Shown in pieces: positions 1 to 64,000 of a DNA stretch of 64,000 nt. The notes beneath the pieces are model-generated. The model was not told the origin of the DNA. It did not search any database and saw nothing but the letters and a program-made list of their open reading frames with translations. The number at the start of each line of letters is the position of its first letter. Positions within the stretch are counted from its first letter, which is position 1. Origin of the DNA: Escherichia phage vB_EcoP_PAS59. The DNA lies in the sequence record OQ921332.1; one strand, 5' to 3'. The position numbers were made by a program, and so were the translations under genes.

Positions 1-120
1 ATGTATATCTAACCAGTGAATACATACCCGTATTTCTCTTACTCATGTTGAGAAGGGATGAAAGGCTAGACTCTGATGTACTGTACAGGCATACTGATAG
101 TGACTATAATAACTGACATA

Positions 121-201
121 ATAACCTATGATAACTAATGATAACCTATGTAAACTATATCAATCCTCACACTACCCCAAGTTTAATAGTGATAACCTAT
201 G
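121..201. repeat. Direct repeat array ATAACCTATG x3 (121, 141, 192) plus variant ATAACTAATG (131)
   Basis: Exact 10-mers read directly in the non-coding left end; no ORF here. Confidence 0.8.
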
Positions 202-398
202 TTAATGTTTCATGAGTGGATTATTGATGTATGTATCATTAGACTGGTATTAGTTTCTTTTATCATTCTTTTAGGTCTGTTTCTTTTTCAGCGTGTCTTT
301 ATTCTTTTTCTTTTAGTTGTTTGAGTAAATTATTTGACTGGTAATTTACTACCGCATGGTCTGACCTGTTACCTGTAACTAACTTACATTATACCCTA

Positions 399-492
399 CC
401 CGTTTCCCCTTCCCCGTTAGGCTTCTTACCCATTGGCTAACCTATGCGGCACGTCTTACCCATCTATCTATCCCGTTGGTCTGCTACCCGTT
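399..492. repeat. Short-motif array: CCCGTT x4 (399, 413, 472, 487) interleaved with CTTACCCAT x2 (425, 455)
   Basis: Exact motifs read directly; non-coding; candidate protein-binding (packaging/replication) sites. Confidence 0.75.
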
Positions 493-608
493 CTGTAAGT
501 GTTATAAAATTGTAAGCTGTATCTCTGAACAAGAAAGTTTAGTAAATTAAATTCTCTTTATATTCAGTGAGTTAGGATTATAAATCTAGATAGTTTGAAA
601 ATAAGTGG

Positions 609-636
609 TTGACATGTTTTTCCTTTAATGTATAGT
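609..636 (+). promoter_or_regulatory. Promoter: TTGACA-16 nt-TATAGT; also contains the 9-mer TAATGTATA (626-634)
   Basis: Consensus -35 at 609-614, -10 at 631-636, about 135 nt upstream of the first gene. Confidence 0.6.
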
Positions 637-770
637 TGCAATCGTAGTTTGAATTATCGTTAATGAAGCAGTGATGTAAAGTAGTTAGCGGTGATAGTGA
701 GCAGTGAAGGTTGATCAGCCTAAGTAACTACACACGACAAACAATCTTTCATTTATCAGGAGTAGTAATA

Positions 771-1271
771 ATGGCTATCAAAGCAATGCAGGCTATCAAT
801 CTAGCGTCCTATGCACTGGTTGCAGCTATCGGTGTTAGTGCTATCGCTACCAATGTTCAGGCTAAAGATGATAAAGTGTTATCCGCTCCTACAGGTCTGC
901 AATCCTTTGTTAGCACGTTTAAGAATGCTCCTGATATGACTTGTCGTGACGTTGGTAGTGATGGTAATGATGCCTTCTGGCGTGTACACTTCAATGAAGT
1001 CACTACCGCTAATGTGCGTGTCACTCTTACCCCATTGGGCGAGAAATCTGGCACTCAGTCAGTCATTAAATTGAAACGTGCTGATAGTGATCATGACATG
1101 GTTACTTATTCTCTATATCAGAAGGTTGAGAAAGAAAAATTACAGTTTGTAACTAATCTCGTTAGTTATGGTGATGTGAGTGAAACCGTACTCGCTACTA
1201 CTGCATATCATGACGGTGTAGCAGTTTATACAACCTTTATTAACTTTGCTAATTGTGATATTGTTCAATGA
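771..1271 (+). CDS. Exported early protein (signal peptide), unknown function
   Basis: Frame of ORF 711..1271; ATG 771 follows AGGAG (758-762); N-terminus MAIKAMQAINLASYALVAAIGVSAIATNVQA/KD looks like a Sec signal with an AxA site. Confidence 0.75.
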   Translation: MAIKAMQAINLASYALVAAIGVSAIATNVQAKDDKVLSAPTGLQSFVSTFKNAPDMTCRDVGSDGNDAFWRVHFNEVTTANVRVTLTPLGEKSGTQSVIKLKRADSDHDMVTYSLYQKVEKEKLQFVTNLVSYGDVSETVLATTAYHDGVAVYTTFINFANCDIVQ

Positions 1272-1364
1272 ATATGGTTTACCCTTTCTTGTTCTTTCTT
1301 GCAATCTTATTGTATGTTCGTAGTTGTATAGCCCTTGTTTCTCAAGCTATTAAGGATTAAACTA

Positions 1365-1613
1365 ATGAATGAGTCATACGCAACCGTAATAAATGCCTAT
1401 ATGTGCATTCAGCATGGTGATTTGGTTATCAGTGGTAAATATGGCCTTGTACTGATTCCTATCCGTGCTTTGGCTTCCTTGTCTTCAGCACATGCACGCA
1501 TGACTATTGCCCGATTGTCCGGCCTTGATCCGATGACCGCTAGCGAGTATCGCGATTTGCTGGTTAAGTCTGGTTTATCGCTGGAAGAACTGTTAACCGT
1601 CGAGGATAATTAA
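1365..1613 (+). CDS. Hypothetical early protein
   Basis: ORF 1335..1613; internal ATG 1365 after TAAGGA. Confidence 0.55.
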   Translation: MNESYATVINAYMCIQHGDLVISGKYGLVLIPIRALASLSSAHARMTIARLSGLDPMTASEYRDLLVKSGLSLEELLTVEDN

Positions 1614-1615
1614 CG

Positions 1616-1888
1616 ATGGAAACTATTGCCATTATTGAAACACATAATTACGGCGTAGGCATTACACTGAATTATGACGCTATGGCTGACGTTGGTAATT
1701 TGTTATTGATCACCCCTAGCGATATGAAAATTATTGCCTTCACTGGTATTATGCTTATTGGTGCGGATTATCTTGAGCTGGCCCAATTCTTTGCCCGTAA
1801 TGGCCTACTATTGGACGTTGACGAGGTGCAAGCCATTTGTGAAACCTTTGATGACTATCTAGATAAGGTTGTAAGTGGTGATTCATAA
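1616..1888 (+). CDS. Hypothetical early protein
   Basis: ORF abuts the previous stop (coupled). Confidence 0.6.
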   Translation: METIAIIETHNYGVGITLNYDAMADVGNLLLITPSDMKIIAFTGIMLIGADYLELAQFFARNGLLLDVDEVQAICETFDDYLDKVVSGDS

Positions 1889-1980
1889 ATACTTCTTGCA
1901 TTGCCTGTTAGTAATTAGTATCATGTTATTTATCTATGACGTGATTTCTTATGTTGTTCGTTCCTTCTAAGGCTTGAATT

Positions 1981-2307
1981 ATGAAAATTAAATTAGCTGT
2001 ATGTGCTGCCTTGTTCGCTGTTTCTTCCGTGTCACATGCTGCCGTATTCAACGAGGCCAGTTTAGATGGTCTGCAATGCACCTATCTAATGGAAAACTAC
2101 GACACTGGCAAGAAGTCCAGCAAGGCAATATTGATTGACCTGAACGACTACGACAGCAAGATAGTTGATAGTAAGTCTGCAATGCTGGTCAATCAGACAA
2201 CAGGCAAGCAAATCACCATTGATCACATGATGCGATCTAGCATGACGTTGTTCGATGAGTCGATGAATGAAATAGCATCAGGTAACGGCACTTGCACCAA
2301 TCCGTAA
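1981..2307 (+). CDS. Exported early protein (signal peptide), unknown function
   Basis: MKIKLAVCAALFAVSSVSHA/AV signal peptide; followed by a terminator. Confidence 0.75.
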   Translation: MKIKLAVCAALFAVSSVSHAAVFNEASLDGLQCTYLMENYDTGKKSSKAILIDLNDYDSKIVDSKSAMLVNQTTGKQITIDHMMRSSMTLFDESMNEIASGNGTCTNP

Positions 2308-2327
2308 CTAATCCGTAAGACTCTCTA

Positions 2328-2352
2328 AGCGCCCTTTTGAGGCGCTTTTTTC
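2328..2352 (+). terminator. Rho-independent terminator
   Basis: GCGCC-CTTTTGA-GGCGC followed by TTTTTTC. Confidence 0.8.
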
Positions 2353-2513
2353 ATTTCTAAGGTGATTGCACATCTTGCCCCTGTTTAGCTCGTTAGGATG
2401 CTTCCTATGTGCCTAGATTTCGATTATAGGGCTTGTTTTCTTCCTCCCTTGATGTTATTCGTGTGTGCGTTCCTTTATGCCTAAAAGAAAGTGAAATTAT
2501 TTTAGAAAAAGAC

Positions 2514-2541
2514 TTGCAACGGTTTTAGGATAGTGTATATT
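2514..2541 (+). promoter_or_regulatory. Promoter P0: TTGCAA-16 nt-TATATT
   Basis: Sigma70-like hexamers; also TAGTGTATA (2531-2539), one mismatch from the TAATGTATA 9-mer. Confidence 0.5.
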
Positions 2542-2581
2542 GAATCTTGTCAGGACGTGATGCAGTAAGTTACCTCCTGAT

Positions 2582-2612
2582 AGGCTAGATTCTTAGCCTT
2601 GCTCTTTAATAA
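2582..2612 (+). promoter_or_regulatory. Hairpin (AGGCTA/TAGCCT) followed by boxA-like TGCTCTTTAATAA (2600-2612)
   Basis: 12/13 match to E. coli rrn boxA TGCTCTTTAACAA; hairpin-then-boxA order as in rrn leaders. Confidence 0.6.
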
Positions 2613-2666
2613 TTCGATTAGTGTATCTTGATAAACTCCCAACCATGCCATAATGAGGATTTATCA

Positions 2667-2867
2667 ATGAACGTGTATACCTTCTCAAGCAAAGACACGC
2701 AAATCACTTGCACTAGCATTAACGTTACTAACATGATTATGAGAATAGTCGGTAGTACATTACAGCAGGCAAAAGAGATGGTAGCCGATGCCGATAAAGG
2801 CAAAGCTATTGCGGTGTTATCGCTGGTAAGTACGGATAAAGATTTAACCTTTAAACGTATGAACTAA
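2667..2867 (+). CDS. Hypothetical early protein (66 aa)
   Basis: ORF 2628..2867; ATG 2667 after GAGGA. Confidence 0.55.
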   Translation: MNVYTFSSKDTQITCTSINVTNMIMRIVGSTLQQAKEMVADADKGKAIAVLSLVSTDKDLTFKRMN

Positions 2868-2929
2868 GGTAAGGTTAGCGGCCTTAACGGTCGCTAGTTT
2901 ATCAAGATGCATTAATCGAAAAATAGTTG

Positions 2930-2957
2930 TTGACACATCGAATCATTATGATAAGAT
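2930..2957 (+). promoter_or_regulatory. Promoter P1: TTGACA-16 nt-TAAGAT with extended -10 TG; A-tract upstream
   Basis: TTGACA 2930-2935; TGaTAAGAT 2949-2957. Confidence 0.7.
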
Positions 2958-2989
2958 GTTCACACGGTCAGCGATGACATAAAACATCC

Positions 2990-3022
2990 GGCACTTAGTG
3001 CCCCGCTCTTTAACAATTTATC
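2990..3022 (+). promoter_or_regulatory. Hairpin GGCAC-TTA-GTGCC followed by boxA CGCTCTTTAACAA (3004-3016)
   Basis: 12/13 match to rrn boxA; GCTCTTTAACAATTTATC (3005-3022) matches the E. coli rrn leader as I remember it. Confidence 0.7.
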
Positions 3023-3089
3023 GTCTTGCCCTTTCGCAAAGATTCACGCGAGATAAGGGAAGAGAATAAAAAGAAGACGATAAAAAGAG

Positions 3090-3117
3090 TTGACAAGGTG
3101 AAACGTTCTGATAGAAT
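3090..3117 (+). promoter_or_regulatory. Promoter P2: TTGACA-16 nt-TAGAAT with extended -10 TG
   Basis: TTGACA 3090-3095; TGaTAGAAT 3109-3117; A-tract upstream. Confidence 0.7.
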
Positions 3118-3140
3118 GTTCACTAAGCAGTAAGAAACAC

Positions 3141-3153
3141 CGCTCTTTAAAAA
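3141..3153 (+). promoter_or_regulatory. boxA variant CGCTCTTTAAAAA
   Basis: About 17 nt downstream of the predicted P2 start; 11/13 match to rrn boxA. Confidence 0.5.
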
Positions 3154-3256
3154 TATGAATCAGAAAGTTAAGCGCAACCGCTTACAATCTTGTTAATCCA
3201 ATGCGTGATTAACTGGTCATTCGAAAGAATAGACGAGAAAAAGATTAAAAAAGTGG

Positions 3257-3285
3257 TTGACACGCTAAACAGGATGATTCATAAT
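3257..3285 (+). promoter_or_regulatory. Promoter P3: TTGACA-17 nt-CATAAT
   Basis: TTGACA 3257-3262; CATAAT 3280-3285; A-rich upstream. Confidence 0.65.
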
Positions 3286-3338
3286 GAGCACTCACTAGAC
3301 AACTAGTGAAACGCGAAACCACGGCGAACGGTGGCGGG

Positions 3339-3379
3339 AGGTGAGAAAGCACCTCGATAGATTTACCGCTCTTTAACAA
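3339..3379 (+). promoter_or_regulatory. Hairpin AGGTG-AGAAAG-CACCT followed by boxA CGCTCTTTAACAA (3367-3379)
   Basis: 18-mer CCGCTCTTTAACAATTTA is identical to the copy at 3003-3020. Confidence 0.7.
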
Positions 3380-3439
3380 TTTAAACTTCTTCCTATATCG
3401 GTTGAACATGGCGAGCAATAATAACCATTGCAAGCTATG

Positions 3440-4185
3440 CCAGATAAAACGATGTAAGGCGCTCTAAAATATCAGAGGAAACCGCTTTATAATCCCTTAC
3501 TGGAAACGACACCACTGATAAATGAAGTTATTGAGTACATGCAAGGCTTAAGCTAATCGCCTACGGTTAAAGGGTAGCGGCGGCGGTGCTAGTAAAGTGC
3601 TACAATAATAGACGTTTATCGGGGTAGTCAAGTCCGACGAATTAACGCTCAATAGCGAGCGGCGGGAGGGGGTTAAAGAGTAGCAAATTGCTATTTAACA
3701 ATAAGGTTTAAGCGTGAGTATTTACTAAGTGAGTGTTTTGATACACATCAATAGCGATGTGAGTACATAAACATGTAGTGTAGTAAATCGTGAGAGAGAT
3801 AATCAAACGCCAAAGTATCAGGCGGTCAATGACTCTTTACCATATGCTTTCCCTTAGTAGGCGATAAGCAGGTTTAGAGAGTTGATATAAAAGGGTATCA
3901 CGAAGCGAAAGCAAAGTAGATAGTAATGCCATCGGCTAGAAATTTAGCTAATTAGAGATGGACGCGCTTGCCTTATTGTGATGATTGATCATCGCTGGCA
4001 AATCGGCTTTGTTTATAGCGATTAGTTGAATCCACCAGATGAAACATCACGGCAAGTTAGGCGGCAAGGTTAACTCCTGATAAGACCGCCTGATTTACCA
4101 CTGGTTACTAATGGTTAGTGATTAGTGTTAAGTCATAGTGACTTGAATAGCCCATAGAGGGCGGCGCATAGTGCGTTTATAATTG
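3440..4185 (+). ncRNA. Long untranslated leader or non-coding RNA (~750 nt) downstream of the promoter/boxA array
   Basis: No ORF of 60 aa or more on the + strand; internal repeats (3565-3610 vs 3671-3706); 11-nt long-range complement 3817-3827 / 4084-4094. Confidence 0.45.
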
Positions 4186-4198
4186 AAAGGTGAATATC

Positions 4199-5101
4199 AT
4201 GGCTAAAGTTTTTAATCTGGTTAACGAATCCGGCTTTAATGCACTGGCAAACAACATTCGTAGCAATAACGCGGCGATCAAACAAGATGTTTCTAACTTC
4301 CTGTTAGGGCATTTGCAGCACTTCCGCACCAACGGTAAGAAACTGGATGTATTGCAGGCGGCGGTTGATTTCTTGTTAACTGAACGTTATCGTGACTTAG
4401 ATGTGATTGCGGTTGCCATCTCTTTCTTAACTCCTATCAAATATAACACTGACGGGGCGAACGGTAAGAAGAAATGGATTAATCTGGAAGGTGAAGCGAA
4501 AGCTAAAGAAGATGCTAAACCGGAACAGGTTAAATCTAAAATGGAACAAAACCGCGCCCGCTGGTCGAATTCCTTTGAACGCTTTGCTAAAGGTGAAGAC
4601 GTGCAGGTTGATAACCCAGCATTCTACAAAGGTTGCAATGACAACGTTCCGGTAGCAAACCAGATCAACCAGAAGGTTAACGAAAACTTTAATCAGGATA
4701 TTTATGCACTGGTTGACCGTCTGGCTGCAATCCGTATTGAAGCGGCATTACTAGCAGATGAACGCAATGGCGCATCTTCTGATAACACTATCGCATTGAG
4801 TGAAGAAGTCGGCAAAGTTAAGAAAACTTTCGATTCACTCCTTAAGAAAGTGACCGCATCAACTGTATCTATCAGCGATGACTACCTGATTAATGCCTCG
4901 ACTAAAGAGCTTGAATCTCTGGACTCATACGCTGATGAAATGGAAAAAGCGATCAACGAAATGACTGAAAAATTGTCTAACCTTCGTGGTCGCATCTCAA
5001 ATGCTTCAACTATCAAAGCGAACGAGAAAGCTGCGCAGGAAGAAGAAGAAGTGTTGCGCAAAGCTGCCGAAATCATGGCAGCACGCCAACAAGCTGCATA
5101 A
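4199..5101 (+). CDS. Early protein (300 aa), C-terminal coiled-coil, unknown function
   Basis: ORF 4190..5101; ATG 4199 after AAAGGTGA; strong terminator follows. Confidence 0.8.
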   Translation: MAKVFNLVNESGFNALANNIRSNNAAIKQDVSNFLLGHLQHFRTNGKKLDVLQAAVDFLLTERYRDLDVIAVAISFLTPIKYNTDGANGKKKWINLEGEAKAKEDAKPEQVKSKMEQNRARWSNSFERFAKGEDVQVDNPAFYKGCNDNVPVANQINQKVNENFNQDIYALVDRLAAIRIEAALLADERNGASSDNTIALSEEVGKVKKTFDSLLKKVTASTVSISDDYLINASTKELESLDSYADEMEKAINEMTEKLSNLRGRISNASTIKANEKAAQEEEEVLRKAAEIMAARQQAA

Positions 5102-5119
5102 CCTATAATAAAACACATG

Positions 5120-5154
5120 AGGCGCTATTCGAAAGGGTAGCGCCTTTTTCTTTT
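5120..5154 (+). terminator. Rho-independent terminator
   Basis: GGCGCTA-N10-TAGCGCC followed by TTTTTCTTTT. Confidence 0.8.
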
Positions 5155-5208
5155 ACTAGTGCATTGATTCAGTGTGCTAATCAAAGAAACTAAAAAGAGA
5201 TAAACACC

Positions 5209-5433
5209 ATGCCAAAACTGAAAACAGAAGTTAAGATGTATCGTAACATTCTCAACAACATGACCTATCGTAAAACCGATAAATACGGAATCGAATGCAA
5301 ATGCATTCTTACTGGCAAGTGGTATCCGTCGCCGATTCAAGAACAAGCATTGATTGAAAACTCTGTTACTTACACTATCACGCAGGAAACTAAGCTAGGC
5401 CGATTCCTTCGTAAGCTGGGGTTACGCAAATGA
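5209..5433 (+). CDS. Hypothetical protein
   Basis: ORF with ATG; overlaps the next start (ATGA coupling). Confidence 0.6.
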   Translation: MPKLKTEVKMYRNILNNMTYRKTDKYGIECKCILTGKWYPSPIQEQALIENSVTYTITQETKLGRFLRKLGLRK

Positions 5434-5651
5434 TCTTAACTCAATCCCATTTGTGCCCTATCTGTAAGAAAGCACGTGCTAACAATAACCATCGCAAGTG
5501 TAGTAGAATCTTACAGCGTCGTCGTAATGATGCCGAGATGGATAAGATTCGAAAGAATCAGTATGAGCACGAAAGAAAACAAGCGGCGATTAGTGCATCT
5601 TCTGTAATGTATCGTCGTGTAAGAGCACTCCAATATAAAGAGGTTGTTTAA
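5430..5651 (+). CDS. Hypothetical basic protein with a CPICK...C motif
   Basis: ORF, coupled to its neighbours. Confidence 0.6.
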   Translation: MILTQSHLCPICKKARANNNHRKCSRILQRRRNDAEMDKIRKNQYEHERKQAAISASSVMYRRVRALQYKEVV

Positions 5652-5861
5652 ATGACTAGTTTAAGCACGTTAGAGAAGAAAGCGACTCGACTGCTAGGAC
5701 GTCGTGTCCGCTACCACTACCTGAATAAAGGTAAGGCATTAACTGGACGTATTACCACGGTATCAAGTCGCTGCGGTAAACTAATCTCCGTAAGTGTTCT
5801 CTTTGATGGCGAACGTGTAGCAATTACACGTAGTTGGAAATCGTTTAGTTTAATTGATTAA
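5652..5861 (+). CDS. Hypothetical protein
   Basis: ORF starts 1 nt after the previous stop. Confidence 0.6.
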   Translation: MTSLSTLEKKATRLLGRRVRYHYLNKGKALTGRITTVSSRCGKLISVSVLFDGERVAITRSWKSFSLID

Positions 5862-5931
5862 GTTATTTGGTTAAGCCTTGCTATGTGGTAAGGCTTGCAC
5901 GATATAATTTATCAGCGAAAGGAATAAAGCA

Positions 5932-6375
5932 ATGGCTAAATCTAAAATCAGCATGAAAGGCGGACGAGTGTTCTCTATGAGTGAGCTGGAAAAAGAAAAG
6001 CCAGCCGCTGTTAGTCATATTAGCAAACGTAGCCTTAAACGAAGAGCTATGAAACAGGCCGCTCAAGCACATAAAGAATCACCTGTACCAAAGGTGCTAG
6101 GTCGTCGTGTTCATCGTGCTGATGCGCTTCTTCTTGCTGATCACAAGCGTTCCTTGTTAACCAACGGGGCAGCAAAAACAGAACAAGAAAAACGTTTAGA
6201 AATCTTTTGTAATGGTCGCACTAAAGGTAAGCAGAAGAATAAAGGTAGCACTAAGCCACCGAAAGCATTTCCTACTACTAGTCAATGTGCACCGGATGTT
6301 TTCTACGCTGACAGTAAACACAAGTGGGGAGTTGAAAAATATATTGACCCAATCAAAACAGCAAGAGTTAAGTAA
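5932..6375 (+). CDS. Hypothetical highly basic protein
   Basis: ORF; GGAATAAAGCA precedes the ATG; Lys/Arg-rich. Confidence 0.6.
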   Translation: MAKSKISMKGGRVFSMSELEKEKPAAVSHISKRSLKRRAMKQAAQAHKESPVPKVLGRRVHRADALLLADHKRSLLTNGAAKTEQEKRLEIFCNGRTKGKQKNKGSTKPPKAFPTTSQCAPDVFYADSKHKWGVEKYIDPIKTARVK

Positions 6376-6405
6376 GCCCCTTCTGTACCAGTGGTCAACT
6401 ACTAT

Positions 6406-6430
6406 GACGCTCTTCTTGAGCGTCTTTTGT
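6406..6430 (+). terminator. Rho-independent terminator T1
   Basis: GACGCTC-TTCTT-GAGCGTC followed by TTTTGT. Confidence 0.75.
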
Positions 6431-6432
6431 CT

Positions 6433-6453
6433 GCCGCCTCTGTGCGGCTTTTT
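6433..6453 (+). terminator. Rho-independent terminator T2
   Basis: GCCGC-CTCTGT-GCGGC followed by TTTTT. Confidence 0.75.
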
Positions 6454-6532
6454 GCGTAGCTAGTGATGCCTAAAGGGAACTCCCTTTGTGAATCATTGGC
6501 ATGGTTCAATCCCTATTGGATGGTCATTTGAC

Positions 6533-6558
6533 CGGGCCTTTAACGAGGCCGCTTTTTT
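6533..6558 (+). terminator. Rho-independent terminator T4 (short stem)
   Basis: GGCC-TTTAACGA-GGCC-GC followed by TTTTTT. Confidence 0.55.
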
Positions 6559-6612
6559 AAGAGTCTTTGCGAGGATTTTTAAATGAGTGAGGTCATGTTC
6601 ACTTTTCAGGTC

Positions 6613-6638
6613 GCCCCGTCTTCGGATGGGGCTTTTTT
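6613..6638 (+). terminator. Rho-independent terminator T5
   Basis: GCCCCGTC-TTCG-GATGGGGC followed by TTTTTT. Confidence 0.85.
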
Positions 6639-6690
6639 ATGCCCGTAAAACAGGGGGTAGTAAGTTCTGATAACGACAGCACAGCTACTT

Positions 6691-7077
6691 TTGACATTGA
6701 CTATTTATTATGAGGCAGGGAATCAGCCAACCGCTTGCAAAGCATTAGTAGCGGATACCGTAATAAACAGAATGTCACAACGAAAACTGACTGCCGAGCA
6801 GGTTATAAATCAACGAAACCAGTTCGAGTGGATACCCGTCCTATTAAAGAAGGAGAAACCTTTTAAGCGTTATGTAAAGCTGATTCGTGATGATAATCCT
6901 CTGACGAAGAAGTCAATCAGAGAGAGCGAGTGGCTTGCAAGGCGTGCACTGAAGAAAGGTTATGTGCCTTTGTACAGCGGTACATACTTTCAGAGTAAGA
7001 GCGAAGGGGTGCCAAAGTGGTATACCAATCCAATGTATTGTGGTGATTTAGTGTTCAATAATAGTGCCCGTGATTGA
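6691..7077 (+). CDS. SleB-like cell-wall hydrolase domain protein
   Basis: TTG start. TIYYEAGNQPTACKALVADTVINRM...QFEW resembles the Hydrolase_2/SleB signature (a.tiy.Ea....g..AVa.Vi.NR....qF). Confidence 0.5.
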   Translation: MTLTIYYEAGNQPTACKALVADTVINRMSQRKLTAEQVINQRNQFEWIPVLLKKEKPFKRYVKLIRDDNPLTKKSIRESEWLARRALKKGYVPLYSGTYFQSKSEGVPKWYTNPMYCGDLVFNNSARD

Positions 7078-7278
7078 TTCATAGGTGCCAAGATTGACAA
7101 ACTAAATTTCCTTATAAATCACACACTTATGATTTTCTCTGCAAAAAGTGGAAGTGATTTGGGACCAGAGGTAATGACTGTATATAGACCTCTGAAAATT
7201 ATTGATAGAAATTAAGTTTAGAAATAATAAATTCTAAATAACATTTCTTATAATATCTTACTTTAAGAGGATAAAGAT

Positions 7279-7584
7279 ATGACTTTAGAGGTTTATAGAT
7301 TCCTTCTCGTACTCACCGTAACGATTTCTGTTCTAGGATTTATTGCGTTAAGTAATAAGTCAGCAAGCTGGAAGCGTCGTTATGAGTTCCTTCTTAAGCA
7401 AGAGGAAGTCTTTAATGCTGATGTTCGTTCCAAACTGCTCAAGATGCAGGAGCAAATTGAAGCACGTAATGATCGTTTGGCTTCTTTGGGTTGGGAGATT
7501 AAACGTATTCAAGATCTCAACAAGCAACTCGCTGAAGAAATTAAACGCCAGAATGAGGAAACAGAGGATGCGCTCAAAGGTTAA
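7279..7584 (+). CDS. Membrane-anchored coiled-coil protein
   Basis: N-terminal TM segment VYRFLLVLTVTISVLGFIAL, then a heptad-like region; AGAGGA RBS. Confidence 0.65.
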   Translation: MTLEVYRFLLVLTVTISVLGFIALSNKSASWKRRYEFLLKQEEVFNADVRSKLLKMQEQIEARNDRLASLGWEIKRIQDLNKQLAEEIKRQNEETEDALKG

Positions 7585-7744
7585 GTTTACCACTGGTAAC
7601 ACTGTTCGCCTTGTTGGCGGTACTCAAACAGGTGTTATTCGTCGGAGAACAACGATTGATGGTGTTCTCTGTTATCTTGTTCAGTGGAATGGTGAGTCTT
7701 CTCCTTCCTTCGAACGTCGTACTGATTTGGTGCTAGTCAAATGA
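7568..7744 (+). CDS. Small protein (58 aa), SH3/KOW-like pattern
   Basis: Internal ATG of ORF 7382..7744, overlapping the end of the previous gene. Confidence 0.45.
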   Translation: MRSKVKFTTGNTVRLVGGTQTGVIRRRTTIDGVLCYLVQWNGESSPSFERRTDLVLVK

Positions 7745-7974
7745 AGATAAACTTCGAAATCATCCCAAAGGTTAAAGAAAAGCAGCTAATCTTCAGTGAT
7801 CTCTCTAACGGGGATATTTTTAAATTTAAGAATGTTGATGCTGATACTTATCTTTGGATGAAAATTGACAAACGGTCTGCCATGAAGTTAAGTGACACTT
7901 CTGACATCACTGATGTATTTATCCATTCTGAAGTCTCTAAGTACAAATACAAAATTATCATTGAGGGTAAGTGA
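7741..7974 (+). CDS. GDxF-family small protein, paralog a
   Basis: LSNGDIFKF motif shared with 6 other ORFs. Confidence 0.65.
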   Translation: MKINFEIIPKVKEKQLIFSDLSNGDIFKFKNVDADTYLWMKIDKRSAMKLSDTSDITDVFIHSEVSKYKYKIIIEGK

Positions 7975-8204
7975 TGAAAATTAATCTCTTCTCTGTAGTT
8001 GTTACTAAAAAGCTCAGTGAGTTACGTCCGGGCGATGTATTCCGTTTACCGACTAACTCTGAAAATGTCTACCTAAAGACAGACACTAGACTTAACGATA
8101 TGCATCGTGTGGTTGGTCTTAGTCAGGGGACACTGTTCCAATTACAGGAAGACCATGAAGTTATCCCTGTACCTGATGTTCAAGTAACTCATATCAATGG
8201 TTAA
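7974..8204 (+). CDS. GDxF-family small protein, paralog b
   Basis: LRPGDVFRL...GLSQGTLFQL...VIPVP; closest to 13948..14199; TGATG overlap. Confidence 0.7.
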   Translation: MKINLFSVVVTKKLSELRPGDVFRLPTNSENVYLKTDTRLNDMHRVVGLSQGTLFQLQEDHEVIPVPDVQVTHING

Positions 8205-8335
8205 GTAACATCGACTTATAGCCCTTGTGTTTATCAGAGGGCTATGTGAGGGTGTTCCTCAATTAACTATAATCTCAACGCCATATGGCTCACCGCTAGG
8301 GCGAGACTTGTCTCAAACATCCGGTGATAGACTAA
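8205..8335 (+). ncRNA. Conserved structured non-coding element, copy A
   Basis: Aligns with 14197-14335; hairpins at 8218-8245, 8247-8261, 8280-8289 and 8303-8314 show compensatory changes between the copies. Confidence 0.5.
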
Positions 8336-8510
8336 AACCTGTTAATTTTCGAACAGCTTTCCGATATGTAGGGGTATGTATCGGTTTGGGATAGAGAACA
8401 ATCTAGGGGTAGAGAGTTCTCGACAGTTAGTACAAGCGGAAGCCTTAACGTGTAGGGCTTCCCTTTATATTAACTGGCAAACCTGCCTCCACCAACAAAG
8501 AGAGAACGAT

Positions 8511-8651
8511 ATGAAGAAGACAACCAAACGTATGAACCGTCCTGAACGTATGGATGCAGTAGCAAATGGTGCTCTGAAGATTGAGTCTGCCATGCTTCGT
8601 CTGACAACTAACATCCGTAAGCGTCAAGGTGATTGGTTCTACGGTGGATAA
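8511..8651 (+). CDS. Small basic protein (46 aa)
   Basis: Internal ATG of ORF 8376..8651 after AGAGAGAA; terminator follows. Confidence 0.45.
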   Translation: MKKTTKRMNRPERMDAVANGALKIESAMLRLTTNIRKRQGDWFYGG

Positions 8652-8660
8652 TTAATAATG

Positions 8661-8690
8661 GGCTGCCCTTCGGGGTGGCCTTTGTTGTTT
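8661..8690 (+). terminator. Rho-independent terminator
   Basis: GGCTGCCC-TTCG-GGGTGGCC followed by TTTGTTGTTTT. Confidence 0.7.
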
Positions 8691-8734
8691 TAATTAAGGG
8701 ACAACTCTTAATTAAACTAACAAGAGAGGTTGAT

Positions 8735-8986
8735 ATGTTCAATCGTTTATTTGACCGTAAAGGTCGCACTGACATACTGATACCCTCTATCGGTGTGCCA
8801 GCTAAGTTCGGTGAGATACGTGCTGGTGATTTCTTCATGGAATCAGGTCGTCTTCATCTGAAGATTAATCTTGAACACGCTGTAGAAATCCTCAGTGATG
8901 ATAAGCCAATCATTGGCACTTCGGTGTACAGTGCAAACCATACTGTATTTGTTGTCAACGTCCAGATTGAGATTAAAAAGCCATGA
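8735..8986 (+). CDS. GDxF-family small protein, paralog c
   Basis: ATG 8735 after AGAGAGG; IRAGDFFM motif. Confidence 0.6.
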   Translation: MFNRLFDRKGRTDILIPSIGVPAKFGEIRAGDFFMESGRLHLKINLEHAVEILSDDKPIIGTSVYSANHTVFVVNVQIEIKKP

Positions 8987-9291
8987 CAATTTCATCTTCA
9001 ACTCGCTGCAATCCTAATGTAGATATCCGTGCTCAAATGTCTAAGATGCCCGGTGTTACTCATTTAGAGTTCACCTACAGTCACTCGCGGTATGAACCGG
9101 GCTTTACTGTGGTAATAAAATCTCCGTGGTTAACAATGACATTGTTCTCGGATGAAGTTGAGAAGGCGGTGAATGGTATTAAGTCAGGCGGACTTAAACT
9201 TTTATCCACTGAACTGGCTGATGAGTTCATGCCTCTTATCCGTAAAGGTGTGGCTAAAATGAACAAAATGATGGAGGCTGCAAAGCAATGA
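8983..9291 (+). CDS. Hypothetical protein
   Basis: ORF, ATGA-coupled. Confidence 0.6.
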   Translation: MTISSSTRCNPNVDIRAQMSKMPGVTHLEFTYSHSRYEPGFTVVIKSPWLTMTLFSDEVEKAVNGIKSGGLKLLSTELADEFMPLIRKGVAKMNKMMEAAKQ

Positions 9292-9542
9292 CAAACTTCC
9301 GAGCAGCAGTTATTACGAAAGTAATAGCAGTTGGTGATGTAATGATGCAAGTTCCTCTGAACACTCGTTACATTGCCATTGACCGAATGGGTTATGTGTG
9401 GGCTTGGAAGTGGAAGCCTACTTACAATGAACTGTTCGACGAATACCAGTGCGCTGGGCCTTACATGCCAACGTTGGTTGGTGTGTATGAAGACGGTCCT
9501 TGTCGTACTCCTCAGTTAATTGAACTACCGGCGTGTGCTTAG
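9288..9542 (+). CDS. Hypothetical protein
   Basis: ORF, ATGA-coupled. Confidence 0.6.
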   Translation: MTNFRAAVITKVIAVGDVMMQVPLNTRYIAIDRMGYVWAWKWKPTYNELFDEYQCAGPYMPTLVGVYEDGPCRTPQLIELPACA

Positions 9543-9543
9543 T

Positions 9544-9708
9544 ATGATTAAATGGTTCAAGCGTCTTGTGCATCTGCATGATTGGGTAATCCTTGAAAAA
9601 TATACGCTGAAGATTACTGACGATCACGGTGGGACAAAGCACAAAGGTCTTCGCTATATTATGCAGTGTAAAGTGTGTGGTCATGTTACCAAGCGTGACA
9701 TGATCTAA
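9544..9708 (+). CDS. MIKWFKRL/CKVCG small protein, tandem paralog 1
   Basis: Internal ATG of ORF 9520..9708; MIKWFKRLVHLHDW...CKVCGHVTKRDMI. Confidence 0.6.
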   Translation: MIKWFKRLVHLHDWVILEKYTLKITDDHGGTKHKGLRYIMQCKVCGHVTKRDMI

Positions 9709-9717
9709 GGGATCATT

Positions 9718-9882
9718 ATGATTAAATGGTTCAAGCGTCTCTTTCATTTCCATGAGTGGGAAGATCTTTCTACTTATGAATTGACGATCACAAATAAACT
9801 TACTGACAGAGAGCGACAAGGGTTGCGTATCTACTCTCGCTGTAAAGTGTGTGGTCTGCACAAGAAAACAGATTTGATCTAA
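9718..9882 (+). CDS. MIKWFKRL/CKVCG small protein, tandem paralog 2 (54 aa, below the ORF-track cutoff)
   Basis: My translation: MIKWFKRLFHFHEWEDLSTYELTITNKLTDRERQGLRIYSRCKVCGLHKKTDLI. Confidence 0.6.
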   Translation: MIKWFKRLFHFHEWEDLSTYELTITNKLTDRERQGLRIYSRCKVCGLHKKTDLI

Positions 9883-9890
9883 GGGGTGTT

Positions 9891-10100
9891 ATGTTCTTTC
9901 GTAAGAAAAAGCCCGAAGATTCTGGATGTAAACATGAATGGGTGGTCACTGAAAACTTACATATCACTCACGCTAAAGACACTCCAGTAGAGAGAAAAGA
10001 ATCTCGTGTATCTCGCATCTGTAAACACTGTTTGAAAATAGAACAGCATAAAGTTCCCGGTCATATCGGTCATGATGTGGCCTTGCGTATTTTCAGTTAA
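9891..10100 (+). CDS. Related CxxC small protein, tandem paralog 3
   Basis: Internal ATG of ORF 9849..10100; ...CKHEW...ICKHCLK. Confidence 0.55.
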   Translation: MFFRKKKPEDSGCKHEWVVTENLHITHAKDTPVERKESRVSRICKHCLKIEQHKVPGHIGHDVALRIFS

Positions 10101-10109
10101 ACAAATCCA

Positions 10110-10185
10110 GCACCCTTAGCTCAATGGACAGAGCAGCGACCTTCTAAGTCGTTGGTTACAGGTTCGAATCCTGTAGGGTGCACCA
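10110..10185 (+). tRNA. tRNA-Arg (anticodon UCU), CCA encoded
   Basis: Acceptor stem GCACCCT/AGGGTGC, anticodon stem GCGAC/GTCGT, loop CTTCTAA, T-arm GGTTCGAATCC, 3' ACCA. Confidence 0.9.
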
Positions 10186-10203
10186 ATCAACGTAGGAGGG
10201 TTT

Positions 10204-10344
10204 ATGACCCCTGAGTTTAATGAGTGGTTCGATGATATCTTTACTTCTCCTTTGTTCAGCGAAGAAGAAAGAGAAGAACTTAAAACCTACCTATGGATGG
10301 CTTGGCGAGATAGCCGCCGTAAGGCGCTTCAGGAGGGATCATGA
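10204..10344 (+). CDS. Small protein (46 aa) with ELKTY.W.AWRDSRRK motif, paralog 1
   Basis: My translation: MTPEFNEWFDDIFTSPLFSEEEREELKTYLWMAWRDSRRKALQEGS; paralog at 11879. Confidence 0.55.
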   Translation: MTPEFNEWFDDIFTSPLFSEEEREELKTYLWMAWRDSRRKALQEGS

Positions 10345-10667
10345 GCTGGGGTGGTGTAATTACCTTAACCTGTATCTTTATCGCCTGTGTAGCTCTTACA
10401 GGCTGTGTACAGCATCGTCCTGATGGGTGGTGTGCATTATCTGTAGAAGGTGTCTGTGTTTCCCGTTGGCATAGTGGGGAGAAGGTTCCTAGCGGTGAAA
10501 TTGATATGCGTTATGCTGGCGCTTCTTGTTCTAATGGCGGTGCTGTTGACGAGAAAGCTTATGCAAAACGTGACATGGAAACACAAGGTGATTGGTCACG
10601 ATACGACTTCATCTCCCGTGGTGTACAGTGTAGTGGCTCTGTGACAACAACAGGTAAGGAGTGGTGA
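10341..10667 (+). CDS. Predicted lipoprotein
   Basis: Signal peptide with lipobox VALTG/C; ATGA-coupled. Confidence 0.7.
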   Translation: MSWGGVITLTCIFIACVALTGCVQHRPDGWCALSVEGVCVSRWHSGEKVPSGEIDMRYAGASCSNGGAVDEKAYAKRDMETQGDWSRYDFISRGVQCSGSVTTTGKEW

Positions 10668-10668
10668 T

Positions 10669-10923
10669 ATGTCTAGTCATTATTCTGATACGAAAGCTTT
10701 ACTGGAAACAGCGGCTCAGACTTCATGCCAACAGCAAGTAAAAATGTTGTTGGTTGATATTCGTAATCTGCGTTGGCTTATCAAAGAAGGTCATATCGGA
10801 AACGCTGCCTATTACAACGTTAAAGATATCCTTCGCCGCCAGCACTTTCTTATCCACGGAAACGTGGTCACTCGCAACTATCAGTGGAATGGTCAATGGT
10901 TACAGCAGCGTATGTCCTCCTGA
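10669..10923 (+). CDS. Hypothetical protein
   Basis: ORF with GGAG upstream. Confidence 0.55.
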   Translation: MSSHYSDTKALLETAAQTSCQQQVKMLLVDIRNLRWLIKEGHIGNAAYYNVKDILRRQHFLIHGNVVTRNYQWNGQWLQQRMSS

Positions 10924-11150
10924 TTTATGTTATTGGTTGGTGGTTAGCAGCCATCGTAGTTAAGTGGTGCTTCAAAACCAATACATTCTATAACTTCTTC
11001 CACAACCCGTGGAGTGGTAAGCCTGATGAATATTCTATCTGGATAGTAATATTCTTCTGGCCTATTTTGTTATTATTCCTCTTACTCATCCCTTTCATGC
11101 TCCTGTTAGGGTGGGTGTTGGACAAGATGACAATCTTTATTATACATTGA
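10884..11150 (+). CDS. Two-TM membrane protein, paralog 1
   Basis: LLIYVIGWW...IVIFFWPILLLF; similar to 11622..11870; start uncertain. Confidence 0.55.
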   Translation: MEWSMVTAAYVLLIYVIGWWLAAIVVKWCFKTNTFYNFFHNPWSGKPDEYSIWIVIFFWPILLLFLLLIPFMLLLGWVLDKMTIFIIH

Positions 11151-11248
11151 AAGAAAGGATTAATAAAACCCACTTCATCATGTATGGTCGTACTAGAAGT
11201 TATATCAAGTATGACTTTTGGAACTCTTACTACGGTTAGGATGTTATT

Positions 11249-11470
11249 ATGAAACTGAATTCTAAACAGTGCCTTAAAACTGTTGAACTATCCTCCCTCT
11301 CTAATGGGGATGTTTTTGGGCACGATAAACATTTCTGGATTAAAACAGATTTCTTAAATGACGGGTACATCACCTGCGTCAATCTTTGGAATGGTTCGGT
11401 AGATGGTTATCGCCCTAGTGCACAAGTGGTTCCTCAGCCTGATGCAAAGGTTGTAGGTTTAGTCTACTAA
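11249..11470 (+). CDS. GDxF-family small protein, paralog d
   Basis: LSNGDVFG motif. Confidence 0.65.
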   Translation: MKLNSKQCLKTVELSSLSNGDVFGHDKHFWIKTDFLNDGYITCVNLWNGSVDGYRPSAQVVPQPDAKVVGLVY

Positions 11471-11479
11471 GGAATTCAT

Positions 11480-11653
11480 ATGGCTTGCTATGGTGGTGGT
11501 GAAGTGTGTGACGATGATGACATGGAATCCAACGGAGAGTGCCCTGACTGTGGGTGTGAGACGTGGAATGGTGTGTCAGTATATCCTGCCTGTAGTTATT
11601 CACCAGTGATTTGTAAAACATGTGGAGATCAACCTTGTGATCAGTCCTGTTAG
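11480..11653 (+). CDS. Cys-rich small protein (57 aa)
   Basis: My translation: MACYGGGEVCDDDDMESNGECPDCGCETWNGVSVYPACSYSPVICKTCGDQPCDQSC; 12 Cys. Confidence 0.45.
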   Translation: MACYGGGEVCDDDDMESNGECPDCGCETWNGVSVYPACSYSPVICKTCGDQPCDQSC

Positions 11654-11870
11654 TGTGTTAATAGTCTACCTGATAGGTATTGTGTTAACCTCAGCTCTGA
11701 TAAAATTCCTTGATGTAAAAGGTAGTGTCGAGTTCAGAGGATGGGGTAACGAACCAAACCTATCAAAGATAGCAATTATAGTTTTTCTATGGCCCATTGT
11801 TGCTGTGATGTTTATATCCCTTTGCTTGTGGGCAGGGCTGTGGGGTTTCATTCTTCCTAAAAAGGAGTAG
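11622..11870 (+). CDS. Two-TM membrane protein, paralog 2
   Basis: LIVYLIGIV...IIVFLWPIVAVMF; start uncertain (GTG options). Confidence 0.55.
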   Translation: MEINLVISPVSVLIVYLIGIVLTSALIKFLDVKGSVEFRGWGNEPNLSKIAIIVFLWPIVAVMFISLCLWAGLWGFILPKKE

Positions 11871-11878
11871 GGGTATTT

Positions 11879-12010
11879 ATGACTAAAGAATTTTTAGAGT
11901 GGTTTGGAAATACCTTCAAAGAATATCTATTCTCTCCAGAAGACTTTGAAGAGCTGAAAACCTACACTTGGTTGGCTTGGAGAGATAGCCGACGAAAAAT
12001 GAATAAGTAA
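11879..12010 (+). CDS. Small protein (43 aa) with ELKTY.W.AWRDSRRK motif, paralog 2
   Basis: My translation: MTKEFLEWFGNTFKEYLFSPEDFEELKTYTWLAWRDSRRKMNK. Confidence 0.55.
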   Translation: MTKEFLEWFGNTFKEYLFSPEDFEELKTYTWLAWRDSRRKMNK

Positions 12011-12305
12011 TATCGTGAAGGACTCTTACGAGAGTCCTTTGAGATAGGACTTCAGATCTTCTATCAAACTAACTTTCACGTAACTAGCCCATAAGGGCGT
12101 TACCCTTCAATAACCCAGCCCACTAAGGGGGCGGGAGTTTAGTGCTGGAAAAGCATAACGCTTATCCTACAAAGGCAACCGATTGTTAGATCTTACATGC
12201 AATATTAATTAATAGGATATGGGAGGATTCGTCCCCTCCCCCTATTTATGAAAGCATTCTCCCGAGAGTTCTCTCATAAATTGGTCCATAACTAAAGGTG
12301 GTAAA

Positions 12306-12560
12306 ATGAAAGTTAACAAACCAGCCAGTAAGAACGCAATACCACTCAGCGCTCTGCGTCTTGGGGATTGCTTCATGTACCCTAACAGTGAAGATGGTGA
12401 TTTGTATATCTTACTGTCTACAGAGTTCTCCACTCGTTTGTGCATTAAGGGTGCGGACGAGCACAGACTTGTAGCCTGTCTTAACACAGGCCGAGCGACA
12501 GCTCCTCGTAAAGATGTTGCTGTTATTCCTATTAAAGCTGAAGCAACTATTAAGGAGTAA
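12306..12560 (+). CDS. GDxF-family small protein, paralog e
   Basis: LRLGDCFMY motif; AAAGGTGG RBS. Confidence 0.65.
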   Translation: MKVNKPASKNAIPLSALRLGDCFMYPNSEDGDLYILLSTEFSTRLCIKGADEHRLVACLNTGRATAPRKDVAVIPIKAEATIKE

Positions 12561-12563
12561 GCA

Positions 12564-12827
12564 ATGGCTCTGACCATTAACAAAACTCGTATTGCGGATA
12601 TTCCTCTAATGGTGGCAGGTGTTTCTATCGGTTCTTTCTTTACTTTGAAAGAAGATAAAGAACAAACCATTTACATGAAAGTGAACAAAAGCTCTAATGG
12701 TTGTGAATACCACCGAGCTGTGTCTGTGCAGAGTGGATACGTTCGTAATATGGCATCCAATATGCCAGTTGGTGTTGTGTTTGAATCAGCAACTCTGGAT
12801 TTAGTGGAGAAGATCAGTGAAACATAA
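12564..12827 (+). CDS. GDxF-family-like small protein, paralog f (divergent)
   Basis: SIGSFFTLKED...YMKV pattern. Confidence 0.55.
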   Translation: MALTINKTRIADIPLMVAGVSIGSFFTLKEDKEQTIYMKVNKSSNGCEYHRAVSVQSGYVRNMASNMPVGVVFESATLDLVEKISET

Positions 12828-13074
12828 AGACCATCCAAAGTATGTATCGCTATTGGATGCAGCCCTTCTCTGCACGTACTGGCTCCTTATTGTTATTGGG
12901 GTTGTGCTAATGATATGTGGTGTCGTACAGTTCTTTATGTATCTGCAAAGCGTGTTAGATACCACATTAGCTAACACTATAATCCTTGCAATTCTCGGTG
13001 TTATTGCTTTCTGTGTGATTGTCTTCTTCGTTTGGTTATCTATGAACGACGACTCTACACACACCTTCTATTGA
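12817..13074 (+). CDS. Membrane protein (2-3 TM)
   Basis: Hydrophobic segments LLCTYWLLIVIGVVLMICGVV and ILAILGVIAFCVIVFFVWL. Confidence 0.6.
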   Translation: MKHKDHPKYVSLLDAALLCTYWLLIVIGVVLMICGVVQFFMYLQSVLDTTLANTIILAILGVIAFCVIVFFVWLSMNDDSTHTFY

Positions 13075-13273
13075 CAGGAGAAAATCAGTGAGAAAACGTG
13101 CCTACTCTGAAGAAGAAATGGTTAACTTGAAAGGCTTCGGTCAACGACAGCCTGACGGTTCAGTTATCTGGTACATTAACGGACAGAAAAAGGCAAGTAA
13201 ATAAGCCCTCTTCTCTCCTCCTTTTAACTACTATGACGCCTCTCTTTTCGGCGCTGTTTTGGAGCTTCAAAAA

Positions 13274-13687
13274 ATGGCTGGGAAATTCCCCAACGTAAGC
13301 AAGAAATTGGCTTACCTCACGTATAAAGAAAACATTGATCTTCTGGTCAAGCTTTATCCGGCTTCATTCAACAAGCAATTCCCTCTTCCTTTGGAGCTTA
13401 ACATCCATAAGGAAATAGCCCGTAAGACCGGTTGGTCAGCGGAGAAAACAAGCATGGTGCTCAACATCTGGACTACTCGTATGGAGTATGTGATGATGGC
13501 CTGTAGCACTGGTAAACGCTTCAAGCTGCACTCTGTAGCTATGAAGATTCGTAGCCCTATCGACCCTGAGCCGATGGCTGGGTTCAGTAGCCGTTTGAAA
13601 TCTTTCCGTGATCGTGGTCGTGTAGTGAAATTCAAGCATGACTTCTCTTACAAGTTTGGATACGAAGCGTTCCAATTTGTTGTTTAA
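13274..13687 (+). CDS. ProQ/FinO-domain-like RNA-binding protein
   Basis: LVKLYPASFNKQFPLPLELNIHKEIARKTGWSAEKTSMVLNIWTTRMEYVMMACSTGKRFKL aligns by eye with the ProQ N-terminal domain (FP.cF....PLKIGI..dl....s...lr.al..Yt....Y......g..R.dL). Confidence 0.55.
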   Translation: MAGKFPNVSKKLAYLTYKENIDLLVKLYPASFNKQFPLPLELNIHKEIARKTGWSAEKTSMVLNIWTTRMEYVMMACSTGKRFKLHSVAMKIRSPIDPEPMAGFSSRLKSFRDRGRVVKFKHDFSYKFGYEAFQFVV

Positions 13688-13714
13688 TCTCTCTTTAAAA
13701 TAAGGTAATAAAAC

Positions 13715-13948
13715 ATGTCTAAAGTTAGCGCAATTGATGCCATCCGTCAGCCGTTCCAGTTCCAGTCTAAATCAACTCAGACCCACAGCGAACCTAAACA
13801 GATTCGTCTGGGCGGTACAGAGAAGACTGTATTTGATATTGCGAAAAACAAAAGCGTAACCATCGTCGAAGGCGGCGAACTGGTTAATGTTTCCCACCGT
13901 ATTCGCACTGGCAAGACTGCCAAAGATCGTGCTAAGAAAGGTTTGTAA
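13715..13948 (+). CDS. Hypothetical protein
   Basis: ORF; AAGGTAATAAAACATG. Confidence 0.6.
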   Translation: MSKVSAIDAIRQPFQFQSKSTQTHSEPKQIRLGGTEKTVFDIAKNKSVTIVEGGELVNVSHRIRTGKTAKDRAKKGL

Positions 13949-14199
13949 TGCAAATTTCCAATAAAACACCTCCTGAGCCTACTGTTCAAGTAAAAGATAT
14001 GACACCGGGAGATGTGTTTCGTTCGGTTGAATATCCGGGGGAATTCTTTATCCGAACCCCTTCTGCCTCTGTTGATGGTGTCACTAAGCCGGTAACAGCA
14101 GTTCAGTTGAGCACAGGTCATCTCTTCCGTTTAGAGCTTGACATGGCAGCTATTCCTGTTCCGACAGCAATCCTCCGCTTCGACGGAGACACAGAGTAA
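13948..14199 (+). CDS. GDxF-family small protein, paralog g
   Basis: MTPGDVFRS...LSTGHLFRL...AIPVP. Confidence 0.7.
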   Translation: MQISNKTPPEPTVQVKDMTPGDVFRSVEYPGEFFIRTPSASVDGVTKPVTAVQLSTGHLFRLELDMAAIPVPTAILRFDGDTE

Positions 14200-14335
14200 C
14201 ATCTATAGCCCTCGTGAGTATCAGAGGGCTATGTGAGCTATTCTGGCTCAACTAACCTAATCTTAATTTAATCTTACCCGTATGGGGCCGATGCTAGGGA
14301 GAGGAACAATCCTCAAACATCCGTCGGATAGAATA
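14197..14335 (+). ncRNA. Conserved structured non-coding element, copy B
   Basis: Aligns with 8205-8335; hairpins at 14205-14232, 14234-14250, 14277-14286 and 14301-14314. Confidence 0.5.
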
Positions 14336-14395
14336 TTTTAAGAGCAGGTTATCCACAGATATTGGGTGATATCTATTTAATTGGCCTTAAAGCTT

Positions 14396-14420
14396 GGCTC
14401 TCTTAGGAGAGTCCTTTTTT
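14396..14420 (+). terminator. Rho-independent terminator
   Basis: GGCTCTC-TTAG-GAGAGTCC followed by TTTTTT. Confidence 0.7.
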
Positions 14421-14440
14421 AAGTTCAAAGAAGAGGTTGT

Positions 14441-14608
14441 ATGGATAATAAGTTGAAAGCTAAATTCTTATTGGCAGCAATCTTTATTTGCTTAGCCACT
14501 GTAGGGTTTGTCAGGATGTACTCTTTTGCATCTTGTGAATTAAGCAAGAATGATAGAGGGTCTTACAACTGGCTAACCAATCAATGTGACAAACAGGAGA
14601 AGTTATGA
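14441..14608 (+). CDS. Small membrane or exported protein (55 aa)
   Basis: My translation: MDNKLKAKFLLAAIFICLATVGFVRMYSFASCELSKNDRGSYNWLTNQCDKQEKL; ATGA overlap with the next gene. Confidence 0.45.
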   Translation: MDNKLKAKFLLAAIFICLATVGFVRMYSFASCELSKNDRGSYNWLTNQCDKQEKL

Positions 14609-14967
14609 ACCTACGCCCCATTAAAGGCCATGTGAACCTGTCTACGCTTCATAAAGTAGCAAATGATTTAGGTGGTATGGATGAGAATGATTTGGAGCAG
14701 AATTTGCTCTGGATTGCTAATGGCATCAAGGCGGCAAAGGCCAAAATGGCTCGTGCACAAGGTAAACTAAAAGCGAATAAATATCTTATTCGTCGTCGTA
14801 ATGTCTTGCCTCAGGATGTGGTGAGTTTAGCTTTATCGGGATATAAAGCGGCAGAGTTAGAACTTCAGGAAGCTGAATTTGAAAAGATGCGCTTCCAAGA
14901 GAACTATCGAAACTTCCGTAGTATTGACTACATTCGCAAATCTCTGGGCCTTCTGGTATCAGAGTAA
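14605..14967 (+). CDS. Hypothetical coiled-coil protein
   Basis: ORF; GGAGAAG RBS. Confidence 0.65.
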   Translation: MNLRPIKGHVNLSTLHKVANDLGGMDENDLEQNLLWIANGIKAAKAKMARAQGKLKANKYLIRRRNVLPQDVVSLALSGYKAAELELQEAEFEKMRFQENYRNFRSIDYIRKSLGLLVSE

Positions 14968-14977
14968 AGAGGTAAAA

Positions 14978-16195
14978 ATGTTCCCTGTAACACTTCAAAG
15001 CTGGAAAGAATCAGAAGACGTTGTAACTGTTTGGCCTCCTTGTTATGGTTTCCTGAAAGCAGGTTACTATCAGGGTGGTGATTATGATGAAGATGAAGAT
15101 GGTTATCCTGACTACTACAACGCATATGACAGCAATTTTGGCTGGAATATCCGTATTAAGGTGTGGAGTGAGGGTATGATGGTTCGTCAAGGCACTGCTG
15201 AAGAGAATGTTCTCGAAAACATGATGCCTATGTCCGAAATCAAGTACATCTGGAACTCTGGTACACACCTTCCCGCTTATGGTGTAAAACGTTATGGCGA
15301 TAAAGAGCCTATTACCACTCAGTATTTCCGCGAAGGGTTGGAGAATGGAGACCCTCGTCCTCCGTCTCATGTAGAAACATGGGCAGAAGAAAACAACCGT
15401 CCTGATATTACTGATCGCGCTGTAATGGAAACCTTTGAAGCATTCATGGATAAAGACCTCGATTCATGTCTGGTGTGGCATGAAGCAGGATTCATGGGTG
15501 TTTGTACTGATGGTTGTCCTGCTGATCGCGCTCTGTTCTATCTGATGCTGAATCGCACATTCTATACAGATGATGAAAAATCTGCTGTGTATGAAATGTT
15601 GAACAAGATGTATAAGAAGGGCTGGTCTCCTTTAGCCTCTCTTGCATTCAGCCGACTGATCAACTCTTCAGTGGATGTGTTCGGTAACGAACGTGTTGCT
15701 TTAACAGGGAATGATTACGATTCCTGTATCTTCCAAGCATCTCTGTATACAGTGGGTGTTGGCAGTACAATGGTTGAACCTCGCCAGACCAAGTGGCGAC
15801 AGTGTGAATACACCGAAGGTGAAGGGCATCTTCGTGATGAAGACTTCCCCAGTCTGCTCTACCGTAGTGAAGGTGTGCGAGACTGTCGAGTGAATAACTC
15901 AATGTTCTTACCAATCCTTCTTCCTCAGTATTGCAATCTGCCGAATGGTGAACGTCCGGTCATCACAGAGAAGTCACTCTTGGTTGAATTTATCCGAGAA
16001 GTAGCTGAATCTGAAACATCTTTTGATAAAATTGTGTTCGGTTATAACTGGAACAATGAAACAGCTTCAGCTCGAAGCTACAACACGTATAACATTATCA
16101 GTAGTATGTCCAATGGACTGACAGGTAGTAATTATACAGTACGTCCCTCAGAAGAGTGGGAAAACATTTTGGAAAAATTATTCTTCAATAAATAG
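14978..16195 (+). CDS. Conserved protein of the amidoligase operon (405 aa), unknown function
   Basis: Internal ATG of ORF 14879..16195 after AAAGAGG. Confidence 0.75.
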   Translation: MFPVTLQSWKESEDVVTVWPPCYGFLKAGYYQGGDYDEDEDGYPDYYNAYDSNFGWNIRIKVWSEGMMVRQGTAEENVLENMMPMSEIKYIWNSGTHLPAYGVKRYGDKEPITTQYFREGLENGDPRPPSHVETWAEENNRPDITDRAVMETFEAFMDKDLDSCLVWHEAGFMGVCTDGCPADRALFYLMLNRTFYTDDEKSAVYEMLNKMYKKGWSPLASLAFSRLINSSVDVFGNERVALTGNDYDSCIFQASLYTVGVGSTMVEPRQTKWRQCEYTEGEGHLRDEDFPSLLYRSEGVRDCRVNNSMFLPILLPQYCNLPNGERPVITEKSLLVEFIREVAESETSFDKIVFGYNWNNETASARSYNTYNIISSMSNGLTGSNYTVRPSEEWENILEKLFFNK

Positions 16196-16203
16196 AGGCG
16201 AAT

Positions 16204-17154
16204 ATGTCAATCTCCGCATCGATTGCTCCGGTAACACCGGCAGAGGATTTCGGTGAGTCAGTGTTTAAAGGAAGGGCTTGCTTTGGTACTTTTAACTGTA
16301 TGCACATGTACTCTGTTACAGACATTAATGGCGACAGTCTTAGACAAACAAACCTTCGTGATAGAACTTCAGAAATTGAAGTTATTAACTTCTGGCCTCA
16401 CAATTTTTATGGCGTACCGTCTAAAGATATCGAAAGAGCTTTAGTTGAAGCAACAGACATTTTTAACTCAATGTCTTGCTATAAAGATATGTTCTCTGTC
16501 ACTTCGGTGAACTCTATTGCCGTGAACCTTCGAAACCATCCAGCAGACAAGGTGTTTACTGGACTAATGACCATCCGTAGCTATTTGGATGGTGATTTTA
16601 ATGGAATGGAGTTCCTTCAGGAAGGCGTACAAGACAAGGAAGAGTTGCTTAAGCGACAACGAATCGGTTTAGCTCTACGCCTAGCTGGTTTAAGTCGTAA
16701 CTTCTTTGGTCGCTGGTGTTATAGTAATGACGTAGACTCAACTGATGAGTCAGCAGCGACTTATTTTGATGGTGACATGAGTGCAATTGCATTTCTGCCA
16801 CTAATTTGCACCACTGATGAATTTTCTGAAAACGTATGGGTTCAGAATGTGTTCGGTGTTGATGATAACCGAGATGGTTATGTACGAAACCATAATGATG
16901 GAGTTCTCCGTCGTATGGCACGTCGTCGTGACCAAGACCCTGACCATTATGAGAGTATGAGTGAGTGGTTGCGTCTCTGGTCAACTTGTGCAGGTCACAA
17001 GCGAGAAGTATTAGATCAGCGTATGGACAGAATTACTGTTCGCAGTTTTATTGAACGTCTGATGCAAGCAGTACCTTCCTCAATGACACCAGAAGAAGCT
17101 GGTGCCCGTGTTGTTTCCCTTTTTGATGAACTCGTGGAGTATTACAATGACTAA
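16204..17154 (+). CDS. Conserved protein of the amidoligase operon (316 aa), unknown function
   Basis: ORF; overlaps the next start. Confidence 0.75.
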   Translation: MSISASIAPVTPAEDFGESVFKGRACFGTFNCMHMYSVTDINGDSLRQTNLRDRTSEIEVINFWPHNFYGVPSKDIERALVEATDIFNSMSCYKDMFSVTSVNSIAVNLRNHPADKVFTGLMTIRSYLDGDFNGMEFLQEGVQDKEELLKRQRIGLALRLAGLSRNFFGRWCYSNDVDSTDESAATYFDGDMSAIAFLPLICTTDEFSENVWVQNVFGVDDNRDGYVRNHNDGVLRRMARRRDQDPDHYESMSEWLRLWSTCAGHKREVLDQRMDRITVRSFIERLMQAVPSSMTPEEAGARVVSLFDELVEYYND

Positions 17155-17953
17155 GCGCGCTTTCCTTATTGGCTCTGACCCTGAAATGTTTGTTCGTACT
17201 GCTTCCGGTATTATCACCTCTGTGGCTGGTAAGCTGGGCTGTTCTAAAGATAATAAAATTGATCTGGCTCCTGATGTTCGTCTTCAAGAAGACAACGTTC
17301 TGGCTGAATTCGATATTAACCCACAGAAAGGGTTTGAAGCGTTTGATGATAATATTCAGCGTGGTATTGATCTGACTAACAAAGTTCTCAATGAACGTGG
17401 CATGGAGGCAGCACTTGGGATTAGCTCTCATGTGTTCACTTCAGAAGAACTTGAATCATTCCACCCGTCAGCTTTTGTATTTGGCTGTACTCCTGATTTC
17501 AATGCCTTCACTGGACAAAAGAACCCTTCACCAGTCGCAACCGATAAGGGTTTGCGTACTGCTGGGGGTCATGTGCACCTTGGTGTCTCCGGGACTTTAG
17601 AGATTACTCGACAAACTCAAATGATGTTGGGTGTGTTATGTGATTACTTCCTGTCCTTGCCAGCTGTGATCATGGATAAAGACACTCGTCGTAAAGAGTT
17701 GTACGGAAAGGCTTCTGCCATTCGCTACAAAGATTACGGTATTGAATATCGTTCTCTTTCTAACTTCTGGATTGGTGATAAGTCCACTCGCAAGTTTGTT
17801 TACGAGCAAGTGGATAAGGTTGTTCAGGGTTGTGATATGGAAGTGTTGATGTCACTTCACTCTCGCCTTCCAATTGAAAAGCTTCATAACATCATCAACA
17901 GCAACGATGTTAAAGAAGCGGATAAATTCTCCTCTAAACTCCAGATTGTATAA
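17147..17953 (+). CDS. Putative COOH-NH2 ligase (phiEco32-like amidoligase type 2)
   Basis: FLIGSDPEMF...EFDINP...GCTPDFNAFTG...GGHVHLG...EYRSLSNFW pattern, recalled from the phage COOH-NH2 ligase family. Confidence 0.55.
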   Translation: MTKRAFLIGSDPEMFVRTASGIITSVAGKLGCSKDNKIDLAPDVRLQEDNVLAEFDINPQKGFEAFDDNIQRGIDLTNKVLNERGMEAALGISSHVFTSEELESFHPSAFVFGCTPDFNAFTGQKNPSPVATDKGLRTAGGHVHLGVSGTLEITRQTQMMLGVLCDYFLSLPAVIMDKDTRRKELYGKASAIRYKDYGIEYRSLSNFWIGDKSTRKFVYEQVDKVVQGCDMEVLMSLHSRLPIEKLHNIINSNDVKEADKFSSKLQIV

Positions 17954-17962
17954 GGTGATATT

Positions 17963-18589
17963 GTGAGCTTGTTAAGAGATTTTCAACACTATTATTGTGG
18001 AACATGGATTGCTCAGCGATCACCTGATGGTAAAAACCTCCCTCTATATGTGCTTGATGTTCGTCAGCAAGGTAACTTTGATATCGACGACTACTCACAC
18101 GACGCTGAAAGGTCTTTAGTGTTTGAGGCGGAACGCTGGACTAAAAACTCTGAAGGTCAGTTTGAACGTCAGATTGTTAGTAATATCCCAGTGTTTGATC
18201 ACAGCCTCATTCTAGAGTCTCCAGATGTAGGATACCTTCAGCATGGTAATAACATGGTGAGCTGGACCCATATCAACCCTGTTCGTCAGCGAGCTAAAGG
18301 CTTGATGGGGAATAAACTTCGTGGTGCTGCACCTTCTCTCGGACGTTCGATTCCGGGTGATTTGGTGTACAACTTGTTTAATCCAGAGTTTGAAGGGTTG
18401 GTTACTCGTTTCATCTATATCAACCCTGTCGATGGAAAAGTGTATTACAAAGGGGCTTACGTTGGAAACGTGCTTCTTGAAGCTGGCTATGGCGACAACG
18501 GTCGCCAATCTTTAAACCTTCTGGAGAAGTTCAAGCACATTTCTTCAGACCTGTCATCATATAATGTAGAGTTGGTGGAATCACTATGA
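17963..18589 (+). CDS. Conserved protein of the amidoligase operon (208 aa), unknown function
   Basis: GTG start after AAGGTGA; ATGA-coupled to the next gene. Confidence 0.65.
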   Translation: MSLLRDFQHYYCGTWIAQRSPDGKNLPLYVLDVRQQGNFDIDDYSHDAERSLVFEAERWTKNSEGQFERQIVSNIPVFDHSLILESPDVGYLQHGNNMVSWTHINPVRQRAKGLMGNKLRGAAPSLGRSIPGDLVYNLFNPEFEGLVTRFIYINPVDGKVYYKGAYVGNVLLEAGYGDNGRQSLNLLEKFKHISSDLSSYNVELVESL

Positions 18590-19686
18590 CAACCGTAGCA
18601 CAAGTTTTTGGATACCGTAACCCTCGCTTATCTGAACCGCATCCAAGCATTGCTTTTCAGTGTGGTGTTGGTATTGAGTTAGAAGTCGAAGGTACTACTG
18701 ACATTGACGTTGATATGTGGGTTTGTACTGAAGACGGCTCTCTTCGTGATGGTTGTGAGTTAGTGTGTTCACGACCTTACAACGGTGAAGAATTACTTCG
18801 TGCTATTAACAATCTGAGTGAAGCAGTACAGGATTCTGGAGCCGAGGGGACTTGGCGCTGCTCCACTCACGTTCATATGGATATGCGGGACGCTGATAGT
18901 AATATCCTTAAGAAAGTTATTCTTGGGTGGACGTTCTATGAAAAGATGATGTTCAAATGTTCTGGATATCATCGTTACCGTAGTAACTTCTGCCCAGCTT
19001 TTGCTGTTGTTCAAGCTCAAGTTATGAATGCTTCATCAGCGTTCAACCGAGATGGGGAAGATTTCTTCCGTACTCTTGTTAATAGCTGGGACAAGTATAC
19101 CTCCCTTAACCTGTTGCCTCTATCTCAGTTTGGTTCTGTTGAGTTTCGTATTTCAGAGCCGAAGTGGAAAAAGAGTCAGCTGCTAAATCTGGTCAATCGC
19201 TTCTTGGTTCTCAAGAAACTGGCTGTTGAATATGCAGATTTAGATAATGAAGCTTATGTTGAGAAGTTGAATGAGCTGCGCTTCGCTCCTATGATTCAAC
19301 ATCTACCTCTAGACTATACTCCAAGAGATAGCGATCTCACTGAAGGGTATCGTCTTGCCCGTGATATTCTGTTCTGTCGTGAGCAATCTGTAACTTTGGT
19401 TGGTCGTGTTCGTGTGCAACAGACTGGCCCTGATGGTGAAGTCCTTATCAACTTACGTGACATGAATGACTTCTATGGTTTCTTGGGATATGTGCGCGGT
19501 AATGCCAACACTGTCTATGAAGAGATCATGACCTACTACACCCCTCAGATTGAAAGCACTCGAATCGCAACGGTTCGTGAAATTCGTCACATGTTTGCAT
19601 TGATGCGTGAATCAGGTAGCAGTGATAATAACATCACTGATTACATTCCAGACCATCTGGAAATGCAATTAGAACGACTGCTGTAA
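18586..19686 (+). CDS. Putative amidoligase (glutamine-synthetase-like COOH-NH2 ligase fold)
   Basis: GVGIELEVEG...EDGSLRDGCELV...STHVHMD...GSVEFRI motifs typical of the Amidoligase_2 family. Confidence 0.6.
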   Translation: MTTVAQVFGYRNPRLSEPHPSIAFQCGVGIELEVEGTTDIDVDMWVCTEDGSLRDGCELVCSRPYNGEELLRAINNLSEAVQDSGAEGTWRCSTHVHMDMRDADSNILKKVILGWTFYEKMMFKCSGYHRYRSNFCPAFAVVQAQVMNASSAFNRDGEDFFRTLVNSWDKYTSLNLLPLSQFGSVEFRISEPKWKKSQLLNLVNRFLVLKKLAVEYADLDNEAYVEKLNELRFAPMIQHLPLDYTPRDSDLTEGYRLARDILFCREQSVTLVGRVRVQQTGPDGEVLINLRDMNDFYGFLGYVRGNANTVYEEIMTYYTPQIESTRIATVREIRHMFALMRESGSSDNNITDYIPDHLEMQLERLL

Positions 19687-19763
19687 CACAATGGGCGCTC
19701 TGATAAAGGGCGCATTTAAAGGTTAATTAGATGAAAGGGTTTACCCTTCAGGTGGATTAGAAA

Positions 19764-21797
19764 ATTTGTGGTATCGTATTAGCTGGCGGCAACATGACCT
19801 CAACAGATTTGGATATTTTCAACCAACTTCTGTATGCTGGTGTTTTCCGTGGACAGCACTCAACTGGTGTGTTTGGTCAGCGTAAAGGTGAAAAGCAAGT
19901 CTTCTCTTATAAAGAAGCTCTTCCTTCTTATGCTTTTATGCTCCAGACAGAATATACAAATATTACCAAAGGGCTTACGAACTACGTAGTTCCTCCTTCG
20001 TGGATTGTTGGTCACAGCCGACATGCCACTCGTGGGGCTGTCAATGCTCGAAATGCTCACCCATTTACTCACGGGGATATTACTCTGGTTCATAATGGAA
20101 CCCTGTTAGATCAAGATCTCCTTCCTGACAGTAAGCGTTTCGAAGTTGATAGTGAAAACATCTGCCACTCAATTAATACCATTGGAGCAGCAGAGACTAT
20201 CCAAAAACTGGATGGTGCATTCACTTTGATTTGGCATGATGCTAAAGACAACACGCTTCACATTATCCGTAATGATGAGCGTCCTTTCCACCTAGCCCGT
20301 TGTGGTTTAGATTGGTTTGGGGCTTCTGAAGAAGCTATGCTTATGTGGATTTTAGAGCGTTCTAAATCCCACAAGAACCGTATCAATGACCACTTCGAAT
20401 GTAAAGTGGGAACTGAGTATATCTTTGATGTGTCTAACAGTCGTATGACTCTGGTTCAAGAGGTGGAGCACAAGCTTCCGGTTTTTACGATAACGAGTCG
20501 CTGGGGCGGCTATTACTCGAACTCCTCTCTATATCAGAACCGACAGACAAACAAATCAAGCAGCAGCACAAGCGACATTTACGGAAACAAAGACGACAAG
20601 CCCGGCGTGACAAGCGGAGACATTCGTCGTCGTAAAGCGATTGAAGACCAGAACAAACTGGCTGCCGATCGTGGTCTTCCTTATCGTCGTGATGGTCGTG
20701 TGGATATTATTCCTCACGAGTTCCATGCTTATAACAACACAGATCGTGGTAAGATGGTTGGTTACATCTACGACGATAAAGCCCAAGAGTATGTCGAAGG
20801 GGATGTTCACAACGTAGCCAAAGATGAATATCTTAAGGCTCTTGAAAACCCAAAGGTAGTATATCGCGGGACGATTGCTTGTATCTCCGAAGTGGACAGT
20901 ATGATTCGCCTCGTACTAACTTCAGGGCTGTTTGTTGATGCTACAGATAAGGAGCCTCAAAGCACTACTGCTGATTTTGATGATGATATCCCTTTTGATG
21001 CAGAGGACTCCTTCATCACTAAAAATGGTGTAGAAGTCACTCGTAAGTTCTGGGAATCTCACTCTCATGGAGATTGTGGTGGCTGTGATAAGCACATTGA
21101 CTGGAAAGATGCTCGTAAGGCTGTGTTTGCTTACCAAGCGTACTGGCATCCAGAATGCTTCGAAGCGTTGTCTAAAACCTCTGAAGAGGAAGAAGACGTA
21201 CCTTTGGGTGTATGTGCTGTCTGTGGTGAAGTCAAGACTGATTTCGAGTTTGACAACGAAATGAGTAAACTTCGTGGTGAAGATATTTGTTATATCTGCT
21301 CCAAAGAAATCAAAGATAAAGTAAAAAATGTTACTCTGTCTGAAGGTTATATTTGGACTAAAGCAGTAGACACAACTAATCCGCGTCGTCCTGAAGTGGC
21401 TGTTCGTGTTGATGAACGTATGCTTAGCCGTATGATTGTAATGGTCAGCTCAGCAAAACGTTCAGGGGATATTACACTCGCAGATGTTCCTAACTCATAT
21501 TTGGAAAAACGTGGTGGCGATACTTATGCCATTTCCGTTTACGGTCCAAAGAATGCCCCAAAGGAGGTACCCGCTGAGAAAGCGGAGACATTTCCAGAAA
21601 AATCAACCTCTCTCCGAAAAACAGTTGTCAGTTATGACGGACAACGAACAGCTGAGTTCACAAAAGCCCTCTGGACTTCAATTGGGTTTTGTGCAGTCTG
21701 TTATAAACAAATTCCGTGGCGTGATGCAGAAACTTGCTCACTAAACAAAGAAAATAGAGTGATCTGTAATTCAGATTACTGTAAAGGTAAACACTAA
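19764..21797 (+). CDS. Class-II (Ntn) glutamine amidotransferase with a C-terminal multi-Zn-ribbon extension; ATT initiation codon
   Basis: In-frame (ATT)CGIVLAGGN... precedes the ATG at 19794; stop TAG at 19758-60; AGGTGGA lies 7 nt upstream of the ATT; GHSRHATRG, HPF and LVHNG motifs. Confidence 0.7.
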   Translation: MCGIVLAGGNMTSTDLDIFNQLLYAGVFRGQHSTGVFGQRKGEKQVFSYKEALPSYAFMLQTEYTNITKGLTNYVVPPSWIVGHSRHATRGAVNARNAHPFTHGDITLVHNGTLLDQDLLPDSKRFEVDSENICHSINTIGAAETIQKLDGAFTLIWHDAKDNTLHIIRNDERPFHLARCGLDWFGASEEAMLMWILERSKSHKNRINDHFECKVGTEYIFDVSNSRMTLVQEVEHKLPVFTITSRWGGYYSNSSLYQNRQTNKSSSSTSDIYGNKDDKPGVTSGDIRRRKAIEDQNKLAADRGLPYRRDGRVDIIPHEFHAYNNTDRGKMVGYIYDDKAQEYVEGDVHNVAKDEYLKALENPKVVYRGTIACISEVDSMIRLVLTSGLFVDATDKEPQSTTADFDDDIPFDAEDSFITKNGVEVTRKFWESHSHGDCGGCDKHIDWKDARKAVFAYQAYWHPECFEALSKTSEEEEDVPLGVCAVCGEVKTDFEFDNEMSKLRGEDICYICSKEIKDKVKNVTLSEGYIWTKAVDTTNPRRPEVAVRVDERMLSRMIVMVSSAKRSGDITLADVPNSYLEKRGGDTYAISVYGPKNAPKEVPAEKAETFPEKSTSLRKTVVSYDGQRTAEFTKALWTSIGFCAVCYKQIPWRDAETCSLNKENRVICNSDYCKGKH

Positions 21798-21808
21798 GAG
21801 GTATAGTT

Positions 21809-22042
21809 ATGGAAGTTCGTAAACTGATGTTGGATAACGTGGTAACTACCCGTCGTATTCCGATGACAAGCACAGGATGTGATAACCTCCGAGCAATTCA
21901 GAAGTGGATGCAAGAAGGTATTGGGAAGCTGGTTGACTCTCCAGTAGAAATCCCTTTTCCAACCGTTATCAATAACGTGTTGGCTGACTATGTTAAAATG
22001 AAGGGGATTAAAGTTGAGCCTCATGTCAAGCAAGGGAGCTAA
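21809..22042 (+). CDS. Hypothetical protein
   Basis: ORF after AGAGG. Confidence 0.6.
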   Translation: MEVRKLMLDNVVTTRRIPMTSTGCDNLRAIQKWMQEGIGKLVDSPVEIPFPTVINNVLADYVKMKGIKVEPHVKQGS

Positions 22043-22244
22043 GCCTCACCTGACAATGCTGGAGTATCAACAACTCCGACTTCAACAACTGGTAACGGAG
22101 CAGCGAAAGCTGTATCCGTTTGCTTTTAACTTAATCGACTCTCCAAGTGATGCCCAAGAAGACGAAATGTTCGCCGAGTATTGGGCAATCGAAGCTAAAA
22201 TTCAATCCTGTCGTAACGAAATTCTTAAACTAAAAGGTATCTAA
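22014..22244 (+). CDS. Hypothetical protein (start uncertain; ATG 22056 possible)
   Basis: ORF bridging to the ATP-grasp gene. Confidence 0.45.
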   Translation: MSLMSSKGAKPHLTMLEYQQLRLQQLVTEQRKLYPFAFNLIDSPSDAQEDEMFAEYWAIEAKIQSCRNEILKLKGI

Positions 22245-22246
22245 AA

Positions 22247-23494
22247 ATGACTACTCGTATCCGTGTTCTTCCGTATGGCCCGTCTGATTCTGTTAACGCT
22301 CTGGTATCTGCTATCAGTGATACTATCCGTGATGAACGTATCAACGCTAACATAATGGGTCTTCTTTCAGAGAACAGTCGCTGGCGTTCTCGTGAGGATG
22401 ATGTGGTTGTGAACTACGGGAACCGTCGCTATCCTGAATCCTTCTTTGGTTCTGCAACTGTCCTTAACCGTACCGCAGCCTTACATATGGCAGCGAACAA
22501 ACGTCGTGCTTTCAGCGTGATGGACCAAGCAGGTGTTAAAACTGTTGAGTATACAGATGTTCAAGAGATTGCTCAGGAGTGGTCAAACTCTGGCAACATT
22601 GTGTATGAACGTCATGAACTGACTGGTCACTCTGGTTCGGGTATCGTTGTTGTTGAGCCTCGTGATTCAATTGGTCAAGCTGAACTGTACACCAAAGGTA
22701 TTCAAGGTCCACGTCGTGAATGGCGTGTCCATGTGTTCAAAGGTGTTATCACCTATGTTCAGAAGAAGATTCGTCGTAACGGCTATCGTGAAGACCCTAA
22801 CTATCGTGAAGATGTTCGTAACCATCACACTGGTTGGGTTTACTCAAGTTCCTTCACAGACGCTCCAAATGATGCATCTCTGATCAACGCAGTGAAGGCC
22901 GTTGAATCGATGGGTCTGGATTTTGGTGCAGTTGATATCATTACCAAAGGCCGAGAAGCATGGGTACTGGAAGTTAACACAGCACCGGGCCTGACTGGTA
23001 CAACTCTGGATATCTACCGTCACAACATCCTTGAGTTTGTTAAAGCTCAAAATCCTCTCTATACTCCTCAGTATAAAGTGGGTTACCAGACTCCTGTTGA
23101 AGCTCCAATCGAAGACGGAGATGGAGAGTTGGTAGATGACAGCGAAAGCGCTAATGATGAAAACTTTGCACTGGAAGGTCAGGTAGCACAGCCGGTTGAG
23201 TTGGTAGATGTAGTTCCTGAAGAGATGCAACTGGAAGGTCAGATGAATACTCAAACTATTCGTAATGCACCTACTGGTTACACTTTATCTCGTGGTTATT
23301 GGATTGCAGATATCCGTCATGTCCATAACAACCTGCAACCGAATGCAATGTCTTCCAATGTCATTTTGTTCTGTGATGGTCGTAACTTCTACCGTAGTGG
23401 CTGGAACGTTCCGGTCAATCCAGTCCAGATTCATAACCCTCGCAAGTTAGAATCTGTCAATGTTGAAGGTAGCGAAGTAGCAGTAACTCTGTAA
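22247..23494 (+). CDS. ATP-grasp (RimK-like) ligase with a C-terminal extension
   Basis: ELTGHSGSGIVVV...EWRVHVFKG...FGAVDIIT...AWVLEVNTAPGL, typical ATP-grasp motifs. Confidence 0.75.
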   Translation: MTTRIRVLPYGPSDSVNALVSAISDTIRDERINANIMGLLSENSRWRSREDDVVVNYGNRRYPESFFGSATVLNRTAALHMAANKRRAFSVMDQAGVKTVEYTDVQEIAQEWSNSGNIVYERHELTGHSGSGIVVVEPRDSIGQAELYTKGIQGPRREWRVHVFKGVITYVQKKIRRNGYREDPNYREDVRNHHTGWVYSSSFTDAPNDASLINAVKAVESMGLDFGAVDIITKGREAWVLEVNTAPGLTGTTLDIYRHNILEFVKAQNPLYTPQYKVGYQTPVEAPIEDGDGELVDDSESANDENFALEGQVAQPVELVDVVPEEMQLEGQMNTQTIRNAPTGYTLSRGYWIADIRHVHNNLQPNAMSSNVILFCDGRNFYRSGWNVPVNPVQIHNPRKLESVNVEGSEVAVTL

Positions 23495-23520
23495 TTAAAT
23501 TAAACAAAAAGGAATTTGTA

Positions 23521-23763
23521 ATGTTGTCTATCGAAGATTTGATCAGCCGTGGAATGACCGAAGAAAAAGAGCCTCTGATTGTAGGCTCTCGTAAAGCTAT
23601 CAACCAACTCTGTGAAGAGTTCGGTATCACAAATAAGAGAATGATTGGTAATCAGTTCTCTGCAATCATCACCTTCCTCAAACGAGGTGATAAATATTCA
23701 ATGGAAAGTGCTGAGCGTATCATCGCAATTGCACAAGCAGATAAGGGAGTAACAAGTCTGTGA
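23521..23763 (+). CDS. Hypothetical protein
   Basis: ORF after AAAGGAA. Confidence 0.6.
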   Translation: MLSIEDLISRGMTEEKEPLIVGSRKAINQLCEEFGITNKRMIGNQFSAIITFLKRGDKYSMESAERIIAIAQADKGVTSL

Positions 23764-23945
23764 ATAAATATACAATCATGTTTCGTACAGTAACATCAGA
23801 AGGGAATATTCAATCTCTGGATATTCAAGCAGACCGCTTTGAATCACTTGGAACAAATGTCAATTTCTTCCGAGGCGCAGAGCTAGTAGGTACGTTCCAA
23901 TCTGATGTATTAACTGGTGTGATCAAACACTTCGAAGTAGAATAA
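23760..23945 (+). CDS. Hypothetical protein
   Basis: GTG start overlapping the previous stop. Confidence 0.5.
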   Translation: MNKYTIMFRTVTSEGNIQSLDIQADRFESLGTNVNFFRGAELVGTFQSDVLTGVIKHFEVE

Positions 23946-24011
23946 TTTGCTTTAGCCTCTTCGAAAGAGGAGGCTAGTTCGAATTTAACTGAAACACTAA
24001 AAGGTAATATA

Positions 24012-24443
24012 ATGTCTGATAAAGTACTAGTTGCAACTTACGGAAGCTTGAGAAAAGGTCAACACAACCACGCTATCAATGCTCGTGCAGGTGGTGTGTC
24101 TATTGGTGAAGGGTGGACAGTAAACAACTGTAACCTGTATCAGTATTGCACAGCATACTTCCCAAGTGTATCTTTGGAGCATGACAGCAATGGTAAGCCT
24201 GTTCGTGTAGAAGTCTTTGAAACAACCCAAGCTGGTCTGGAAGGTCCGTATGACGGTCTGGAAGGTCATCGTGGTAATGATAACCCATACACCTTTTATA
24301 AGCGTACACTGATTCCAGTATTATTGGACAGCGGTGAAACTGTGGAAGCGTGGATTTATCACATCGACGAAGAACAAGATGTTCTGGTTGAATCGGGTGA
24401 CTGGACAGCATATCTGGCAGGTGAGAAGGATGACAGTAACTGA
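24012..24443 (+). CDS. Gamma-glutamyl cyclotransferase (AIG2/GGACT-like)
   Basis: VATYGSLRKGQHNH...YFPSV...VEVFE...LDGLEGH...YKRTLIPV...AWIY pattern. Confidence 0.7.
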   Translation: MSDKVLVATYGSLRKGQHNHAINARAGGVSIGEGWTVNNCNLYQYCTAYFPSVSLEHDSNGKPVRVEVFETTQAGLEGPYDGLEGHRGNDNPYTFYKRTLIPVLLDSGETVEAWIYHIDEEQDVLVESGDWTAYLAGEKDDSN

Positions 24444-24636
24444 CAGGCAGAAGTTAAGAAAGCTTGAATCTGACTACTTAAAGATGCGGTGGAAGATTAA
24501 TCGCTATGAAAAGTTTGTCAGTATGCTCACACCTGATAAGCACTCTGAAGAGTTTATTCACAGAACAAAGCAAACCTTGCAGGGTTTTCGAAACTTGCAA
24601 GATGACGTGTGGGAAGAAATACGATCGTTTTATTAA
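24430..24636 (+). CDS. Hypothetical protein (68 aa)
   Basis: Internal ATG of ORF 24334..24636 after GAGAAGG. Confidence 0.5.
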   Translation: MTVTDRQKLRKLESDYLKMRWKINRYEKFVSMLTPDKHSEEFIHRTKQTLQGFRNLQDDVWEEIRSFY

Positions 24637-24671
24637 GAAGATTGCTCAAGGAATTCCAAGGAGGATAGAGC

Positions 24672-26462
24672 ATGTCAAAGATCATTTTGGGAGACACAGG
24701 CTGTAAAGAGTGCATCTCTCATGGTCGTGATAAGACCCATAATCACATGATTCTCTTCCGAAATGAAGAGTCCGGTGAGGAGTGGGGTTCATGTAACAGA
24801 TGTGGTGCGTATGAAATCTTCGAGAAAGGAACGACGCCCACTCCTAATGAAAAGAAAGAGCTGTCCCCTGAAGAACTTCGAGAAGTCTTAGACGATTGCT
24901 TAGAGCTTCCTCAGGGAGAGTTGACTCGTCGCTTAATCCCTAAAGCTGTGTCTGAACGCTATGGATGCCGTATTGGTTTAAGTCAAACAGACGGTCAAAC
25001 TCCTGACAGCTACTTCTTCCCTCGTGAACGTGATGGGAATATTGTTGGATATGAAGTAAAACTTCTAGACAGCAAGAAATTCTATTATGTAGGTAATGTG
25101 AAAGAAGCCGACTTATTTGGTATGGCTCAAGCACAACGTGGTGACGTATACAACAAGAAACTCTTCATCTTTGAAGATCCTCTCTCTTGTATGTCTGGGT
25201 TCCACGTACTTACCGCGTTTACAAACGCAACTAACATCAAACCTGCTTGCGTCTCTCTTCCGTTCGGTGCAGGTTCAATCTCTTCTGTCTTATCAAGAAA
25301 CCGTGATTTTATTAATGGTTTCGAGGAGATTGTACTCTGCATGGACAATGATGATGCAGGTGAGATTGCTTTAACTAAGGGTCGTTCTCTGTACCCGCAT
25401 GTTAAGTTTTCAAGGATTCCAAAAGGTACGTTCACTTATAACGGACAAGAAAAGGAAATCAAAGATGCAAACGACATGTTACTGGCAGGGAGAGGTCAAG
25501 AGCTTTTCAATAATCTTAAGTATTCAGCTAAGCGGGAATCTCCTGCTGGAGCTGTTACAGTTTTTGATTGCCTCGAAGATGCTCTGAAGAAAGCGGAATG
25601 GGGTATTCCTTATCCGTGGAAAACTCTTAACGACATGACCTTTGGTATTCGTTGGGGAGAGATGGTTGCAATCGGCGGTGGTGTTGGTTCAGGTAAAACC
25701 TTAATCGCACACGAACTGGTAGCATGGCTTTGCCTTGAGCATGGTTTTAATGGTGGTGGCTTCTTCTTGGAAGAGAAGGTAGGCATGTCTGTTAAGAACA
25801 TTGCTGGTAAGTCTGCATCTGTTCCATTTCACCGACCAGATGTTGAGTATGAAGAAAGCCAGCTACGAGATGAAGCACTTCGATACGCTGATAAGTTTTT
25901 CTTATACGACAACTTTGGACAGAATGAGTGGGAAGACATTAAGCAGTGTATTCGCTTTTGGGTAGTTGAGAATCAATGTAAGTTTATCATCCTTGATAAC
26001 ATCACTGCATTGGTATCTCACTTAACTCCATCCGAAGTGAATACAGAAATCAGTAAGATTGCTTCAGAGCTTGCTGGTATGTGTAAGGAATTAGACTTCA
26101 CTGCTTTTGTGTTATCTCACTTGAATGCTCCGGCGGGCGGTGCCCCTCACGAAGAAGGTGGTCAGGTTAAAGAAGTACAGTTTACTGGCTCACGTTCATT
26201 AATGCGCTGGTGTCAATGTATTATCGGTTTCGAACGTAATAAACAAGCGGATGGGTTAGGTAAAAACTTGTCAATCATACGTCTGCTCAAAGAGCGTAAC
26301 TATGGACAGACGGGGGTTTGCTATACCAAATATATTAACGAAACAGGTCGTCTTGTAGAACGAGAAGATCATGAAGTTGATGAAGATAATCCGTTTACAG
26401 TCACCAACGGAGAAGATGCAGCTTCCTTACTCTCACAAGAAGGGGAGGCGCGTCCGTGGTAA
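24672..26462 (+). CDS. Bifunctional DNA primase/helicase (T7 gp4-like)
   Basis: N-terminal Cys4 Zn finger, TOPRIM (FEDPLS...MDNDDAG), Walker [10 protein letters not shown], Walker B IILDNI. Confidence 0.9.
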
Positions 26463-27004
26463 AGAAACTGTATGCGTTTGATATTGAAGGTGATAACCTC
26501 TATGACGGTATTCAGAATGTCTGGTGTATATGGATATTTGATGTACTGTCTGGAGAACGGTGGGGGTATCGCCCTCACCAAATTGAAGAAGCACTACACA
26601 AACTGAAAGAAGCTGATGTAGTAATAGGTCACAATATTATTGATTTTGACCTTCCTGCTTTGTTTAAATTCTATTCTCATGTGATACCTTTTCGTTTTAA
26701 TGTCTTTGATACTCTGTGCCTGAGTCGATACCTCAAGCCTGACCGTATTGGTGACAGTCCAGAATACCCCAAAGGCGACCCTAGACATGGCCCTCGCGGT
26801 CATGGCCTCAAGCAATGGGGTGAATTTCTGGGAGAGCTGAAGGGTGATTATGGTGAACAGGAAGAAGCATGGGACGCATTCACTGAAGACATGTTCACAT
26901 ATTGTGAGCAAGACGTTAACTTGACAGTTAAGGTTTACATGTGTCTTTGCCAAATGGCAGGATTTGATTATAAGAATCCCCCATCTCTCAACTGGAAAAT
27001 GTAG
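26456..27004 (+). CDS. DNA polymerase 3'-5' exonuclease subunit (T7 gp5 N-terminal-domain-like, separate gene)
   Basis: GTG start after GGGGAGG; ExoI FDIEGDN, Exo[11 protein letters not shown], ExoIII YCEQDV. Confidence 0.85.
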
Positions 27005-27006
27005 AA

Positions 27007-28479
27007 ATGATTAAGATTCCATTATCTGAATTGAACCTTCAAGAAGGAGAAGCCCTCAGTGTAGGGCTTGACCTGATTCGTAATTTGATCAGAGATAACG
27101 TAGTCCCTGATGGCATCTATCCTGTTATTGCAGGTGGTGCTATCCGTGATACGTTCTTTCAAAATAGAACTCCGAATGATGTTGATATCTTCCTAGTTCA
27201 AGGAGGATTACGTTGGAACGCTCGTCAGGAAAATAGCCCTGCTAACGTAGGTAATGCTGCACTTTTCCTTGACAACTTCTTATCTTGGACAGAAAGTAAA
27301 GGGCTTCAGGTTACATCTCGACTAATTCAGCCTGTTAACGGGACAACCTATGCTGAAGCGCTTTTCACTTTCCAAGAGATTCTGGAAATCGAGATTGATC
27401 AAGTTAAAATCCAGATGATGATTAATCTACCTTTGGATATGGATACTTTAAGCCGTCGCTTCCCTATGATCTGTCAAGGGTTTATGACTCTTGGTAATCT
27501 GTATGTGTCAAACGAAGGTTTGTTTGCAATGTCATACACTCGTGACATTCCTGTGGTGTCCAGTCGTGAAATGAAGTATGTTCACAAGAAGTGGCCTGAA
27601 GCAACTGTTGCAGTTTATAGCAGTTCTACCGAATATATGCACCTTGCAATGGGAGCTTTCGGTGAGCCAGAAGTTCACCTGATTAGTGATTTAGTTGGAC
27701 CTATGGCTGGTGTAAATTTATATCAGAATCAGCGTCGTCATTATACCCTGAAGATGATGGAAACTACATTAAACATTCCTCAGGAAAGGGGTCGTAGTTA
27801 TCTGGACGAGGAAGTTAACCTACAGACAGAATGGTCTAGTGGATTAACCACTATAGGTGCTGAAGCAATTACACGACCTTGGACTCCGGGAACTAACAGA
27901 CGAGATCTTCAAGCTTTTAATGAAGAAACTTCTCGAACTGTTCGAGGAGGTGTTGTAGGGTATAACGTACAACCTCATGAAAGACCTCGTGATACTTTCA
28001 CTGGTAGTTTTGGTAGTGCACACTCTTCTGGAATGGATACTCGTACATGGCATGTCCAAGGAGGAACTGCTCGTCCTATTCCCTCTCCGTCAATGGATGA
28101 TTTGCAGCGTTCTCGTCGTTCATGGGAAACAGTAAGCTCTGTTGTTCAGGGTCTACGTGCTAGTGATATTGAACGTGTAGAAGTTGGTGATTTGCCAACC
28201 TCTACAGAAGATCGAGTATCAGCTATAGCGGCTCGTGAAGCTGCTCATATTGGTTTTGCATCATTAGCTAATGACGCTAACGAAGCTCCTCGACCTGTTG
28301 GTCGTCGTAATGGTCTAGCTCACTCTGACACTGCACTTGGTGCAGAACTACGAGCAGCAGCTCGTGAGCTATCTGGTGAGCTTCACAACAACCTGGCAGG
28401 TGTTACACTATCTCGTGAAACAGCTCGTAATATGATTAATAATTTGGCATCATCTGTACAAGGAAACAGAAACTCATGA
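27007..28479 (+). CDS. Pol-beta-superfamily nucleotidyltransferase (CCA-adding / poly(A) polymerase-like head) with a long low-complexity C-terminus
   Basis: AGGAIRDTFFQNRTPNDVDIF matches GG.(V/I)RD-x9-D.D of class II tRNA nucleotidyltransferases. Confidence 0.5.
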   Translation: MIKIPLSELNLQEGEALSVGLDLIRNLIRDNVVPDGIYPVIAGGAIRDTFFQNRTPNDVDIFLVQGGLRWNARQENSPANVGNAALFLDNFLSWTESKGLQVTSRLIQPVNGTTYAEALFTFQEILEIEIDQVKIQMMINLPLDMDTLSRRFPMICQGFMTLGNLYVSNEGLFAMSYTRDIPVVSSREMKYVHKKWPEATVAVYSSSTEYMHLAMGAFGEPEVHLISDLVGPMAGVNLYQNQRRHYTLKMMETTLNIPQERGRSYLDEEVNLQTEWSSGLTTIGAEAITRPWTPGTNRRDLQAFNEETSRTVRGGVVGYNVQPHERPRDTFTGSFGSAHSSGMDTRTWHVQGGTARPIPSPSMDDLQRSRRSWETVSSVVQGLRASDIERVEVGDLPTSTEDRVSAIAAREAAHIGFASLANDANEAPRPVGRRNGLAHSDTALGAELRAAARELSGELHNNLAGVTLSRETARNMINNLASSVQGNRNS

Positions 28480-29009
28480 GTCTTTTAGGTTCTCAAGAAT
28501 TACACAGCGTTATTGATAATGGCTTTTTAGATGCGGAGCATAAATATGTTAACGCTGCTAGTGTGGATATCCGTATTGGTGATACTATCCTTGTTGAAGA
28601 GCAGGCTGATGGTATTGTTGACATTGATGCTAAAGAAAACCTCAAGTGGAAAGAAGTAAAAATCCCTGAAGATGGTATCGTTATCACTCCGGGACAGTTC
28701 TTCTTAGCTCACTCAATGGAAGAGTTTAACCTTCCAGACAATATTTCAAGTCTGTTTGTACTCCGCTCCTCAATGGCTCGTTGTGGTTTAAACCATCTCC
28801 ATGCTGGTTGGGCTGATGCAGGGTTTAATAACAGTAAGCTGACCTTTGAGTTCCATAACGTTACTCACAATCACAGCTTACGAGTTCGTGCTGGGATGCG
28901 TGTCGGTCAAATGGTTATGTTTGAACACTCTCACGCTGGTGATGATTCCTATGCAGTGAAGGGTCGTTATAACAACTCCGATGGGGTTGTTGCTTCTAAA
29001 GGTGTATAA
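28476..29009 (+). CDS. dcd: dCTP deaminase
   Basis: ASVDIRIG...LRSSMARCGL...AGWADAGF...LEF.N motifs. Confidence 0.8.
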   Translation: MSLLGSQELHSVIDNGFLDAEHKYVNAASVDIRIGDTILVEEQADGIVDIDAKENLKWKEVKIPEDGIVITPGQFFLAHSMEEFNLPDNISSLFVLRSSMARCGLNHLHAGWADAGFNNSKLTFEFHNVTHNHSLRVRAGMRVGQMVMFEHSHAGDDSYAVKGRYNNSDGVVASKGV

Positions 29010-29012
29010 CTG

Positions 29013-29225
29013 ATGGAGTTTGGAACAATGAAAAGACGTTGGGTTGTTCGTGTTCACTGGAGCAGTGGTACAGAATCAATGGGTATCAGAAACACTCGTC
29101 AAGAAGCTCGCGCTCATAAGAAGTTCCTATTAAGCTGCGAAAGTACTATTGACAAGATCACTATCCACAAAGCTCAGGACTTTAAATCAGGTCGTTTCTA
29201 TATCAGCGGAAAGGTACATTACTAA
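29013..29225 (+). CDS. Small protein, tandem paralog 1 (W.VRV.W...TRQEAR..KK...KVHY)
   Basis: Similar to 29225..29431; alternative start at 29028. Confidence 0.6.
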   Translation: MEFGTMKRRWVVRVHWSSGTESMGIRNTRQEARAHKKFLLSCESTIDKITIHKAQDFKSGRFYISGKVHY

Positions 29226-29431
29226 TGGCTAAATTATGGGCAGTTCGTGTTAAATGGGCTAACAAAGATCTCGGTGGTGACTGTCTTAAATTATTCGACA
29301 CACGACAAGAAGCTCGTCTTGCTAAGAAAGCTACAAAAGCTTTAGGACTCGCTGAAAAAGTGGATATTCATCGCTGGTTTCAAAATGATAATAACAGTGC
29401 TGGGTCCTTGACTAGCAAGGTCCACTACTAG
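29225..29431 (+). CDS. Small protein, tandem paralog 2
   Basis: MAKLWAVRVKWAN...TRQEARLAKKA...KVHY. Confidence 0.6.
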   Translation: MAKLWAVRVKWANKDLGGDCLKLFDTRQEARLAKKATKALGLAEKVDIHRWFQNDNNSAGSLTSKVHY

Positions 29432-29455
29432 TTGGTAGTAGATATGATAACTCTC

Positions 29456-29464
29456 AAATGTATA
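29456..29464 (+). promoter_or_regulatory. AAATGTATA, one mismatch from the TAATGTATA 9-mer
   Basis: Intergenic, 38 nt upstream of the ATG at 29502. Confidence 0.35.
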
Positions 29465-29501
29465 TACAGTATAAGAATATTGTATGAAACAGGAGAGAGT
29501 T

Positions 29502-29831
29502 ATGTTAGATTTGAGTAAAGTGGCCCCGCCATCTGAAGAGATTAGCAAAGCTAAAGTTATGCAGCAGTTCTATCATCGTGACATGCTTGGTCGTTATATC
29601 AAGAATCGTGATGTTGTTGCATGGTCTATTGGAAACCAAGGCTATCTTCTCAAAGTGTTGCAAGTTACTGGCTCAACAGCCAAGCGAGTCAAAGTCTATG
29701 ACCCTGAGATGGGGCGTTCTAAATCGGTAGACCCACAGAATTGCATTGTTATTACACAGCAGGTCATGGATAACATTGCTCGTAATGTAGCTAATTCAAC
29801 TAACTTAGAAGGGGATGCACCTAATGCATAA
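29502..29831 (+). CDS. Hypothetical protein
   Basis: Internal ATG of ORF 29484..29831 after CAGGAGAGAG. Confidence 0.6.
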   Translation: MLDLSKVAPPSEEISKAKVMQQFYHRDMLGRYIKNRDVVAWSIGNQGYLLKVLQVTGSTAKRVKVYDPEMGRSKSVDPQNCIVITQQVMDNIARNVANSTNLEGDAPNA

Positions 29832-30390
29832 TAATGTCTTCGACTTACCAGAACTAACAAGAGTGGGTTCTAGTAATCCATTCTCTACTACTGATTCTTC
29901 TATCTCTCGTCTTGAGGGAATGAATAAACTGATTAGCAGTAACAGCCTAGAGCACATTCTTTGTGGTGTGCAGGCTAACCTTGAACTTCTACACATCAAA
30001 GCAAAGAACTACCACTGGAACGTCTCTGGAGCTGGTTTCCAAGGTGTTCATGGGATGTTCGATGAGTTAGAAGATTATGCTCGTGAGGCAGGCGACCGAA
30101 TAGCAGAGCGTATGCGCTTCCATTGTGTTAAGGTGGATGCCACTGCTAGTAACTATTTAGGTCACGCTTGGTTCCGAGAAGGTAACGCTGATCTCGACAT
30201 GGACGGTATGCTTTCCGACATGTGCATGACTCTTATGTGTATCATTGAGAAGATGGACGAGTTTGATTCAGACTTGTGCACCTATCCAGTTGATCAGAGT
30301 ATGCTTCAAGAAATTAATGAAGGTCTTGGCAAGTTCTGTTACTTTGTCAAGAGCAACATGTCCCACTCTGGTGGTGATGTGTCTTACTAA
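29815..30390 (+). CDS. Dps-like ferritin-fold protein
   Basis: KNYHWNVSGAGFQGVHGMFDELEDYAREAGDRIAERMR matches the Dps signature (H.W.v.G..F..vH..f.e......D.iAER). Confidence 0.7.
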   Translation: MHLMHNNVFDLPELTRVGSSNPFSTTDSSISRLEGMNKLISSNSLEHILCGVQANLELLHIKAKNYHWNVSGAGFQGVHGMFDELEDYAREAGDRIAERMRFHCVKVDATASNYLGHAWFREGNADLDMDGMLSDMCMTLMCIIEKMDEFDSDLCTYPVDQSMLQEINEGLGKFCYFVKSNMSHSGGDVSY

Positions 30391-30453
30391 TCAAACCTCC
30401 GCCCTGTCTCGTTTGTTCAAGAGGTGGGGCGAACTTTTTATAAGGATGTGAAT

Positions 30454-30633
30454 ATGTTTTCAGCAATCGTATGGTCTGTGTGGGCAATTCTTGTTGGCGG
30501 TATCGTTTATCTGGCTCAGAAGCAGATGCTTAAAGAGAATCCGAATGATGCCAAACCTATTAAACATGGTAGCATTGCTCTGGTAGTTTTCTCTGTTGTC
30601 ATTCCTTTCCTTCTCCACCTGTTGACTGCATAA
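30454..30633 (+). CDS. Two-TM small membrane protein, tandem paralog 1
   Basis: MFSAIVWSVWAILVGGIVYLAQKQMLKENP... Confidence 0.6.
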   Translation: MFSAIVWSVWAILVGGIVYLAQKQMLKENPNDAKPIKHGSIALVVFSVVIPFLLHLLTA

Positions 30634-30642
30634 GGGTTTGAT

Positions 30643-30828
30643 ATGATTTCACTGATTGTGTGGGCCGTGTGGTCGTTAATAGTTGGTACTGTTATATATA
30701 AAGCTCGAAATTTAGCAATTAAAGAAAACCCAGCAGAAGAGGATGTTAAAGCTATCAAGCTAGGTAGTGTTGTTCTGGTACATTTTGCTATAACACTACC
30801 TCTTGTTATTATTCTTTGTATGCTATAA
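30643..30828 (+). CDS. Two-TM small membrane protein, tandem paralog 2
   Basis: MISLIVWAVWSLIVGTVIYKARNLAIKENP... Confidence 0.6.
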   Translation: MISLIVWAVWSLIVGTVIYKARNLAIKENPAEEDVKAIKLGSVVLVHFAITLPLVIILCML

Positions 30829-30840
30829 GGAACCCAAAGA

Positions 30841-31017
30841 GTGAAACTAAACCTACCTGAAGAATTACAAGCACATGCCATTATCGTTAGTGGCTGTGTG
30901 ATGGGTCTTGGTCAGACAAAGAAGATTGCTCATGACTTAGCAAAAGGTCAGTATAAATCTTTTATTGTTGTTCCTGCTACCCAGCGTCATATCAATCTGT
31001 TTATTAACAAGGAATAG
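30841..31017 (+). CDS. Small protein (58 aa)
   Basis: GTG start 9 nt after AAGGA; fills the gap before the thioredoxin gene. Confidence 0.4.
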   Translation: MKLNLPEELQAHAIIVSGCVMGLGQTKKIAHDLAKGQYKSFIVVPATQRHINLFINKE

Positions 31018-31018
31018 A

Positions 31019-31294
31019 ATGAGTAAAGTAATTAAGTTTTATAGTGATCAGTGTGCTCCATGTAAAGCAATGGCTCCTACCTTTGAGAAGGTTGTTAAGG
31101 AGTTTGATGTAGAAGTGGAAGAGATTAACATCCTTGAAGGTGATGGTCGTGAACAAGCTGTTAAGTATGGTGTACGAAGTATCCCTGCTTTCGTTGTGCC
31201 TGACCGTAACAGTGGTGCACACTACAGCCTCTCCGGTATGCAGACTGAAGCAAACCTGAAAGCATTTTTGGATACAGCTCTAGGCAATAAATAA
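31019..31294 (+). CDS. Thioredoxin
   Basis: Internal ATG of ORF 30965..31294; FYSDQCAPCKAMAP (CxxC) ...IPAF. Confidence 0.8.
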   Translation: MSKVIKFYSDQCAPCKAMAPTFEKVVKEFDVEVEEINILEGDGREQAVKYGVRSIPAFVVPDRNSGAHYSLSGMQTEANLKAFLDTALGNK

Positions 31295-31309
31295 TAAGGG
31301 TATTCACGG

Positions 31310-31801
31310 ATGAATAATATTGACCCGTCAATAAAAGAAGCTCTTGATTACGACCCTTTGACTGGAGATTTCCGATGGGTTAAAACTTATGGAAAAGGAC
31401 ACAAAGGGTCTATAGCTGGTTCTGTAAATACCAATGGGTATTTGAGAATCGTTTATAAAGGTGCTAGATACTACGCTCATCGACTTGCTTACTGGTGGGA
31501 CACTGGATTGCTTCCTGAAGAAGTAGATCACATAGACCGCAACAGGATAAACAACAAAAGAGAGAATCTTAGGGGGACTACTAGATCAGGAAATGGCCTA
31601 AACAAAGTAGCTCAGAGTAATAATTTATCAACCGGAGTGATTGGAGTGACTGTCCATAGAAGGAAAAGTGGCTCTATTGCTTACCGGGCGGTATTTAAAT
31701 CTAAGCACATAGGACTCTTCTCAACCATAGAAGAAGCCTCTAGGGAATATAATAAAGTCAAGGAGACTTACATAAATGACAATCAAAGCTTCATTAATTG
31801 A
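31310..31801 (+). mobile_element. Free-standing HNH (HNH_3) + AP2-domain homing endonuclease gene
   Basis: YAHRLAYWW...VDHIDRNRINNKRENLR; C-terminal GVIGVT...YRAVF..KHIGLF.TIEEA; overlaps the thyX start by 26 nt. Confidence 0.8.
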
Positions 31802-32423
31802 TAACTTCGGTTCAGATCTTACAGTAGTCAATGCTGCTCGTGTAACTATGGGGGTAGAAAGGGAAGAATTAAAAGAAAGTGACACTCGTCTAATAAATTT
31901 TCTAGCTCGGGAACGGCACGTAAGTCCTTTTCGTCACCCACAAGCGAGCTTCAGATGCGAAGCTCCTATAGCAATTGCACGACAGTTACAGAAGCATCAA
32001 GTTGGTTTTTCTTGGAACGAGATGAGTCGTAGATATAAAGATGGAGCAGTGGATATTTTCATACCTAAAGAAATCTTCTCCCGTCCAGATGATCTACATT
32101 CTGGTTCTGGAATACTTCTTGAAGGGGAGGAAGAGGCAAAAGCTTTAGCTTTGTTTAACTCTGCGTACGAGGCATCTCTTGCTAGTTATGACGAATTGAT
32201 TAAGTTCGTAGCTCCTGAACAAGCTAGATTTGTTTTACCTCAAGGTATGGTAACTACTTGGTACTGGACTGGTAGCTTGTATGGCTGGTTTGAATTGTGT
32301 CGTCAACGACTATCATCCCATGCTCAATATGAAGTTCGACTATTTGCTCAGTCATTAGATGAAGAGATGGCTAAACTCTATCCAATCTCATGGGCAGCTT
32401 TGAAGAAAACTTTGGAGAGTTAA
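31776..32423 (+). CDS. thyX: FAD-dependent thymidylate synthase ThyX
   Basis: ERHVSPFRHP...IARQLQKHQVGFSWNEMSRRY (ThyX RHR...S motif region). Confidence 0.85.
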   Translation: MTIKASLIDNFGSDLTVVNAARVTMGVEREELKESDTRLINFLARERHVSPFRHPQASFRCEAPIAIARQLQKHQVGFSWNEMSRRYKDGAVDIFIPKEIFSRPDDLHSGSGILLEGEEEAKALALFNSAYEASLASYDELIKFVAPEQARFVLPQGMVTTWYWTGSLYGWFELCRQRLSSHAQYEVRLFAQSLDEEMAKLYPISWAALKKTLES

Positions 32424-32568
32424 TTTTGGAAGAAAACGATGATGATGTTTTCTGTACACGGTGCGGTATGACAGTTGATGATGCTTACGACCCTACAGTA
32501 GAGATTTGTCCTTGCTGCGGAGTTTGTGAGTATTGTTGTAGTCACAATTCAGATGAATAGGTAAAACT

Positions 32569-32754
32569 GTGGACTTATACAAAACATGTAGCTTCTGTCA
32601 AAAGCAGAAGCTTCTTATCAACTTCAAGCTGAACGAGGAAACAGGTTTGGGTCATGCTTTTTGTCATGATTGCAGACACTACCTTGAACAGAAACAATAT
32701 ATAAACTGGTTGCATTATTTCAACCCCAGCATCTACGAGCACAAGGTTATCTAA
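32569..32754 (+). CDS. Small Zn-finger-like protein
   Basis: GTG start; CSFC...CHDC. Confidence 0.45.
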   Translation: MDLYKTCSFCQKQKLLINFKLNEETGLGHAFCHDCRHYLEQKQYINWLHYFNPSIYEHKVI

Positions 32755-33075
32755 ATGATCAACGATAGTACATTTAGGACTGGTAACGGAAATGAAATCA
32801 GTCCTGCTGAAGTGATTAAACGACACAGAACACAGATGCTTATCCACTCCTATTTGTATTATTGGTTGGATGACCCAATCTGGTCTGACGATAAGTGGCA
32901 ACAAGTGGCTGATGACTTAACCACCTTGCAAGAGATGTATCCTGAGCCTATTGGATTCTTCGATTCAGAGTTCAATGGATGGAATGGCTCCACTGGTATG
33001 CATCTTCCTCATGACGAGCGTATAGCTTGTATGGCTACTGAAGTATACCGTTTACATAAGGACAAATCAATCTGA
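32755..33075 (+). CDS. Hypothetical protein; N-terminal half resembles NAD-dependent ligase domain Ia
   Basis: HSYLYYWLDDPIWSDDKWQQVADDLTTLQEMYPE versus the LigA pattern YY..d.P.isD.eyD.l...L..le..yPe (by eye only). Confidence 0.55.
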   Translation: MINDSTFRTGNGNEISPAEVIKRHRTQMLIHSYLYYWLDDPIWSDDKWQQVADDLTTLQEMYPEPIGFFDSEFNGWNGSTGMHLPHDERIACMATEVYRLHKDKSI

Positions 33076-33257
33076 AATGTTTTAAATGTGAATCAACTCT
33101 TCTCCATTTGGACTCGAAAGTAATACGGGAGCTTGCCAAAGGCTCCCCGACTAAAGGGAAGAATAAGAAGTTTGTCGAAATTAAGGTTATAGGTATCCAT
33201 TGCTCAGAGTGTAAATCCTGTAGCTTCTTATATGAAGAACACGGAGGTAGGAAATGA
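33072..33257 (+). CDS. Zn-ribbon ORF with no ATG/GTG/TTG start (CTG candidate)
   Basis: Open frame 33060-33254 encodes KCFKCE...HCSECKSC; AAGGA lies 9 nt upstream of CTG 33072. Confidence 0.3.
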   Translation: MKCFKCESTLLHLDSKVIRELAKGSPTKGKNKKFVEIKVIGIHCSECKSCSFLYEEHGGRK

Positions 33258-33991
33258 GTCGTAGAGAATCTCGGAAAGCATCACGGAGAGAATTACGTCG
33301 TGAAGCTCTCGTCACCAAGAAAGGAAAGCGGGAATTTGAAGAAGTAGTTCTTGCTAAGCCGGTAGTACCTCAGAACCAATTCCAGAGTGAGCTGCTTGAT
33401 GCAATTAAAACCAAACAGGTTGTATTCACAGATGCTCCTGCTGGCTGTGGTAAGACATTCGTAATCACTTCTACAGTGATCGATGCTCTGAAGAGTGGGA
33501 AGATTGAGAAGATTATCCTAAGCCGACCTGCTGTTGGTATGGGTAACAGTCTAGGATTACTTCCCGGTGGGCTTCGTGAGAAATTTGAACCATACCTGAT
33601 GCCAATTGTTGATGTTATCACTCAGCGTTATGGTAAAGGCTTCTATGAGTGTCAAATTGGTAATGGTAACATTGAGTTTGTACCTCTGGAATACCTCCGT
33701 GGCCGTTCATTCAACGATGCTATTGTGATTGTTGATGAGTTCCAGAATACCACTCCTGATGAAGCATATTCAATTATGACTCGTCTTGGTGAAACCTCTC
33801 AGATGTTCTGTATGGGGGACACCAATCAGCACGATATGCGTGGTGAGAGTGGTCTAGATTGGGCTACTGATTTCATATACCGTCACAAATTGTTTGAATT
33901 TGCCGCTCTAGTAGATGGTGAATCGGATGATATTGTTCGTTCAGGTTTCTGTAAAGCTATTGTCAAAGCAATGGAATCTGAAAAATCATAA
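33254..33991 (+). CDS. phoH: PhoH-like ATPase
   Basis: Walker A DAPAGCGKT; VIVDEFQN; typical PhoH C-terminal region. Confidence 0.85.
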   Translation: MSRRESRKASRRELRREALVTKKGKREFEEVVLAKPVVPQNQFQSELLDAIKTKQVVFTDAPAGCGKTFVITSTVIDALKSGKIEKIILSRPAVGMGNSLGLLPGGLREKFEPYLMPIVDVITQRYGKGFYECQIGNGNIEFVPLEYLRGRSFNDAIVIVDEFQNTTPDEAYSIMTRLGETSQMFCMGDTNQHDMRGESGLDWATDFIYRHKLFEFAALVDGESDDIVRSGFCKAIVKAMESEKS

Positions 33992-33994
33992 ACA

Positions 33995-34003
33995 TAATGT
34001 ATA
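33995..34003 (+). promoter_or_regulatory. TAATGTATA 9-mer (candidate phage-sigma promoter element)
   Basis: Perfect copy, intergenic, 33 nt upstream of 34036. Confidence 0.5.
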
Positions 34004-34035
34004 CTCCTTAGTGTACACTGATATATTAAGGAGTT

Positions 34036-34353
34036 ATGATGACCGATAAGGCGAAAAGAGATTATGCACAAGAACGAAGAACTGCAATCAAACGTGGGGA
34101 GACAGGTGTTGGTAGCAAGAGCGGAGATGCTCAGCGCCACCGTGCACGTCGCATCGTTGAAAAACGCGATGGAAAAGCTGCTGTCCGAGGTAAAGATGTT
34201 GGACACAAACGATCAATCAAGTCGGGAGGTTCTAATGCGTCAAGTAACTTACGTGTTGAATCAGTCTCTCGAAATCGCTCGAACGGCGGCAAAAGTGGAG
34301 ATCGTGCTGGAAAATCAGCAGGCGGTCGCAAAGGAGCTTTAAGCTCAAGCTAA
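34036..34353 (+). CDS. Small, very basic protein with a degenerate HNH-like segment
   Basis: GKDVGHKRSIKSGGSNASSNLRVESVSRNRSNGG; own promoter motif and terminator. Confidence 0.55.
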   Translation: MMTDKAKRDYAQERRTAIKRGETGVGSKSGDAQRHRARRIVEKRDGKAAVRGKDVGHKRSIKSGGSNASSNLRVESVSRNRSNGGKSGDRAGKSAGGRKGALSSS

Positions 34354-34357
34354 TATA

Positions 34358-34388
34358 AGGCTACCCATTTCGGGTGGCCTTTTCTTTT
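34358..34388 (+). terminator. Rho-independent terminator
   Basis: AGGCTACCC-ATTTC-GGGTGGCCT followed by TTTCTTTT. Confidence 0.8.
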
Positions 34389-34409
34389 ATGTAACCTAAG
34401 GTAATAAAT

Positions 34410-34661
34410 ATGTCTAAAGTAACTTATATCACTGTAACTGATTTCCTTCCTTCTCTGAACACAACTGAGAGTTATACTTTTCCTGTAGAAAATGTTACAA
34501 GCTCTGTTGAGATGATTCAGTTTAACAAAACAACAGCTCGTACTAATGTAACCCTTCGTGGCCCTGATGGCAAGTTCATCTCCTTCCGTGATAAGGGTGT
34601 TCCTAAGCGTATTGCTAAATCTATTGAAAATCTGAAACCTTTCCCCAACTTTGGTGCATAA
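34410..34661 (+). CDS. Small protein, tandem paralog 1 (TARTNV..RG.DGKF.S.RD...NLKPFP)
   Basis: Similar to 34663..34920. Confidence 0.65.
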   Translation: MSKVTYITVTDFLPSLNTTESYTFPVENVTSSVEMIQFNKTTARTNVTLRGPDGKFISFRDKGVPKRIAKSIENLKPFPNFGA

Positions 34662-34662
34662 T

Positions 34663-34920
34663 ATGAAGATTAGCTTAATCCAAATTCGTGATCATCTCTT
34701 TAATGGTGACGCTCAGACTCATGACTACAAGGTTAATCAAGGACAACACCCTACCAATCACCTGATTGGAGGGATTTCTTTATTGCCTAATAAAACAGCA
34801 CGGACTAATGTAATGATTCGTGGTAAGGATGGTAAATTCCTCTCTTATCGTGACCCTGAAATCTGTGCTATTGTTCGTACAGCCATGAACAACCTAAAAC
34901 CATTCCCGACAGTGGAGTAA
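34663..34920 (+). CDS. Small protein, tandem paralog 2
   Basis: Internal ATG of ORF 34651..34920. Confidence 0.65.
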   Translation: MKISLIQIRDHLFNGDAQTHDYKVNQGQHPTNHLIGGISLLPNKTARTNVMIRGKDGKFLSYRDPEICAIVRTAMNNLKPFPTVE

Positions 34921-34923
34921 GTT

Positions 34924-35274
34924 ATGCCAGTACCTCAACGCCTAGAACGTCACTGCGTTCTCAAATGGGACAATATTCATGACAACCTCTCTAGTCAAGA
35001 GTTTCGTCAGTTTATTGAATTGACAGCGAAGATTAACCGAAACCGACCAGCTCGAAATTATGTGGTGGTTAGTGACAAGTATCCAGAGCTGTATGAGCAG
35101 GTGTGGGGTATGAAACTTGCACAAGTTCAGAGGAACAGTAACGAACGGAGAGAAGCTCGTAGACAGAGAGCAGAAGATATTCCAGCAGTCTTTTATGTGG
35201 ATGAAGCGGAATCCTACGAACAGTTAGATATTGTTGAGGATAACCAAGCGTTCACTGATTTAATATACCGATAA
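34924..35274 (+). CDS. Hypothetical protein
   Basis: ORF. Confidence 0.6.
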   Translation: MPVPQRLERHCVLKWDNIHDNLSSQEFRQFIELTAKINRNRPARNYVVVSDKYPELYEQVWGMKLAQVQRNSNERREARRQRAEDIPAVFYVDEAESYEQLDIVEDNQAFTDLIYR

Positions 35275-35290
35275 CTATAAGGAGTGGGTG

Positions 35291-36982
35291 ATGGATAACC
35301 CTGATAAGTTACCTTTCATAACGGAGATGACAGTCGCTGATATAATCTCAAAACAGGCGAAGCATGGAGTCAACTTCAACAGAAGAAACGCTCGGTGGTT
35401 TGTTCATCTTCTCAAAGAGATTATTGTCAATATTGATAAAGAACTGATTCCTCTCCTCCCCAAAATGCGGGTGGATGGTTCAACTTATTCTAAACCTTTT
35501 AAGAAATCAGGTGCTTTACAGAAGTGGCCTCAGCTCTATTGCGATAGGGTTGGTCTTAAAAGAGAAGATATCGGTGGGGCGTTTACTTGCGTTGAGTATG
35601 TAGATTTTGACCCATCAAAAGATGCACGTATTAAAGAAGCCTTGATGGATGAAGGTTTTATACCTCCAGAGTGGAATTATTCTAAGAAACCTTGGAATAC
35701 TTTTGAAATTCGTAAAGCTATGAAGAAGTATGGTACATACTCTGCATGGTATTCTGCTTGGATTCGAGGTAACGCTAAAGAGAAACAGACAGCAGAGATG
35801 ATAGATGCTGATATCCGAAGGTTTTTGGATAAGCACTTCCGTTATCACACTGTCAATTATATGAAAGCCTATGTCAGCGGTTTAGGTCTTAACCCTAACA
35901 GGAAGAAGCCTGTAACCTTTGATGAAATCAAAAAAGCTTTGGCTACATCAAACAAGTGGCCTACAGCCCCTACAAACCTTGAGGAGACTCTTGAAGAGGG
36001 GCTTGGGGGTGAACTAGGGGGTGTAGGAAGTTTGCTTAAGAGACGCGTTGTAGCGGCTCACAGGCTAGGTTTGATTAGCGGGCTTATCGACAAGGAACGT
36101 AAAGATGGTAAACTGTCCGCCGAAGCTAATAGCTGCGCTACTCCGACATTTCGTTTTAAACATCGCATTGTTGTTAATATTCCTTCTCGCGGTTTGTTTG
36201 GTCACGAGTGCCGCAGTCTTTTTCAATCTGACTATTCCTCAGACGATAGTCATAACCATCCTTTCATCATTACCAACCATATCCCTGATGGGTGTTACGT
36301 ACGAAAGGGTACTAACATTATCTACGAAATGGGAAAACCGGGCAAGAAAGACAAACCAATAGGTGCTTATAAATTTTATGTACCTGCTGGTCGTGAAGTC
36401 TTCTTAGGTTATGATGGCTCTGGTCTTGAGCTGAGGATGCTTGCTCATTACCTTATCAAAGAGTGTCGTGAGATGCTCGCTGAAGCAGAGCGGGAAAACA
36501 ACCCAGCTAAGAAACGGGAAGCTGAACGCGGTCTAGCTTCTGCTGTTATGTACAGAGATATTCTTTTAGAAGGGGATATTCACTCACATAACCAAAAACT
36601 TGCTGGCCTTCCTACTCGTGATAATGCTAAAACGTTTATCTACGCATTCAACTACGGAGCTGGTGACGCTAAGTTAGGAAGCATCGTAGGTGGTGGCTCT
36701 GATGAAGGGGCTGTCATGAGGGCAAGATTCTTAGCAGAGAATCCTTGTATTGCAATTCTTATTGAACGTATGACAGAGAAAGCACAAAGTGGATACATCT
36801 ACGGTGTGGATGGACGTCGTATTACAATGAGGAGGGATGCAACTGGAAAGGTTATGGTTCATAAAGCCTTAAACACCCTCTTACAGAGCGCTGGGGCGAT
36901 TGTTATGAAGTATGCAATGCTATTCCTTAATAAATGGATTGAGCGTGATGGTGTTCGTTGTGCGAAGGTTATTGACATGCAT
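35291..36982 (+). CDS. Family A DNA polymerase, polymerase domain, exon 1
   Basis: T7 gp5-like; motif A region GYDGSGLELR, motif B NAKTFIYAFNYGAG; the frame breaks inside motif C after ...VIDMH. Confidence 0.85.
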
Positions 36983-37589
36983 AAACTTCATTGTGCATGT
37001 AAAAGTTGGTGAACTCGGTGAAACCCGACCATTAAGTTGAGGGCAATACCGAGCTAAGCTATTAGGAGGTGATATGGCTAAGAAAGATCTAGTGTTAGAA
37101 ACTACTGACACAGGATGTATCATCCCTATCTCACACAAACTTAATAAAGATGGTTACTTCAGAAAGGTAATAGATGGCAAATGGGTCATGTATCACCGAT
37201 ACGTCATGGAAGAAAAGTTTGGAAAGATTCCTGATGGGTTTGAAGTAAACCATAAATGCAAGAACAGAGCTTGCTGTAACACAGACCACCTAGAGATTCT
37301 ATGGGGGAGTGCTCATGCAATAGAATCCAATACAGGTAGAAACAGAGAAAGACAGGAAGCTGCTAAAGAATTCTGGCTTAATAATGAATGTACCGGTGTT
37401 GCTCTTGCGGAAAGATTTGGTGTGAGCTTTGGAATCGCTTGTAGATGGATTCGAAAGTGGAAAGTGTAGAGACTATCCTTTGGGAGTAGGGGGTTAACAG
37501 GGAAACCCTCGAAGCGCCAACAACAGCAAATTAGCTATGCTGTTATGATATAGTCCGATACCCGAAGTAATTTGGGAATAACATAAATG
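36983..37589 (+). mobile_element. Group I intron carrying an HNH homing endonuclease, inserted in DNA polymerase motif C
   Basis: Exon 1 ends in U (..CAT); the intron ends in G (37589); R-like TAGAGACTATCC (37468-37479) and S-like ATGATATAGTCC (37545-37556) elements; joining the exons restores MH-DEGQ (HDE motif). Confidence 0.7.
37074..37469 (+). CDS. Intron-encoded HNH homing endonuclease
   Basis: EVNHKCKNRACCNTDHLE His-Me finger; C-terminal HTH-like ALAERFGVSFGIACRWIRKW; GGAGGTGA RBS. Confidence 0.8.
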   Translation: MAKKDLVLETTDTGCIIPISHKLNKDGYFRKVIDGKWVMYHRYVMEEKFGKIPDGFEVNHKCKNRACCNTDHLEILWGSAHAIESNTGRNRERQEAAKEFWLNNECTGVALAERFGVSFGIACRWIRKWKV

Positions 37590-37742
37590 GATGAAGGTCA
37601 GTTCACTGTACATCGTGATGATGTTAACAAACTTCGTACCCTCACTGAAGAGTGTGTTCGTAAAGCAGGAGAGTACCTCAAGATGGAATGTCCTCTGGCA
37701 TCTGATTGCAAAATTGGATTAAACTGGAATCACACCCACTAA
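37590..37742 (+). CDS. Family A DNA polymerase, exon 2 (C-terminus)
   Basis: DEGQFTVHRDD...KIGLNWNHTH* parallels the T7 gp5 C-terminus ...HDEIQV...GPNWAICH*. Confidence 0.75.
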   Translation, partial: DEGQFTVHRDDVNKLRTLTEECVRKAGEYLKMECPLASDCKIGLNWNHTH

Positions 37743-37759
37743 TTTGTAGTGGAGGAATA

Positions 37760-37951
37760 ATGACTAGACATGTACATGAAACATGGGCCATTACGGGAGC
37801 AAAAGATGCAATTGTTTGCTGTAATGGACATTTCTGCATCTATAACACAGAAAGAAAAGCTATTCAAGAAGCGGCTGAGTTAATGGAAGAGTTTCCTGAT
37901 AAAGATTTCTCCATTAAGAATTTAACCATCAATCTCCCGTGGAAGAGCTGA
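37760..37951 (+). CDS. Hypothetical protein
   Basis: Internal ATG of ORF 37706..37951 after GGAGGA. Confidence 0.55.
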   Translation: MTRHVHETWAITGAKDAIVCCNGHFCIYNTERKAIQEAAELMEEFPDKDFSIKNLTINLPWKS

Positions 37952-38008
37952 ATCGTATTACGAAATGAACTAGTCTTATTGATTAGTTCTTTTTAAGGAG
38001 ACAAGGAA

Positions 38009-38143
38009 GTGGAAGAAGTAAAAAGTTCTGAATGGTGCTTGAAGCAACAAAAACTCGCACAGGAAGAAGGACGTTTTGATGATGCCAAAGTGTATGGGGA
38101 GCTTTTCCGTACATGGGTTGAACGAGAGGAGAAAGATCAATGA
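38009..38143 (+). CDS. Small protein (44 aa)
   Basis: GTG start 8 nt after AAGGAG; my translation VEEVKSSEWCLKQQKLAQEEGRFDDAKVYGELFRTWVEREEKDQ. Confidence 0.4.
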   Translation: MEEVKSSEWCLKQQKLAQEEGRFDDAKVYGELFRTWVEREEKDQ

Positions 38144-38307
38144 TGGATTTGATTCGTAAACCTGCTCCAAAATGGAATGTATATTTCCAAGATGCTACAG
38201 GAAAATTTCACAACCAACTGGTTTATTCTGACGAAGAACGCGATGAAGTCGCTGCTCAGATTAAAGCAGGCGGTGGTACAGTTCTCAAAATTTATGAAAG
38301 GGAGTAA
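38140..38307 (+). CDS. Small protein (55 aa)
   Basis: ATGATG overlaps the previous stop; my translation MMDLIRKPAPKWNVYFQDATGKFHNQLVYSDEERDEVAAQIKAGGGTVLKIYERE. Confidence 0.45.
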   Translation: MMDLIRKPAPKWNVYFQDATGKFHNQLVYSDEERDEVAAQIKAGGGTVLKIYERE

Positions 38308-38552
38308 TGATGACTTTAACATCTAAAGAATTAAAAGAGACTTTGGAAACAACTGAAGGTAAGCAATTCTTTGTTGCACAGATTCATTCTATGGGCAAAG
38401 ATTCACTACGTCAGGCTTTGTATGAACTAACTACTGCGGTTCTTCAAACAGAAGCTGACGCTGAAGAAGCTCTAATTAAGCTAGAAGCCGCTCAGGCTGA
38501 AATTAATGGTTTGAAAGTTCGTATCAGTGAACTGGAAACACAGAATAAATAA
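38307..38552 (+). CDS. Coiled-coil protein
   Basis: ORF; terminator follows. Confidence 0.6.
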   Translation: MMTLTSKELKETLETTEGKQFFVAQIHSMGKDSLRQALYELTTAVLQTEADAEEALIKLEAAQAEINGLKVRISELETQNK

Positions 38553-38575
38553 GCTACCTTCGGGTGGCTTTTCTT
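38552..38575 (+). terminator. Rho-independent terminator
   Basis: AGCTACC-TTCG-GGTGGCT followed by TTTCTT. Confidence 0.8.
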
Positions 38576-38590
38576 GTCTAAGAGGCTAGT

Positions 38591-38983
38591 ATGAATATTG
38601 GTTTAGATTATGATGATACTTTTACAGTGGACAAGGAGATGTGGACCCACATTGTAGGTCTTATGAAATCTCGTGGACATGATGTTCGTATCGTCACTTA
38701 TCGTTTTGCTCAGCCCAATGGGTATTCAAATGAAGAGCTTCTAGCAGATGCAGCAAGTCTAGATATTCCTGTTATCTTTTGCAACGGTGTTCAGAAGGAT
38801 TCTGTCACTCAGAGCTTGGGTTTCTTTGTGGATGTTTGGATTGATGACTTCCCTGTCGGTATCCCTAAAATGGACCACCTAGATGGAATGCTAAAGGGTG
38901 TAAGACTTAATGACCTTAAAGCAGCACCTCCGGTAGAAATAGCCTCTCCTGTGTACTCTGAAGAGCCTCTGGTGATACGATGA
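38591..38983 (+). CDS. HAD-superfamily phosphatase / 5'-nucleotidase-like
   Basis: N-terminal GLDYDDT (DxDxT motif I). Confidence 0.5.
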   Translation: MNIGLDYDDTFTVDKEMWTHIVGLMKSRGHDVRIVTYRFAQPNGYSNEELLADAASLDIPVIFCNGVQKDSVTQSLGFFVDVWIDDFPVGIPKMDHLDGMLKGVRLNDLKAAPPVEIASPVYSEEPLVIR

Positions 38984-39159
38984 AGAAGTTTCTAATCTGG
39001 TCTATTGTAATTGCTCTGTTTCTTTGGGTGATGGATGCTCTTGGAGATTATAGCAAAGAAGACTGTGAGACTCGAATCTCTCAAGAGTTTAAATCAGAGA
39101 CCAAGTGGGTTGATGGTCGCTGTTACATCAAGGATTGGGGAAGGGTCTTATCAAGATGA
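38980..39159 (+). CDS. Small membrane or exported protein (59 aa)
   Basis: MKKFLIWSIVIALFLWVMDALG...; ATGA-coupled at both ends. Confidence 0.45.
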   Translation: MKKFLIWSIVIALFLWVMDALGDYSKEDCETRISQEFKSETKWVDGRCYIKDWGRVLSR

Positions 39160-39335
39160 AGAAATACAGCGTGTGGTTCAATGAGGTAGAAGAGGGTTTT
39201 GATGAAGTTGGTGGTTGGGTTAATATCCTAAACACAGACGACATAGAAGAGGCCGAGAAATGCGCCCTAAACTACAACTCTGGATATTATGAAAGAAATT
39301 GGGAGCACGATGAAATACTACAAAGTAGTTTATAA
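39156..39335 (+). CDS. Acidic small protein, paralog 1
   Basis: MKKYSVWFNEVEEGFDEVGGWVNILNTDDIEEAEK...; similar to 39903..40070. Confidence 0.55.
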   Translation: MKKYSVWFNEVEEGFDEVGGWVNILNTDDIEEAEKCALNYNSGYYERNWEHDEILQSSL

Positions 39336-39495
39336 GTTAAATTTATACCTTCGTGGAACAGGCAGTCTTGAAGTGTCAGGGTGTAAAGTTGTAGAAGAAG
39401 AAAACCCTATTAAAGCTGTTGAGAAGGTTAAAGAGACTATTAAGCTTGAAGAAATAGGAAGTTTTGAATTAGTTGATATTGAGGAAGTTAAATGA
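39310..39495 (+). CDS. Hypothetical small protein
   Basis: Internal ATG of ORF 39289..39495 after GGGAG. Confidence 0.45.
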   Translation: MKYYKVVYKLNLYLRGTGSLEVSGCKVVEEENPIKAVEKVKETIKLEEIGSFELVDIEEVK

Positions 39496-39716
39496 TTTGG
39501 GTTCATACTTATAAGATTGGAAAGAAAATAGTTGACCGAATTCACTATGATGAAGCAGAAGCTCAGGCTTCTCTGGCAGTTCTTGGTGGTAAGGTGAGGA
39601 ATTATGTAGAGGCTGGTAAGCCAGTTAACAATCCACCTGTTCTAGAGTATCTCGGAACAAACAATCCAATCACAGCAATGTCAATCATCAACAATAAACA
39701 AAGGGAGTTGTTATAA
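39492..39716 (+). CDS. Hypothetical protein
   Basis: ORF, ATGA-coupled. Confidence 0.55.
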   Translation: MIWVHTYKIGKKIVDRIHYDEAEAQASLAVLGGKVRNYVEAGKPVNNPPVLEYLGTNNPITAMSIINNKQRELL

Positions 39717-39919
39717 TGACTAATGAATATATTATTAAAAATGATGCGACAGGTTTGTTTCAATTCATCACAGATGCGACAGACTATGGACAACTTATCA
39801 ATTTCGTAGAACTTGCAAAGCTCAAGGAAGAAATTGATGCTCTATATGCCGACGAGCAATCTAAACTCCTACAAGAGTCTCTAAGTGGAGATTACATCTG
39901 TGATGGTTGCACAATCTAA
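39716..39919 (+). CDS. Hypothetical acidic protein
   Basis: ORF. Confidence 0.55.
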   Translation: MTNEYIIKNDATGLFQFITDATDYGQLINFVELAKLKEEIDALYADEQSKLLQESLSGDYICDGCTI

Positions 39920-40070
39920 ACGATATAAAGTCTGGCTAGATGAAGGAGCTGAGTATCCTGAAGGTTTTGGCTGGAAAGTTATTCTGGAAACAGATGATAT
40001 GGAGGAGGCTGAAACGAAAGCTGAATCTTTCAACTACTCATATTATGAGGACACATACGAGAATGGCTGA
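39903..40070 (+). CDS. Acidic small protein, paralog 2
   Basis: ...KRYKVWLDEGAEYPEGFGWKVILETDDMEEAETK... Confidence 0.5.
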   Translation: MVAQSKRYKVWLDEGAEYPEGFGWKVILETDDMEEAETKAESFNYSYYEDTYENG

Positions 40071-40569
40071 AGTTTATTTTGCAGGTGATGGTCACCTAGG
40101 CCATCGTAATATTTGTAACTTTAGAAAGAAGTTTAGTAGTATTGAAGAGCATGACAAAGCTATCTTAGCAGCGTTTGATCATGTTACTAAACGTGATAAA
40201 ACTTTCTTTACAGGTGACTGGGTGTTTGAGAAGTATGCACTTGATATTATCGCTGAAGTAAAAGGAGAGAAGCATCTTGTCTTAGGGAACCATGACAGAT
40301 TAGAACTTCTCCCTGATATGATGAAAGTCTTTAGACACATCAGTGGTGATTATAAGTACAAAGAGTTTTGGGTAACTCATATTCCTATTCACTCTGATGA
40401 AATGAGAGGAAAGTATAATATCTATGCTCATACTCATAATCATGTGATTGATGATTGGAGATACTTCTGTACTTCGATGGAACAAATCAACTTTAAAGCT
40501 GTATCTCTGCAAGAGATTAGGAAGACCTTTGATGAAAGAAGAAAAGAACAAAGTATCATCACTATTTAA
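40063..40569 (+). CDS. Calcineurin-like metallophosphoesterase
   Basis: Internal ATG of ORF 39940..40569; GDGHLGH, GDW, GNHD, THIPIH and AHTHN motifs. Confidence 0.75.
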   Translation: MAEVYFAGDGHLGHRNICNFRKKFSSIEEHDKAILAAFDHVTKRDKTFFTGDWVFEKYALDIIAEVKGEKHLVLGNHDRLELLPDMMKVFRHISGDYKYKEFWVTHIPIHSDEMRGKYNIYAHTHNHVIDDWRYFCTSMEQINFKAVSLQEIRKTFDERRKEQSIITI

Positions 40570-40699
40570 ACCACCTGTTGTTTATAAAGATAGTCTCAGA
40601 GATCAATACAGTAAGATGTTAAAAGATCAAGCTGAATCTAACTTACTTTATCAGCGAATAGTAGAAGAATCTAGATTAAAAGGAATGATGGAGTGGTAA
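40532..40699 (+). CDS. Small protein (55 aa)
   Basis: Internal ATG of ORF 40448..40699 after AGGAAG. Confidence 0.4.
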   Translation: MKEEKNKVSSLFKPPVVYKDSLRDQYSKMLKDQAESNLLYQRIVEESRLKGMMEW

Positions 40700-40813
40700 C
40701 TTATGTTCTTTACTTCTTAGCTTTCTTAGGAATAATCTTTTTATCTATTATTATTGAATTTGGTTTAAGTAAGTTAGTTAACTATTTAGGTAGTAAGTAA
40801 TTAATATTCTTTT

Positions 40814-40884
40814 AAATAGAGAATCAAAGTCCCTAGGAGTCCCCACAACCTAAATCAAGGATTCCTTAATTCTCTATTTTTATC
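40814..40884 (+). terminator. Large inverted repeat AAATAGAGAAT...ATTCTCTATTT followed by TTTAT (terminator-like)
   Basis: 11-bp arms at 40814-40824 and 40868-40878. Confidence 0.4.
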
Positions 40885-40974
40885 TCGCAGGTGTCTCCTG
40901 CCCTTCGGTACTTGCAAGGGTTACAATGATTGCCCAATATACAAGCCTGCAATAGCTTTACTAGCTATACCATA

Positions 40975-40983
40975 TATACATTA
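40975..40983 (-). promoter_or_regulatory. TAATGTATA 9-mer on the minus strand (leftward, antisense to the + genes)
   Basis: The plus strand reads TATACATTA. Confidence 0.45.
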
Positions 40984-41045
40984 CTACTTGTCATTATCTA
41001 CTACCAAAAAGGTTATAGTATAATAGAACCTTATCTGTATAGGTG

Positions 41046-41054
41046 TAATGTATA
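41046..41054 (+). promoter_or_regulatory. TAATGTATA 9-mer upstream of the SSB gene
   Basis: Perfect copy 60 nt upstream of the ATG at 41114. Confidence 0.55.
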
Positions 41055-41113
41055 TAGTATACAAACCGCTCAAAGAGAGCAACAATCTTAAATCTATATA
41101 AGGAAATATTAAT

Positions 41114-41854
41114 ATGTCTATGATCCCTGAACTGTCTGTATCCCGTAAATCCAACTACGATGTAATCCCTGATGGTGAGTACGAAGCACGTATTGTTCGT
41201 GTTGTAGGTTTGGGTGTTCACAATCGTGACCCTTGGATTGACCCTAAGACCAAAGCAGTTACCCCTAAGAACCCAGCTTTCCGTATGGACTTAGCTTTTG
41301 AGCTGATTGGCGTAGATGCAACAGGGACTGATAATGAAGGCAAACCTCTGGACCCTCGTCCTGCTTGCCAGTTTAAATCTTTCGATGTAAACCCACGAGC
41401 TAAGAACTCTGGTATTCTAAATCTGATTAAAATGATCGACCCAAGTGTTCAAGCACTGAAAGGTGATTTGGGTTGGTTTAAAGATATGCTGTTAGGTCAG
41501 CCTGTTAACATTCTGGTTAACTCTTACACCAATAAAGCTGGTGAGAAGAAAAACTCCATTAAAAGCATCACTCCAATCCCGACTAAATATCGTGACGCGG
41601 TAGGTGCTCCTCGTAGTGAGTTGATCTTCTTCGAACCGTATGCTGAGACTGACGCTAACTTAGCTGCTTATCAAGCAATCTTCCCATTCCAACGTAACCT
41701 CTTGACTCAAGCTAACGATGCTAAGAATATCCCTCTGGCTGGTCGTGAAGTTACTAAAGCTTCTGATACTGAACAGAAAGATGCTACTCCAAGCATCCCT
41801 ACCATTAATGAAGAGCCGCAATCAACCTTTGAAGAGGATGATTCGCCTTTCTAA
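41114..41854 (+). CDS. Single-stranded DNA-binding protein (T7 gp2.5-like class)
   Basis: Acidic C-terminal tail ...FEEDDSPF, comparable to the SSB/gp2.5 tails; own promoter motif and terminator; replication-gene context. Confidence 0.6.
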   Translation: MSMIPELSVSRKSNYDVIPDGEYEARIVRVVGLGVHNRDPWIDPKTKAVTPKNPAFRMDLAFELIGVDATGTDNEGKPLDPRPACQFKSFDVNPRAKNSGILNLIKMIDPSVQALKGDLGWFKDMLLGQPVNILVNSYTNKAGEKKNSIKSITPIPTKYRDAVGAPRSELIFFEPYAETDANLAAYQAIFPFQRNLLTQANDAKNIPLAGREVTKASDTEQKDATPSIPTINEEPQSTFEEDDSPF

Positions 41855-41877
41855 GAATCTCTCCTTGTAACAGCTTA

Positions 41878-41900
41878 GCCACCTTCGGGTGGCTTTTTTC
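41878..41900 (+). terminator. Rho-independent terminator
   Basis: AGCACC-TTCG-GGTGGCT followed by TTTTTC. Confidence 0.75.
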
Positions 41901-41912
41901 GTTGGAGTTAAA

Positions 41913-42254
41913 ATGGAAAAGCTTCAAAACAATATAGGTTTTTTAATCTTCACAGCTCTGGTTTTCTTTGGTGGTGTCAAGTTTGAGCAATACAGAAGTG
42001 ATAGTAATGCTCTTGACCATGAGAAGAAACAGCAAGAGATTGAGGTTGAGAGAGCTAAGGCTGCTGATGAAGTGGCTCAGAAAGTTCTGACTGGTTTATC
42101 TAACTGGAAGAAGAACACGGAAACTATTTACAAAGAGATGCATTATGAAAAGACTAAGCCAGTTTTTTACAATGTGTGTGCTAGTGATGAGTATGTAGGA
42201 CTTTTCAATGAACGACAGCAACAAGCAGCGGAGGCACTGAAATTAAAGAATTAG
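41913..42254 (+). CDS. N-terminally anchored coiled-coil protein (i-spanin-like)
   Basis: TM segment IGFLIFTALVFFGGV, then a helical Gln/Glu/Lys-rich domain with one Cys near the C-terminus. Confidence 0.4.
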   Translation: MEKLQNNIGFLIFTALVFFGGVKFEQYRSDSNALDHEKKQQEIEVERAKAADEVAQKVLTGLSNWKKNTETIYKEMHYEKTKPVFYNVCASDEYVGLFNERQQQAAEALKLKN

Positions 42255-42736
42255 TTAAATATCTATCTTACAATGAGGTTTCTGGTCTTCTCTGCTGGAA
42301 ACAGTCTGAGGATAAGAGCGCTCAGTGGAATTCAAGATTCGCTGGAAAGGTGGCAGGTTGTAAAGCCACAGATGGCTATACAGTGATTACCTATCAATAT
42401 AAACAGTACAAAGCTCATAGAATTGCTTGGTATATCAAAACTGGAGAGATTCCTGATTTTCAAATAGACCATAAAGATTTAGACAAATCTAATAATTCTT
42501 GGAGCAATCTAAGAAGAGCAACACCTGTCCTTAATAATGCCAACAAAATAGTTCAAAAGAACTCTTTAACTGGAATAAAAGGTGTAGGGTACAGGTCGGA
42601 TATTAACAAATGGAGTGCTCGCATCGGATATCAAAACAAAGTAATTTGGCTTGGTTATCACAGCACTCAAGATGGTGCAGAAAATGCTTACAAAGAAAAA
42701 GCAAAAGAGTTGTTTGGTGATTTTTCTCGCTTCTAG
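42242..42736 (+). mobile_element. HNH (HNH_3) + AP2 homing endonuclease gene, probable ATT start
   Basis: The conserved N-terminus (I)KELVKYLSYNEVSGLLCWK lies upstream of GTG 42350 with no ATG/GTG/TTG; GGAGG lies 7 nt upstream of ATT 42242; AHRIAWY...IDHKDLDKSNNSWSNLR. Confidence 0.65.
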
Positions 42737-42950
42737 TTTGATGGCTTGTTCAACGAGCGACAACAGCAGGCAGCTAATGCCCTTACCAACAAACCTAAAA
42801 GCTGAATGTGATGTAGACCTCCCTTTACTTCAGAGTGGACAGGGAGTAGCACTTGCAACAACACTCGAGTGGTATCAGGACAATTATACAACCTGTGCCG
42901 CTAACCACAACGGTTTGCTTAAAGCTCTCAAGGAGAGAGGAATACAATGA
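42684..42950 (+). CDS. Predicted lipoprotein (o-spanin-like or exclusion lipoprotein)
   Basis: MLTKKKQKSCLVIFLASSLMA/C lipobox. Confidence 0.5.
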   Translation: MLTKKKQKSCLVIFLASSLMACSTSDNSRQLMPLPTNLKAECDVDLPLLQSGQGVALATTLEWYQDNYTTCAANHNGLLKALKERGIQ

Positions 42951-43171
42951 TCAGAGCGGAACTTACAATACCAGAAGGTGTTACTCAGTTTCATGCAGTA
43001 TGGGAACACAATAACCAAATCTTTGGTTGTACCTTCAAGTTCTTTATTAATGAAAATGGGTCTTATTGGGCTTATTATGTCCCTGAAGATGATATATGGT
43101 CTCGGATTGGGCATCCAAGTCAACACATTCCTTGCCCTGAAACAGCAATGTATTTATTCTGCGTAGTTTAA
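42947..43171 (+). CDS. Hypothetical protein
   Basis: ORF, ATGA-coupled. Confidence 0.55.
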   Translation: MIRAELTIPEGVTQFHAVWEHNNQIFGCTFKFFINENGSYWAYYVPEDDIWSRIGHPSQHIPCPETAMYLFCVV

Positions 43172-43195
43172 TATAAAGTAAGTTAAGGATGACTT

Positions 43196-43846
43196 ATGAA
43201 GAAAAAGACAACACCCACACGCTATCGTATTCATGGCATACCTATTAAATACTACCCAACCTTCGATGAATTCTATCGAGAGAATTGGAAAGTTGTGCAT
43301 AAGTATTTTATGTACGACATTAAAGATTATCACGAAGCAGAGGATGTTGCTCAGGAAGTGTTACTGAACTCTTGGCGTTTTGTATTTGCAAAGCAAGAAG
43401 AACTGCTGCTTACCGATGAAAAAGATATTGAACACATGACTTATCGTGTGAAGAATATCATCTGGTCGATTCGTTCTAATCGACAGACAGTTGGAGACAG
43501 ACGTATCTATTCTATTCCAGAGGCTGATATGTTTAGACCTCCCGAGATGAATTCATGGGAAAGTCCTTTAGAGATTGCTATGGATAAGCATGATTCTACT
43601 GGAGACCCATTCTTGGAATCTAGAATCTTTTTCTTCTTCCAAGACCTAAGTGATATTATGGAAAACCGCAAGATGGCAAGTATGTTCTCAATGCTCTTCC
43701 TCGGTATTCCTCATGATCACATCCAACAAGAGCTGGGAATTTCACACGGAACCTTCTATCGCCGTTATTCGGAGAATCGTGATCTGTATGAAGCGGTAGT
43801 AGAGAAGCACTTTGATAAAGAAGATCTTCAAGGGATGATTCAATAA
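43196..43846 (+). CDS. Phage-encoded sigma70-family (ECF-like) sigma factor
   Basis: Region 2-like [18 protein letters not shown]; C-terminal region 4 [23 protein letters not shown]. Confidence 0.6.
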
Positions 43847-44442
43847 TGAGTAAACCTTTAGTAGTAATCCTAAATGGACCTCCGGGTTGTGGTAAAGATA
43901 CAATCGCTAATGCTTGGTTAGAGAAGACAGCTGGTAACACTGAGTTTAGACCGCATGTAAAGGCTTTTAAGGAGCCTATGTATCGGGTGGCTGCTGCTGC
44001 ATTAGGTCTCCCTCTTTATGAGTTCATGGAGCTGTACAACGACCGTGAGTGGAAAGAACTTGTCCGTCCTGAATGGGGAGGTAAGTCAGTTCGAGATTTG
44101 ATGATTGCAACTAGCGAGAATTATCTGAAGCCTATGTTTGGTGAGACCTGCATGGGTAAACTTGCTGTTAGCAGTATCCAACAACATATCCCATCACAGA
44201 ATGATGTTATCGTCTTCTCTGATGGTGGTTTTAGAGCAGAAGTTGAAGAACTAGAGAGACACTTCCATGTTCGAGTAGTTCAGGTTCTCCGCGATGGCTG
44301 CTCCTTTGAAGGAGACTCCCGTTCTTATATTGAAGGAACAAACCTACCAACCTACCTCCTCTTTAATGACCGTTCTGTAGAAGAGGCAGTTGAGGATTTA
44401 GAGTGGATTATTGAAGGGACACGGAGAGATCTCTATGTCTGA
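43846..44442 (+). CDS. dNMP kinase (T4 gp1-like P-loop kinase)
   Basis: GPPGCGKDT P-loop; SVRDLM, FSDGGFRAE and GDSRSYIE resemble T4 gp1 landmarks. Confidence 0.55.
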   Translation: MSKPLVVILNGPPGCGKDTIANAWLEKTAGNTEFRPHVKAFKEPMYRVAAAALGLPLYEFMELYNDREWKELVRPEWGGKSVRDLMIATSENYLKPMFGETCMGKLAVSSIQQHIPSQNDVIVFSDGGFRAEVEELERHFHVRVVQVLRDGCSFEGDSRSYIEGTNLPTYLLFNDRSVEEAVEDLEWIIEGTRRDLYV

Positions 44443-45253
44443 TGTAATCTATCCTGAAGTGGCAATTGTGGATGCAGATGTTCTACGATATGAAGTCGGT
44501 GCTCTTACACAAGAGCATCCTTTTCTAGACACAGGTCGTGTTCCAGTTGATTATGGATTCTTGATTGAACGACTTCAACATAAAATAGATGTAATCATTG
44601 CAAGGTCTGGTTGCGAGAAAACAATCTTTTACTTCAGCGAAGGTGGTAATTTTCGGTTTGATATTGCTAAGCAGCAAGGCTATAAAGCTAATCGACCACC
44701 GGGAGAAAGACCTCACCACTGGCAAAATGTCAGTGATTACATTAAAGAGAATTACGAATACGTAGAAGTTTTTGGGAGAGAGGCGGATGATGCCCTAGCT
44801 GAAAGACAGAGACGTGATAAGAACACTATCATTTGCACCCGTGATAAAGATTTGTTAATCACTCCCGGATGGCATTACCGTTGGGCTTGCGGGGAGAGAC
44901 AGAAAGAAGTACCTCCTCACTATGTATCAGAGGAAGTAGCATGGCAGAACTTCTTCTACCAGATGCTGATCGGGGATAGCACAGATAACATTCCCGGATG
45001 CGGTGAGAAGGTTGAAATGATGTGGGGTGGCAATCTAGTAATGCGTCGTAAAGGCATTGGTAGTAAGGCTGCAATCAAACTTATTGAGAAGGTATTCGAT
45101 AAGTGGACTCTTTATCATATTATACGAATGGAATACTATAAAAGGTTCGAGGAAGAAGCAGAAGCTAAGATGTTAGAAAATGCTCGATTGCTCTTCGTTG
45201 GACAAGCTGAAGGTGACCTCTTTGATTGGTCATGGTTAAACAAGGAATGGTGA
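44435..45253 (+). CDS. 5'-3' exonuclease / flap endonuclease
   Basis: VDADVL..., YKANR, EADDALA, TRDKDL and GDSTDNIPGCG motifs. Confidence 0.8.
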   Translation: MSDVIYPEVAIVDADVLRYEVGALTQEHPFLDTGRVPVDYGFLIERLQHKIDVIIARSGCEKTIFYFSEGGNFRFDIAKQQGYKANRPPGERPHHWQNVSDYIKENYEYVEVFGREADDALAERQRRDKNTIICTRDKDLLITPGWHYRWACGERQKEVPPHYVSEEVAWQNFFYQMLIGDSTDNIPGCGEKVEMMWGGNLVMRRKGIGSKAAIKLIEKVFDKWTLYHIIRMEYYKRFEEEAEAKMLENARLLFVGQAEGDLFDWSWLNKEW

Positions 45254-45741
45254 TCTTGGATAGAGAAGAGTTAAAAAGGCTTCTCAAGTATGATCCAAAT
45301 AGTGGTCAGTTTACTTGGAAAGTTAAGAAAGGTAGGAAGAATGTTGGAGATGCGGCTGGATGCTTTTATGGAAAACATAGATACCGCTGCATCAAGTTAA
45401 ATCAAATATTGTATCAATCTCATAGACTTGCATACCTTTACATGGAAGGTTACATTCCTGATTGTGTAGACCACATAGACGGAGACCCTTCTAATAACAA
45501 GTGGTGCAATCTAAGAGAAGCAACTTTAAGTCAGAATCAGTGGAACAGAAAGATCTCTATAAACTGCACTTCCGGAATCAAGGGAGTCTCTTTCCATAAA
45601 AGAGCTAATAAGTGGAGAGCTATTATTGGAGTGTCTGGGAAATCTATCCATCTAGGGTATTATGCAACTAAAGAAGAGGCTGAAGAAGCCCTGAGACTGA
45701 AAAGAGAAGACCTACACTTAGGCTTTCATCGTCACAAATAA
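45232..45741 (+). mobile_element. HNH (HNH_3) + AP2 homing endonuclease gene
   Basis: SHRLAYLYMEGYIPDCVDHIDGDPSNNKWCNLR; GIKGVSFHKRANKWRAIIG; start uncertain (45232 or 45247). Confidence 0.75.
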
Positions 45742-45764
45742 AACTTGGGAATAAGGATATTATA

Positions 45765-45956
45765 ATGGGTAAATTTGACTATCGTTCGTATGATGAAAAC
45801 TTCTCTACTCGCGAATCTCGTAAAGATCAAAAGATTAAGCACCAAGCATTTGATCGTCGCACAGGTCGTATCCCTCGTGCTGATAAAGAATCACACCGAG
45901 TCAATAAACGCATTTGGGAAGACGCTGATATGGATGTAGGTTATGGCGAAAGCTGA
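45765..45956 (+). CDS. Small basic protein
   Basis: ORF after AAGGA. Confidence 0.55.
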   Translation: MGKFDYRSYDENFSTRESRKDQKIKHQAFDRRTGRIPRADKESHRVNKRIWEDADMDVGYGES

Positions 45957-46347
45957 GAAGACAAGATGCTCTGGTCAGTGGACTGAAGCACGTTATAACT
46001 CCTTCATTAAGTCAGGGATTCGTTCTCTGACTAGGAAATGGAAACCTATGTTTGATTCTCTCAAAGAGGCTCAGACAGAACGTAAAATCAACCCTAAAAC
46101 TGGCAAACTGGCAATGCACTATAAGTGTGCTATGTGTGGTAATGATTCTCCTCTTAAAGACGTAGCAGTAGACCATATAGAGCCTATTGTTCCAGTGGAC
46201 CATGAAGCTACTTGGGATGAAATCATCGAGAGGGCTTTAGTTGAGAAAGATGGTTTTCAAGTCTTATGCAAAGAGCCTTGCCATAAGATAAAAACTAAGG
46301 AAGAGAATGATGCAAGACGTGAATTTAAAAAATCTAGAGACTCCTGA
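45943..46347 (+). CDS. HNH endonuclease (small, Zn-binding)
   Basis: CAMCGN...VDHIEPIVP...VLCKEPCHKIKT. Confidence 0.7.
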   Translation: MAKAEKTRCSGQWTEARYNSFIKSGIRSLTRKWKPMFDSLKEAQTERKINPKTGKLAMHYKCAMCGNDSPLKDVAVDHIEPIVPVDHEATWDEIIERALVEKDGFQVLCKEPCHKIKTKEENDARREFKKSRDS

Positions 46348-46609
46348 AGAAAAGGAAGTCTTTGAATCCATGAACAAGGAAAGCACAAATGATCAAGTAT
46401 CTACGAAACAAGTTCTTCGCTTTAGCTATCGTAATTGGAGAGGCGAGATTGCAGACCGCTCCGTTATTCCTATACGAACCTCAGTTGCTTCTTCCCGTTA
46501 TCATAATGGGGGCAAACCTTGTTGGATAATGACCGCTTGGGACAATGACAAGAATGACATTCGAGAGTTTAAGCTCTCTGATATTATTAAGTATTATGAT
46601 TTAATCTAG
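46307..46609 (+). CDS. Small protein with a WYL-like pattern
   Basis: RFSYRNWRGEIADRSVIPIRT...WIMTAWDNDKNDIREFKLSDI (by eye); start uncertain. Confidence 0.45.
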   Translation: MMQDVNLKNLETPEEKEVFESMNKESTNDQVSTKQVLRFSYRNWRGEIADRSVIPIRTSVASSRYHNGGKPCWIMTAWDNDKNDIREFKLSDIIKYYDLI

Positions 46610-46617
46610 GAGGTCTT

Positions 46618-47121
46618 ATGAATGAAGAGAAGTGGACCCATTTTCTATACTCCTCTGAATCTCCTTCTGGATTTCTCTGGAGGAGTAAACCAGCCCCTTT
46701 TGTAAAAATAGGAAGCGTGGTAGGTACGAAAAACAAGAAAGGTTATTGGGAAATCAACACCAAAAACTCTGGAAGAATTAAAGCTCATCGGTTGGTTTGG
46801 GAGTACCATAATGGACCTATCCCAGAAGGGTTTTTGGTAGACCACATAGATAATAACCTAGACAACAATACAATAGAAAATCTTAGACTTTGTAATGCGA
46901 AGGAAAGTGCTAGGAATACTAGAGGTTGGAGCAGTAAAAGAGATTCTTTACCTAAAGGTATTCATGACAACTCTCATGGAGGAAAGAATCCGGGATACTA
47001 CCAAGCTCGAATTTACATATCAGGTAAATCTTACACGAAATCTTCATACGATATCTTATATTTACACAGATGGCTTAAGAGTAAAAGAGAGGAACATCAT
47101 GGAGAGTTTAAAAAAGATTGA
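46618..47121 (+). mobile_element. HNH (HNH_3) homing endonuclease gene
   Basis: KAHRLVWEYHNGPIPEGFLVDHIDNNLDNNTIENLRL. Confidence 0.75.
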
Positions 47122-47154
47122 TGAATTCGATGGATTCTAACATCTAGAAATAAA

Positions 47155-47190
47155 GAAGCCCCCTTCCTTTTCAGGTTGGGGGCTTTTCTC
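47155..47190. terminator. Bidirectional terminator between the convergent + and - gene blocks
   Basis: AGCCCCC-N14-GGGGGCT with T-runs on both strands. Confidence 0.75.
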
Positions 47191-47193
47191 GTT

Positions 47194-50100
47194 TTACTCC
47201 TTAGCTCGAACTCTAACACGGAGTTTAGCTTGACGCTTACTTCTCTCCAACTTGTCAGACAGAGAACCACGTTTGACTTTCAACTCTCCCTCGTCATTAT
47301 ACTTCTCCAAGAACTGTAAATACTCTTGTCGAGTAGTTGTCTTGTAAGAAGGAATCTTAGCATTAGGATTCGCTTCAATCACACGTCTAATCTTAGCTAC
47401 ATCATCCCTCCCTAAAAGTTTCCCTTTAGCTTGTTCTGCTGTAGAACCAAAGATCTTCTCAAGTGCTCGAGATTTGTTACCACCTGCCGAAGCAGCACCA
47501 AGTTTCGCAATAGCAGAATAATCATCAGCACTAAACCAAGCCACTGGATTATCTCCATAACGTTTCTTGTTCTCAGCAGCAGTCTGTAGAGCACGCACAA
47601 ATCGACGGTTGTTACCAGCCTTATCTGCACCATGAACCCTATCTAGAACCTCTGCAACACTCGCCAACTCCTGCAAGTCTTTCCCTTCAATAAAAGCTTT
47701 CTCTGCTTTGTTAGCAAAGTCGTCTTCCTGCTTCTTAATACTTTCAAGAATATCAGAGTTAGCCTGAGATCTTTCATCCTCAGGTAGAGCCGAACGAATC
47801 TTCTCCATTTCTTTCTCTTCATCTAAAAGTTTCTTAAAGTCAGAATCAACTTTACGAGCATCTTCGATAGCTTTTGATGTTTCTGCATCAAGGTCAGAAG
47901 TTTTCCCATCTGCATCACCAGTTGCCTTAGCAATCTCTCTTTCGATTGGAGTAGCTGTTTCATACTTCTTAACAAACTTCTCTACGTCAGATTCGATACG
48001 AGCACGAGCATTCTGATGTTCCACTGGAGTCATAGGTTTCTCTAACAAAGCATACCGATTGTCCATATAAGAACCAGCATACGCTTCAGCATCCTCCCTA
48101 GAAACCCCCTTCTCTTCCAAAGTGTTGACTAAACGCTTATGAATGTCGTCACGTTGACGTTGAACTGCCATTAGGTCATTCTCTCGTTCCTGAGCTTCTT
48201 TCAGAGCCTTATCTCTCTTCACTCTAGAATCAATATCAAACCTACGGTTCATTTCCTCAGCCTGTTCATACATCCTATTCCACTTAGCCTCACGAGCATC
48301 TTCCTCTGCTTCGGTCAAACGACGTTTGCGATCGAGGTAATCACTCTCAGCGTTGTGAATACGTTCAATAATACTACGGAAACGCTCTGGTGGTACTGGA
48401 GAGTTTTTATCATGGTGAGCAGCAAGCTGCTTCAAAGTACGACCTTCCTGAGCTTCTCTGACACTTTCAGGCAATTCTTTGAACATCTTCTCCATCTCGG
48501 ACTTCTGAGCCGCTATAGCTTCCAAGGACTGCTTTTCAGCTTCCATAGCTGCCTTGGCATCATTACGAGCCTTAGCTCTGTTACGGAGCGTCTCAAGACG
48601 TTCTTGACGTGCTTGCAAGTGTTTAGCCGCTGCTTCGTATTGAGAGTTCTTGTTAGCCTTGTTGAACATGTTAACTTCTCGGTTATATGTATTGATAAAC
48701 CCATCCCACACATCCTTCATTTGACCAACTTCCAAAGCCTCAACCCTTCCAGCTTTCTCTGAAGATTTAAACTTACTCTCCACGAAGTCTTCCATAATCC
48801 TACGCATAGCATCTTTCTGAGCAGGACGTAACGGTTCTGCATCAAGCAGTGTACCAATTTCATCCTGAAGCTCTTTCTTCTGATCTACCAGTTTAGGAGC
48901 ATCTTTCTTGTCAAAAGCTTTATTCTCTTCCAGAGCCTCTCGATAGAGACGGTCAAATTCATCATCTCTCTGTTTCTGATATAAACGCTCAGCTCTTCGT
49001 TTCAGTGAGTCTAGACTTGTGACGTTTCCACCCAAACCCTTCTCTTCAGCACGTAAAGCCTTAGTAGCAATATCAGAAGGCAACCCACGCTCTTTTACCC
49101 AATCAGCAAAAGAAGAACGAACATGTTGAGACTTAGCAGAAGCAATACCTTGCTGTGAAGCTAGCTGGTTTCTAGCCATCTCTTCATGACGCTGTGTGTT
49201 GTTTGCTTGGTCTTCCTGACGGATACGACGCATAAGCTCTTTAGGGTCTCCTTTATAAGAAAGGAAGTTTTCCGCAGTAGCTTTGGCTTTAGCAGCAGCC
49301 GAATACAAAGAACGAGCAAATCGGTCAGCACGATCTTTTGTTGCCTGACGGGCAGCAGTTGACATAGAAGCCAGACGCTCTACACCGAGTGATGGTTTAA
49401 CAGGCTCAGGAGCCTTCTCAGGAGCTTTGGGCGCACGAGCAGGTAATGGCTCAGGTTTCTCTTGAGGTTCCTCTACGGTCTTCTCAGGAGCTTCTTTAGC
49501 ACGTTCTGCTTCCTCTGCTTCTTGACGTTTCTTCGCTTCTGCTACAGCTCTGCGCTGAGCTACTAGTTCTCTTGCTGTCAGTGCTTCTTGCTGTGGTTCA
49601 GGTTCTGGAGTAGTGCTTTCTTGAGCCTGAGCAGCTTCCGCTTCTTGACGTCTAAGTTCTGCTTGTTGTAGAGCACGTCTTTGAGCAACTAAATCTCTTG
49701 CCGTAAGAGGTGTTTCAGTAGGAGCTGGAGAGGAAGGAATTTCTTCCGTCACAGTAGTAGCAGAAGGCTCCTCACGAACCGGTTCGGAAGGGGCATCATT
49801 TTGGGTACGGAATTTGATGTCTTCTGTGGTTGGTTCTTCTTCCATTTTTGCTCTTGCTTCTTCGGCTTGAGTTCTAGCTCGTTGTACTTCTAAATCCGCT
49901 CTAGCCAAAGAACGAATAGCTTCACTATTAGCTGACTGTTGTTTCTCTCGTTGAGCACGAGCACGATCAGAAGTGAAACGATTAAGTACATACTTAGCCG
50001 CACCAAGAGGATTCTTAACCAAGACAGGAGCTGGAGCTTCACGGAAACCATCATCAGTCAGAGAGGTCCAACCGCGATCTTGGTTGCTCATGAACTTAGC

Positions 50101-51639
50101 CGTGTTATTTAAAGTGAAAGCATCTTGAATAGGATTAAACCCTTCAGGCATACCTTTCAGTTTCTTCAACCCACCAATAGCCTTCTTCATCTCTGGAGAA
50201 ACATTATCAGAGAGCTTCTGCAACTGAGTAGCTTTCTCAATGAAGTTATTTAGATCTTCGCCATCACGAGCTTTGAAACGATTTGCTTCGCTGTAGAAGG
50301 TCTTGTAGGCATCAATAAAGTCACGGTCAGCTTGTGTACGGTTCTTAATGTCAATAGCACTACCAGTAAAGTCACCACTCGCTCGGAGAGCTACTAACTC
50401 TCGGTCTAGGTTGTCTAGAACATCAGTAAGAGCCTTGGTGTTGTCTTTAGTGTAGTCAGCCATCGCATCTTTCATTGCTACAGCTTGTTTCTGGTTATAC
50501 TCATTGTCAGCAAAAGCTTTACCTTGAGTCTTCTTAGGAGAAGCTAAAGGATTGAGACCGGGAACGTTAGAACTGTCTTTCTGAACAGTAGCAGCCTTCT
50601 CTGCACGACTTTGGTCTGTATTTAAGATGCGCTGAACAGCAGGAGAATCCATAGCAACTGCATCAGTGATACGGAAACCATTTTCATCTAGAAGATTTAA
50701 AGCAGAAGCAGCATTAGCATTCTCAGCTTTAGAGTAGGCTTCACGAAGTTCATCAGCATTAGCAGCTTTACGAATAGCTTCATCTTCAGCAGCAATATCA
50801 GTTTTAACATGCTCAGGAGTACGGTCAAATACTTGAGGGCTAGAACGACTTATCAATCCATGAACCCCACCAATTGCCCCACCATAAGCAGCACCAAGTG
50901 CACCCTCTTCAATAGCCCCTTCTAAGACATTAGCGAGAGTAGTATCATCCCCATATTTGTTCTGAGCTTCAGCAGCACCTACAATAGCACCACCCTTAGC
51001 ACCCGCAACTGCGTTGGAAGCTACGCTCTGTCCTACACGACCAAGAGTCGTAGAAGCTGTACCAGTCATACCCGGAAGGATTTTCTGAGCAGCGTAGTTA
51101 GCACCACCAACAAGAGCAGCATCCAGAACTGACTTGTCTTCGTCTTCTTTTGGAGTTTGGTCAGCATATGCACGACCTGTTTCACGAGCCGCAATAACAG
51201 CAGCAGCAACAGCAGGGTTTGCAACTGTCAAACCAATATCAGCAGCAACTCCAGCATACTGACCAGCTGTTTTACCAAAACCATCTTCTATTTTAGATAA
51301 GCGCTCTTCTAACAATTGCTTGGAGTTCTCTTGAATACGCTTACCGTAGCTTGTTTCTGAACCAGTTAAGTTTTCACCAATCTCTACCAGCCCACCTATA
51401 CCCCTAGCAGCACTAGCTGCAATGTTAGCACCACCAGATTGAAGAGCGTTAGACACACCTTGAGCAAACTCCCCAATAGCACCTCGTTCTTCTTGTTGTG
51501 GTTGCTCTTGTGGTTGAGTCTCAGGAATAGTGCCCCCTGCTGCCTTGTATTGTTCTCTCATTTGAGCCTGTTGCTCTGGAGAGGCATTCAGATACGCAGG
51601 AGCTTTGGAAGCTTCTTCCCACGATTTTAAATTAGCCAT
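47194..51639 (-). CDS. Very large virion-associated protein (1481 aa), probably an internal/ejection protein
   Basis: Gly/Ala-rich N-terminal third, long coiled-coils, internal repeat LTAR[DE]LVAQRRA x2; late-strand context; AAGGAG RBS. Confidence 0.8.
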   Translation of the reverse strand: MANLKSWEEASKAPAYLNASPEQQAQMREQYKAAGGTIPETQPQEQPQQEERGAIGEFAQGVSNALQSGGANIAASAARGIGGLVEIGENLTGSETSYGKRIQENSKQLLEERLSKIEDGFGKTAGQYAGVAADIGLTVANPAVAAAVIAARETGRAYADQTPKEDEDKSVLDAALVGGANYAAQKILPGMTGTASTTLGRVGQSVASNAVAGAKGGAIVGAAEAQNKYGDDTTLANVLEGAIEEGALGAAYGGAIGGVHGLISRSSPQVFDRTPEHVKTDIAAEDEAIRKAANADELREAYSKAENANAASALNLLDENGFRITDAVAMDSPAVQRILNTDQSRAEKAATVQKDSSNVPGLNPLASPKKTQGKAFADNEYNQKQAVAMKDAMADYTKDNTKALTDVLDNLDRELVALRASGDFTGSAIDIKNRTQADRDFIDAYKTFYSEANRFKARDGEDLNNFIEKATQLQKLSDNVSPEMKKAIGGLKKLKGMPEGFNPIQDAFTLNNTAKFMSNQDRGWTSLTDDGFREAPAPVLVKNPLGAAKYVLNRFTSDRARAQREKQQSANSEAIRSLARADLEVQRARTQAEEARAKMEEEPTTEDIKFRTQNDAPSEPVREEPSATTVTEEIPSSPAPTETPLTARDLVAQRRALQQAELRRQEAEAAQAQESTTPEPEPQQEALTARELVAQRRAVAEAKKRQEAEEAERAKEAPEKTVEEPQEKPEPLPARAPKAPEKAPEPVKPSLGVERLASMSTAARQATKDRADRFARSLYSAAAKAKATAENFLSYKGDPKELMRRIRQEDQANNTQRHEEMARNQLASQQGIASAKSQHVRSSFADWVKERGLPSDIATKALRAEEKGLGGNVTSLDSLKRRAERLYQKQRDDEFDRLYREALEENKAFDKKDAPKLVDQKKELQDEIGTLLDAEPLRPAQKDAMRRIMEDFVESKFKSSEKAGRVEALEVGQMKDVWDGFINTYNREVNMFNKANKNSQYEAAAKHLQARQERLETLRNRAKARNDAKAAMEAEKQSLEAIAAQKSEMEKMFKELPESVREAQEGRTLKQLAAHHDKNSPVPPERFRSIIERIHNAESDYLDRKRRLTEAEEDAREAKWNRMYEQAEEMNRRFDIDSRVKRDKALKEAQERENDLMAVQRQRDDIHKRLVNTLEEKGVSREDAEAYAGSYMDNRYALLEKPMTPVEHQNARARIESDVEKFVKKYETATPIEREIAKATGDADGKTSDLDAETSKAIEDARKVDSDFKKLLDEEKEMEKIRSALPEDERSQANSDILESIKKQEDDFANKAEKAFIEGKDLQELASVAEVLDRVHGADKAGNNRRFVRALQTAAENKKRYGDNPVAWFSADDYSAIAKLGAASAGGNKSRALEKIFGSTAEQAKGKLLGRDDVAKIRRVIEANPNAKIPSYKTTTRQEYLQFLEKYNDEGELKVKRGSLSDKLERSKRQAKLRVRVRAKE

Positions 51640-51675
51640 AACGTCTCCTTATAAATAAAAATGTCCTACCTCCTA

Positions 51676-51684
51676 TATACATTA
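51676..51684 (-). promoter_or_regulatory. TAATGTATA 9-mer on the minus strand upstream of the 1481-aa gene
   Basis: The plus strand reads TATACATTA; 37 nt upstream of the start at 51639. Confidence 0.55.
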
Positions 51685-51709
51685 TAAGAGATAGGACTTA
51701 GGTCTTAGA

Positions 51710-53377
51710 TTACTGTAACATCCAACTTGTGTCCGCTGGAGCAGAAGAAAGAGCACCTGTTAATCGAGGATTTGTAGCATCCCCACCAACAGCTGCTTCA
51801 GCTTCACTCTCAAACGTACCGAATGGGTCATAGAAACCAGCAGAAGGAATAGCACGGTTGACAAGAGCTGTCGCTCGTTTCTTATCCATACCAGAGCCAA
51901 TATACGCTTCGATCGTTGCTTTCTTAGCATCCTTAACACCCTTCTCAGCGGAAGTAGCACCAACAGTTGCCTGCTTACGAGCATATGACAGAGCAGCATC
52001 AGAGGGACGATAACCTGCTTTAAGTGACCATGTATTACCCAACTTAACAAAGATGGACGGGTCTTCTGCAAAGTGGGCTAAGTCATCAGCTTGGAGAGAA
52101 CGGTTAGCACCGATTTCTGCCCTTGCGGAGTTCATAATAGCCTGCATGTAAGCAGAACGAGCAGTTTGGTAATCCTTATCCTTAACAGCTTTGTCTGCCA
52201 AATCCAAGTCCTTATGAGACTGGTTGAACAGACCTGCTTTCTCTGCCCACTGCTTAGCAACTGTACCTTCTGCTGTGTTCTGAGCCAGACGAACTTCTTT
52301 CGGATTGAAAGTAAAGCTCTGAGCAGCTTTCTCTGCACGATCTGCTTTAACTTGATCACGATATCCAATAAGTTCTTTCTGTTTCTCAAACTGAGCATTA
52401 GCACGTTCTTCAGCAGCACGGCGAGTTTCAGCAGCACGCTCCCGCATAGAGTTCTCTTGAATCTGCTGACGTCTATCCCATTCACGGTTAGCACGTTCTT
52501 CATCTTGAGCAGCAAGAGCCATTTTCTCCTGAGGACTAATTTGACGCATTTTAAGAAGAGAAGGATCTCCTGAAGCAATTGCAGCAGCAACCGAGTCTTG
52601 AGAGTAGCCTTGCTCTAACAGAGCGTCACGATTAGCTTCTAACTGTTGTTTAGTTTCATCCTGAGCAGCCAAACCAGAGCCAATCTGGAAAGCTTCAATA
52701 GGGGACTTACCAGACATAATAGAAAGACCAACACCCATCAACCCTGTATAGAAACTAGACTTCTGATAGAAAGGTTGTTTTTGAAGTTCATTCCAAGCTT
52801 GAGCTGGGTCTTTGGCTTTAGCAACTTCCATAATATCATTATTGATACGCTCTTGATCTTTAGCACGGGTAGCACCAGCCATACCTTCAGGAGCAGGATT
52901 ACTATTAGCTAGAGTATTAATAACGTTCTGAGCCTGTTCCACCTGAACTGGAGAAAACTCTTTATCTGTTTCTTCCAGAGGTTTACGAGGGGGGGTAACA
53001 GGAAGAGGATCACTAGGCATTAATCCAGCAGCCTGTAAACCTTCATCAGAGGAAAGATCTGGATTAGCCACAGCAGGAGCTGGTTCACCGATATCAATAC
53101 CCTGAAGGCTCGTAGGGGTTCCTTGATTCTCTGATTCCAGAAGTCTCTGTCTGAATCCTGGGTTTAACATAGCCTCTTGATCTTCCTGAGCAGTAGCAAC
53201 AAGAGAAGATAAACCTACAGGAGAGGCAGGAGGTCTCTGACTATACATTGAAACATCAGCAGCTGGGTAAGCAGGTCTTGCCATGTATGGAGAGGCCGAA
53301 GCGGCCCCTTGTTTAACACCATAAATCTGATTTCTTGGGTCTTGACTGCGAAGATACGCATAAGAAGTTTGTTGCAT
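51710..53377 (-). CDS. Virion-associated protein (555 aa)
   Basis: ORF with AGGAG RBS; late cluster. Confidence 0.75.
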   Translation of the reverse strand: MQQTSYAYLRSQDPRNQIYGVKQGAASASPYMARPAYPAADVSMYSQRPPASPVGLSSLVATAQEDQEAMLNPGFRQRLLESENQGTPTSLQGIDIGEPAPAVANPDLSSDEGLQAAGLMPSDPLPVTPPRKPLEETDKEFSPVQVEQAQNVINTLANSNPAPEGMAGATRAKDQERINNDIMEVAKAKDPAQAWNELQKQPFYQKSSFYTGLMGVGLSIMSGKSPIEAFQIGSGLAAQDETKQQLEANRDALLEQGYSQDSVAAAIASGDPSLLKMRQISPQEKMALAAQDEERANREWDRRQQIQENSMRERAAETRRAAEERANAQFEKQKELIGYRDQVKADRAEKAAQSFTFNPKEVRLAQNTAEGTVAKQWAEKAGLFNQSHKDLDLADKAVKDKDYQTARSAYMQAIMNSARAEIGANRSLQADDLAHFAEDPSIFVKLGNTWSLKAGYRPSDAALSYARKQATVGATSAEKGVKDAKKATIEAYIGSGMDKKRATALVNRAIPSAGFYDPFGTFESEAEAAVGGDATNPRLTGALSSAPADTSWMLQ

Positions 53378-53391
53378 AATTATTCTCCTAA

Positions 53392-54363
53392 TTAAGAGCT
53401 AGCTAAGCCACCGATAACACCGCCAGCTAAAGCACCCCAAGGGCCAAAAGCTGAACCAGCAGCAGCACCACTCGCAGCACCGCCTAGGAAGCCTCCACTA
53501 CCACCAGATGTTTTAGTAGTTGTGGTTGTTCCCAAAGCCCCGTTAAGAACCCCGGCAGCACCTAGTTGATTGTTAATATCCTGCCAACCCCAATTAGCAG
53601 CATTCTGAGCATTCTCATAAGCATTGTTCAAATCAGACTGCTGTTGTTGCTGCTGTTGCAGTCCTGCATTCCACTGATTCATCATTTGCTGTTGTGATAG
53701 CTGACCAGCTTGGTTTCCTAGATTAGCAAGGTTGGAGCCAATGTTAGATAAACCACCTAAAGCAGATGCTTGTGTTTGTCTATTACCAGAAAGAATGTTC
53801 TGTGCTTGAGTTAGAGCAGAGTCATAGGCACTATTAGTAATATTAGTTGCTGTGTTCTGCATCTGGTTCAGAGCATCACCCTGAGCAAAAGATTTAGCCA
53901 TACGTGCACCAGAACCTTGCTGACCAGCAAACTGCTGAGAGATTTGAGGAAGTGCATTCCTAGCCAAACTCTGTTGGGTTTGTTCATTATTCGCTGCAAT
54001 AGCTGCTTGCACAGCCTCGTCGTCATAGAGCTGGCCTGCAAGAGCCCCAATCTGTTCTCCAGTGATTTGACCAGAGTTTGCAAGGTTGTTATATCCAGAG
54101 TATGTGTTATCTAGATACCCTAAACCAGATTGAGCAGCATCCATGTATTGAGAAGAAAGTGCACCTAATGCACCAGATTGTGATAGGTTGTTCAGAGCCT
54201 CTTGCTGGTTTTGATTAAGTCCAACATTTTCTCGATACACATAATCGCCTGAACTAGTGTTATTAACCTGATTGACCAGCTGATCAATATAGGATTGAAT
54301 GTAGTCAGGTCTTGTCATTTTAGAAGTAGTCTTGCTACTCCCACCACCAAATAAACCTGCCAT
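53392..54363 (-). CDS. Gln/Asn/Gly-rich protein with a C-terminal glycine-zipper, paralog 1 (putative ejection protein)
   Basis: MAGLFGGG..SKTT N-terminus, QQQQQQQ tract, C-terminus GALAGGVIGGLASS; homologous to 54822..55874. Confidence 0.75.
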   Translation of the reverse strand: MAGLFGGGSSKTTSKMTRPDYIQSYIDQLVNQVNNTSSGDYVYRENVGLNQNQQEALNNLSQSGALGALSSQYMDAAQSGLGYLDNTYSGYNNLANSGQITGEQIGALAGQLYDDEAVQAAIAANNEQTQQSLARNALPQISQQFAGQQGSGARMAKSFAQGDALNQMQNTATNITNSAYDSALTQAQNILSGNRQTQASALGGLSNIGSNLANLGNQAGQLSQQQMMNQWNAGLQQQQQQQSDLNNAYENAQNAANWGWQDINNQLGAAGVLNGALGTTTTTKTSGGSGGFLGGAASGAAAGSAFGPWGALAGGVIGGLASS

Positions 54364-54812
54364 TATTTACCTCCTCGCAGATATTTAATTGCATTTTCTA
54401 GGTTTTCTGGTGAATCTTTAAAAAGACCTAAACCAGTGTTACAACTAGAACACAGCAAACCTCTAATGTGAAGACCTTCATGACAATGATCGACAGCAAG
54501 TCTCTTAACAACCCCTTTCAGGGTTGCTGTCTCTGGTTGACCACAGATTGCACAAAGTCCTTCTTGCTTTTCAAACAGTGCATCATATTCTGCAAGAGTT
54601 ATTCCATAAAGTCTTCTCAGGTTTCGGTCTGTTATATTCTCAACAGGTTCACCATAGAGTTTTTTATAGTATGACGGACTGGTTGTTTCTAAACCAGAGC
54701 TTTTGAGTTTTCTTTTTTCTTTCTCTCTCTGGCGGCTAGCCAGATATTTAGATACATCCCTATAACCTTTCTTACGAGCAGCAGCTATAGTGGATTCTGA
54801 GTATTCTTCCAT
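54363..54812 (-). CDS. Endonuclease VII-family nuclease
   Basis: CAICG...LAVDHCHEGLHIRGLLCSSCNTGLGLF matches the Endonuclease_7 signature. Confidence 0.75.
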   Translation of the reverse strand: MEEYSESTIAAARKKGYRDVSKYLASRQREKEKRKLKSSGLETTSPSYYKKLYGEPVENITDRNLRRLYGITLAEYDALFEKQEGLCAICGQPETATLKGVVKRLAVDHCHEGLHIRGLLCSSCNTGLGLFKDSPENLENAIKYLRGGK

Positions 54813-54821
54813 AGCTCCTCC

Positions 54822-55874
54822 TTAATTTGCTCCAAAGGCTCCTAGAACACCACCTAAGATATTACTCCCTGCGGTAGATAGCCAGTTGCTCTGACCGTTC
54901 TGTTGAGACAGGTTTGAGCCACCAATCATAGGACCAGCCATCCCAGCTTGACCTCCAGAAGCATTGTACGAATTCCAAGCATTAGTAGTTTGCTGGTTAG
55001 GGGTAAAAGCACCTAGACGACCAGCAATACCAAGACCAGTAATCCCAGCACCAAGGATTTGTTGTGAAGCATTAGGGGCAGCACCTCTATTAGTAATAGT
55101 GTACCCAGCCATTGGACTTACTGAGTTTAATACATTAAGCTGATTGTTAAGCTGATTCCAACCATACTGCTGACTACCAATAGCATTCTCCCAATTGTTG
55201 TTAGCTTGGAGTTGATCTTGCTGCTGTTGAAGGTTTCCAGCAATGAGCTGATTCTGTATTGCCTGTTGACCAGCTTGTACTCCAGCAGCACCTAGATTCA
55301 AGTTCTGACCTGCTAAACCAGATTGAGCATTTAGCAAACCTTGCTGATAAGAGTTGTTATTCAGAAGATTACTAACACCCATATTTTTACCCTGAATAGA
55401 GCGAGAGAGGTTAGTATTCGCTGAAGAAAGAGCAGCACCTTGGGCAGCAGCACGTCTCAGAGAACCTGAGTCAGATCCATTGCCAAGGGATACATTAGCA
55501 GCAGCTTTACCTGTAGACTTAGCTAGTGCAGAATTATTCAATCCAGAACTAAAGTTATTAACATCCTGAGCAGAGATACCACCTTTATTAACTAGGTTTT
55601 GGTATTTCTGAGCCAACTCATTCATCTGGTCTAGCCCTTGTTGAGTTCGAGGAGTATACATCTGACTAAGTTGGTTAAGTGTATTAGAGTTTGCTAAATT
55701 AGAAAGAGCTGCCGTTTGGCCTTCATTAAAGCCCGCTATATTACGACTGATGAACCCTTGGTCATTTTGATTCATAGCTTGGGCATTGGCTACAATCTGT
55801 TTCAGAAGAGCATCAACCTGAGAAGACGGAGCTACCGTAGTCTTAGATTTAGGAGCAGAACCGAAAAGAGACAT
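54822..55874 (-). CDS. Gln/Asn/Gly-rich protein with a C-terminal glycine-zipper, paralog 2
   Basis: MSLFGSAPKSKTT..., QQQQDQ, C-terminus GGVLGAFGAN. Confidence 0.75.
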   Translation of the reverse strand: MSLFGSAPKSKTTVAPSSQVDALLKQIVANAQAMNQNDQGFISRNIAGFNEGQTAALSNLANSNTLNQLSQMYTPRTQQGLDQMNELAQKYQNLVNKGGISAQDVNNFSSGLNNSALAKSTGKAAANVSLGNGSDSGSLRRAAAQGAALSSANTNLSRSIQGKNMGVSNLLNNNSYQQGLLNAQSGLAGQNLNLGAAGVQAGQQAIQNQLIAGNLQQQQDQLQANNNWENAIGSQQYGWNQLNNQLNVLNSVSPMAGYTITNRGAAPNASQQILGAGITGLGIAGRLGAFTPNQQTTNAWNSYNASGGQAGMAGPMIGGSNLSQQNGQSNWLSTAGSNILGGVLGAFGAN

Positions 55875-55883
55875 ATGTCCTCC

Positions 55884-56681
55884 TTATCTGTAAATGTCAG
55901 TGCCTATGCTAGACAGACGTCTAAGCACGGCTTGTGTTTGTGGACTATATCGAGAACCTGCCTGAGTGGGAGCATGTGCTCTTTGCACAGTTTGAGAGTT
56001 AGGTTGCTTTCCTGCAAGCATAGAGGCAGCTGCCAATACAGCATTACCAAAATTCTGTTGAGGTTTTTGATCCTCTCCGGAAGATTGTTCGTCAGAGTAA
56101 AACTCTACAGGACTACCACCTAAAGCTCCAGCCTTACTTGCAGCTATCTCTGCCTGAGTTGGAGCATTAGCAGCTCCTTCTTTAGTAAGTGTGTTAGAGC
56201 CGAATTGGTCTACAGGTTGTGCTGCTTTCAAAGCACCGACAGGGTTAGCCACTTGAGATGCTGCTGTATTCTTATCAAAGAATGGTAGGAACAGTTTGTT
56301 ATTCATCGAATCCAAAGCCTGAGGCGTAAACCCCTTCTTACCAGAGAACATCTGTTTAGCACCGCCAGTCCCTTCTGAATATCCCACCAAAGCCTTCCTC
56401 ACATCGCCATCAAAAGCTTTTAGATTATCTCTTAAATATCTAGCACCCATGTCAATATTCTTTGCAGGGTCTAGCCTATCTTCAAGTTTGTACCCATAAT
56501 CTTTAGCCAACCCCTTACTAATTTGCATTAAACCTACTGGCCCTGTACCTGATGCAACAGAGGGTCTACCACTAGACTCCCTCTGGATAACTGCATGGAT
56601 AAGAGCAGCAGGAATGCCGTACTTCTTAGAAGCTTGCTGGACCATAGGATCTAGCTCAGACACTCCCATTCTTATTGTCAT
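55884..56681 (-). CDS. Virion lytic transglycosylase (SLT domain)
   Basis: IQRESSGRPSVASGTGPVGLMQI...YG (catalytic E-S ... GLMQ). Confidence 0.8.
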   Translation of the reverse strand: MTIRMGVSELDPMVQQASKKYGIPAALIHAVIQRESSGRPSVASGTGPVGLMQISKGLAKDYGYKLEDRLDPAKNIDMGARYLRDNLKAFDGDVRKALVGYSEGTGGAKQMFSGKKGFTPQALDSMNNKLFLPFFDKNTAASQVANPVGALKAAQPVDQFGSNTLTKEGAANAPTQAEIAASKAGALGGSPVEFYSDEQSSGEDQKPQQNFGNAVLAAASMLAGKQPNSQTVQRAHAPTQAGSRYSPQTQAVLRRLSSIGTDIYR

Positions 56682-56693
56682 ACGTCCTCCTTG

Positions 56694-57728
56694 TTATATA
56701 CTTGCAAAAACTTTAGTTGCATCTAATACAGGAACGGAGATCCCTATAGTTGAGTTAGAGCCTAGGTCGTAGGAGTTATCCCACTGGAACATATACCTCC
56801 CATACCCTGTACCAAAAGAAGAACCATTCATAGTGTGTGACCTAGCATGTTGGAAATACCAACCACTACCACTACCTCGGATAGCACCTACACCAGAAGA
56901 TAAAGGTATCATTGGGTATGAGATTCCTGTATTCCCACCACTATAAGGCATGAAATTGTGAATCATCATTGGTGTTCTGTAAGTAGAGAATACACACTGA
57001 GAGCCGTTAGGAGAATAAATGTTTAGTCCTCCATTGTGAGTAGGGACACTACCACCATCACAGAATACTGCAACCCTAACTGTTCCAATGTTACCACCTG
57101 CGTTGTTGTTTCCGTTATTGTAAGATCTGTTCTGATACACACGGATAGTTCTATCACCAGCTGTGTAGAGAAGACCTGCACCACTATTTGACCAGTTAGC
57201 AAATACCATGTATCTATTTGAGTCAAACCCGCTAATTGCTGGTATTTGCATAGAGCCGTTGATTGTTCCCTCCCAAGCATAGATACACTGACCAACTGTA
57301 CCACTATCAGAGATGGAGAAATAGTCAGCTGTGTTTGAAAAAGTAATACCGTAATTTCTATTAGCTCTAGGCCAAATCTGATATACGTTAAACCCACAAT
57401 CAAACAAAGGGTTGCTTCCGGGGTTTTGATTGATACTGACCCTAAAGGTAGAATTGTTAACCACAGATATTCCGGTGACACAATAAACATCAGGAACCAA
57501 GTTAGGAGGGACTTCCCATTGCCAACACAAACTACCAATCGGAGCAATAACAATCTGACCTGAACCATCCCAGCCAGATATAGGAAAATCTCTACTCCCA
57601 CCATTGAAGTTGTAATTACCACTTACTCTGTTCTTAAACTGAGGGAATGTTGAATCGCTATCAATATATAAGTCAGCTGGAGAAGCTGGTCCCGGACCTA
57701 CCGGAGTTGTCCAAATCCCATATGCCAT
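56694..57728 (-). CDS. Tail/virion protein (344 aa)
   Basis: ORF in the late cluster. Confidence 0.7.
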   Translation of the reverse strand: MAYGIWTTPVGPGPASPADLYIDSDSTFPQFKNRVSGNYNFNGGSRDFPISGWDGSGQIVIAPIGSLCWQWEVPPNLVPDVYCVTGISVVNNSTFRVSINQNPGSNPLFDCGFNVYQIWPRANRNYGITFSNTADYFSISDSGTVGQCIYAWEGTINGSMQIPAISGFDSNRYMVFANWSNSGAGLLYTAGDRTIRVYQNRSYNNGNNNAGGNIGTVRVAVFCDGGSVPTHNGGLNIYSPNGSQCVFSTYRTPMMIHNFMPYSGGNTGISYPMIPLSSGVGAIRGSGSGWYFQHARSHTMNGSSFGTGYGRYMFQWDNSYDLGSNSTIGISVPVLDATKVFASI

Positions 57729-57729
57729 A

Positions 57730-58743
57730 TTACCATGTCCCTATTCTGATTCTCAAAACACCATTACCGTCATAGAAATCTATACGGCTTCCATTCATCC
57801 ACAGCCTGTTACCACCAGAGCTTGGACCTAGTTGGAAATCTCCACCAACTGTAAGTCTCCAGTTAGTTCCGCTCATTGCACCAGCAGTGATTTTATTAGC
57901 TGCCAAGTTTTGAATCTGAGCATTACTAACAGACACATTATCAATTTGTGCCCATTGGATTCTAGCATTTGCTATCATTGCTGTCGTTATATTGACATTC
58001 TTGATGTCCGCAAATTCCATCCTAGCTCGACCGTTCTCAAAAACAAAAGGAGTGTTACCTGTTGTTCCGTTACCAACTATAAACTTGTTAGCAGTAACTT
58101 GAAATTGGCTATTAGTTCCGTTGTTGGTCAGCTTAACACCAGCATACTGACCGTTGACAGAAGAGTTGACACCCCAAGTAGCCTCATATGAAGAAAGTTT
58201 CATATATTGAGATAAAGAGTTCTGAACTGTAGTAACTTTACCATCTACCGTTGCTATCTGTTGACCTTGAGCGGTAAGCTCTGTTTGAACTAAAGCAATC
58301 TCTTGACCTTGGTCATTTACAATACCTTCTACCGTTTGAATCTTAAGATTAGCCCCTTCAATAGAGGTCTTGAAGCCTGCTACCGTCCCATCTAGTTTGG
58401 TAGGAGGAACAGTTGAGTTATCCCAAATATCTTCAGTGGACAGATTACCCATTTGTGTCTGGATATCAGCAATAGCTGTTTCAATCTCTGTAGTAATTCT
58501 ATTCTCAAGTTCGTCAAATTGAAGATTCATTGCATTAAGAGCTTTGATTCGAACATCAATCTCATCATGTATCTCATCAATTGCTTGGAACATTTGGTTT
58601 GTAGCGGTGCTGACTTTCTGGAGTTCATCATAAACCGCAACGTTGTATTTATCCGTATCCTCTACATTGTTGAGAAAGCCAACGTTGTAGGGAAGCGTGG
58701 TGTTGTTTCTTCCAGTATTCTTACGAAAACCTCCAGCACCCAT
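57730..58743 (-). CDS. Tail fibre / host-specificity-like protein
   Basis: N-terminal coiled-coil; C-terminal I..A.I repeats (ITTAMIANARIQWAQIDNVSVSNAQIQNLAANKITAG) as in J-type tip proteins. Confidence 0.6.
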   Translation of the reverse strand: MGAGGFRKNTGRNNTTLPYNVGFLNNVEDTDKYNVAVYDELQKVSTATNQMFQAIDEIHDEIDVRIKALNAMNLQFDELENRITTEIETAIADIQTQMGNLSTEDIWDNSTVPPTKLDGTVAGFKTSIEGANLKIQTVEGIVNDQGQEIALVQTELTAQGQQIATVDGKVTTVQNSLSQYMKLSSYEATWGVNSSVNGQYAGVKLTNNGTNSQFQVTANKFIVGNGTTGNTPFVFENGRARMEFADIKNVNITTAMIANARIQWAQIDNVSVSNAQIQNLAANKITAGAMSGTNWRLTVGGDFQLGPSSGGNRLWMNGSRIDFYDGNGVLRIRIGTW

Positions 58744-58764
58744 AAGTACCTCCCATTATAAACA

Positions 58765-58786
58765 ATAAAAGGGGCCGAAGCCCCTT
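58765..58786 (-). terminator. Rho-independent terminator/attenuator within the late operon
   Basis: Minus strand reads AGGGGC-TTCG-GCCCCT followed by TTTATT. Confidence 0.7.
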
Positions 58787-58790
58787 GTCG

Positions 58791-61790
58791 TTACCTTCGA
58801 CCGCCAACAGCAAACTCTATAGTGAGTCCATTCATAGAGGCATTACTATTAACATCATTATCTATAACATTATAGAATAGGTATGGATGGTTCAATCTGA
58901 CCGATACGTGACGATCTACACCAACCCTAAACTCTTTAGTTGAGTGATTATGTCCATACTCATTAGAGAATTGACTTCCACCTGCTTCGAACACATAAGT
59001 ACCTGTTCCAGTTACTTGTGGTCTAAACTTGTTGATGTGTTTTTGATTCCATTCATTAGTGACATTATCAAAGTCAATACCAGTCCTCTCTAGCCTCATT
59101 TCTAAAGGCCTTTCTATAACTGTATCATTTGATCTGTCATAAAAATAATCTAAAGCACCAACATCTACTTGATAGAACCCTCTCAAGAAAGAACCTACTA
59201 TTGTAACCCTCTGACGGAAGTTTGTTGCATCCTTTCTCCAGACAAGTTTGTCAATAGATGGATCATCCCAAGTGACTTCTTGAAAGTCTGCCCAAATAGG
59301 ACCACGCTCAAGAACAGGAGGATCAACCAAACCAATACAGTAAGAGTATGGAATAGTACGGAAAGACCAAGTATCAAATTCGTAGTTCCAAACAGCAGCT
59401 TTGGTACAAGCGAAACTCTCTTTTGGCTCTCCCGGTCCTACATATAGAATCCAAACTTCTTTCTTATCTTGATGTAGATGGACTTTGGTAGCTATAGGAT
59501 TTACTAGGCATATTTCATTGATTAGCATATTCTTAACACGGTTAGAAGCAATAGACTTCTTAGATGCCCCATTATGAAGAATAACATCGTTCTGAGTAAC
59601 TACAAAATGACCACCCTCTACTTCCACAACACATTCGGGAGCAAGAATTCCTGAATCGTTAAACAACTTCTTAAACATCAGAGGTTGATATGTGTTATTA
59701 GTGGGTGACCCAATGTATGTCTCAAATTCAGTGTAAACAAACAAATAGTCCTTCAGAGGTAACACTTCTATAAGACTACCGTTCGAATCTGCAAGATCAA
59801 TATACCCTGCATACCCATTCTCAAGAGCTTCAGTCTGTCCGACAATATTAGCAGCAAGATCAGAGCTGACAGCCCTATCATATGCATAATCATCCCACAG
59901 CTCTGGAGCCTTGTTCTCTTCTGCAAAATTAGACCAACGAAGACGCAACGGGTAATGTGTTGTAACGCCAGAAGCATTAGATTCTCTCATATTCAGAGCA
60001 AACAATCTGTTGTTAAATGCACGAATGCGCTCACACTTCCAGTTATACTTCTTAACAGAAGGGTTCCCTGATGCATCTACTACTGTCTGTTCACCCCATC
60101 CCGGCAAGTCAACAAAGTATTCAGAATCAAACTCTTTAACTTGAGGAGTTTCATAATGGGTGGTTGCAACTGCACAGTTAGAGATGATAGTATGATACCA
60201 CGGGTAATCTTCAAAAGCATCGTAGTCTTTTTGAACCATCTGACTTACAGTGCAGGTAACTTTCACTTCACCCTTACGGAGAGCTGTGAGCTTGAGAGTA
60301 GGACTACTGGTGTTGGTAGTAGACACATAACCACTCTTATCTACGGTCCATTTATAGGAATAGTTACCAGTCGGAGAAGCTGTTGCTGTCAATACAATCT
60401 CTTCACCAACATCCAGAGAGGCATCTATAATATCCAAAGTCACGCCACTTAAAGGAGGATCATTAGCTAGAAGAGCAGCTCTGCCAAAACCTTCAAGGTC
60501 CATTACGTTAGAGTAGTCATAGAAATTGTTACCTTCTGCCATACCTGTTGTATCAATTCCAGTGTTCTCTGATGCAAAATATACCACATCTTCTTTCTCA
60601 ATCACAGGCTCTTCTACCGGAGCTTCAGGAGTAATAGAGTAAGACAAAGAACGAGCCATTCTAGAAGCCAAACCAACTTGAACTTCACAAGTAGCGGTAC
60701 GATTACCTTCTACAGTTGTTGCTGTAATTTGAGTATACCCCGCTACTAAACCAGTAATAGTTGCTTCTGTACTAGAACCACTAACAGTAGCAATGTTGGG
60801 GTTAGAACTTGTCCAAGTGATTGCTTTGTTAGGGGCATTGGCTGGATTAACCGTAGCTGTTAGTATGTACTGAGTCCCTCTATTCATTGTTACATTCTCT
60901 TGACTTAGAGAGATGCTATCAATCTGAGGAATTGCAGAAACTACACAAGATGCAGTTTTTGTCCCATTATCAGCTGTAATGGTTACGTTACCTTCTCCTG
61001 AAGCCCTCAATACTGCGGTTAAAGAGTTTGAGTTAGGTGTGACTGACACAATACTTGGGTTAGAGCTTGTCCAAGTGACGCTTGGTTTTCCTGTAATAGC
61101 AGTAAGTGTTGAAGTTCCTCCTTTTCTCACTGTCAATGTATCCTGACTTAAGAAGATTCCAGAATCTCCATCAATAATGTTAACAGCAATCTGAGTGGAC
61201 ACAGATTCATCTGCTGTTCGAACTGTAACTACTAGATTTCCTTCAACAGCTTTAGAAGTAAGTGTTGCTTTTTTGGAATCTGTAGGGTCAACAACAATGC
61301 TACCATATGCTGAATTACTTACTGACCAAACTAGATTAGTATTCTGTGCATCTTCCGGGGTTATACTGACTTCTAAAACCTTTGTCTTGTTGAAAGTCAT
61401 TGAGACAGAAGACTCTTTAGGGGTAATAGAAGATACAACCGGATAGATCTTGAGTGTCGCTGTTGCTTTCTTAGTTGCCGTAGCAACCTTGCGGCTGATA
61501 TCAGTAAGCCCTTCATCAGTTAATTTGTACAACTTCTTGTCTGTACCAACTACAAGGAAACTATTGCCAGCACTGTAATAATCAAAAGGCATAGAGATAA
61601 AAGAAAGAGGGGTTAGGTCTTTATCTTCATCAACGTAAGAAAGAGGGGCATTGCCCCCCGTCTTAAATACCCTCTGCTCTACAAAGCGAGCATTAATAGC
61701 GTTAGTGAAAGCATTTGGTGCTAAGTCAGTAGGTGCTTGGTCAGCGATAACCCCAACTGCCCCTAATGATTTTATTGGATATAAAGCCAT
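58791..61790 (-). CDS. Large tail structural protein with 3-4 tandem Ig-like (Big_2) domains
   Basis: Repeated ...L.atV.P.nA.nk.itWtSSNp.iAtV...G.vT....G...ITA.. segments in aa ~105-530. Confidence 0.75.
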   Translation of the reverse strand: MALYPIKSLGAVGVIADQAPTDLAPNAFTNAINARFVEQRVFKTGGNAPLSYVDEDKDLTPLSFISMPFDYYSAGNSFLVVGTDKKLYKLTDEGLTDISRKVATATKKATATLKIYPVVSSITPKESSVSMTFNKTKVLEVSITPEDAQNTNLVWSVSNSAYGSIVVDPTDSKKATLTSKAVEGNLVVTVRTADESVSTQIAVNIIDGDSGIFLSQDTLTVRKGGTSTLTAITGKPSVTWTSSNPSIVSVTPNSNSLTAVLRASGEGNVTITADNGTKTASCVVSAIPQIDSISLSQENVTMNRGTQYILTATVNPANAPNKAITWTSSNPNIATVSGSSTEATITGLVAGYTQITATTVEGNRTATCEVQVGLASRMARSLSYSITPEAPVEEPVIEKEDVVYFASENTGIDTTGMAEGNNFYDYSNVMDLEGFGRAALLANDPPLSGVTLDIIDASLDVGEEIVLTATASPTGNYSYKWTVDKSGYVSTTNTSSPTLKLTALRKGEVKVTCTVSQMVQKDYDAFEDYPWYHTIISNCAVATTHYETPQVKEFDSEYFVDLPGWGEQTVVDASGNPSVKKYNWKCERIRAFNNRLFALNMRESNASGVTTHYPLRLRWSNFAEENKAPELWDDYAYDRAVSSDLAANIVGQTEALENGYAGYIDLADSNGSLIEVLPLKDYLFVYTEFETYIGSPTNNTYQPLMFKKLFNDSGILAPECVVEVEGGHFVVTQNDVILHNGASKKSIASNRVKNMLINEICLVNPIATKVHLHQDKKEVWILYVGPGEPKESFACTKAAVWNYEFDTWSFRTIPYSYCIGLVDPPVLERGPIWADFQEVTWDDPSIDKLVWRKDATNFRQRVTIVGSFLRGFYQVDVGALDYFYDRSNDTVIERPLEMRLERTGIDFDNVTNEWNQKHINKFRPQVTGTGTYVFEAGGSQFSNEYGHNHSTKEFRVGVDRHVSVRLNHPYLFYNVIDNDVNSNASMNGLTIEFAVGGRR

Positions 61791-61801
61791 TATAGCCCTC
61801 C

Positions 61802-62605
61802 TTAGCTAATACGTCTCCAAATGTGTGCTGCTCGGAACGGCGGCAATGTGTTAATAGGTTGGCGAGATGTATCATCACGACCAAAACTAACAGAACCTGT
61901 GATTGTGTGTGAGTGAGTATTAGTGTCAGTCACCTGAGTGTAACCACTACCCGGACTATACCAGTTAGGGCTGCTGTTATGACCACTTGCATCACCTCGT
62001 CCCATTCTGATATTGTGTGAGTGGGAATAAGAACTAACTTGGAAGCTAGAGCCATTGATTGTGGTTAGAGGTATGTTATCAGCACGAATCGTATTGAATA
62101 CGCGACCACCTGTACCACCTGCTTGAAATTCTACACGTTGGGCGTTAGGAACAGACCCATCAGGGTTAACAACACCAGTACCCATAATAACACCTGTTAC
62201 TTTAGCCCAAGAGCCAAAACCAAGAGATGCAGAATCACCGGGGTTAATATCTTCTTCAGTGATGTAATAAGAACCAATACGGTACAACTTATTCTGCATC
62301 CAGTTCAACATGAAAGCTTCCATCTGACCTTTTGTTACAGCATCCCTATCCCCGGTTCCCGGAGTAAGGTTCTTAATCATGAGATTACCAACATCCATAG
62401 CATCACCAGTAAAAGTGATCTTCTCTGATAGAGCTTTAAAAGATTCAGAAGAAAGGTTTACTGGTTCTGTAATATTTGGGAATGTGTTAATCAAAACCTG
62501 CTTAATAAGGCGGAGTTGAGCCGCCCCTTCATAAATGTAATCTCTGTCTCTAGGGTACAGAGGGTTTAAATCGGTAGTCACTACCGCAGTTGTTTCGATA
62601 GCCAA
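61802..62605 (-). CDS. Tail fibre-like protein
   Basis: TTG start 5 nt after GGAGGTG; late cluster. Confidence 0.65.
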   Translation of the reverse strand: MAIETTAVVTTDLNPLYPRDRDYIYEGAAQLRLIKQVLINTFPNITEPVNLSSESFKALSEKITFTGDAMDVGNLMIKNLTPGTGDRDAVTKGQMEAFMLNWMQNKLYRIGSYYITEEDINPGDSASLGFGSWAKVTGVIMGTGVVNPDGSVPNAQRVEFQAGGTGGRVFNTIRADNIPLTTINGSSFQVSSYSHSHNIRMGRGDASGHNSSPNWYSPGSGYTQVTDTNTHSHTITGSVSFGRDDTSRQPINTLPPFRAAHIWRRIS

Positions 62606-62617
62606 AAGGCACCTCCA

Positions 62618-63109
62618 TTAATATTTTCCTGTGGTGTATAGGTCTGCTTCTGCAACCCTACGATTGTGAAGTCCCGGACTCTGTTGTTTTACACCCTTAA
62701 CAGTTATCTTATCCCAACGCAAGAATTCTGAATAAACATCACCCTTTACGTCCCCGTTAATCACTTTCCTAAGTTTTGAGGTTGATAGAGCACCACCACC
62801 AACATTAAAGTTGAACGAGGTGACAGCATCAAACTCATGAGCTAACATAGGAACTCTTATGTTTTTCTGAGTAGCACGAACAGAGTCTTGTGTGTCTCTA
62901 TCTAGCAGAGCTAGACAATCCTCTATAGAATACGTTAATCCTTGTCTTACTGGATACCCATTCATATCGCGCGTAGCCCCTACACATATTGTCCAGATTC
63001 CAGCGGAGTCTTTATAGGCTTTAGTTCTCATGCCTTCATGTTTCATGATAAACTCCATACCGTCCGGACTCAGGCTCATTTGTACAGGTGGCAATGCGAT
63101 AGCGTCCAT
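62618..63109 (-). CDS. Endolysin, GH24 (T4/P22-type) lysozyme
   Basis: MKHEGMRTKAYKDSAGIWTICVG; start at MDAIAL (AAGGAGG RBS), inside ORF 62618..63142. Confidence 0.85.
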   Translation of the reverse strand: MDAIALPPVQMSLSPDGMEFIMKHEGMRTKAYKDSAGIWTICVGATRDMNGYPVRQGLTYSIEDCLALLDRDTQDSVRATQKNIRVPMLAHEFDAVTSFNFNVGGGALSTSKLRKVINGDVKGDVYSEFLRWDKITVKGVKQQSPGLHNRRVAEADLYTTGKY

Positions 63110-63142
63110 CTTGACCTCCTTTTTGTTATTATGATAGGTCAA

Positions 63143-63361
63143 TTAAGGAAGAATTTTTCTCAGAGCTGAAGATTGAGCATCTGGGCAAATAACAACCAAA
63201 TTATTTTGAATGGTCCTTTGTTTACATTGAGAACTAAGCTTCTCTACGGGAGCTTCTATAACAGAATGAGAGCTTACCGCATTTACAGGCACTGCCGTAG
63301 AAATCACAAAACCAGTCCCTAAGCAAGCAAGACCATAAGTTACTTGTTTCATCATTTTCAT
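63143..63361 (-). CDS. Small single-TM / signal-anchored protein next to the endolysin (holin candidate)
   Basis: MKMMKQVTYGLACLGTGFVISTAVPV...; AAGGAG RBS. Confidence 0.45.
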   Translation of the reverse strand: MKMMKQVTYGLACLGTGFVISTAVPVNAVSSHSVIEAPVEKLSSQCKQRTIQNNLVVICPDAQSSALRKILP

Positions 63362-63426
63362 TTTCTTCTCCTTTTCGTTTTCCTTTTGGATATAATAGTT
63401 TCATTACTTATTCATCAGTTTCACTC

Positions 63427-63448
63427 CTAAAAGCCCCCGAAGGGGCTG
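63427..63448 (-). terminator. Rho-independent terminator
   Basis: Minus strand reads AGCCCC-TTCG-GGGGCT followed by TTTT. Confidence 0.75.
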
Positions 63449-63452
63449 TTAA

Positions 63453-64000
63453 TCATTTAGCAGCTTTCAGCGTAGCAACCTCCTTCTTCAACTCATCAAC
63501 CTGCTTCATCAACTCTAAAATAGCTTCATGATGAAGTGCCGCAGCAACACCATAAGTGTCTACAGACTTTGTATCTTTAACAATCGAACCATCTTGAAGC
63601 TCTGTATCCCCGGTAACTTTGACAGCATCAGGGAAGATTTTTTCCACATCTTGTGCAATAAACCCATAACCCACTTTATCACCGGATGTTTTAAGTTTCC
63701 AAGAAACACCTTTTATCTCTTTCATCTTGTCCAAAGGTTTTTCTATTCTAGAAATATCATCTTTTATTCTTTCATCAGAATCAGTGCTCCAACCACCCGG
63801 GCAAACAGCTCTTCCATCCTTGAGAAATTGAAAATGTTTTAGATTAGTTCCGGCTGTAGATGTTGATATGGTAACGTCACCATCACGCTCTGTGTAAAGT
63901 CTTCCATATATAGCAGTGTTAGCGCTGTTTTTAAATTCAATGAAAGATTGATTATTGTTGTTACCTACAAAAGTTGCTTTACCTTCACGAGAAATTAACT
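63453..64000 (-). CDS. Tail fibre/spike C-terminus with a peptidase S74 intramolecular chaperone domain (partial; continues past the window)
   Basis: The frame stays open to 64000 upstream of the track's TTG; ...GGWSTDSDERIKDDISRIEKPLDKMKEIKGVSWKLK...GFIAQDVEKIFPDAV... (SDxRxK autocleavage motif). Confidence 0.75.
   Translation of the reverse strand, partial: LISREGKATFVGNNNNQSFIEFKNSANTAIYGRLYTERDGDVTISTSTAGTNLKHFQFLKDGRAVCPGGWSTDSDERIKDDISRIEKPLDKMKEIKGVSWKLKTSGDKVGYGFIAQDVEKIFPDAVKVTGDTELQDGSIVKDTKSVDTYGVAAALHHEAILELMKQVDELKKEVATLKAAK

Follow-up and report, generated by a model that had tools for sequence, protein, structure and literature searches.

The 9-mer TAATGTATA occurs five times in the window, the 64,000-nucleotide stretch of Escherichia phage vB_EcoP_PAS59 (OQ921332.1) that was analysed here. 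A sequence-only reading had proposed that the copies are promoters for a sigma factor encoded by the phage itself. Are all five of them such promoters, and what is transcribed from the copy at 40975 on the minus strand?

The phage sigma factor and its promoters

Sequence comparison identifies the window as DNA of a podophage of the phiEco32 group, with SU7 and Bas86 as nearest relatives; the identity to phiEco32 is ∼80%. Two phiEco32 proteins have orthologues here:

43196-43846, + strand: phage sigma factor, orthologue of gp36 (PDB 9m7y chain F, E = 2.8e-117; PHROG 1740, RNA polymerase sigma factor)
23521-23763, + strand: orthologue of gp79 (tblastn, 75% identity; PDB 9m7y chain G, E = 1.5e-35)

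The first of these genes had been called sigma-like from the letters alone, and the PDB and PHROG matches bear this out. Its product has the same residue as gp36 at every one of E79, H80, Y83, R84, W90, S91, S94, N95, Y186 and R187; all DNA-contact and clamp-contact residues of gp36 are thus unchanged. In phiEco32, gp79 has opposite effects on the two holoenzymes, inhibiting that of sigma70 and activating that of gp36.

Six gp36 promoters (P6, P13, P26, P40, P58 and P68) were mapped in phiEco32, with the consensus tAATGTAtA and with transcription starts 6–8 nt downstream of it (Pavlova et al. 2012, as cited in PMC4331800 and PMC8948821). What is said here of phiEco32 after Pavlova 2012 and Savalia 2008 follows the accounts given of these papers in PMC4281155, PMC4331800, PMC8948821 and PMC12276001. 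In a 2022 study the same promoter class was found at the expected positions in six genomes of the phiEco32 subgroup. The earlier interpretation of the motif as a phage-sigma promoter element, based on this consensus, agrees with the literature on the six mapped promoters; the definition of these promoters by a single element is outdated. The 2025 cryo-EM structure on P68 shows that gp36 contacts positions −14 to −11 and, in the −35 region, also recognises −37G and −34A (PMC12276001). In the same work G(−11) is contacted by E79 and H80 of gp36 and its mutation lowers activity, while mutation of −34A abolishes the activity of P68 (PMC12276001).

By analogy with phiEco32, the 9-mer would serve as a −10-like element for E. 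coli RNA polymerase carrying the gp36 orthologue, with the gp79 orthologue assisting. The N-terminal domain of the sigma factor would read A−14, A−13, T−12 and G−11 of AATGTA, with the DNA melted from −11; the C-terminal domain, positioned by gp79, would touch the −35 region near −37 and −34, and transcription would start 6–8 nt past the 9-mer. Functional statements of this kind are transferred from phiEco32, the two sigma factors being ∼80% identical. What the analysis shows directly is sequence, synteny, conservation and the identity of the contact residues; from homology we infer that the phage-sigma holoenzyme transcribes the sites at middle and late times. Taken together, this mechanism and the sorting of sites described below are, in our judgement, very probably right for the window.

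Copies of the 9-mer in the window

Over the whole window, exact copies of TAATGTATA lie at 626-634(+), 33995-34003(+), 40975-40983(−), 41046-41054(+) and 51676-51684(−), all of them intergenic, just as the sequence-only reading had placed them; its two one-mismatch copies, TAGTGTATA at 2531 and AAATGTATA at 29456, are present too. An exhaustive scan with one mismatch allowed, which that reading had named as a check, gave a divided answer. Exact copies are enriched (five against 0.63 expected from 100 dinucleotide shuffles, whose maximum was four, so that none of the 100 reached five), whereas exact and one-mismatch copies taken together are at chance level (20 matches vs 19.1 expected). The copy number alone is also unremarkable, as 342 distinct 9-mers have at least five copies in the window. 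It is by location that TAATGTATA stands out: among the 9-mers with at least five copies it is the only one with five of five intergenic, and the best unrelated 9-mer has three of seven. For the 8-mer AATGTATA, six of the nine copies are intergenic, with intergenic DNA making up 10.5% of the sequence (P = 8.5e-5). The other three, which are intragenic and served as controls, show no conservation.

Three exact copies precede gene starts at short distances: 33 nt before 34036, 60 nt before 41114 and 37 nt before 51639. The end of the copy at 626 is 137 nt upstream of the ATG at 771, in agreement with the earlier estimate of about 135 nt. It had also been said that four of the five copies lie 33–60 nt upstream of a gene and point toward it; this is true of the three just named and fails for 40975(−), ahead of which there is no ORF of at least 30 aa. 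That this copy has no downstream gene had been overlooked.

Sites syntenic with promoters mapped in phiEco32

Four of the sites, on sequence and position, are the orthologues of P68, P58, P40 and P26:

29456-29464, + strand: P68 orthologue (middle), AAATGTATA, by sequence and by synteny with phiEco32 46862(−)
33995-34003, + strand: P58 orthologue (middle), by synteny; gene start at 34036
41046-41054, + strand: P40 orthologue (middle), by synteny; gene start at 41114
51676-51684, − strand: P26 orthologue (late), by synteny and sequence; a gene of 1481 aa starts at 51639

The synteny is one-to-one with both phiEco32 and NC-B. The proposal that the copies are phage-sigma promoters therefore stands for 33995, 41046 and 51676(−), syntenic with P58, P40 and P26, and for the one-mismatch copy at 29456, which is P68; it does not stand for the copy at 626 (see below). 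The hexamer AATGTA occupies positions −14 to −9 at 33995, 40975(−), 41046 and 51676(−), and also at 29456 within AAATGTATA.

At the P68 orthologue the −35 block (29432-29444) reads TTGGTAGTAGATA, and the next gene starts at 29502; P68 of phiEco32 has the identical AAATGTATA variant and an identical −35 block. Across relatives, identity at this site is 1.00 in the 9-mer and 0.96 in the −35 region. The 9-mer of the P58 orthologue is exact in every relative examined, with an upstream identity of 0.42–0.52, and the only invariant upstream bases between −65 and −17 are G(−36) and A(−34). At the P40 orthologue, where the motif overlaps the palindrome TGTATAtagTATACA (41049-41063), the 9-mer is exact in 13 of 13 sequences (eight of them distinct), the flanks have an identity of 0.51–0.72 and −34A is invariant. 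The P26 orthologue has a 9-mer identity of 1.00 and an upstream element, TAAGACCTA, at 51699-51707. Here the motif caps a terminator-like hairpin at 51663-51697(−) that, with 15 pairs (five of them G-C) and the T-run tail ATTTTTATTT, qualifies as an intrinsic terminator; phiEco32 has the same arrangement, with changes in the stem that, by eye, preserve pairing.

Pairwise identity of the 9-mer is 1.00 at P68, P58, P40 and P26, and 0.98 at the fifth conserved site, 40975(−), which we call Pdiv; for the flanks of P58 and P40 it is 0.42–0.72. All five conserved sites have A at −34, as do 35 of the 38 distinct contexts; those that lack it are the copy at 626 and one chance intragenic copy. At −37 a G occurs in P68, P58 and Pdiv, whereas P26 has A and P40 has T, so the −35 rule derived from P68 is not uniform.

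These data bear on whether the repeats might have arisen from chance or composition, for instance from intergenic DNA rich in A and T that looks like the −10 boxes of sigma70. The 9-mer does contain TATA, the matches at 626 and 2531 overlap sigma70 −10 regions, and both the chance-level one-mismatch class and the many 9-mers with five copies are what such an origin would give. Yet five exact copies were never reached in the shuffles, no other 9-mer has all five copies between genes, the 9-mer is perfectly kept at four syntenic sites despite their diverged flanks, and the element is directly supported by the biochemistry and structure available for phiEco32. A chance origin is ruled out by the conservation data, and we give it next to no credence.

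Pfam and PDB searches with the genes downstream of each promoter produced no match, and PHROGs assigned these genes to families of unknown function only. The promoter annotations of the 4E8 record were set aside as generic predictions, many of which are intragenic.

Copies inside sigma70 promoters

Two of the copies discussed above fall within matches to the sigma70 consensus:

609-636, + strand: early sigma70 promoter TTGACA-16-TATAGT (11/12 match), containing the fifth exact copy (626-634)
2514-2541, + strand: sigma70-like promoter TTGCAA-16-TATATT (sigma70 match), containing the one-mismatch copy TAGTGTATA (2531-2539)

NC-B carries the same sequence at the second of these, and none of the six mapped gp36 promoters corresponds to the copy at 2531. 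The match at 609-636 is the best one to sigma70 in the early region; both of its hexamers are kept in seven relatives, and the SU7 record annotates a promoter there.

The overlap of the 626 copy with a good sigma70 promoter, seen earlier from the sequence, is thus real and conserved; the dual recognition that had been read into it is another matter. If all five exact copies were functional, sigma70 would use the 626 site early and the phage sigma would use it later. In favour of this are the exact 9-mer at 626 and its overlap with the early region's best sigma70 match; the authors of the SU10 study also speculated that both holoenzymes read some promoters. But the G at −11, the base contacted by gp36, is private to this genome, all seven relatives examined (the closest included) having A: the 9-mer is TAATATATA in SU7, Bas86, 101114BS3, NC-B, TH34 and SU10 and TATTATATA in phiEco32. 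Position −34 is G in the 626 copy, against A at every conserved site and against the loss of P68 activity on mutation of this base; position −37 is A, and the copy thus lacks both of the −35 contacts. In none of the relatives is a gp36 promoter mapped at this position. Dual recognition is accordingly improbable. To judge from these comparisons, the 626 copy is a lineage-specific look-alike, in which one A-to-G change completes the 9-mer inside a conserved sigma70 promoter. An exact match to the consensus is therefore insufficient, and it is −34A together with conservation that tells real sites from look-alikes. The A-to-G change might still confer some gp36 activity in this phage.

A divergent promoter outside the published lists

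The remaining exact copy stands back-to-back with P40:

40975-40983, − strand: Pdiv, divergent promoter; predicted +1 at ∼40968

The −35 block of Pdiv (40995-41007) reads TTGGTAGTAGATA, as does that of P68, and is in the same register. The Pdiv region was found in 98 of 98 related phage records. Versions of the region and of the block downstream of it were taken as small stretches from the phage collection, and a scan of IMG/VR with the gene-40 protein gave five loci. The 9-mer is exact in 20 of the 21 distinct versions, the exception being the metagenomic version L021, with A for G at −11; phiEco32 has a syntenic exact copy at 36704(+). The spacer between the 9-mer and the −35 block has an identity of 0.43, and the two elements are correctly spaced in 20 of the 21 versions.

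Pdiv is missing from the published six-promoter lists for phiEco32, and the SU7 record has no annotation at this place. The pattern of conservation argues that Pdiv is a genuine gp36-type promoter that these lists do not contain. It is also the only new point among the promoters: the class itself was mapped in phiEco32 in 2012, extended to six genomes in 2022 and described structurally in 2025, and the other sites add little to this, as they show a mechanism already known at work in one more genome. Pdiv would be a seventh site, conserved and carrying both structurally validated recognition elements.

A near-invariant non-coding block downstream of Pdiv

Pdiv faces an exceptionally conserved stretch of non-coding DNA whose predicted structure is RNA-like and strand-specific:

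40815-40968, − strand: candidate non-coding RNA from Pdiv; near-invariant block of ∼155 nt

A coding role for the block was rejected, since its longest ORF is of 28 aa with a TTG start and would be broken in the alternative middle segment that some relatives carry. The predicted elements of the block are a 5′ hairpin at +1 (40950-40968), a middle stem, a GCAGG/CCTGC hairpin (40887-40901) and, toward the 3′ side, a long hairpin (40815-40878). The structure obtained with RNAalifold has two compensatory pairs as well as G·U pairs. Pairing in the +1 hairpin survives changes of UA to GC and of CG to UA or AU, with G·U pairs that are usable on the Pdiv strand only, and invariant G·U pairs occur in the other stems. 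In all 21 versions the Pdiv strand folds more stably (mean −47.1 vs −40.0 kcal/mol). In the alignment 99.5% of cells are paired, compared with 34–54% when the partners are slid, and the covariation score, 0.063 against 0.028 in shuffles, was reached by none of 500 shuffles. Double changes are found in two pairs only, a number matched by 163 of the 500 shuffles; most of the block, being invariant, offers no covariation.

We tentatively propose that Pdiv is an active phage-sigma promoter and gives rise, at middle or late times and in every sequenced phage of the phiEco32 group, to a discrete RNA that is structured and non-coding. Its length would be ∼155 nt here and ∼180 nt where a relative carries the alternative middle segment. 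Such near-invariance suggests that the RNA is bound by a protein or pairs with a conserved partner. It might control how far transcription of the upstream operon reads through into the gene-40-to-sigma cluster, or it might prime or mark an origin of replication.

The same block can be explained without an RNA gene, as the intrinsic terminator and 3′ end of the upstream plus-strand operon, or as a site in the DNA, for example an origin of replication, with the 9-mer at 40975(−) incidental or causing transcriptional interference only. Read on the plus strand, the long hairpin runs into TTTTTATCT, which is well suited as a terminator tail. On the minus strand UUUAAAAG comes next, and a search for a terminator on that strand found none, so that the candidate RNA has no evident 3′ end. 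The scarcity of double changes and the altered −11 base in L021 point the same way. Against this stand the 9-mer and the P68-type −35 block, both held at the right spacing across a diverged spacer, and a hairpin that starts exactly at the predicted +1 and keeps its pairing through base changes. The invariant G·U pairs of the further stems and the better folding of the Pdiv strand in every version likewise favour an RNA, and a plain terminator leaves ∼110 invariant nt unexplained in genomes that are ∼80% identical overall. We consider the terminator or DNA-site explanation rather unlikely.

Searches outside the group gave the block no known identity. No Rfam 15 family matched it at the gathering score, and the permissive hits in 40650-41120 were at chance level (E > 2); the only sequence in the window to pass in Rfam 15 is a tRNA at 10110-10182. 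E. coli genomes have no similarity to the block, and hence there is no evidence for host mimicry or for a long antisense target. The window holds no second copy of it, and a literature search on non-coding or antisense RNA in the phiEco32 group found nothing relevant. If the proposal is true, this RNA would be the first assigned to the phiEco32 group and to the regulon of a phage-encoded sigma factor.

The par locus of plasmid pAD1 has convergent RNA I and RNA II with a common bidirectional terminator. As a lead only, the putative Pdiv RNA would similarly converge on the plus-strand operon and overlap it at a shared hairpin. The last gene of that operon here (40693-40800) encodes a 35-aa hydrophobic peptide. 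The comparison with par has a clear difference, in that the peptide gene is patchy among relatives, not being beside the block in several of them (ECBP2, Paul and Bas94), whereas the block is universal.

Comparison with other phage systems

With phiEco32 the window shares the 9-mer, the contact residues of the sigma factor, gp79 and the genome positions of P26, P40, P58 and P68; the look-alike at 626 is specific to the lineage of the window. Several phages of this kind are under study for therapy, and a full transcription map thus has some practical use.

In Salmonella phage 7-11 a distantly related phage sigma factor, gp47, sends host RNA polymerase to similar genome positions, but the late promoters of that phage have a different, experimentally defined motif (PMC8948821). 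An extension of the present sorting to the 7-11 and GAP52 phages was rejected, the sigma factor being too distant and the motif different. There is also a likeness to the AsiA/MotA system of phage T4 middle promoters. In that system region 4 of the host sigma factor is dislodged or reshaped by a small phage protein, and polymerase is sent to phage promoters that have an unusual upstream element (PMC12276001). T4 retains sigma70 and adds MotA, whereas here the phage sigma factor would replace sigma70, with gp79 steadying its C-terminal domain (PMC12276001).

Placement of the repeated 9-mer

An exhaustive search of both strands of the window confirmed five exact copies of the 9-mer TAATGTATA, at 626(+), 33995(+), 40975(-), 41046(+) and 51676(-), together with the one-mismatch copies at 2531 (TAGTGTATA) and 29456 (AAATGTATA) named in the sequence-only reading. 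In dinucleotide-preserving shuffles 0.63 exact copies were expected on average, and five were reached in none of 100. The raw copy number of a 9-mer picked post hoc is not remarkable, since the window contains 342 distinct 9-mers with five or more copies; the exact and one-mismatch copies of TAATGTATA taken together show no excess there (20 matches vs 19.1 expected). Among those 342 9-mers, TAATGTATA is the only one with every copy intergenic (three of seven for the best unrelated 9-mer). For the 8-mer AATGTATA, six of nine copies are intergenic vs ~10.5% of the window (P = 8.5e-5), and none of its three intragenic copies (11141-, 38175+, 53242-), which served as a control, is conserved in relatives.

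Orthologues of mapped phage-sigma promoters

The window comes from a phiEco32-group podophage most closely related to SU7 and Bas86 (94-96% identity). Identity to phiEco32 itself is ~80%, and the phiEco32 record runs in the opposite orientation to the window. Two papers describe six phiEco32 promoters of the holoenzyme carrying gp36, the phage sigma factor: three late ones, 5' of genes 6, 13 and 26, and three middle ones, 5' of genes 40, 58 and 68. They share the consensus tAATGTAtA, as given in the sequence-only reading, and a start 6-8 nt downstream (PMC4331800, PMC8948821). Across six phiEco32-subgroup genomes the six sites are tabulated as TAATGTAgA, TAATGTATA (four times) and aAATGTATA (PMC8948821). 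The notion that a single element defines these promoters is outdated: in a cryo-EM structure from 2025, with the gp79-gp36 holoenzyme bound to P68 (the promoter of gene 68), the N-terminal domain of the sigma reads A-14, A-13, T-12 and G-11 and its C-terminal domain reads G-37 and A-34; mutation of the positions read by gp36 lowered or abolished P68 activity (PMC12276001).

Orthologues in the window (promoters assigned by synteny and sequence)
51676(-), P26 orthologue
41046(+), P40 orthologue
33995(+), P58 orthologue
29456(+), one-mismatch copy, P68 orthologue, with the AAATGTATA variant as in phiEco32
43196-43846, phage sigma, gp36 orthologue (PDB 9m7y chain F, E = 2.8e-117)
23521-23763, orthologue of the gp36 co-factor gp79 (75% identity; PDB 9m7y chain G, E = 1.5e-35)

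All gp36 residues named as DNA or clamp contacts are identical in the sigma of the window. In alignable relatives, pairwise identity of the 9-mer is 1.00 at the P26, P40, P58 and P68 sites, while that of the P58 and P40 flanks drops to 0.42-0.72; upstream of P58, from -65 to -17, the only invariant bases are G-36 and A-34. An A is found at -34 in 35 of 38 distinct contexts of AATGTATA preceded by T or A (from 21 sources). Synteny, conservation and the sigma residues, all observed directly in the sequence, uphold the reading of 33995, 41046 and 51676(-) as phage-sigma promoters; for 626 this reading is not supported.

Several further features were seen at these promoters. P26 sits atop a 15-pair terminator-like hairpin (51663-51697(-)) with ATTTTTATTT after it; the loop is formed by part of the 9-mer. 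Read-through from upstream late genes would fold this hairpin; RNA initiated at P26, starting within the 3' arm, would not. The layout recurs in phiEco32, where stem substitutions preserve pairing. The late promoters P26 and P13 have TAAGACCTA in common at exactly -38 to -30 (51699-51707(-) in the window; ~9078-9086 in the phiEco32 locus L001); this element and TTGGTAGTAGATA, found at the middle promoter P68 and at the divergent 40975(-) site, may be class-specific upstream elements. The P13 site of NC-B reads TAATGTATT, with TAAGACC upstream. The P40 9-mer overlaps the palindrome TGTATAtagTATACA (41049-41063(+)), whose phiEco32 counterpart, ATGTATAcTATACAT, gives rise to a copy with one mismatch on the other strand, and a TGTA...TACA inverted repeat lies immediately 3' of several further gp36 promoters. 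The first gene of P40 (41114-41854(+)) encodes 246 aa with an acidic C-terminus, ...STFEEDDSPF; the product has no Pfam or PDB match, and its PHROG is a family of unknown function. This tail may resemble those at the C-terminus of single-stranded-DNA-binding proteins from phages and bacteria.

Host-type promoters of the early region

Two copies fall within sigma70-like sites:
609-636, early sigma70 promoter TTGACA-16-TATAGT, the best of the early region, enclosing the 626 copy
around 2531, weaker sigma70-like site TTGCAA-16-TATATT, holding the 2531 copy

A promoter is annotated at 609-636 in SU7 as well, and both hexamers are conserved in an alignment with seven relatives. The 9-mer at 626 reads TAATATATA in SU7, Bas86, 101114BS3, NC-B, TH34 and SU10 and TATTATATA in phiEco32; the G completing the match, which is the -11 base read by gp36, is therefore, by this alignment, a change specific to vB_EcoP_PAS59. 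The site also has G at -34, one of only three of the 38 contexts without A there. We conclude from these comparisons that 626 is an early host-type promoter, made similar to the phage motif by a single substitution. With the -11 G genome-specific, G at -34 and the hexamers conserved, the proposed dual recognition by sigma70 and the phage sigma is possible and unsupported. The 2531 copy has no counterpart among the six gp36 promoters that have been mapped.

Strong sigma70-type promoters cluster at 2900-3300(+) (TTGACA-16-TAAGAT at 2930, TTGACA-16-TAGAAT at 3090, TTGACA-17-CATAAT at 3257), in and beside the non-coding gaps 2868-3025 and 3307-4189, in agreement with the three strong early promoters described in the early-gene spacer of phiEco32 and SU10. 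The early genes of the window include a tRNA gene (10110-10182(+); Rfam RF00005, 73 bits); those of phiEco32 likewise include an annotated tRNA-Arg.

The best-supported account is the known phiEco32 transcription scheme, with promoter activity and timing carried over to the window by homology. The sigma70 holoenzyme would read the early genes, with the 609-636 promoter among its starts; gp79 and the phage sigma would be produced next; gp79 would displace sigma70 region 4 and stabilise the phage-sigma C-terminal domain; and the new holoenzyme would initiate at the AATGTA promoters, which serve the middle operons at 29456, 33995 and 41046 and the late operon at 51676(-); 40975(-) is very probably another of its start sites. 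The sequence-only reading correctly rediscovered a known promoter class in a further phage of the group, its single false positive being 626. The only novelty is a divergent promoter missing from the published lists, together with the RNA-like, conserved block it faces.

Probable divergent promoter at 40975(-)

The 40975(-) copy and the P40 9-mer are back-to-back, 62 bp apart, and phiEco32 carries the 40975(-) copy in exact form at 36704(+). It is present neither in the published six-promoter lists (PMC4331800, PMC8948821) nor in the SU7 annotation. At -39 to -27 it carries TTGGTAGTAGATA, a 13-nt block identical, and in identical register, in P68, the promoter of the cryo-EM structure. Among 21 distinct versions, drawn from phage records, IMG/VR and metagenomes, its 9-mer is exact in 20 and TGGTAGTA never varies, with an identity of only 0.43 in the intervening spacer. 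Both validated recognition elements are thus in place at the site, and its footprint is clear. An active gp36 promoter is the probable reading of 40975(-).

Downstream of this site no credible ORF of at least 30 aa was found; three exact copies, not four as had been counted, lie 33-60 nt from, and are aimed at, a gene start. A 53-aa TTG ORF (40930-41091(+)) spans both back-to-back promoters (compare 24484-24678 and 85-264 in the comparison loci L003 and L034); a hypothetical protein is annotated there in 4E8 and EK5 and none in phiEco32 and SU7. This ORF is probably an annotation artefact over regulatory DNA.

Conserved non-coding block

The divergent promoter faces a block of ~155 nt (40815-40968), found in 98 of 98 related records with 90-99% identity in nearly all vs ~80% genome-wide; ~110 nt are essentially invariant. 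RNAalifold gives four elements, namely a hairpin from the predicted +1, a middle stem, a GCAGG/CCUGC hairpin and a long 3' hairpin. Pairing in the 5' hairpin is preserved through UA-to-GC (three sequences) and CG-to-UA or CG-to-AU (five sequences) changes, with G.U in seven sequences; the remaining stems include G.U pairs that are invariant. In each of the 21 versions, RNA in the direction of the divergent promoter folds more stably than the complementary strand (mean -47.1 vs -40.0 kcal/mol), consistent with the fact that a G.U pair becomes an A.C mismatch on the opposite strand. In the block alignment 99.5% of cells are paired, vs 34-54% with partners slid. The covariation score exceeds all 500 shuffles, and double changes occur in only two pairs, a number matched by 163 of 500; formal covariation support is modest.

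Three observations speak against a simple RNA gene. No terminator was found for it on the - strand. On the + strand the long 3' hairpin is followed by TTTTTATCT, and for this reason it probably also terminates the upstream operon. Finally, in one metagenomic version (L021, contig ERZ1034915.75) the divergent promoter reads TAATATATA, with the -11 G lost and the downstream block intact, which suggests either that one lineage or more can do without the promoter or that the contig contains an error.

The block has no Rfam family and no match in E. coli genomes. Two unrelated versions of its middle segment occur. In alignment A1 (the block and its relatives) phages show independent combinations of 5' hairpin type, middle segment and 3' hairpin indel type, which points to recombination inside this short region.

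An ORF for a 35-aa hydrophobic peptide (VTYVLYFLAFLGIIFLSIIIEFGLSKLVNYLGSK; 40693-40800(+)) ends just 5' of the long hairpin, in convergent orientation to the divergent promoter. It is annotated in SU7, MN05 and phiEco32 (gene 41), whereas ECBP2, Paul and Bas94 lack it beside the block. In layout, peptide ORF and divergent promoter resemble a type I toxin-antitoxin pair, which they may represent.

Follow-up and report, generated by a model that had tools for sequence, protein, structure and literature searches.

Candidate rrn-type boxA elements at tandem early promoters and a large conserved structured RNA in a phiEco32-like coliphage

Described boxA systems and the early gap of vB_EcoP_PAS59

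Antitermination by Nus factors at boxA is usually presented for rRNA, for the lambdoid phages, where it operates with N, and for a few host genes. Complexes of the rrn type act mainly against Rho; boxB is dispensable in rrn and boxC is not needed for antitermination, and the lambda boxA (CGCUCUUA) lacks the rrn-type UUU core that is carried by the phage elements described here. In phage T7 a boxA-like sequence, CGCTCTTTAACAAT, lies at 812-825 between promoters A1, A2 and A3 and gene 0.3; it has presumably been noted in the older literature, of which our literature search found no record. boxA shields long untranslated RNAs from Rho in rRNA and in CRISPR arrays (PMC7665894; PMC12360218), and it is also able, as at suhB and hisG, to favor termination by Rho or to repress translation (PMC12360218), a property that counts against the reading favored below.

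We have analysed a stretch of 64,000 nucleotides (the window) from Escherichia phage vB_EcoP_PAS59 (OQ921332.1), a phiEco32-like phage (Gordonclarkvirinae) in which a gap of about 1.9 kb without genes is the site of a boxA array. Four copies matching GYTCTTTAANA, the published functional gamma-proteobacterial boxA consensus (PMC5725501), lie in the same orientation on the + strand and span less than 770 bp, each with a promoter 17-75 nt upstream as judged from the predicted starts. The features of the region are as follows.

2327..2347, + strand: intrinsic terminator with a 7-bp stem, 5 GC pairs and a T-run; an annotated terminator in SU7 and SU10
2514..2541, + strand: predicted promoter P1 (module 1), TTGCAA-16-TATATT, weak (9/12), in the SU7/NC-B/101114UKE3-like sub-lineage only
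2582..2599, + strand: module 1 hairpin, AGGCTAGATTCTTAGCCT, abutting boxA-1
2600..2612, + strand: boxA-1, TGCTCTTTAATAA, predicted single-stranded, 55 nt from the ATG (2667) of a 66-aa ORF
2667..2867, + strand: 66-aa ORF, SU7_114 homologue, with a GAGGA ribosome-binding site; sub-lineage only
2930..2957, + strand: predicted promoter P2 (module 2), TTGACA-16-TG-n-TAAGAT, extended -10, 10/12, A-rich tract upstream
2990..3002, + strand: module 2 hairpin, GGCACTTAGTGCC, 1-2 nt from boxA-2, the spacing of rrn boxB-boxA
3004..3022, + strand: boxA-2, CGCTCTTTAACAA followed by TTTATC; 18 nt (3005-3022) equal to the rrnB leader of E. coli
3018..3083, + strand: long imperfect hairpin after boxA-2, TTATCGTCTT...AAGACGATAA, its 3' arm overlapping the A-rich tract of P3
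3090..3117, + strand: predicted promoter P3 (module 3), TTGACA-16-TG-n-TAGAAT, 11/12
3141..3153, + strand: boxA-3, CGCTCTTTAAAAA, about 17 nt past the predicted start, with no hairpin before it
3232..3285, + strand: predicted promoter P4 (module 4), TTGACA-17-CATAAT, 11/12, plus an UP-element-like A-tract, AAAAAGATTAAAAAAGTGG
3319..3355, + strand: module 4 leader hairpins, CCACGGCGAACGGTGG (3319-3334) and GAGGTGAGAAAGCACCTC (3338-3355), both stems preserved by compensatory changes
3367..3379, + strand: boxA-4, CGCTCTTTAACAA, equal to the T7 13-mer, with a 16-nt rrnB match
3380..4198, + strand: large structured untranslated RNA, recognised by conservation, covariation and strand bias
3380-3677: RNA domain 1
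3678-3696: RNA hairpin
3698-3979: RNA domain 2
3980-4177: RNA 3' hairpin cluster
4185-4195: Shine-Dalgarno (SD) region
4199..5101, + strand: 300-aa early protein, phi32_124 homologue, phrog_13018
5119..5146, + strand: strong intrinsic terminator at the end of the unit, 12-bp stem, annotated in SU7

The terminator at 2327..2347 closes an upstream early operon (promoter 609, genes 711-2307) whose promoter carries no boxA. The 66-aa ORF (2667..2867) has no family match; the 300-aa ORF would be the first translated from transcripts of the predicted promoters P2-P4. The AlphaFold model of the 300-aa protein is mostly helical (pLDDT 78), and its best Foldseek match in the PDB (E = 0.34) offers no structural counterpart; nor did the protein give a PDB sequence or Pfam match or a convincing PADLOC hit. 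Identity as an Arr-type ADP-ribosyltransferase (NCBIfam, E = 0.028) is unsupported, given the helical model and the lack of a structural match.

The organization resembles the E. coli rrn leader in its strong sigma70 promoters, arranged in tandem and each preceded by an A-rich tract, in hairpins placed 0-2 nt or about 11 nt upstream of boxA, in boxA identity over 12-18 nt, and in the long, G-rich, highly structured, untranslated RNA downstream, and by analogy it would need host factors only. It differs in that rrn has one shared leader copy and a spacer copy, whereas the phage has a boxA for each promoter, four in all; in its unrelated flanks, absence of boxC and absence of BLAST similarity to E. 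coli; and in an RNA without Rfam match that has a protein gene behind it. T7, also a virulent coliphage, is alike in having strong promoters for the host polymerase in tandem at the end of its genome and the identical 13-mer CGCTCTTTAACAA on the transcribed strand, and in needing no N-like protein. It has, however, a single boxA for three promoters, located some 100 nt ahead of a coding gene, and no large non-coding RNA.

As in the lambdoid nut sites, the boxA is phage-borne and predicted to serve NusB-NusE. A nut site consists of boxA, a spacer and boxB with a GNRA-like pentaloop, read with an N protein; here the order is reversed, the hairpin preceding boxA, and the loops are AGAAAG, TTA and ATTC. 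To our knowledge no N-type protein occurs in this phage group, and unlike an N-dependent nut site the signal here would have to work before phage proteins are made. The CRISPR-array boxA of Salmonella and Vibrio (Stringer et al. 2020, PMC7665894) likewise lies outside rrn on a long untranslated transcript; it is a single boxA in a host locus yielding a repeat array, whereas the phage product is a folded multi-domain RNA. That RNA is comparable to GOLLD and ROOL (Rfam) in being phage-encoded, multi-domain and several hundred nucleotides long, and differs from them in having no Rfam match, in its occurrence in E. coli/Shigella podophages, and in its predicted expression from an early rrn-like unit.

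Identity, significance and conservation of the array

The promoter and 13-mer coordinates and sequences given in the initial annotation all held on recheck, as did the 18-mer CCGCTCTTTAACAATTTA, which is identical at 3003 and 3366, and the hairpin said to precede three of the four 13-mers. The rrn order of hairpin followed by boxA is thus seen at boxA-1, -2 and -4 and not at boxA-3 (3141). The core GCTCTTTAA occurs four times in 64 kb, on the + strand only and in a 770-bp cluster (shuffle mean 1.07), and the four occurrences of GYTCTTTAANA compare with 0.58 expected, a count reached by none of 100 shuffles; no boxA consensus was found in the window beyond 2601-3378. The four promoters had been described as strong and near-consensus, which fits P2-P4 (10-11/12), three of the five top-scoring promoter-like sites in the first 10 kb; P1 is weak, its 9/12 being at chance level, and is restricted to a sub-lineage. 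Taken together, promoter-like sites are no commoner there than expected (19 versus 24.3). Tandem sigma70 promoters have already been reported in the equivalent spacer of phiEco32 and SU10 (PMC4281155). No phage-sigma (gp36, AATGTA) promoter was found on the + strand of the gap in the window, and GC skew is uninformative as to a replication origin because it tracks gene orientation.

Because the E. coli rrnB leader (NC_000913) reads ...gcggcacTGCTCTTTAACAATTTATCAGAC, positions 3005-3022 of the window are an exact 18-nt match, as the initial annotation had supposed, and positions 3368-3383 a 16-nt match. Across the modules the element has the general form GCUCUUUAA[A/C/U]AA; all four copies fit the consensus, lie on the transcribed strand and are promoter-proximal with respect to the predicted starts. 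Leaders 1, 3 and 4 leave the boxA unpaired in their MFE or centroid folds; in leader 2 alternative folds pair part of it, and in the consensus fold of the RNA it is largely unpaired. No boxC, the GU-rich element resembling TGTGTGGG, was found in 2500-4300. As far as can be judged from sequence, the 13-mers are genuine boxA elements of the rrn type. Recent capture of host rrn DNA was rejected, since the likeness to rrn ends 6 nt past boxA and a BLAST search of 2500-4198 against 5,426 E. coli genomes gave no match. A candidate fifth boxA at 3690 (GCTATTTAACAA) was rejected, its consensus being broken at C4 and its sequence forming RNA helices.

The initial annotation proposed conservation of the 13-mer in related genomes as a check, and three to five co-oriented boxA copies are present in all 25 relatives examined, with GCTCTTTAA invariant at those sites. 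The boxA core is invariant in 26 genomes, and its flanks and even its promoters are swapped; the P3 promoter variant, for example, changes between lineages and its boxA stays. Most modules in the relatives have boxA 7-130 nt after a strong promoter, and a few upstream modules have weak predicted promoters only (6-8/12). boxA-4 is the universal copy, GATTTACCGCTCTTTAA being invariant in 26 of 26 genomes; the -10 and A-tract of P4 are likewise kept in 26 of 26, and its -35 reads TTGACG (10/12) in three relatives. Support for the module 4 hairpins includes covariation at three of six pairs of the second helix, with four pair types at one position, and pairing of 100% of alignment cells. The hairpin at 3018..3083 is kept in all aligned relatives, with one compensatory pair (G-C to A-U), and folds more stably than any of 200 shuffles (z = -3.8). 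Contigs from deeper relatives, in which the neighboring protein is 45-67% identical, carry two or three co-oriented boxA copies, the last of them 901-933 nt upstream of the ATG. The early end of the distant relative Salmonella phage 7-11 has no boxA, which counts against the favored reading.

The structured RNA downstream of the array

The reading of the array as mimicry of the rRNA leader stands as regards the rrn-type boxA, and it missed what the array feeds: an untranslated RNA of about 820 nt whose segment, 3380-4198, is more conserved than the flanking genes. The RNA is present at full length in 97 of 97 Gordonclarkvirinae records and was found nowhere else. Its consensus fold has 240 base pairs, of which 72 show double (compensatory) changes; shuffles give 33.5 +/- 3.2 such pairs, with 0/500 reaching 72, and sliding leaves 4-10. 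Pairing holds in 99.3% of alignment cells and falls to 35-47% on sliding. A strand test on 634 G-U cells gave 99.3% pairing on the + strand and 89.1% on the - strand. The longest + strand ORFs in 3380-4198 are 23-47 aa, and none is conserved, so a protein-coding reason for the conserved gap was rejected. The segment is a real structured RNA, and it is non-coding.

Membership in a described RNA family was ruled out by covariance-model searches: with Rfam 15 at gathering thresholds the window yields a tRNA at 10110 only, and permissive searches of 2300-4300 (E up to 5) found nothing meaningful, rRNA families included. With 24% G and 17% C the RNA is rich in G; it folds tightly and has no C-rich rut-like stretches. 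It may serve Rho poorly as a substrate whether or not a boxA is present, which weighs against the favored reading. Long-range helices join alignment columns 102-114 with 391-404 and 425-434 with 702-711, and a helix adjacent to boxA joins columns 83-93 with 925-935. In RNAalifold helix 3 the flank of boxA-4 is joined to the SD, closing the whole RNA; we regard this long-range helix as unproven because all nine of its nine pairs are invariant and there is no covariation.

Possible functions of the unit

On the sequence evidence, the gap before the phi32_124 homologue would work like a phage-borne rrn-like transcription unit. We consider it likely, on balance, that host-only Nus antitermination of the rrn type keeps early transcription processive and Rho-resistant across the long untranslated structured RNA. 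Upon DNA entry, host sigma70 polymerase would fire at the strong promoters P2-P4, and at the weaker P1 in this lineage, all four having A-rich tracts upstream, and would expose an rrn-type boxA within the first 17-75 nt of each transcript, mostly right after a hairpin. NusB-NusE(S10) would bind the boxA and, with NusA, NusG, SuhB and S4, form an N-independent antitermination complex as on host rRNA, which would cross the 0.9-1.25 kb of untranslated folded RNA (3380-4198) fast and without Rho-dependent termination; polymerase would then reach the 300-aa ORF and stop at the intrinsic terminator 5119-5146. The sequences show the motifs, where and in which direction they lie, how they are conserved, and how the RNA is structured; Nus binding, Rho resistance and any aid to RNA folding we infer.

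Because host factors alone would be used, the unit could act before any phage protein exists, and with one boxA per promoter no transcript would enter the RNA unprotected. The large, untranslated, structured RNA offers the most natural grounds for having a boxA; the operon behind promoter 609, the sole strong early promoter without a boxA, is translated at once and provides an internal control. An untranslated target is no general requirement, since the boxA elements of T7 and Achelous precede ordinary coding genes. The initial suggestion that the early transcripts are made terminator-resistant finds no support, strong intrinsic terminators (2327-2347 and 5119-5146) bracketing the unit.

Several other roles have to be weighed. 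The boxA RNA might sequester NusB, NusE and SuhB from host rrn, so that the host makes less rRNA and assembles fewer ribosomes as part of its shut-off; antitermination of the phage's own transcripts would then be secondary. The replicating genome carries three to five copies behind near-consensus promoters, and a stable, abundant structured RNA with a 5' boxA could be a long-lived sponge; Friedman and colleagues reportedly found in 1990 that boxA RNA, when over-expressed, competes for NusB in the cell. We nevertheless think such a decoy improbable, as every boxA is at a transcript 5' end, the geometry required for co-transcriptional loading; a sponge needs neither a boxA per promoter nor a conserved hairpin-boxA order, and T7 has a single copy. 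Moreover, the phage requires ribosomes, and its own gp79 turns sigma70 transcription off in the middle phase (PMC12276001). Little chance is likewise given to negative control of the kind described for suhB (Baniulyte et al. 2017, PMC5725501), a protein gene whose 5' UTR carries a boxA of the same consensus. A Nus complex on boxA would then repress translation, promote Rho termination of downstream ORFs, or both, tying early dosage to host Nus or growth status; a boxA located in a 5' UTR can block the SD and bring about termination by Rho (PMC5725501; PMC12360218). The targets would be the 66-aa ORF for boxA-1 and, for boxA-4, the SD GGUGAAU (4189-4195) through pairing with AUUUACC (3361-3367). 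Module 1, with 55 nt between boxA and ATG 2667, and the predicted pairing of the boxA flank with the SD (the RNAalifold helix with 9/9 invariant pairs) do resemble suhB. The suhB-type boxA, however, represses from within about 50 nt of the regulated start codon; three of the four copies here (boxA-2, -3 and -4) lie 0.8-1.2 kb from the next ORF (820-1195 nt from ATG 4199), the long-range helix does not covary, and repressors behind the strongest immediate-early promoters seem counter-productive.

It is also conceivable, if quite unlikely, that the complex serves chiefly as a chaperone, tethering the 5' leader to the moving polymerase and helping distant segments of the roughly 830-nt RNA to pair, as for 16S rRNA, with Rho protection a by-product. 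The long-range helices and the composition of the RNA, a weak Rho target, agree with this, as do reports that ascribe a chaperone role to the rrn complex and leader-trailer helix (PMC8632103, PMC10250234). Sequence data cannot separate this role from Rho protection; T7 and other phages have a boxA without a large RNA, and the leader-trailer helix here is unproven. Least probable is that the 13-mer is an RNA structural or processing element or a DNA operator that resembles boxA by chance. The boxA-like GCTATTTAACAA at 3690 is clearly structural, forming the 3' strand of the hairpin 3678-3696 and the start of the helix 3698-3707, and the AAUUUA after boxA-4 is paired within domain 1. Four perfect 11-nt consensus matches against 0.58 expected, rrnB identity over 16-18 nt and independent recruitment in the early regions of T7, Achelous and Stubb speak against coincidence, and a non-palindromic, strand-specific element at variable distances from its promoters is a misfit for an operator.

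Beyond Rho-resistant transcription by host factors, the unit might be a true functional analogue of the rRNA operon, combining Rho evasion with a co-transcriptional chaperone and a leader-trailer helix (3361-3371 with 4185-4195), its RNA a new class of ribo-regulator made abundantly in the first minutes. We regard this as rather unlikely; if true, the RNA might be a decoy for ribosomal or Nus proteins, an anti-defence RNA, or a scaffold for the 300-aa protein.

The array had been put forward as apparently undescribed for this phage group. Our literature search found no report linking phiEco32-type phages with boxA, and Savalia 2008 and Pavlova 2012 might mention boxA or the long leader; the principle has precedents in T7, Achelous and Stubb, and the tandem promoters were known (PMC4281155). 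The principle is thus not new, and what is new is an array with one boxA per promoter that leads into a large structured RNA. Pseudomonas phage Achelous and the T5-like Proteus phage Stubb also carry boxA in tandem arrays; T5 itself has one consensus match, in the first-step-transfer region, which is not significant. Raw promoter-to-boxA matches in IMG/VR, at least 120, were dropped as evidence because the chance expectation is of similar size, and a clustering analysis was used. T7, Achelous and Stubb suggest that a boxA at the first-expressed end of the DNA is a recurrent, little-discussed phage strategy. In the phiEco32-like phages, a virulent group, each early promoter of one unit would have the host-only rrn version built in. 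The subfamily, which has tractable models (phiEco32, SU10 and BASEL Bas86-94), also proves to carry a large non-coding RNA, previously without annotation, that is universally conserved and covaries strongly, giving a handle on two questions, the N-independent role of boxA in lytic phages and the purpose of large structured phage RNAs. Kuraviruses are used in phage-therapy work, and nusB, nusE, suhB and rho alleles could be unrecognised determinants of host range or resistance.

Setting and composition of the boxA array

The window represents the larger part of a phiEco32-like E. coli podophage genome (Gordonclarkvirinae) and runs from close to the early end. The nearest record is that of Phage NC-B, which is 96.9% identical across 2300-4300 and has its terminal repeat just outside the window start. 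The boxA array lies within a gap of ~1.9 kb without annotated genes, with a small early operon on one side and an ORF of ~300 aa on the other, and this gene-free gap before the phi32_124 homologue is present in all relatives inspected.

Features of the early region and beyond
609-2347, small early operon (promoter 609, genes 711-2307, terminator 2327-2347)
2667-2867, + strand, 66-aa ORF starting 55 nt after boxA-1 and preceded by a good ribosome-binding site
3380-4198, + strand, structured RNA of ~820 nt, conserved, untranslated and multi-domain, with 72 co-varying base pairs
3380-3677 and 3698-3979, large closed domains of this RNA, with a hairpin between them and a hairpin cluster at the 3′ end
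4199-5101, + strand, 300-aa early protein (phrog_13018), homologue of phi32_124, start ATG 4199
10110-10182, + strand, tRNA gene (Rfam, 73 bits)

The initial annotation described four strong promoters in this gap (P1-P4, at 2514, 2930, 3090 and 3257), each followed by an rrn-type boxA (boxA-1 to boxA-4, at 2600, 3004, 3141 and 3367), and the promoter hexamers, spacers, 13-mers and duplicated 18-mer are all located where it placed them. The match to the rrn leader that it gave is also borne out with the rrnB leader of E. coli K-12 (gccgctgagaaaaagcgaagcggcacTGCTCTTTAACAATTTATCAGAC) as reference: positions 3005-3022 match exactly over 18 nt and 3368-3383 over 16 nt, with matches of 9-10 nt for the remaining two copies. 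All four copies satisfy the functional consensus GYTCTTTAANA derived by Baniulyte et al. (PMC5725501), which is found four times in the 64 kb where 0.58 are expected (0 of 100 shuffles reach four), and a search of both strands gave no further occurrence. The description of the promoters as strong applies to P2, P3 and P4, which are in the top five sigma70-like sites of the first 10 kb, but not to P1, which is weak (9/12); this 10 kb shows no general enrichment of promoter-like sites. A-rich tracts precede all four promoters (A makes up 44-68% of the 25 nt ahead of the -35, compared with a window average A+T of 58%), the hairpin ahead of boxA is present in copies 1, 2 and 4, and the boxA cores in leaders 1, 3 and 4 are unpaired in predicted folds.

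Two further hairpins were observed. A long imperfect one (3018-3083) directly follows boxA-2, with its 3′ arm overlapping the A-rich tract ahead of P3; it is kept in all relatives aligned, with one compensatory pair, and by analogy with R0.3 of T7, located after that phage's boxA, it may be an RNase III-type processing site. The predicted P4 transcript starts with a 5′-terminal hairpin (3292-3309, + strand; UCACUAG...CUAGUGA), in place of which relatives have a different hairpin, and this may be a 5′-end stabiliser.

Conservation of the array and boxA sites in other phages

A search with the array region hits 97 phage records, every one of them from Gordonclarkvirinae. The 13-mer is kept as GCTCTTTAA[A/C/T]A[A/G] in the 25 relatives examined, at 3-5 co-oriented sites of the gap per genome; the majority lie 7-130 nt after a strong promoter (often 11-12/12), and for a few of the upstream ones only weak promoters are predicted. 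The boxA core is invariant, and upstream hairpins, spacers and entire promoter variants vary by lineage. Module 4 is universal (P4, two hairpins and GATTTACCGCTCTTTAA), with both hairpin stems remaining paired via compensatory changes and helix 2 co-varying at 3 of 6 pairs. Contigs whose homologue of the 300-aa protein is more distant (45-67% identity, genomes of 81-100 kb) likewise have promoters followed by 2-3 co-oriented consensus boxAs, of which the last is 901-933 nt upstream of the ATG. No boxA was found at the early end of the remote relative Salmonella phage 7-11.

In phiEco32 (~1895-1916), SU10, 172-1 and IME267, module 3 has gAATGTAgt immediately before boxA, similar to the promoter consensus of the phage sigma factor gp36 (tAATGTAtA), and this might give middle or late transcripts starting at boxA in these phages; the window has AATGTT at this site. 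We also note that cagatttacCGCTCTTTAAAAC is common to the module-4 anchor and to six unrelated viral IMG/VR contigs (L017, L019, L020, L022, L025 and L027) without Kuravirus context.

Tandem sigma70 promoters in the spacer of phiEco32-type phages are already in the literature (PMC4281155). No mention of boxA was found in the literature searched on these phages, the two primary phiEco32 papers lying outside the search scope, and the only sites of boxA named in a 2025 review of Rho are those of rrn, lambdoid phages, hisG and suhB (PMC12360218). The initial annotation overstated the uniqueness of the array: T7, Achelous and Stubb also carry boxA. In T7, CGCTCTTTAACAAT is at 812-825, between promoter A3 (64 nt upstream) and gene 0.3 (about 100 nt downstream), and its 13-mer is identical to copies 2 and 4 of the window. 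The count from an IMG/VR pattern scan is uninterpretable because the chance expectation is close to the count among the matches listed; at 19 of the 80 IMG/VR loci analysed, however, there are 2-4 co-oriented consensus boxAs in 2 kb, with almost none on the opposite strand. Examples are two unrelated lytic phages: Pseudomonas phage Achelous has three tandem co-oriented consensus boxAs in its early region at 0.8-1.6 kb (797-1567), and the T5-like Proteus phage Stubb has four in the terminal-repeat pre-early region near A2, T5 itself having a single, non-significant consensus match. T7 and these clustered loci suggest that lytic phages recurrently place host-type boxA in early regions transcribed by the host polymerase. 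What is new is that a per-promoter boxA array is combined with a non-coding RNA that is large, strongly co-varying and found throughout the subfamily; both are open to direct tests in model phages.

A structured RNA downstream of the array

Conservation across 3010-4190 is about 70-100% per 20-nt block, against about 40-65% for adjacent coding DNA, and + strand ORFs in the untranslated stretch reach at most 47 aa, their lengths differing between relatives. RNAalifold analysis of the predicted P4 transcript (3292-4201) aligned from 26 genomes (25 distinct) predicts 39 helices with 240 pairs. Standard pairs occupy 99.3% of cells, compared with 35-47% when partners are slid 1-3 columns, and 72 pairs have changes on both sides, compared with 33.5 ± 3.2 in shuffled alignments (0/500) and 4-10 in slid ones; the covariation score is 0.227 versus 0.124 (0/500). 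A strand test on 634 G-U cells favors the + strand (structure 99.3% paired versus 89.1% for the - strand).

The RNA (3380-4198) is full-length in 97 of 97 Gordonclarkvirinae records, nearly all of which leave it unannotated; it matches no Rfam family and is missing from every other phage record as well as from 5,426 E. coli genomes. With a covariance model of one arm (3505-3632), seven additional Kuravirus-like metagenome contigs are detected (E about 1e-40), and two distant contigs give weak matches at concordant positions (E = 0.008 and about 0.1). An invariant long-range complementarity links 3361-3371 with 4185-4195, joining AUUUACC, which adjoins boxA-4 (plus UC inside it), to GGUGAAU (plus GA), the Shine-Dalgarno region of the 300-aa ORF. 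All sequences are identical there, placing this pairing beyond the reach of covariation, but it is suggestive and could be a leader-trailer helix or occlude the Shine-Dalgarno sequence.

A boxA-like sequence within the RNA, GCTATTTAACAA at 3690-3701, is about 99% conserved and differs from boxA at one position, the critical C4. It supplies the 3′ strand of one hairpin and the first part of a 10-bp invariant helix; because it is part of the RNA structure and breaks the consensus, we regard it as structural and not as a further boxA.

Proposed antitermination and the neighbouring genes

boxA RNA recruits NusB-NusE, which with NusA, NusG, SuhB and S4 make up the rrn antitermination complex, and complexes of this type have their chief effect on Rho-dependent termination. 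The initial annotation's core idea of rrn-type boxA in mimicry of the rRNA leader is sound, but it left the RNA downstream of the array out of account and overstated the effect on intrinsic terminators; general terminator resistance is unsupported because of this bias toward Rho, and strong intrinsic terminators flank the units. The most economical reading of the sequence is that a host-only (N-independent) boxA complex would let sigma70 transcription cross 0.9-1.25 kb of untranslated RNA to reach the first ORF. As an internal control, the strong promoter at 609 lacks boxA and drives an operon that is translated at once, which supports this reading. The rrn complex protects untranslated transcripts against Rho (PMC12360218), the same boxA device is in use at CRISPR arrays (PMC7665894), and the rrn complex is also reported to aid RNA folding (PMC8632103, PMC10250234). 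A caveat to the anti-Rho reading is that the structured RNA is G-rich, and no rut-like C-rich stretches were found in it; no boxC was found near the array, and boxA can also act negatively, for example at suhB (PMC12360218).

The 66-aa ORF is confined to an SU7/NC-B-like sub-lineage and matches no family. The 300-aa protein has a faint NCBIfam match to rifampin ADP-ribosyltransferase (E = 0.028), but the predicted structure consists largely of helices, among them a long C-terminal one, and a search with it found no structural match, so that an Arr-like identity is unsupported. Many records, and PHROGs (phrog_13168), call the 108-aa early ORF at 1981-2307 (+ strand) a ‘terminase’, which its size and position make implausible, and the label is probably a propagated mis-annotation. 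Four terminator-like hairpins are clustered in about 230 nt (6406-6632, + strand) 3′ of the early genes.

Follow-up and report, generated by a model that had tools for sequence, protein, structure and literature searches.

A conserved three-domain non-coding RNA behind predicted tandem promoters and rRNA-type boxA sites in phiEco32-like coliphages

A plus-strand RNA of about 830 nt, folded into three domains, was identified in the genome of Escherichia phage vB_EcoP_PAS59 (OQ921332.1), a Kuravirus (phiEco32-like) coliphage; the 64,000-nt stretch that was analysed is referred to below as the window. The RNA extends from a boxA site (boxA-3) as far as the Shine-Dalgarno sequence in front of the gp124 homolog and is a structured non-coding RNA by generic standards, as its pairs are maintained by compensatory changes, its G-U pairs are strand-specific and no coding signal was found. 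It lies downstream of three strong predicted sigma70-type promoters (P1–P3), which are accompanied by a weaker fourth candidate (P0). A preliminary description had proposed a structured RNA behind strong tandem promoters at this place, and the covariation analysis and promoter scan presented below bear this out. On balance, and with moderate confidence, we regard the molecule as a Nus-antiterminated, co-transcriptionally folded early RNA produced from P1–P3, which would serve as a protein-binding scaffold or decoy while forming the 5′ part of the gp124 transcript.

The interval 3434–4189 is the longest in the 64-kb window, both strands considered, without an ORF of at least 60 aa, and over 2868–4189 every ORF on the + strand is shorter than 50 aa. 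The preliminary description, which had reported about 750 nt free of ORFs on the + strand, understated the gap. When the relatives were compared, substitutions within the gap lacked a 3-nt periodicity, indels of 1–2 nt were numerous, and no conserved small ORF was found; the gap is therefore non-coding. In annotations of Kuravirus-type genomes, 1–3 kb are either blank or filled with spurious small genes.

RNAalifold yielded a consensus fold of 239 pairs in 40 helices (Table 1), which was evaluated in 23 Kuravirus sequences against controls with slid pairing partners and against 500 shuffles. Pairing was retained in 99.0% of the cells and compensatory changes were observed for 82 of the 239 pairs, compared with 8–12 when the partners were slid; none of the 500 shuffles reached the observed pairing values. 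The result is not circular, since 78 compensatory pairs, versus 9–12 in the controls, were obtained even when the fold was predicted from just the window sequence. Following the addition of seven distant relatives, 89% of the cells paired (versus 37–45%) and the number of compensatory pairs was 155 (versus 71–85). Among the paired cells, G-U and U-G made up 10.5% and A-C and C-A 0.4%; because G-U pairs are abundant and A-C pairs rare, it is the + strand RNA that is under selection. Columns were invariant in 56% of the unpaired and 53% of the paired positions. In the MAFFT alignment A2, in which four of the distant relatives (d041, d042, d048 and d049) are uncertain in several helices, the Domain I closing helix kept 11 of 11 pairs in three distant relatives and 4–8 of 11 in the other four, including d041, whereas hairpins 4001–4023 (6–7 of 7 pairs) and 4099–4127 (10–12 of 12) were kept in all seven, with 1–6 compensatory changes each. 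The two strands of the closing helix have changed in sequence in d041, from CUUCUUC/GGGAGGGG to UAUCUGAC/GUUAGAUA, and look complementary by eye. The 3′ half of the near-invariant hairpin 3678–3696 contains a boxA-like GCUAUUUAACAAU, off consensus at position 4, and hairpin 4058–4092 has a 21-nt loop with a small inner helix.

Table 1. Features of the promoter-RNA-gp124 unit and its upstream region (window positions; promoters are predictions).
Feature	Position	Strand	Basis or remark
P0, weak sigma70-like candidate promoter, would serve small gene 2667–2867	2514–2541	+	consensus scan, 9/12
Hairpin (2582–2599), then boxA-0 GCTCTTTAATA (2601–2611)	2582–2611	+	scan; 16-mer copy 2569–2584 just 5′
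P1, TTGACA-16-TAAGAT, extended −10 TG, A-rich upstream tract	2930–2957	+	consensus scan
boxB-like hairpin (2990–3002) and boxA-1 with flank	2990–3022	+	consensus scan, rrnB comparison
P2, TTGACA-16-TAGAAT with TG	3090–3117	+	consensus scan; kept in relatives
boxA-2 GCTCTTTAAAA	3142–3152	+	consensus match
P3, A-tract, TTGACA-17-CATAAT, last promoter before the RNA	3257–3285	+	consensus scan
Two 5′ hairpins, the second (3338–3355) with purine-rich loop AGAAAG	3319–3355	+	RNAalifold, covariation
boxA-3 GCTCTTTAACA	3368–3378	+	invariant in all relatives; abuts 5′ strand of Domain I closing helix
Domain I, closed by 3380–3392 with 3665–3677	3380–3677	+	RNAalifold, covariation
Domain I contents: hairpin 3407–3439, arm 3440–3503, long arm 3508–3629, hairpin 3647–3660		+	RNAalifold
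Near-invariant hairpin GAGUAGC-AAA-UUGCUAUU	3678–3696	+	helix 18, family D2
Domain II, closed by 3698–3716 with 3963–3979	3698–3979	+	RNAalifold, covariation
Domain II inner helices: 3719–3725/3916–3922, 3788–3793/3898–3903		+	RNAalifold
Domain II hairpins: 3734–3773, 3808–3824, GAAA-tetraloop 3905–3912; arms 3825–3886, 3929–3961		+	RNAalifold
3′ domain, eight hairpins in a row	3980–4177	+	RNAalifold, covariation
3′ domain hairpins 1–4: 3980–3993, 4001–4023, 4038–4048, 4058–4092		+	RNAalifold
3′ domain hairpins 5–8: 4099–4127, 4129–4145, 4150–4162, 4163–4177		+	RNAalifold
Shine-Dalgarno AAGGTG and ATG of the gp124 homolog	4186–4201	+	sequence; no terminator between RNA and gene
gp124 homolog, 300 aa	4199–5101	+	follows the RNA immediately in every relative
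Strong intrinsic terminator, 12-pair stem and T run, ends the unit	5119–5146	+	scan

All the sequence motifs listed in the preliminary description were located: GGCGGGAGG at 3333 and 3661, a 16-mer at 2569 and 4069, ATCAGGCGGTC at 3817 with its complement at 4084, and GGTTAAAG[G/A]GTAGC at 3565 and 3671. The 11-nt complement is present, but the domain of about 260 nt that it had been proposed to close is not supported, as the pairing is not kept in relatives; its arms sit in two local hairpins that covary separately (3808–3824 and 4058–4092), and the long-range pairing was rejected. The related 40-nt units at 3565 and 3671 likewise exist, but they occupy non-equivalent contexts, and a role as structural modules is not supported; in most relatives the two agree at no more than about 10 of 14 nt. 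Two copies of GGCGGGAGG were confirmed, although the copy at 3333 is lineage-specific and most relatives have TTGCATAGTG instead. Both copies of the 16-mer are present in the window, but among the 39 loci compared, SU7 and UKE3 were the only ones with an exact match to the one at 2569. The CUCCU that had been read as an anti-Shine-Dalgarno sequence is the 3′ strand of the small inner helix and varies in distant relatives, and this reading is no longer maintained. A pairing of boxA with GGUUAAAGAG (3368–3377/3672–3681), which appeared in the single-sequence fold, was also rejected; 15 of the 23 sequences would have a C:A mismatch in it, and a rival hairpin fits 22 of the 23.

The region is kept in all 97 related phage records, and in the distant relatives roughly another 2 kb devoid of genes lies upstream. 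Relatives with a gp124 that is 45–69% identical carry a homologous RNA and fold (nhmmer E values from 1e-11 to 1e-111), and the RNA occurs in phages infecting E. coli or Shigella and in uncultured relatives. A search of positions 1–8000 against Rfam 15 (4227 models, including group I/II introns, 6S, tmRNA, RNase P, GOLLD, ROOL, riboswitches and self-cleaving ribozymes) gave no match at E ≤1, and for 2500–4250 at E ≤10 only chance matches of 12–17 bits, far below the thresholds, were obtained. No match was returned by BLASTN of 2900–4200 against 5,426 E. coli genomes or by a search of bacterial and archaeal genomes with the conserved loop. In IMG/VR, the invariant hairpin was found in known Kuravirus contigs and in two chance matches, which correspond to a coding-region end in an unrelated AT-rich phage. 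The metagenome scan identified close relatives only (75–81% identical). Salmonella phage 7-11 has neither a boxA nor a homolog of the RNA in its early region, and no paralog was found in the rest of the window. In the literature searched, the scope of which did not extend to Savalia 2008 and Pavlova 2012, the RNA and the boxA sites of these phages are undescribed.

P1–P3 are the best sigma70 matches of the first 8 kb in the consensus scan and are conserved in relatives; P1 is a partial duplicate of P2 (family D4). The −35 element of P3 is TTGACA/G and its −10 element is identical in 23 of 23 Kuravirus sequences, and transcription from P3 would start near 3292. The gamma-proteobacterial boxA consensus GYTCTTTAANA, the anti-Rho role of which has been described previously (PMC5725501, PMC7665894), has four exact matches in the 64 kb (2601, 3005, 3142 and 3368), all on the + strand, with 0.58 expected. 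At least three matches were present in each Kuravirus locus (range 3–6), and two or three in the distant relatives. Counted from the −10 hexamer of the preceding predicted sigma70 promoter, the sites lie approximately 50–85 nt further on, the start sites being predicted. boxA-1 with its flank (GCTCTTTAACAATTTATC, 3005–3022) is identical to the E. coli rrnB leader over 18 nt. The rrn order, boxB and then boxA, recurs as a hairpin followed by boxA at 2582–2599, 2990–3002 and 3338–3355; there is no clear hairpin before boxA-2. The last of these hairpins (helix 2) shows compensatory change in three of its six pairs and lies 12 nt before boxA-3. The P0 hairpin-boxA-0 module has an exact match only in the SU7 and UKE3 loci. 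The lambda-type nut order, boxA and then boxB, was not found, the hairpin being 5′ of boxA, and a GU-rich boxC like rrnB UGUGUGGG was absent by eye after all four boxA sites. From boxA-3 to the ATG there are 831 nt in the window and 870–936 nt in the distant relatives. The likeness to an rRNA operon suggested in the preliminary description has thus been strengthened by four exact boxA matches after predicted promoters, one of them with 18 nt of the rrnB leader.

The RNA was not found apart from gp124 in the IMG/VR, metagenome, and bacterial and archaeal scans, and its last hairpin lies 8–20 nt from the ribosome-binding site across the relatives. As a terminator between the RNA and the gene is absent from the window and from every relative, the "stand-alone" RNA of the preliminary description is doubtful. 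This constant adjacency, which includes the distant relatives, would suit a purely cis-acting leader, in which the fold only controls the gp124 message (its translation efficiency, timing or stability); it could, for instance, provide a platform for loading ribosomes or sense a host factor. We nevertheless consider such a leader rather unlikely. Three domains of approximately 830 nt far exceed the need of known bacterial translational operators, and the RNA and gp124 alleles recombine independently, since gp124 is 99% and the RNA 77% like that of SU7. Local occlusion of the ribosome-binding site was rejected because in all 12 sequences its predicted openness exceeds the average of the leader; the sole pairing that covers it, with the boxA flank (3361–3371/4185–4195), shows no covariation and is absent in distant relatives. 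A conserved, occluding alternative structure, as in a translational operator or riboswitch, was not found in a test confined to constitutive structures, with switching induced by a ligand or protein outside it, and the earlier suggestion that the region regulates translation of the gene at 4199 is thereby weakened. The gp124 protein itself had no match in Pfam and matched only "unknown function" families in PHROGs. Its AlphaFold model (pLDDT 81) had no PDB or viral-structure match beyond its own family, and the predicted fold gave no hint of RNA binding.

According to the scaffold or decoy reading that we prefer, host RNA polymerase would transcribe 3293–4198 from the three strong tandem early promoters as the long untranslated 5′ portion of the transcript of the gp124 homolog. 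At the boxA after each promoter, NusB/NusE(S10) together with NusA, NusG and SuhB would convert the polymerase into a Rho-resistant form, the one that operates on rRNA operons; antitermination is invoked because an untranslated RNA of about 0.9 kb would be prone to Rho termination if left unprotected. Since boxA-3 directly adjoins the 5′ strand of the helix that closes Domain I, a boxA-tethered complex could hold this strand until its partner emerges 285 nt later. Similar holding by a boxA-tethered complex has been proposed for the helix between the 16S leader and trailer. The product would be a three-domain RNA that is functional in its own right, with loops and junctions conserved like the stems, and it would most likely act in trans early in takeover, as a scaffold or decoy that binds a protein of the host or the phage; processing might first release it from the mRNA. 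Several points count against this explanation: the strict adjacency to gp124 without a terminator fits a cis leader equally well, no boxC-like element follows the boxA sites, the predicted gp124 fold does not hint at RNA binding, and the alignment of the most distant group (the four relatives named above) is uncertain in several helices. An extended version, which we regard as speculative and unlikely, is a "pseudo-ribosomal" early RNA of about 0.9 kb, a new class of large viral RNA that would borrow the host rRNA machinery to form a protein particle. boxA, the Nus factors and SuhB would make and fold it, its partners might be host ribosomal or RNA-binding proteins or the co-conserved gp124, and the particle would redirect host expression or block defence in the first minutes of infection.

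The chances appear small that the boxA array on an abundant, stable RNA acts as a sponge, which would drain NusB/S10/SuhB from the rRNA operons and shut down ribosome synthesis, the fold merely stabilising the RNA. Three to six consensus boxA sites per phage, each with its own strong predicted promoter, and the near-invariant boxA-like copy inside the RNA would agree with such a sponge, but the P3 transcript would have one consensus boxA only, and the internal copy deviates at position 4, one of the two positions co-mutated in a boxA mutant without SuhB association (PMC5725501). In addition, a stabilising role would need neither conserved loops and junctions nor a fixed three-domain plan. Even less credible is a cis-acting element like HK022 put, which would bind the polymerase for read-through of the terminators of the early-to-middle block. 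HK022 put elements comprise about 70 nt in two hairpins, modify the polymerase in cis with no need of protein factors, and are very different in size and architecture from the approximately 830 nt found here, where boxA already provides a route to antitermination. The same gene direction over approximately 46 kb downstream of the RNA unit, several terminators after the unit and the statement of the SU10 authors that there is no stop signal at the end of the early genes (PMC4281155) speak in favour of the read-through. A DNA-level element or a ColE1 RNA II-like origin primer, in which a persistent hybrid would prime replication, is highly improbable; the phage transcript, being long, structured and untranslated and having strong predicted promoters, formally resembles RNA II, but conserved AT-rich unwinding elements and DnaA boxes are absent, the GC skew is featureless at the locus, the abundant G-U pairs indicate selection on the single + strand, and covariation extends across the whole 830 nt. 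Hidden small proteins can practically be dismissed, as the tiny ORFs of 20–54 codons in the gap, two of which recur in many relatives, start with TTG or GTG, are absent from some phages, including the window, and show the aperiodic substitutions and common 1–2-nt indels described above.

To our knowledge, very few bacterial or phage RNAs of more than 500 nt with a conserved complex fold have been recognised, and each of them opened new work. The RNA presented here belongs to a well-studied and genetically tractable family of E. coli phages (phiEco32, SU10, BASEL Bas86–94), and its location behind the strongest predicted early promoters makes its abundance, processing, partners and knock-out phenotype directly measurable. 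If the preferred scaffold or decoy reading is true, the early programme of a virulent phage would join rRNA, suhB and CRISPR arrays as a setting of rrn-type boxA antitermination, and the RNA would offer a compact natural substrate for testing the boxA-tethered complex as a putative chaperone of long-range RNA helices.

Among the known systems, the E. coli rRNA operon leader shares with this unit the predicted strong tandem promoters with A-rich upstream tracts, the order of hairpin and boxA (exact consensus, one copy matching rrnB over 18 nt), a long, untranslated and highly structured product, and a boxA beside the 5′ strand of a long-range helix. It differs in that the phage unit resembles neither rRNA nor the remainder of the leader in sequence, lacks a boxC-like element, contains several promoter-boxA modules in series and is followed by a protein gene in a virulent phage. 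As in CRISPR arrays protected by boxA and in further Nus targets (PMC7665894, PMC5725501), a consensus boxA is located near the 5′ end of a long untranslated transcript that would otherwise be exposed to Rho, whereas the phage RNA, known from sequence, has a single complex fold and no repeat array. The predicted use of a phage boxA and host Nus factors on early transcripts would resemble lambda nut/N; however, the hairpin precedes boxA here, while boxA precedes boxB in nut, the boxA is of the full rrn type, and this virulent phage has no relationship to the lambdoid phages. With GOLLD, ROOL, OLE and HEARO the RNA has in common a size of 0.6–0.9 kb, several domains, conserved junctions and phage association, in contrast to which it has no Rfam match, a fused downstream gene and a boxA in front. 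The T7 early region consists of promoters A1–A3, an untranslated leader with an RNase III site and then gene 0.3. It is similar in its three strong tandem host-type promoters, untranslated leader and gene for the first abundant early protein, but the T7 leader comprises a few hundred nucleotides with one processing hairpin and no boxA array, whereas the Kuravirus leader forms an 830-nt covarying three-domain fold.

The gap ahead of the gp124 homologue (gene at 4199) contained no + strand ORF of at least 50 aa across 2868-4189, so the earlier description of it as ORF-free was correct and conservative. When ORFs of at least 60 aa were counted on both strands, 3434-4189 was the longest stretch lacking one in the 64-kb window; the next largest, after this leader and the first 710 nt, were 14200-14604 (405 nt) and 11871-12241 (371 nt). 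Coding potential was evaluated by aligning the gap sequences of 23 distinct phages, which were 72-98% identical to the window throughout. Three-base periodicity was absent at the variable sites, indels were mainly of 1 or 2 nt, and the ORFs present reached 20-54 codons at most, used TTG or GTG starts and were in no case shared by all phages. The region is not protein-coding. Most deposited annotations leave it blank, and some place 'hypothetical proteins' of 30-50 aa there on both strands; in vB_EcoP-101114UKE3 (L011), ten such proteins were annotated on both strands of 230-1900, where the array of promoters and the folded RNA lie. The covariation and indel pattern indicates that these small-gene calls are spurious. 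The 108-aa ORF at 1981-2307 belongs to a PHROG labelled 'terminase', and its homologues are called terminase in several phage records; it begins with a signal-peptide-like sequence (MKIKLAVCAALFAVSSVSHA), and the label is almost certainly a propagated misannotation.

RNAalifold was run on the 23 Kuravirus sequences over 3290-4201 (alignment A1) and predicted 40 helices comprising 239 pairs, with a standard pair formed in 99.0% of the sequence-by-pair cells. Compensatory changes on both sides were found for 82 pairs, versus 8-12 when the 3' partners were slid by 1-3 columns, and none of 500 column shuffles matched the observed values. As a control for circularity, the count was repeated on a minimum-free-energy structure computed from the window sequence only, and hence free of comparative input. 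This fold yielded a similar excess (78 compensatory pairs versus 9-12 in controls; 88.9% versus 32-44% of cells paired), and the signal is therefore not circular. Among paired cells, G-U and U-G made up 10.5% and A-C and C-A 0.4%. Selection therefore acts on the + strand in its single-stranded form; with the promoters upstream, this means RNA. Comparison of homologous regions, a check suggested in the preliminary description, thus revealed both conservation and covariation, and its claim of a structured RNA is supported by the pairing, the compensatory changes and the strand-specific G-U pairs. The locus encodes a conserved non-coding + strand RNA of ~830 nt with a three-domain fold, and we hold its structure with high confidence. 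The RNA is G-rich (24.5%) and C-poor (17.5%). Its unpaired columns were invariant as often as the paired ones (56% versus 53%), suggesting tertiary contacts or bound partners and not structure per se. In phage LAMP (L015), the region ~3797-3850 carried inserts of 21 and 11 nt, and unrelated AT-rich sequence stood in place of both hairpin 3808-3824 and the 5' strand of arm 3825-3848, implying that this sub-domain is dispensable or replaceable.

Features of the gp124 leader locus (window coordinates unless a locus is named)
Feature	Coordinates	Strand	Basis
P0, weaker sigma70-type promoter	2514-2541	+	consensus match
P1	2930-2957	+	among best sigma70-type matches in first 8 kb
P2	3090-3117	+	among best sigma70-type matches in first 8 kb
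P3	3257-3285	+	among best sigma70-type matches in first 8 kb
P2/boxA-2 insert (L003, L005, L009, L014, L016, L022, L023; phages ECBP2, KBNP1711, TH34, 1-6af, SGF2, MN05, 4E8)	~3125-3135		alignment to window
Two 5' hairpins	3319-3334, 3338-3355	+	consensus fold
boxA-3	3368-3378	+	consensus match
Domain I, closing helix	3380-3392 with 3665-3677	+	consensus fold
Near-invariant hairpin	3678-3696	+	consensus fold
Domain II, closing helix	3698-3716 with 3963-3979	+	consensus fold
Eight-hairpin row	3980-4177	+	consensus fold
Ribosome-binding site AAGGTG	4186-4191	+	
ATG of gp124 homologue	4199	+	
Gene-poor stretch before gp124 homologue, distant relatives	L042:1272-4000, L044:983-4000, L046:563-4000, L048:955-4000, L049:935-4000		

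All of the motifs quoted in the preliminary description were present where it had placed them. The long-range complement between 3817 and 4084, suggested there as able to close a domain, was not kept in relatives (e.g., the SU7 arms read AGACGG and CCGCCC), and each arm lies within its own covarying hairpin. The two GGTTAAAG..GTAGC units, described as related, differ in structural context: the first sits within Domain I's terminal arm, and the second runs over the 3' strand of the helix closing that domain and over the invariant hairpin. At 3333, the GGCGGGAGG copy was restricted to the lineage of the window, and the upstream copy of the 16-mer had an exact match in just two other loci. The CUCCU at 4074-4078, read earlier as an anti-Shine-Dalgarno, forms the 3' side of an inner helix of 3 bp, which reads GGC/GCC or AAC/GUU in distant relatives, so it is not a conserved anti-Shine-Dalgarno. 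Both GGUUAAAGRG motifs of the preliminary description (3565-3574 and 3671-3681) are complementary to the boxA at 3368-3377 (GCUCUUUAAC), and the single-sequence fold paired this boxA with 3672-3681. The pairing is probably not conserved, owing to a C:A mismatch in most relatives; on this folding model, boxA could be masked in the window's lineage.

A BLAST search of phage records with 2880-4300 returned 97 matching records, nearly all from Escherichia or Shigella phages of the subfamily Gordonclarkvirinae (Kuravirus, Suseptimavirus, Nieuwekanaalvirus), which are phiEco32-like podoviruses with elongated heads; the nearest was phage NC-B (97.7%). The counterpart in phiEco32 is the ~1.9 kb gap between genes 125 and 124. 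The RNA and gp124 co-occurred in the same 97 genomes among public phage records. A gp124 protein search identified more distant homologues (45-69% identity) on assembled contigs 22-100 kb long, and homologous RNA lay directly 5' of gp124 in all seven distant loci fetched (nhmmer E 1e-11 to 1e-111), each with 2-3 consensus boxA sites and with 870-936 nt from the final boxA to the ATG, versus 831 nt in the window. When the Kuravirus structure was mapped onto A2, a plain MAFFT alignment combining 16 Kuravirus sequences with the seven distant ones, 89.0% of cells paired versus 37-45% in slid controls, and 155 of the 239 pairs were compensatory versus 71-85. Several helices, among them 4099-4127, 4001-4023 and 3527-3538 with 3597-3609, were retained in full, each sequence showing 1-6 compensatory changes. 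The element was not found in the scanned bacterial genomes, in chromosomes or plasmids of E. coli, in a related phage (Salmonella phage 7-11) or in the remainder of the window. In the distant relatives, ~3 kb before the gp124 homologue lacked called genes and had hardly any ORFs of at least 40 aa (none on the + strand in the 2.1 kb checked in L048). The studied RNA makes up only the final ~0.95 kb; the other ~2 kb contains promoter/boxA modules and perhaps more structured RNA. The locus is a mosaic: gp124 of the window was 99% identical to that of SU7 (L001), its RNA was 77% like that of SU7 and 98% like that of NC-B (L008), and EK010 (L010) resembled SU7 in Domains I and II and the window from ~3995 on. 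Recombination thus exchanges alleles of the RNA, and even its domains, independently of gp124.

The best sigma70-type matches in the first 8 kb were all on the + strand, and P3, including its A-rich upstream tract, was essentially identical in all 23 Kuraviruses. The gamma-proteobacterial boxA consensus GYTCTTTAANA (PMC5725501) matched four times in 64 kb against 0.58 expected, always on the + strand and shortly 3' of a predicted promoter (2601, 3005, 3142 and 3368). Every Kuravirus locus had three or more copies, arranged in the same way. These modules stand upstream of the RNA, which is in fixed linkage to gp124. The site at 3005 and its flank (GCTCTTTAACAATTTATC) share 18 identical nt with the E. 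coli rrnB leader, and a hairpin precedes three of the four sites, the one ahead of the final boxA being covarying with a purine-rich loop. This boxB-then-boxA order is that of rrn and differs from lambda; unlike in rrn, no boxC-like element was found 3' of any of the four sites. BoxA/Nus protection against Rho extends to rRNA and, in Salmonella, to CRISPR arrays (PMC5725501, PMC7665894), and the complex is thought to assist long-range rRNA folding (PMC10250234). A 0.9-kb untranslated RNA is exactly such a transcript as needs this protection. No terminator separated the RNA from gp124 in any relative, and a strong one lies 3' of gp124 at 5119-5146. Farther along the + strand, 3' of the early genes, four terminator-like hairpins (6406, 6433, 6535, 6613) fall within ~230 nt (6406-6632), an unusually dense stop region that an antiterminated polymerase would need to cross. 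Seven Kuraviruses carried an extra GC-rich insert of ~150 nt (..CGCGGGAAAGGTGGCACATAGTGCAGCG..GGGCTTAGGCGCCCC..) between P2 and boxA-2 (the site at 3142), possibly a further small structured module.

The RNA matched no Rfam family, and neither it nor the boxA array was described in the full-text phiEco32, Kuravirus and Gordonclarkvirinae literature searched; the primary phiEco32 papers, outside this search, may describe early promoters. We propose that transcription would start at P1-P3 and that the boxA sites would confer Nus-dependent resistance to Rho; Nus use at these sites is probable. The boxA-tethered complex may also help the RNA to fold, as suggested by boxA adjoining the Domain I helix at its 5' strand. 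The RNA might then act in trans by binding protein, a role that we advance tentatively, at rather less than even chances. The composite of structure, Nus use and trans-acting role is slightly favoured overall. Its main rival, a purely cis-acting leader for gp124, appears unlikely. The consensus fold pairs 3361-3371 with the gp124 ribosome-binding site in columns invariant among Kuraviruses; this complementarity was only ~1.5 standard deviations better than shuffles and was missing in the distant relatives. A ligand- or protein-driven switch on that site is possible. In local partition-function folds, the site was more accessible than the remainder of the leader in 12 of 12 sequences, and its simple occlusion found no support. 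The gp124 protein had no Pfam match, its sole PHROG is of unknown function, and its reasonably confident AlphaFold model (pLDDT 81) returned no informative structural neighbour; it offers no clue to the role of the RNA.

Across the window (1-64000), the GC skew was positive in almost all 2-kb bins as far as ~46 kb and negative thereafter, which fits a long + strand gene block 3' of the boxA promoters followed by a block in the opposite orientation. A single tRNA-Arg (TCT) was located at 10110-10185.
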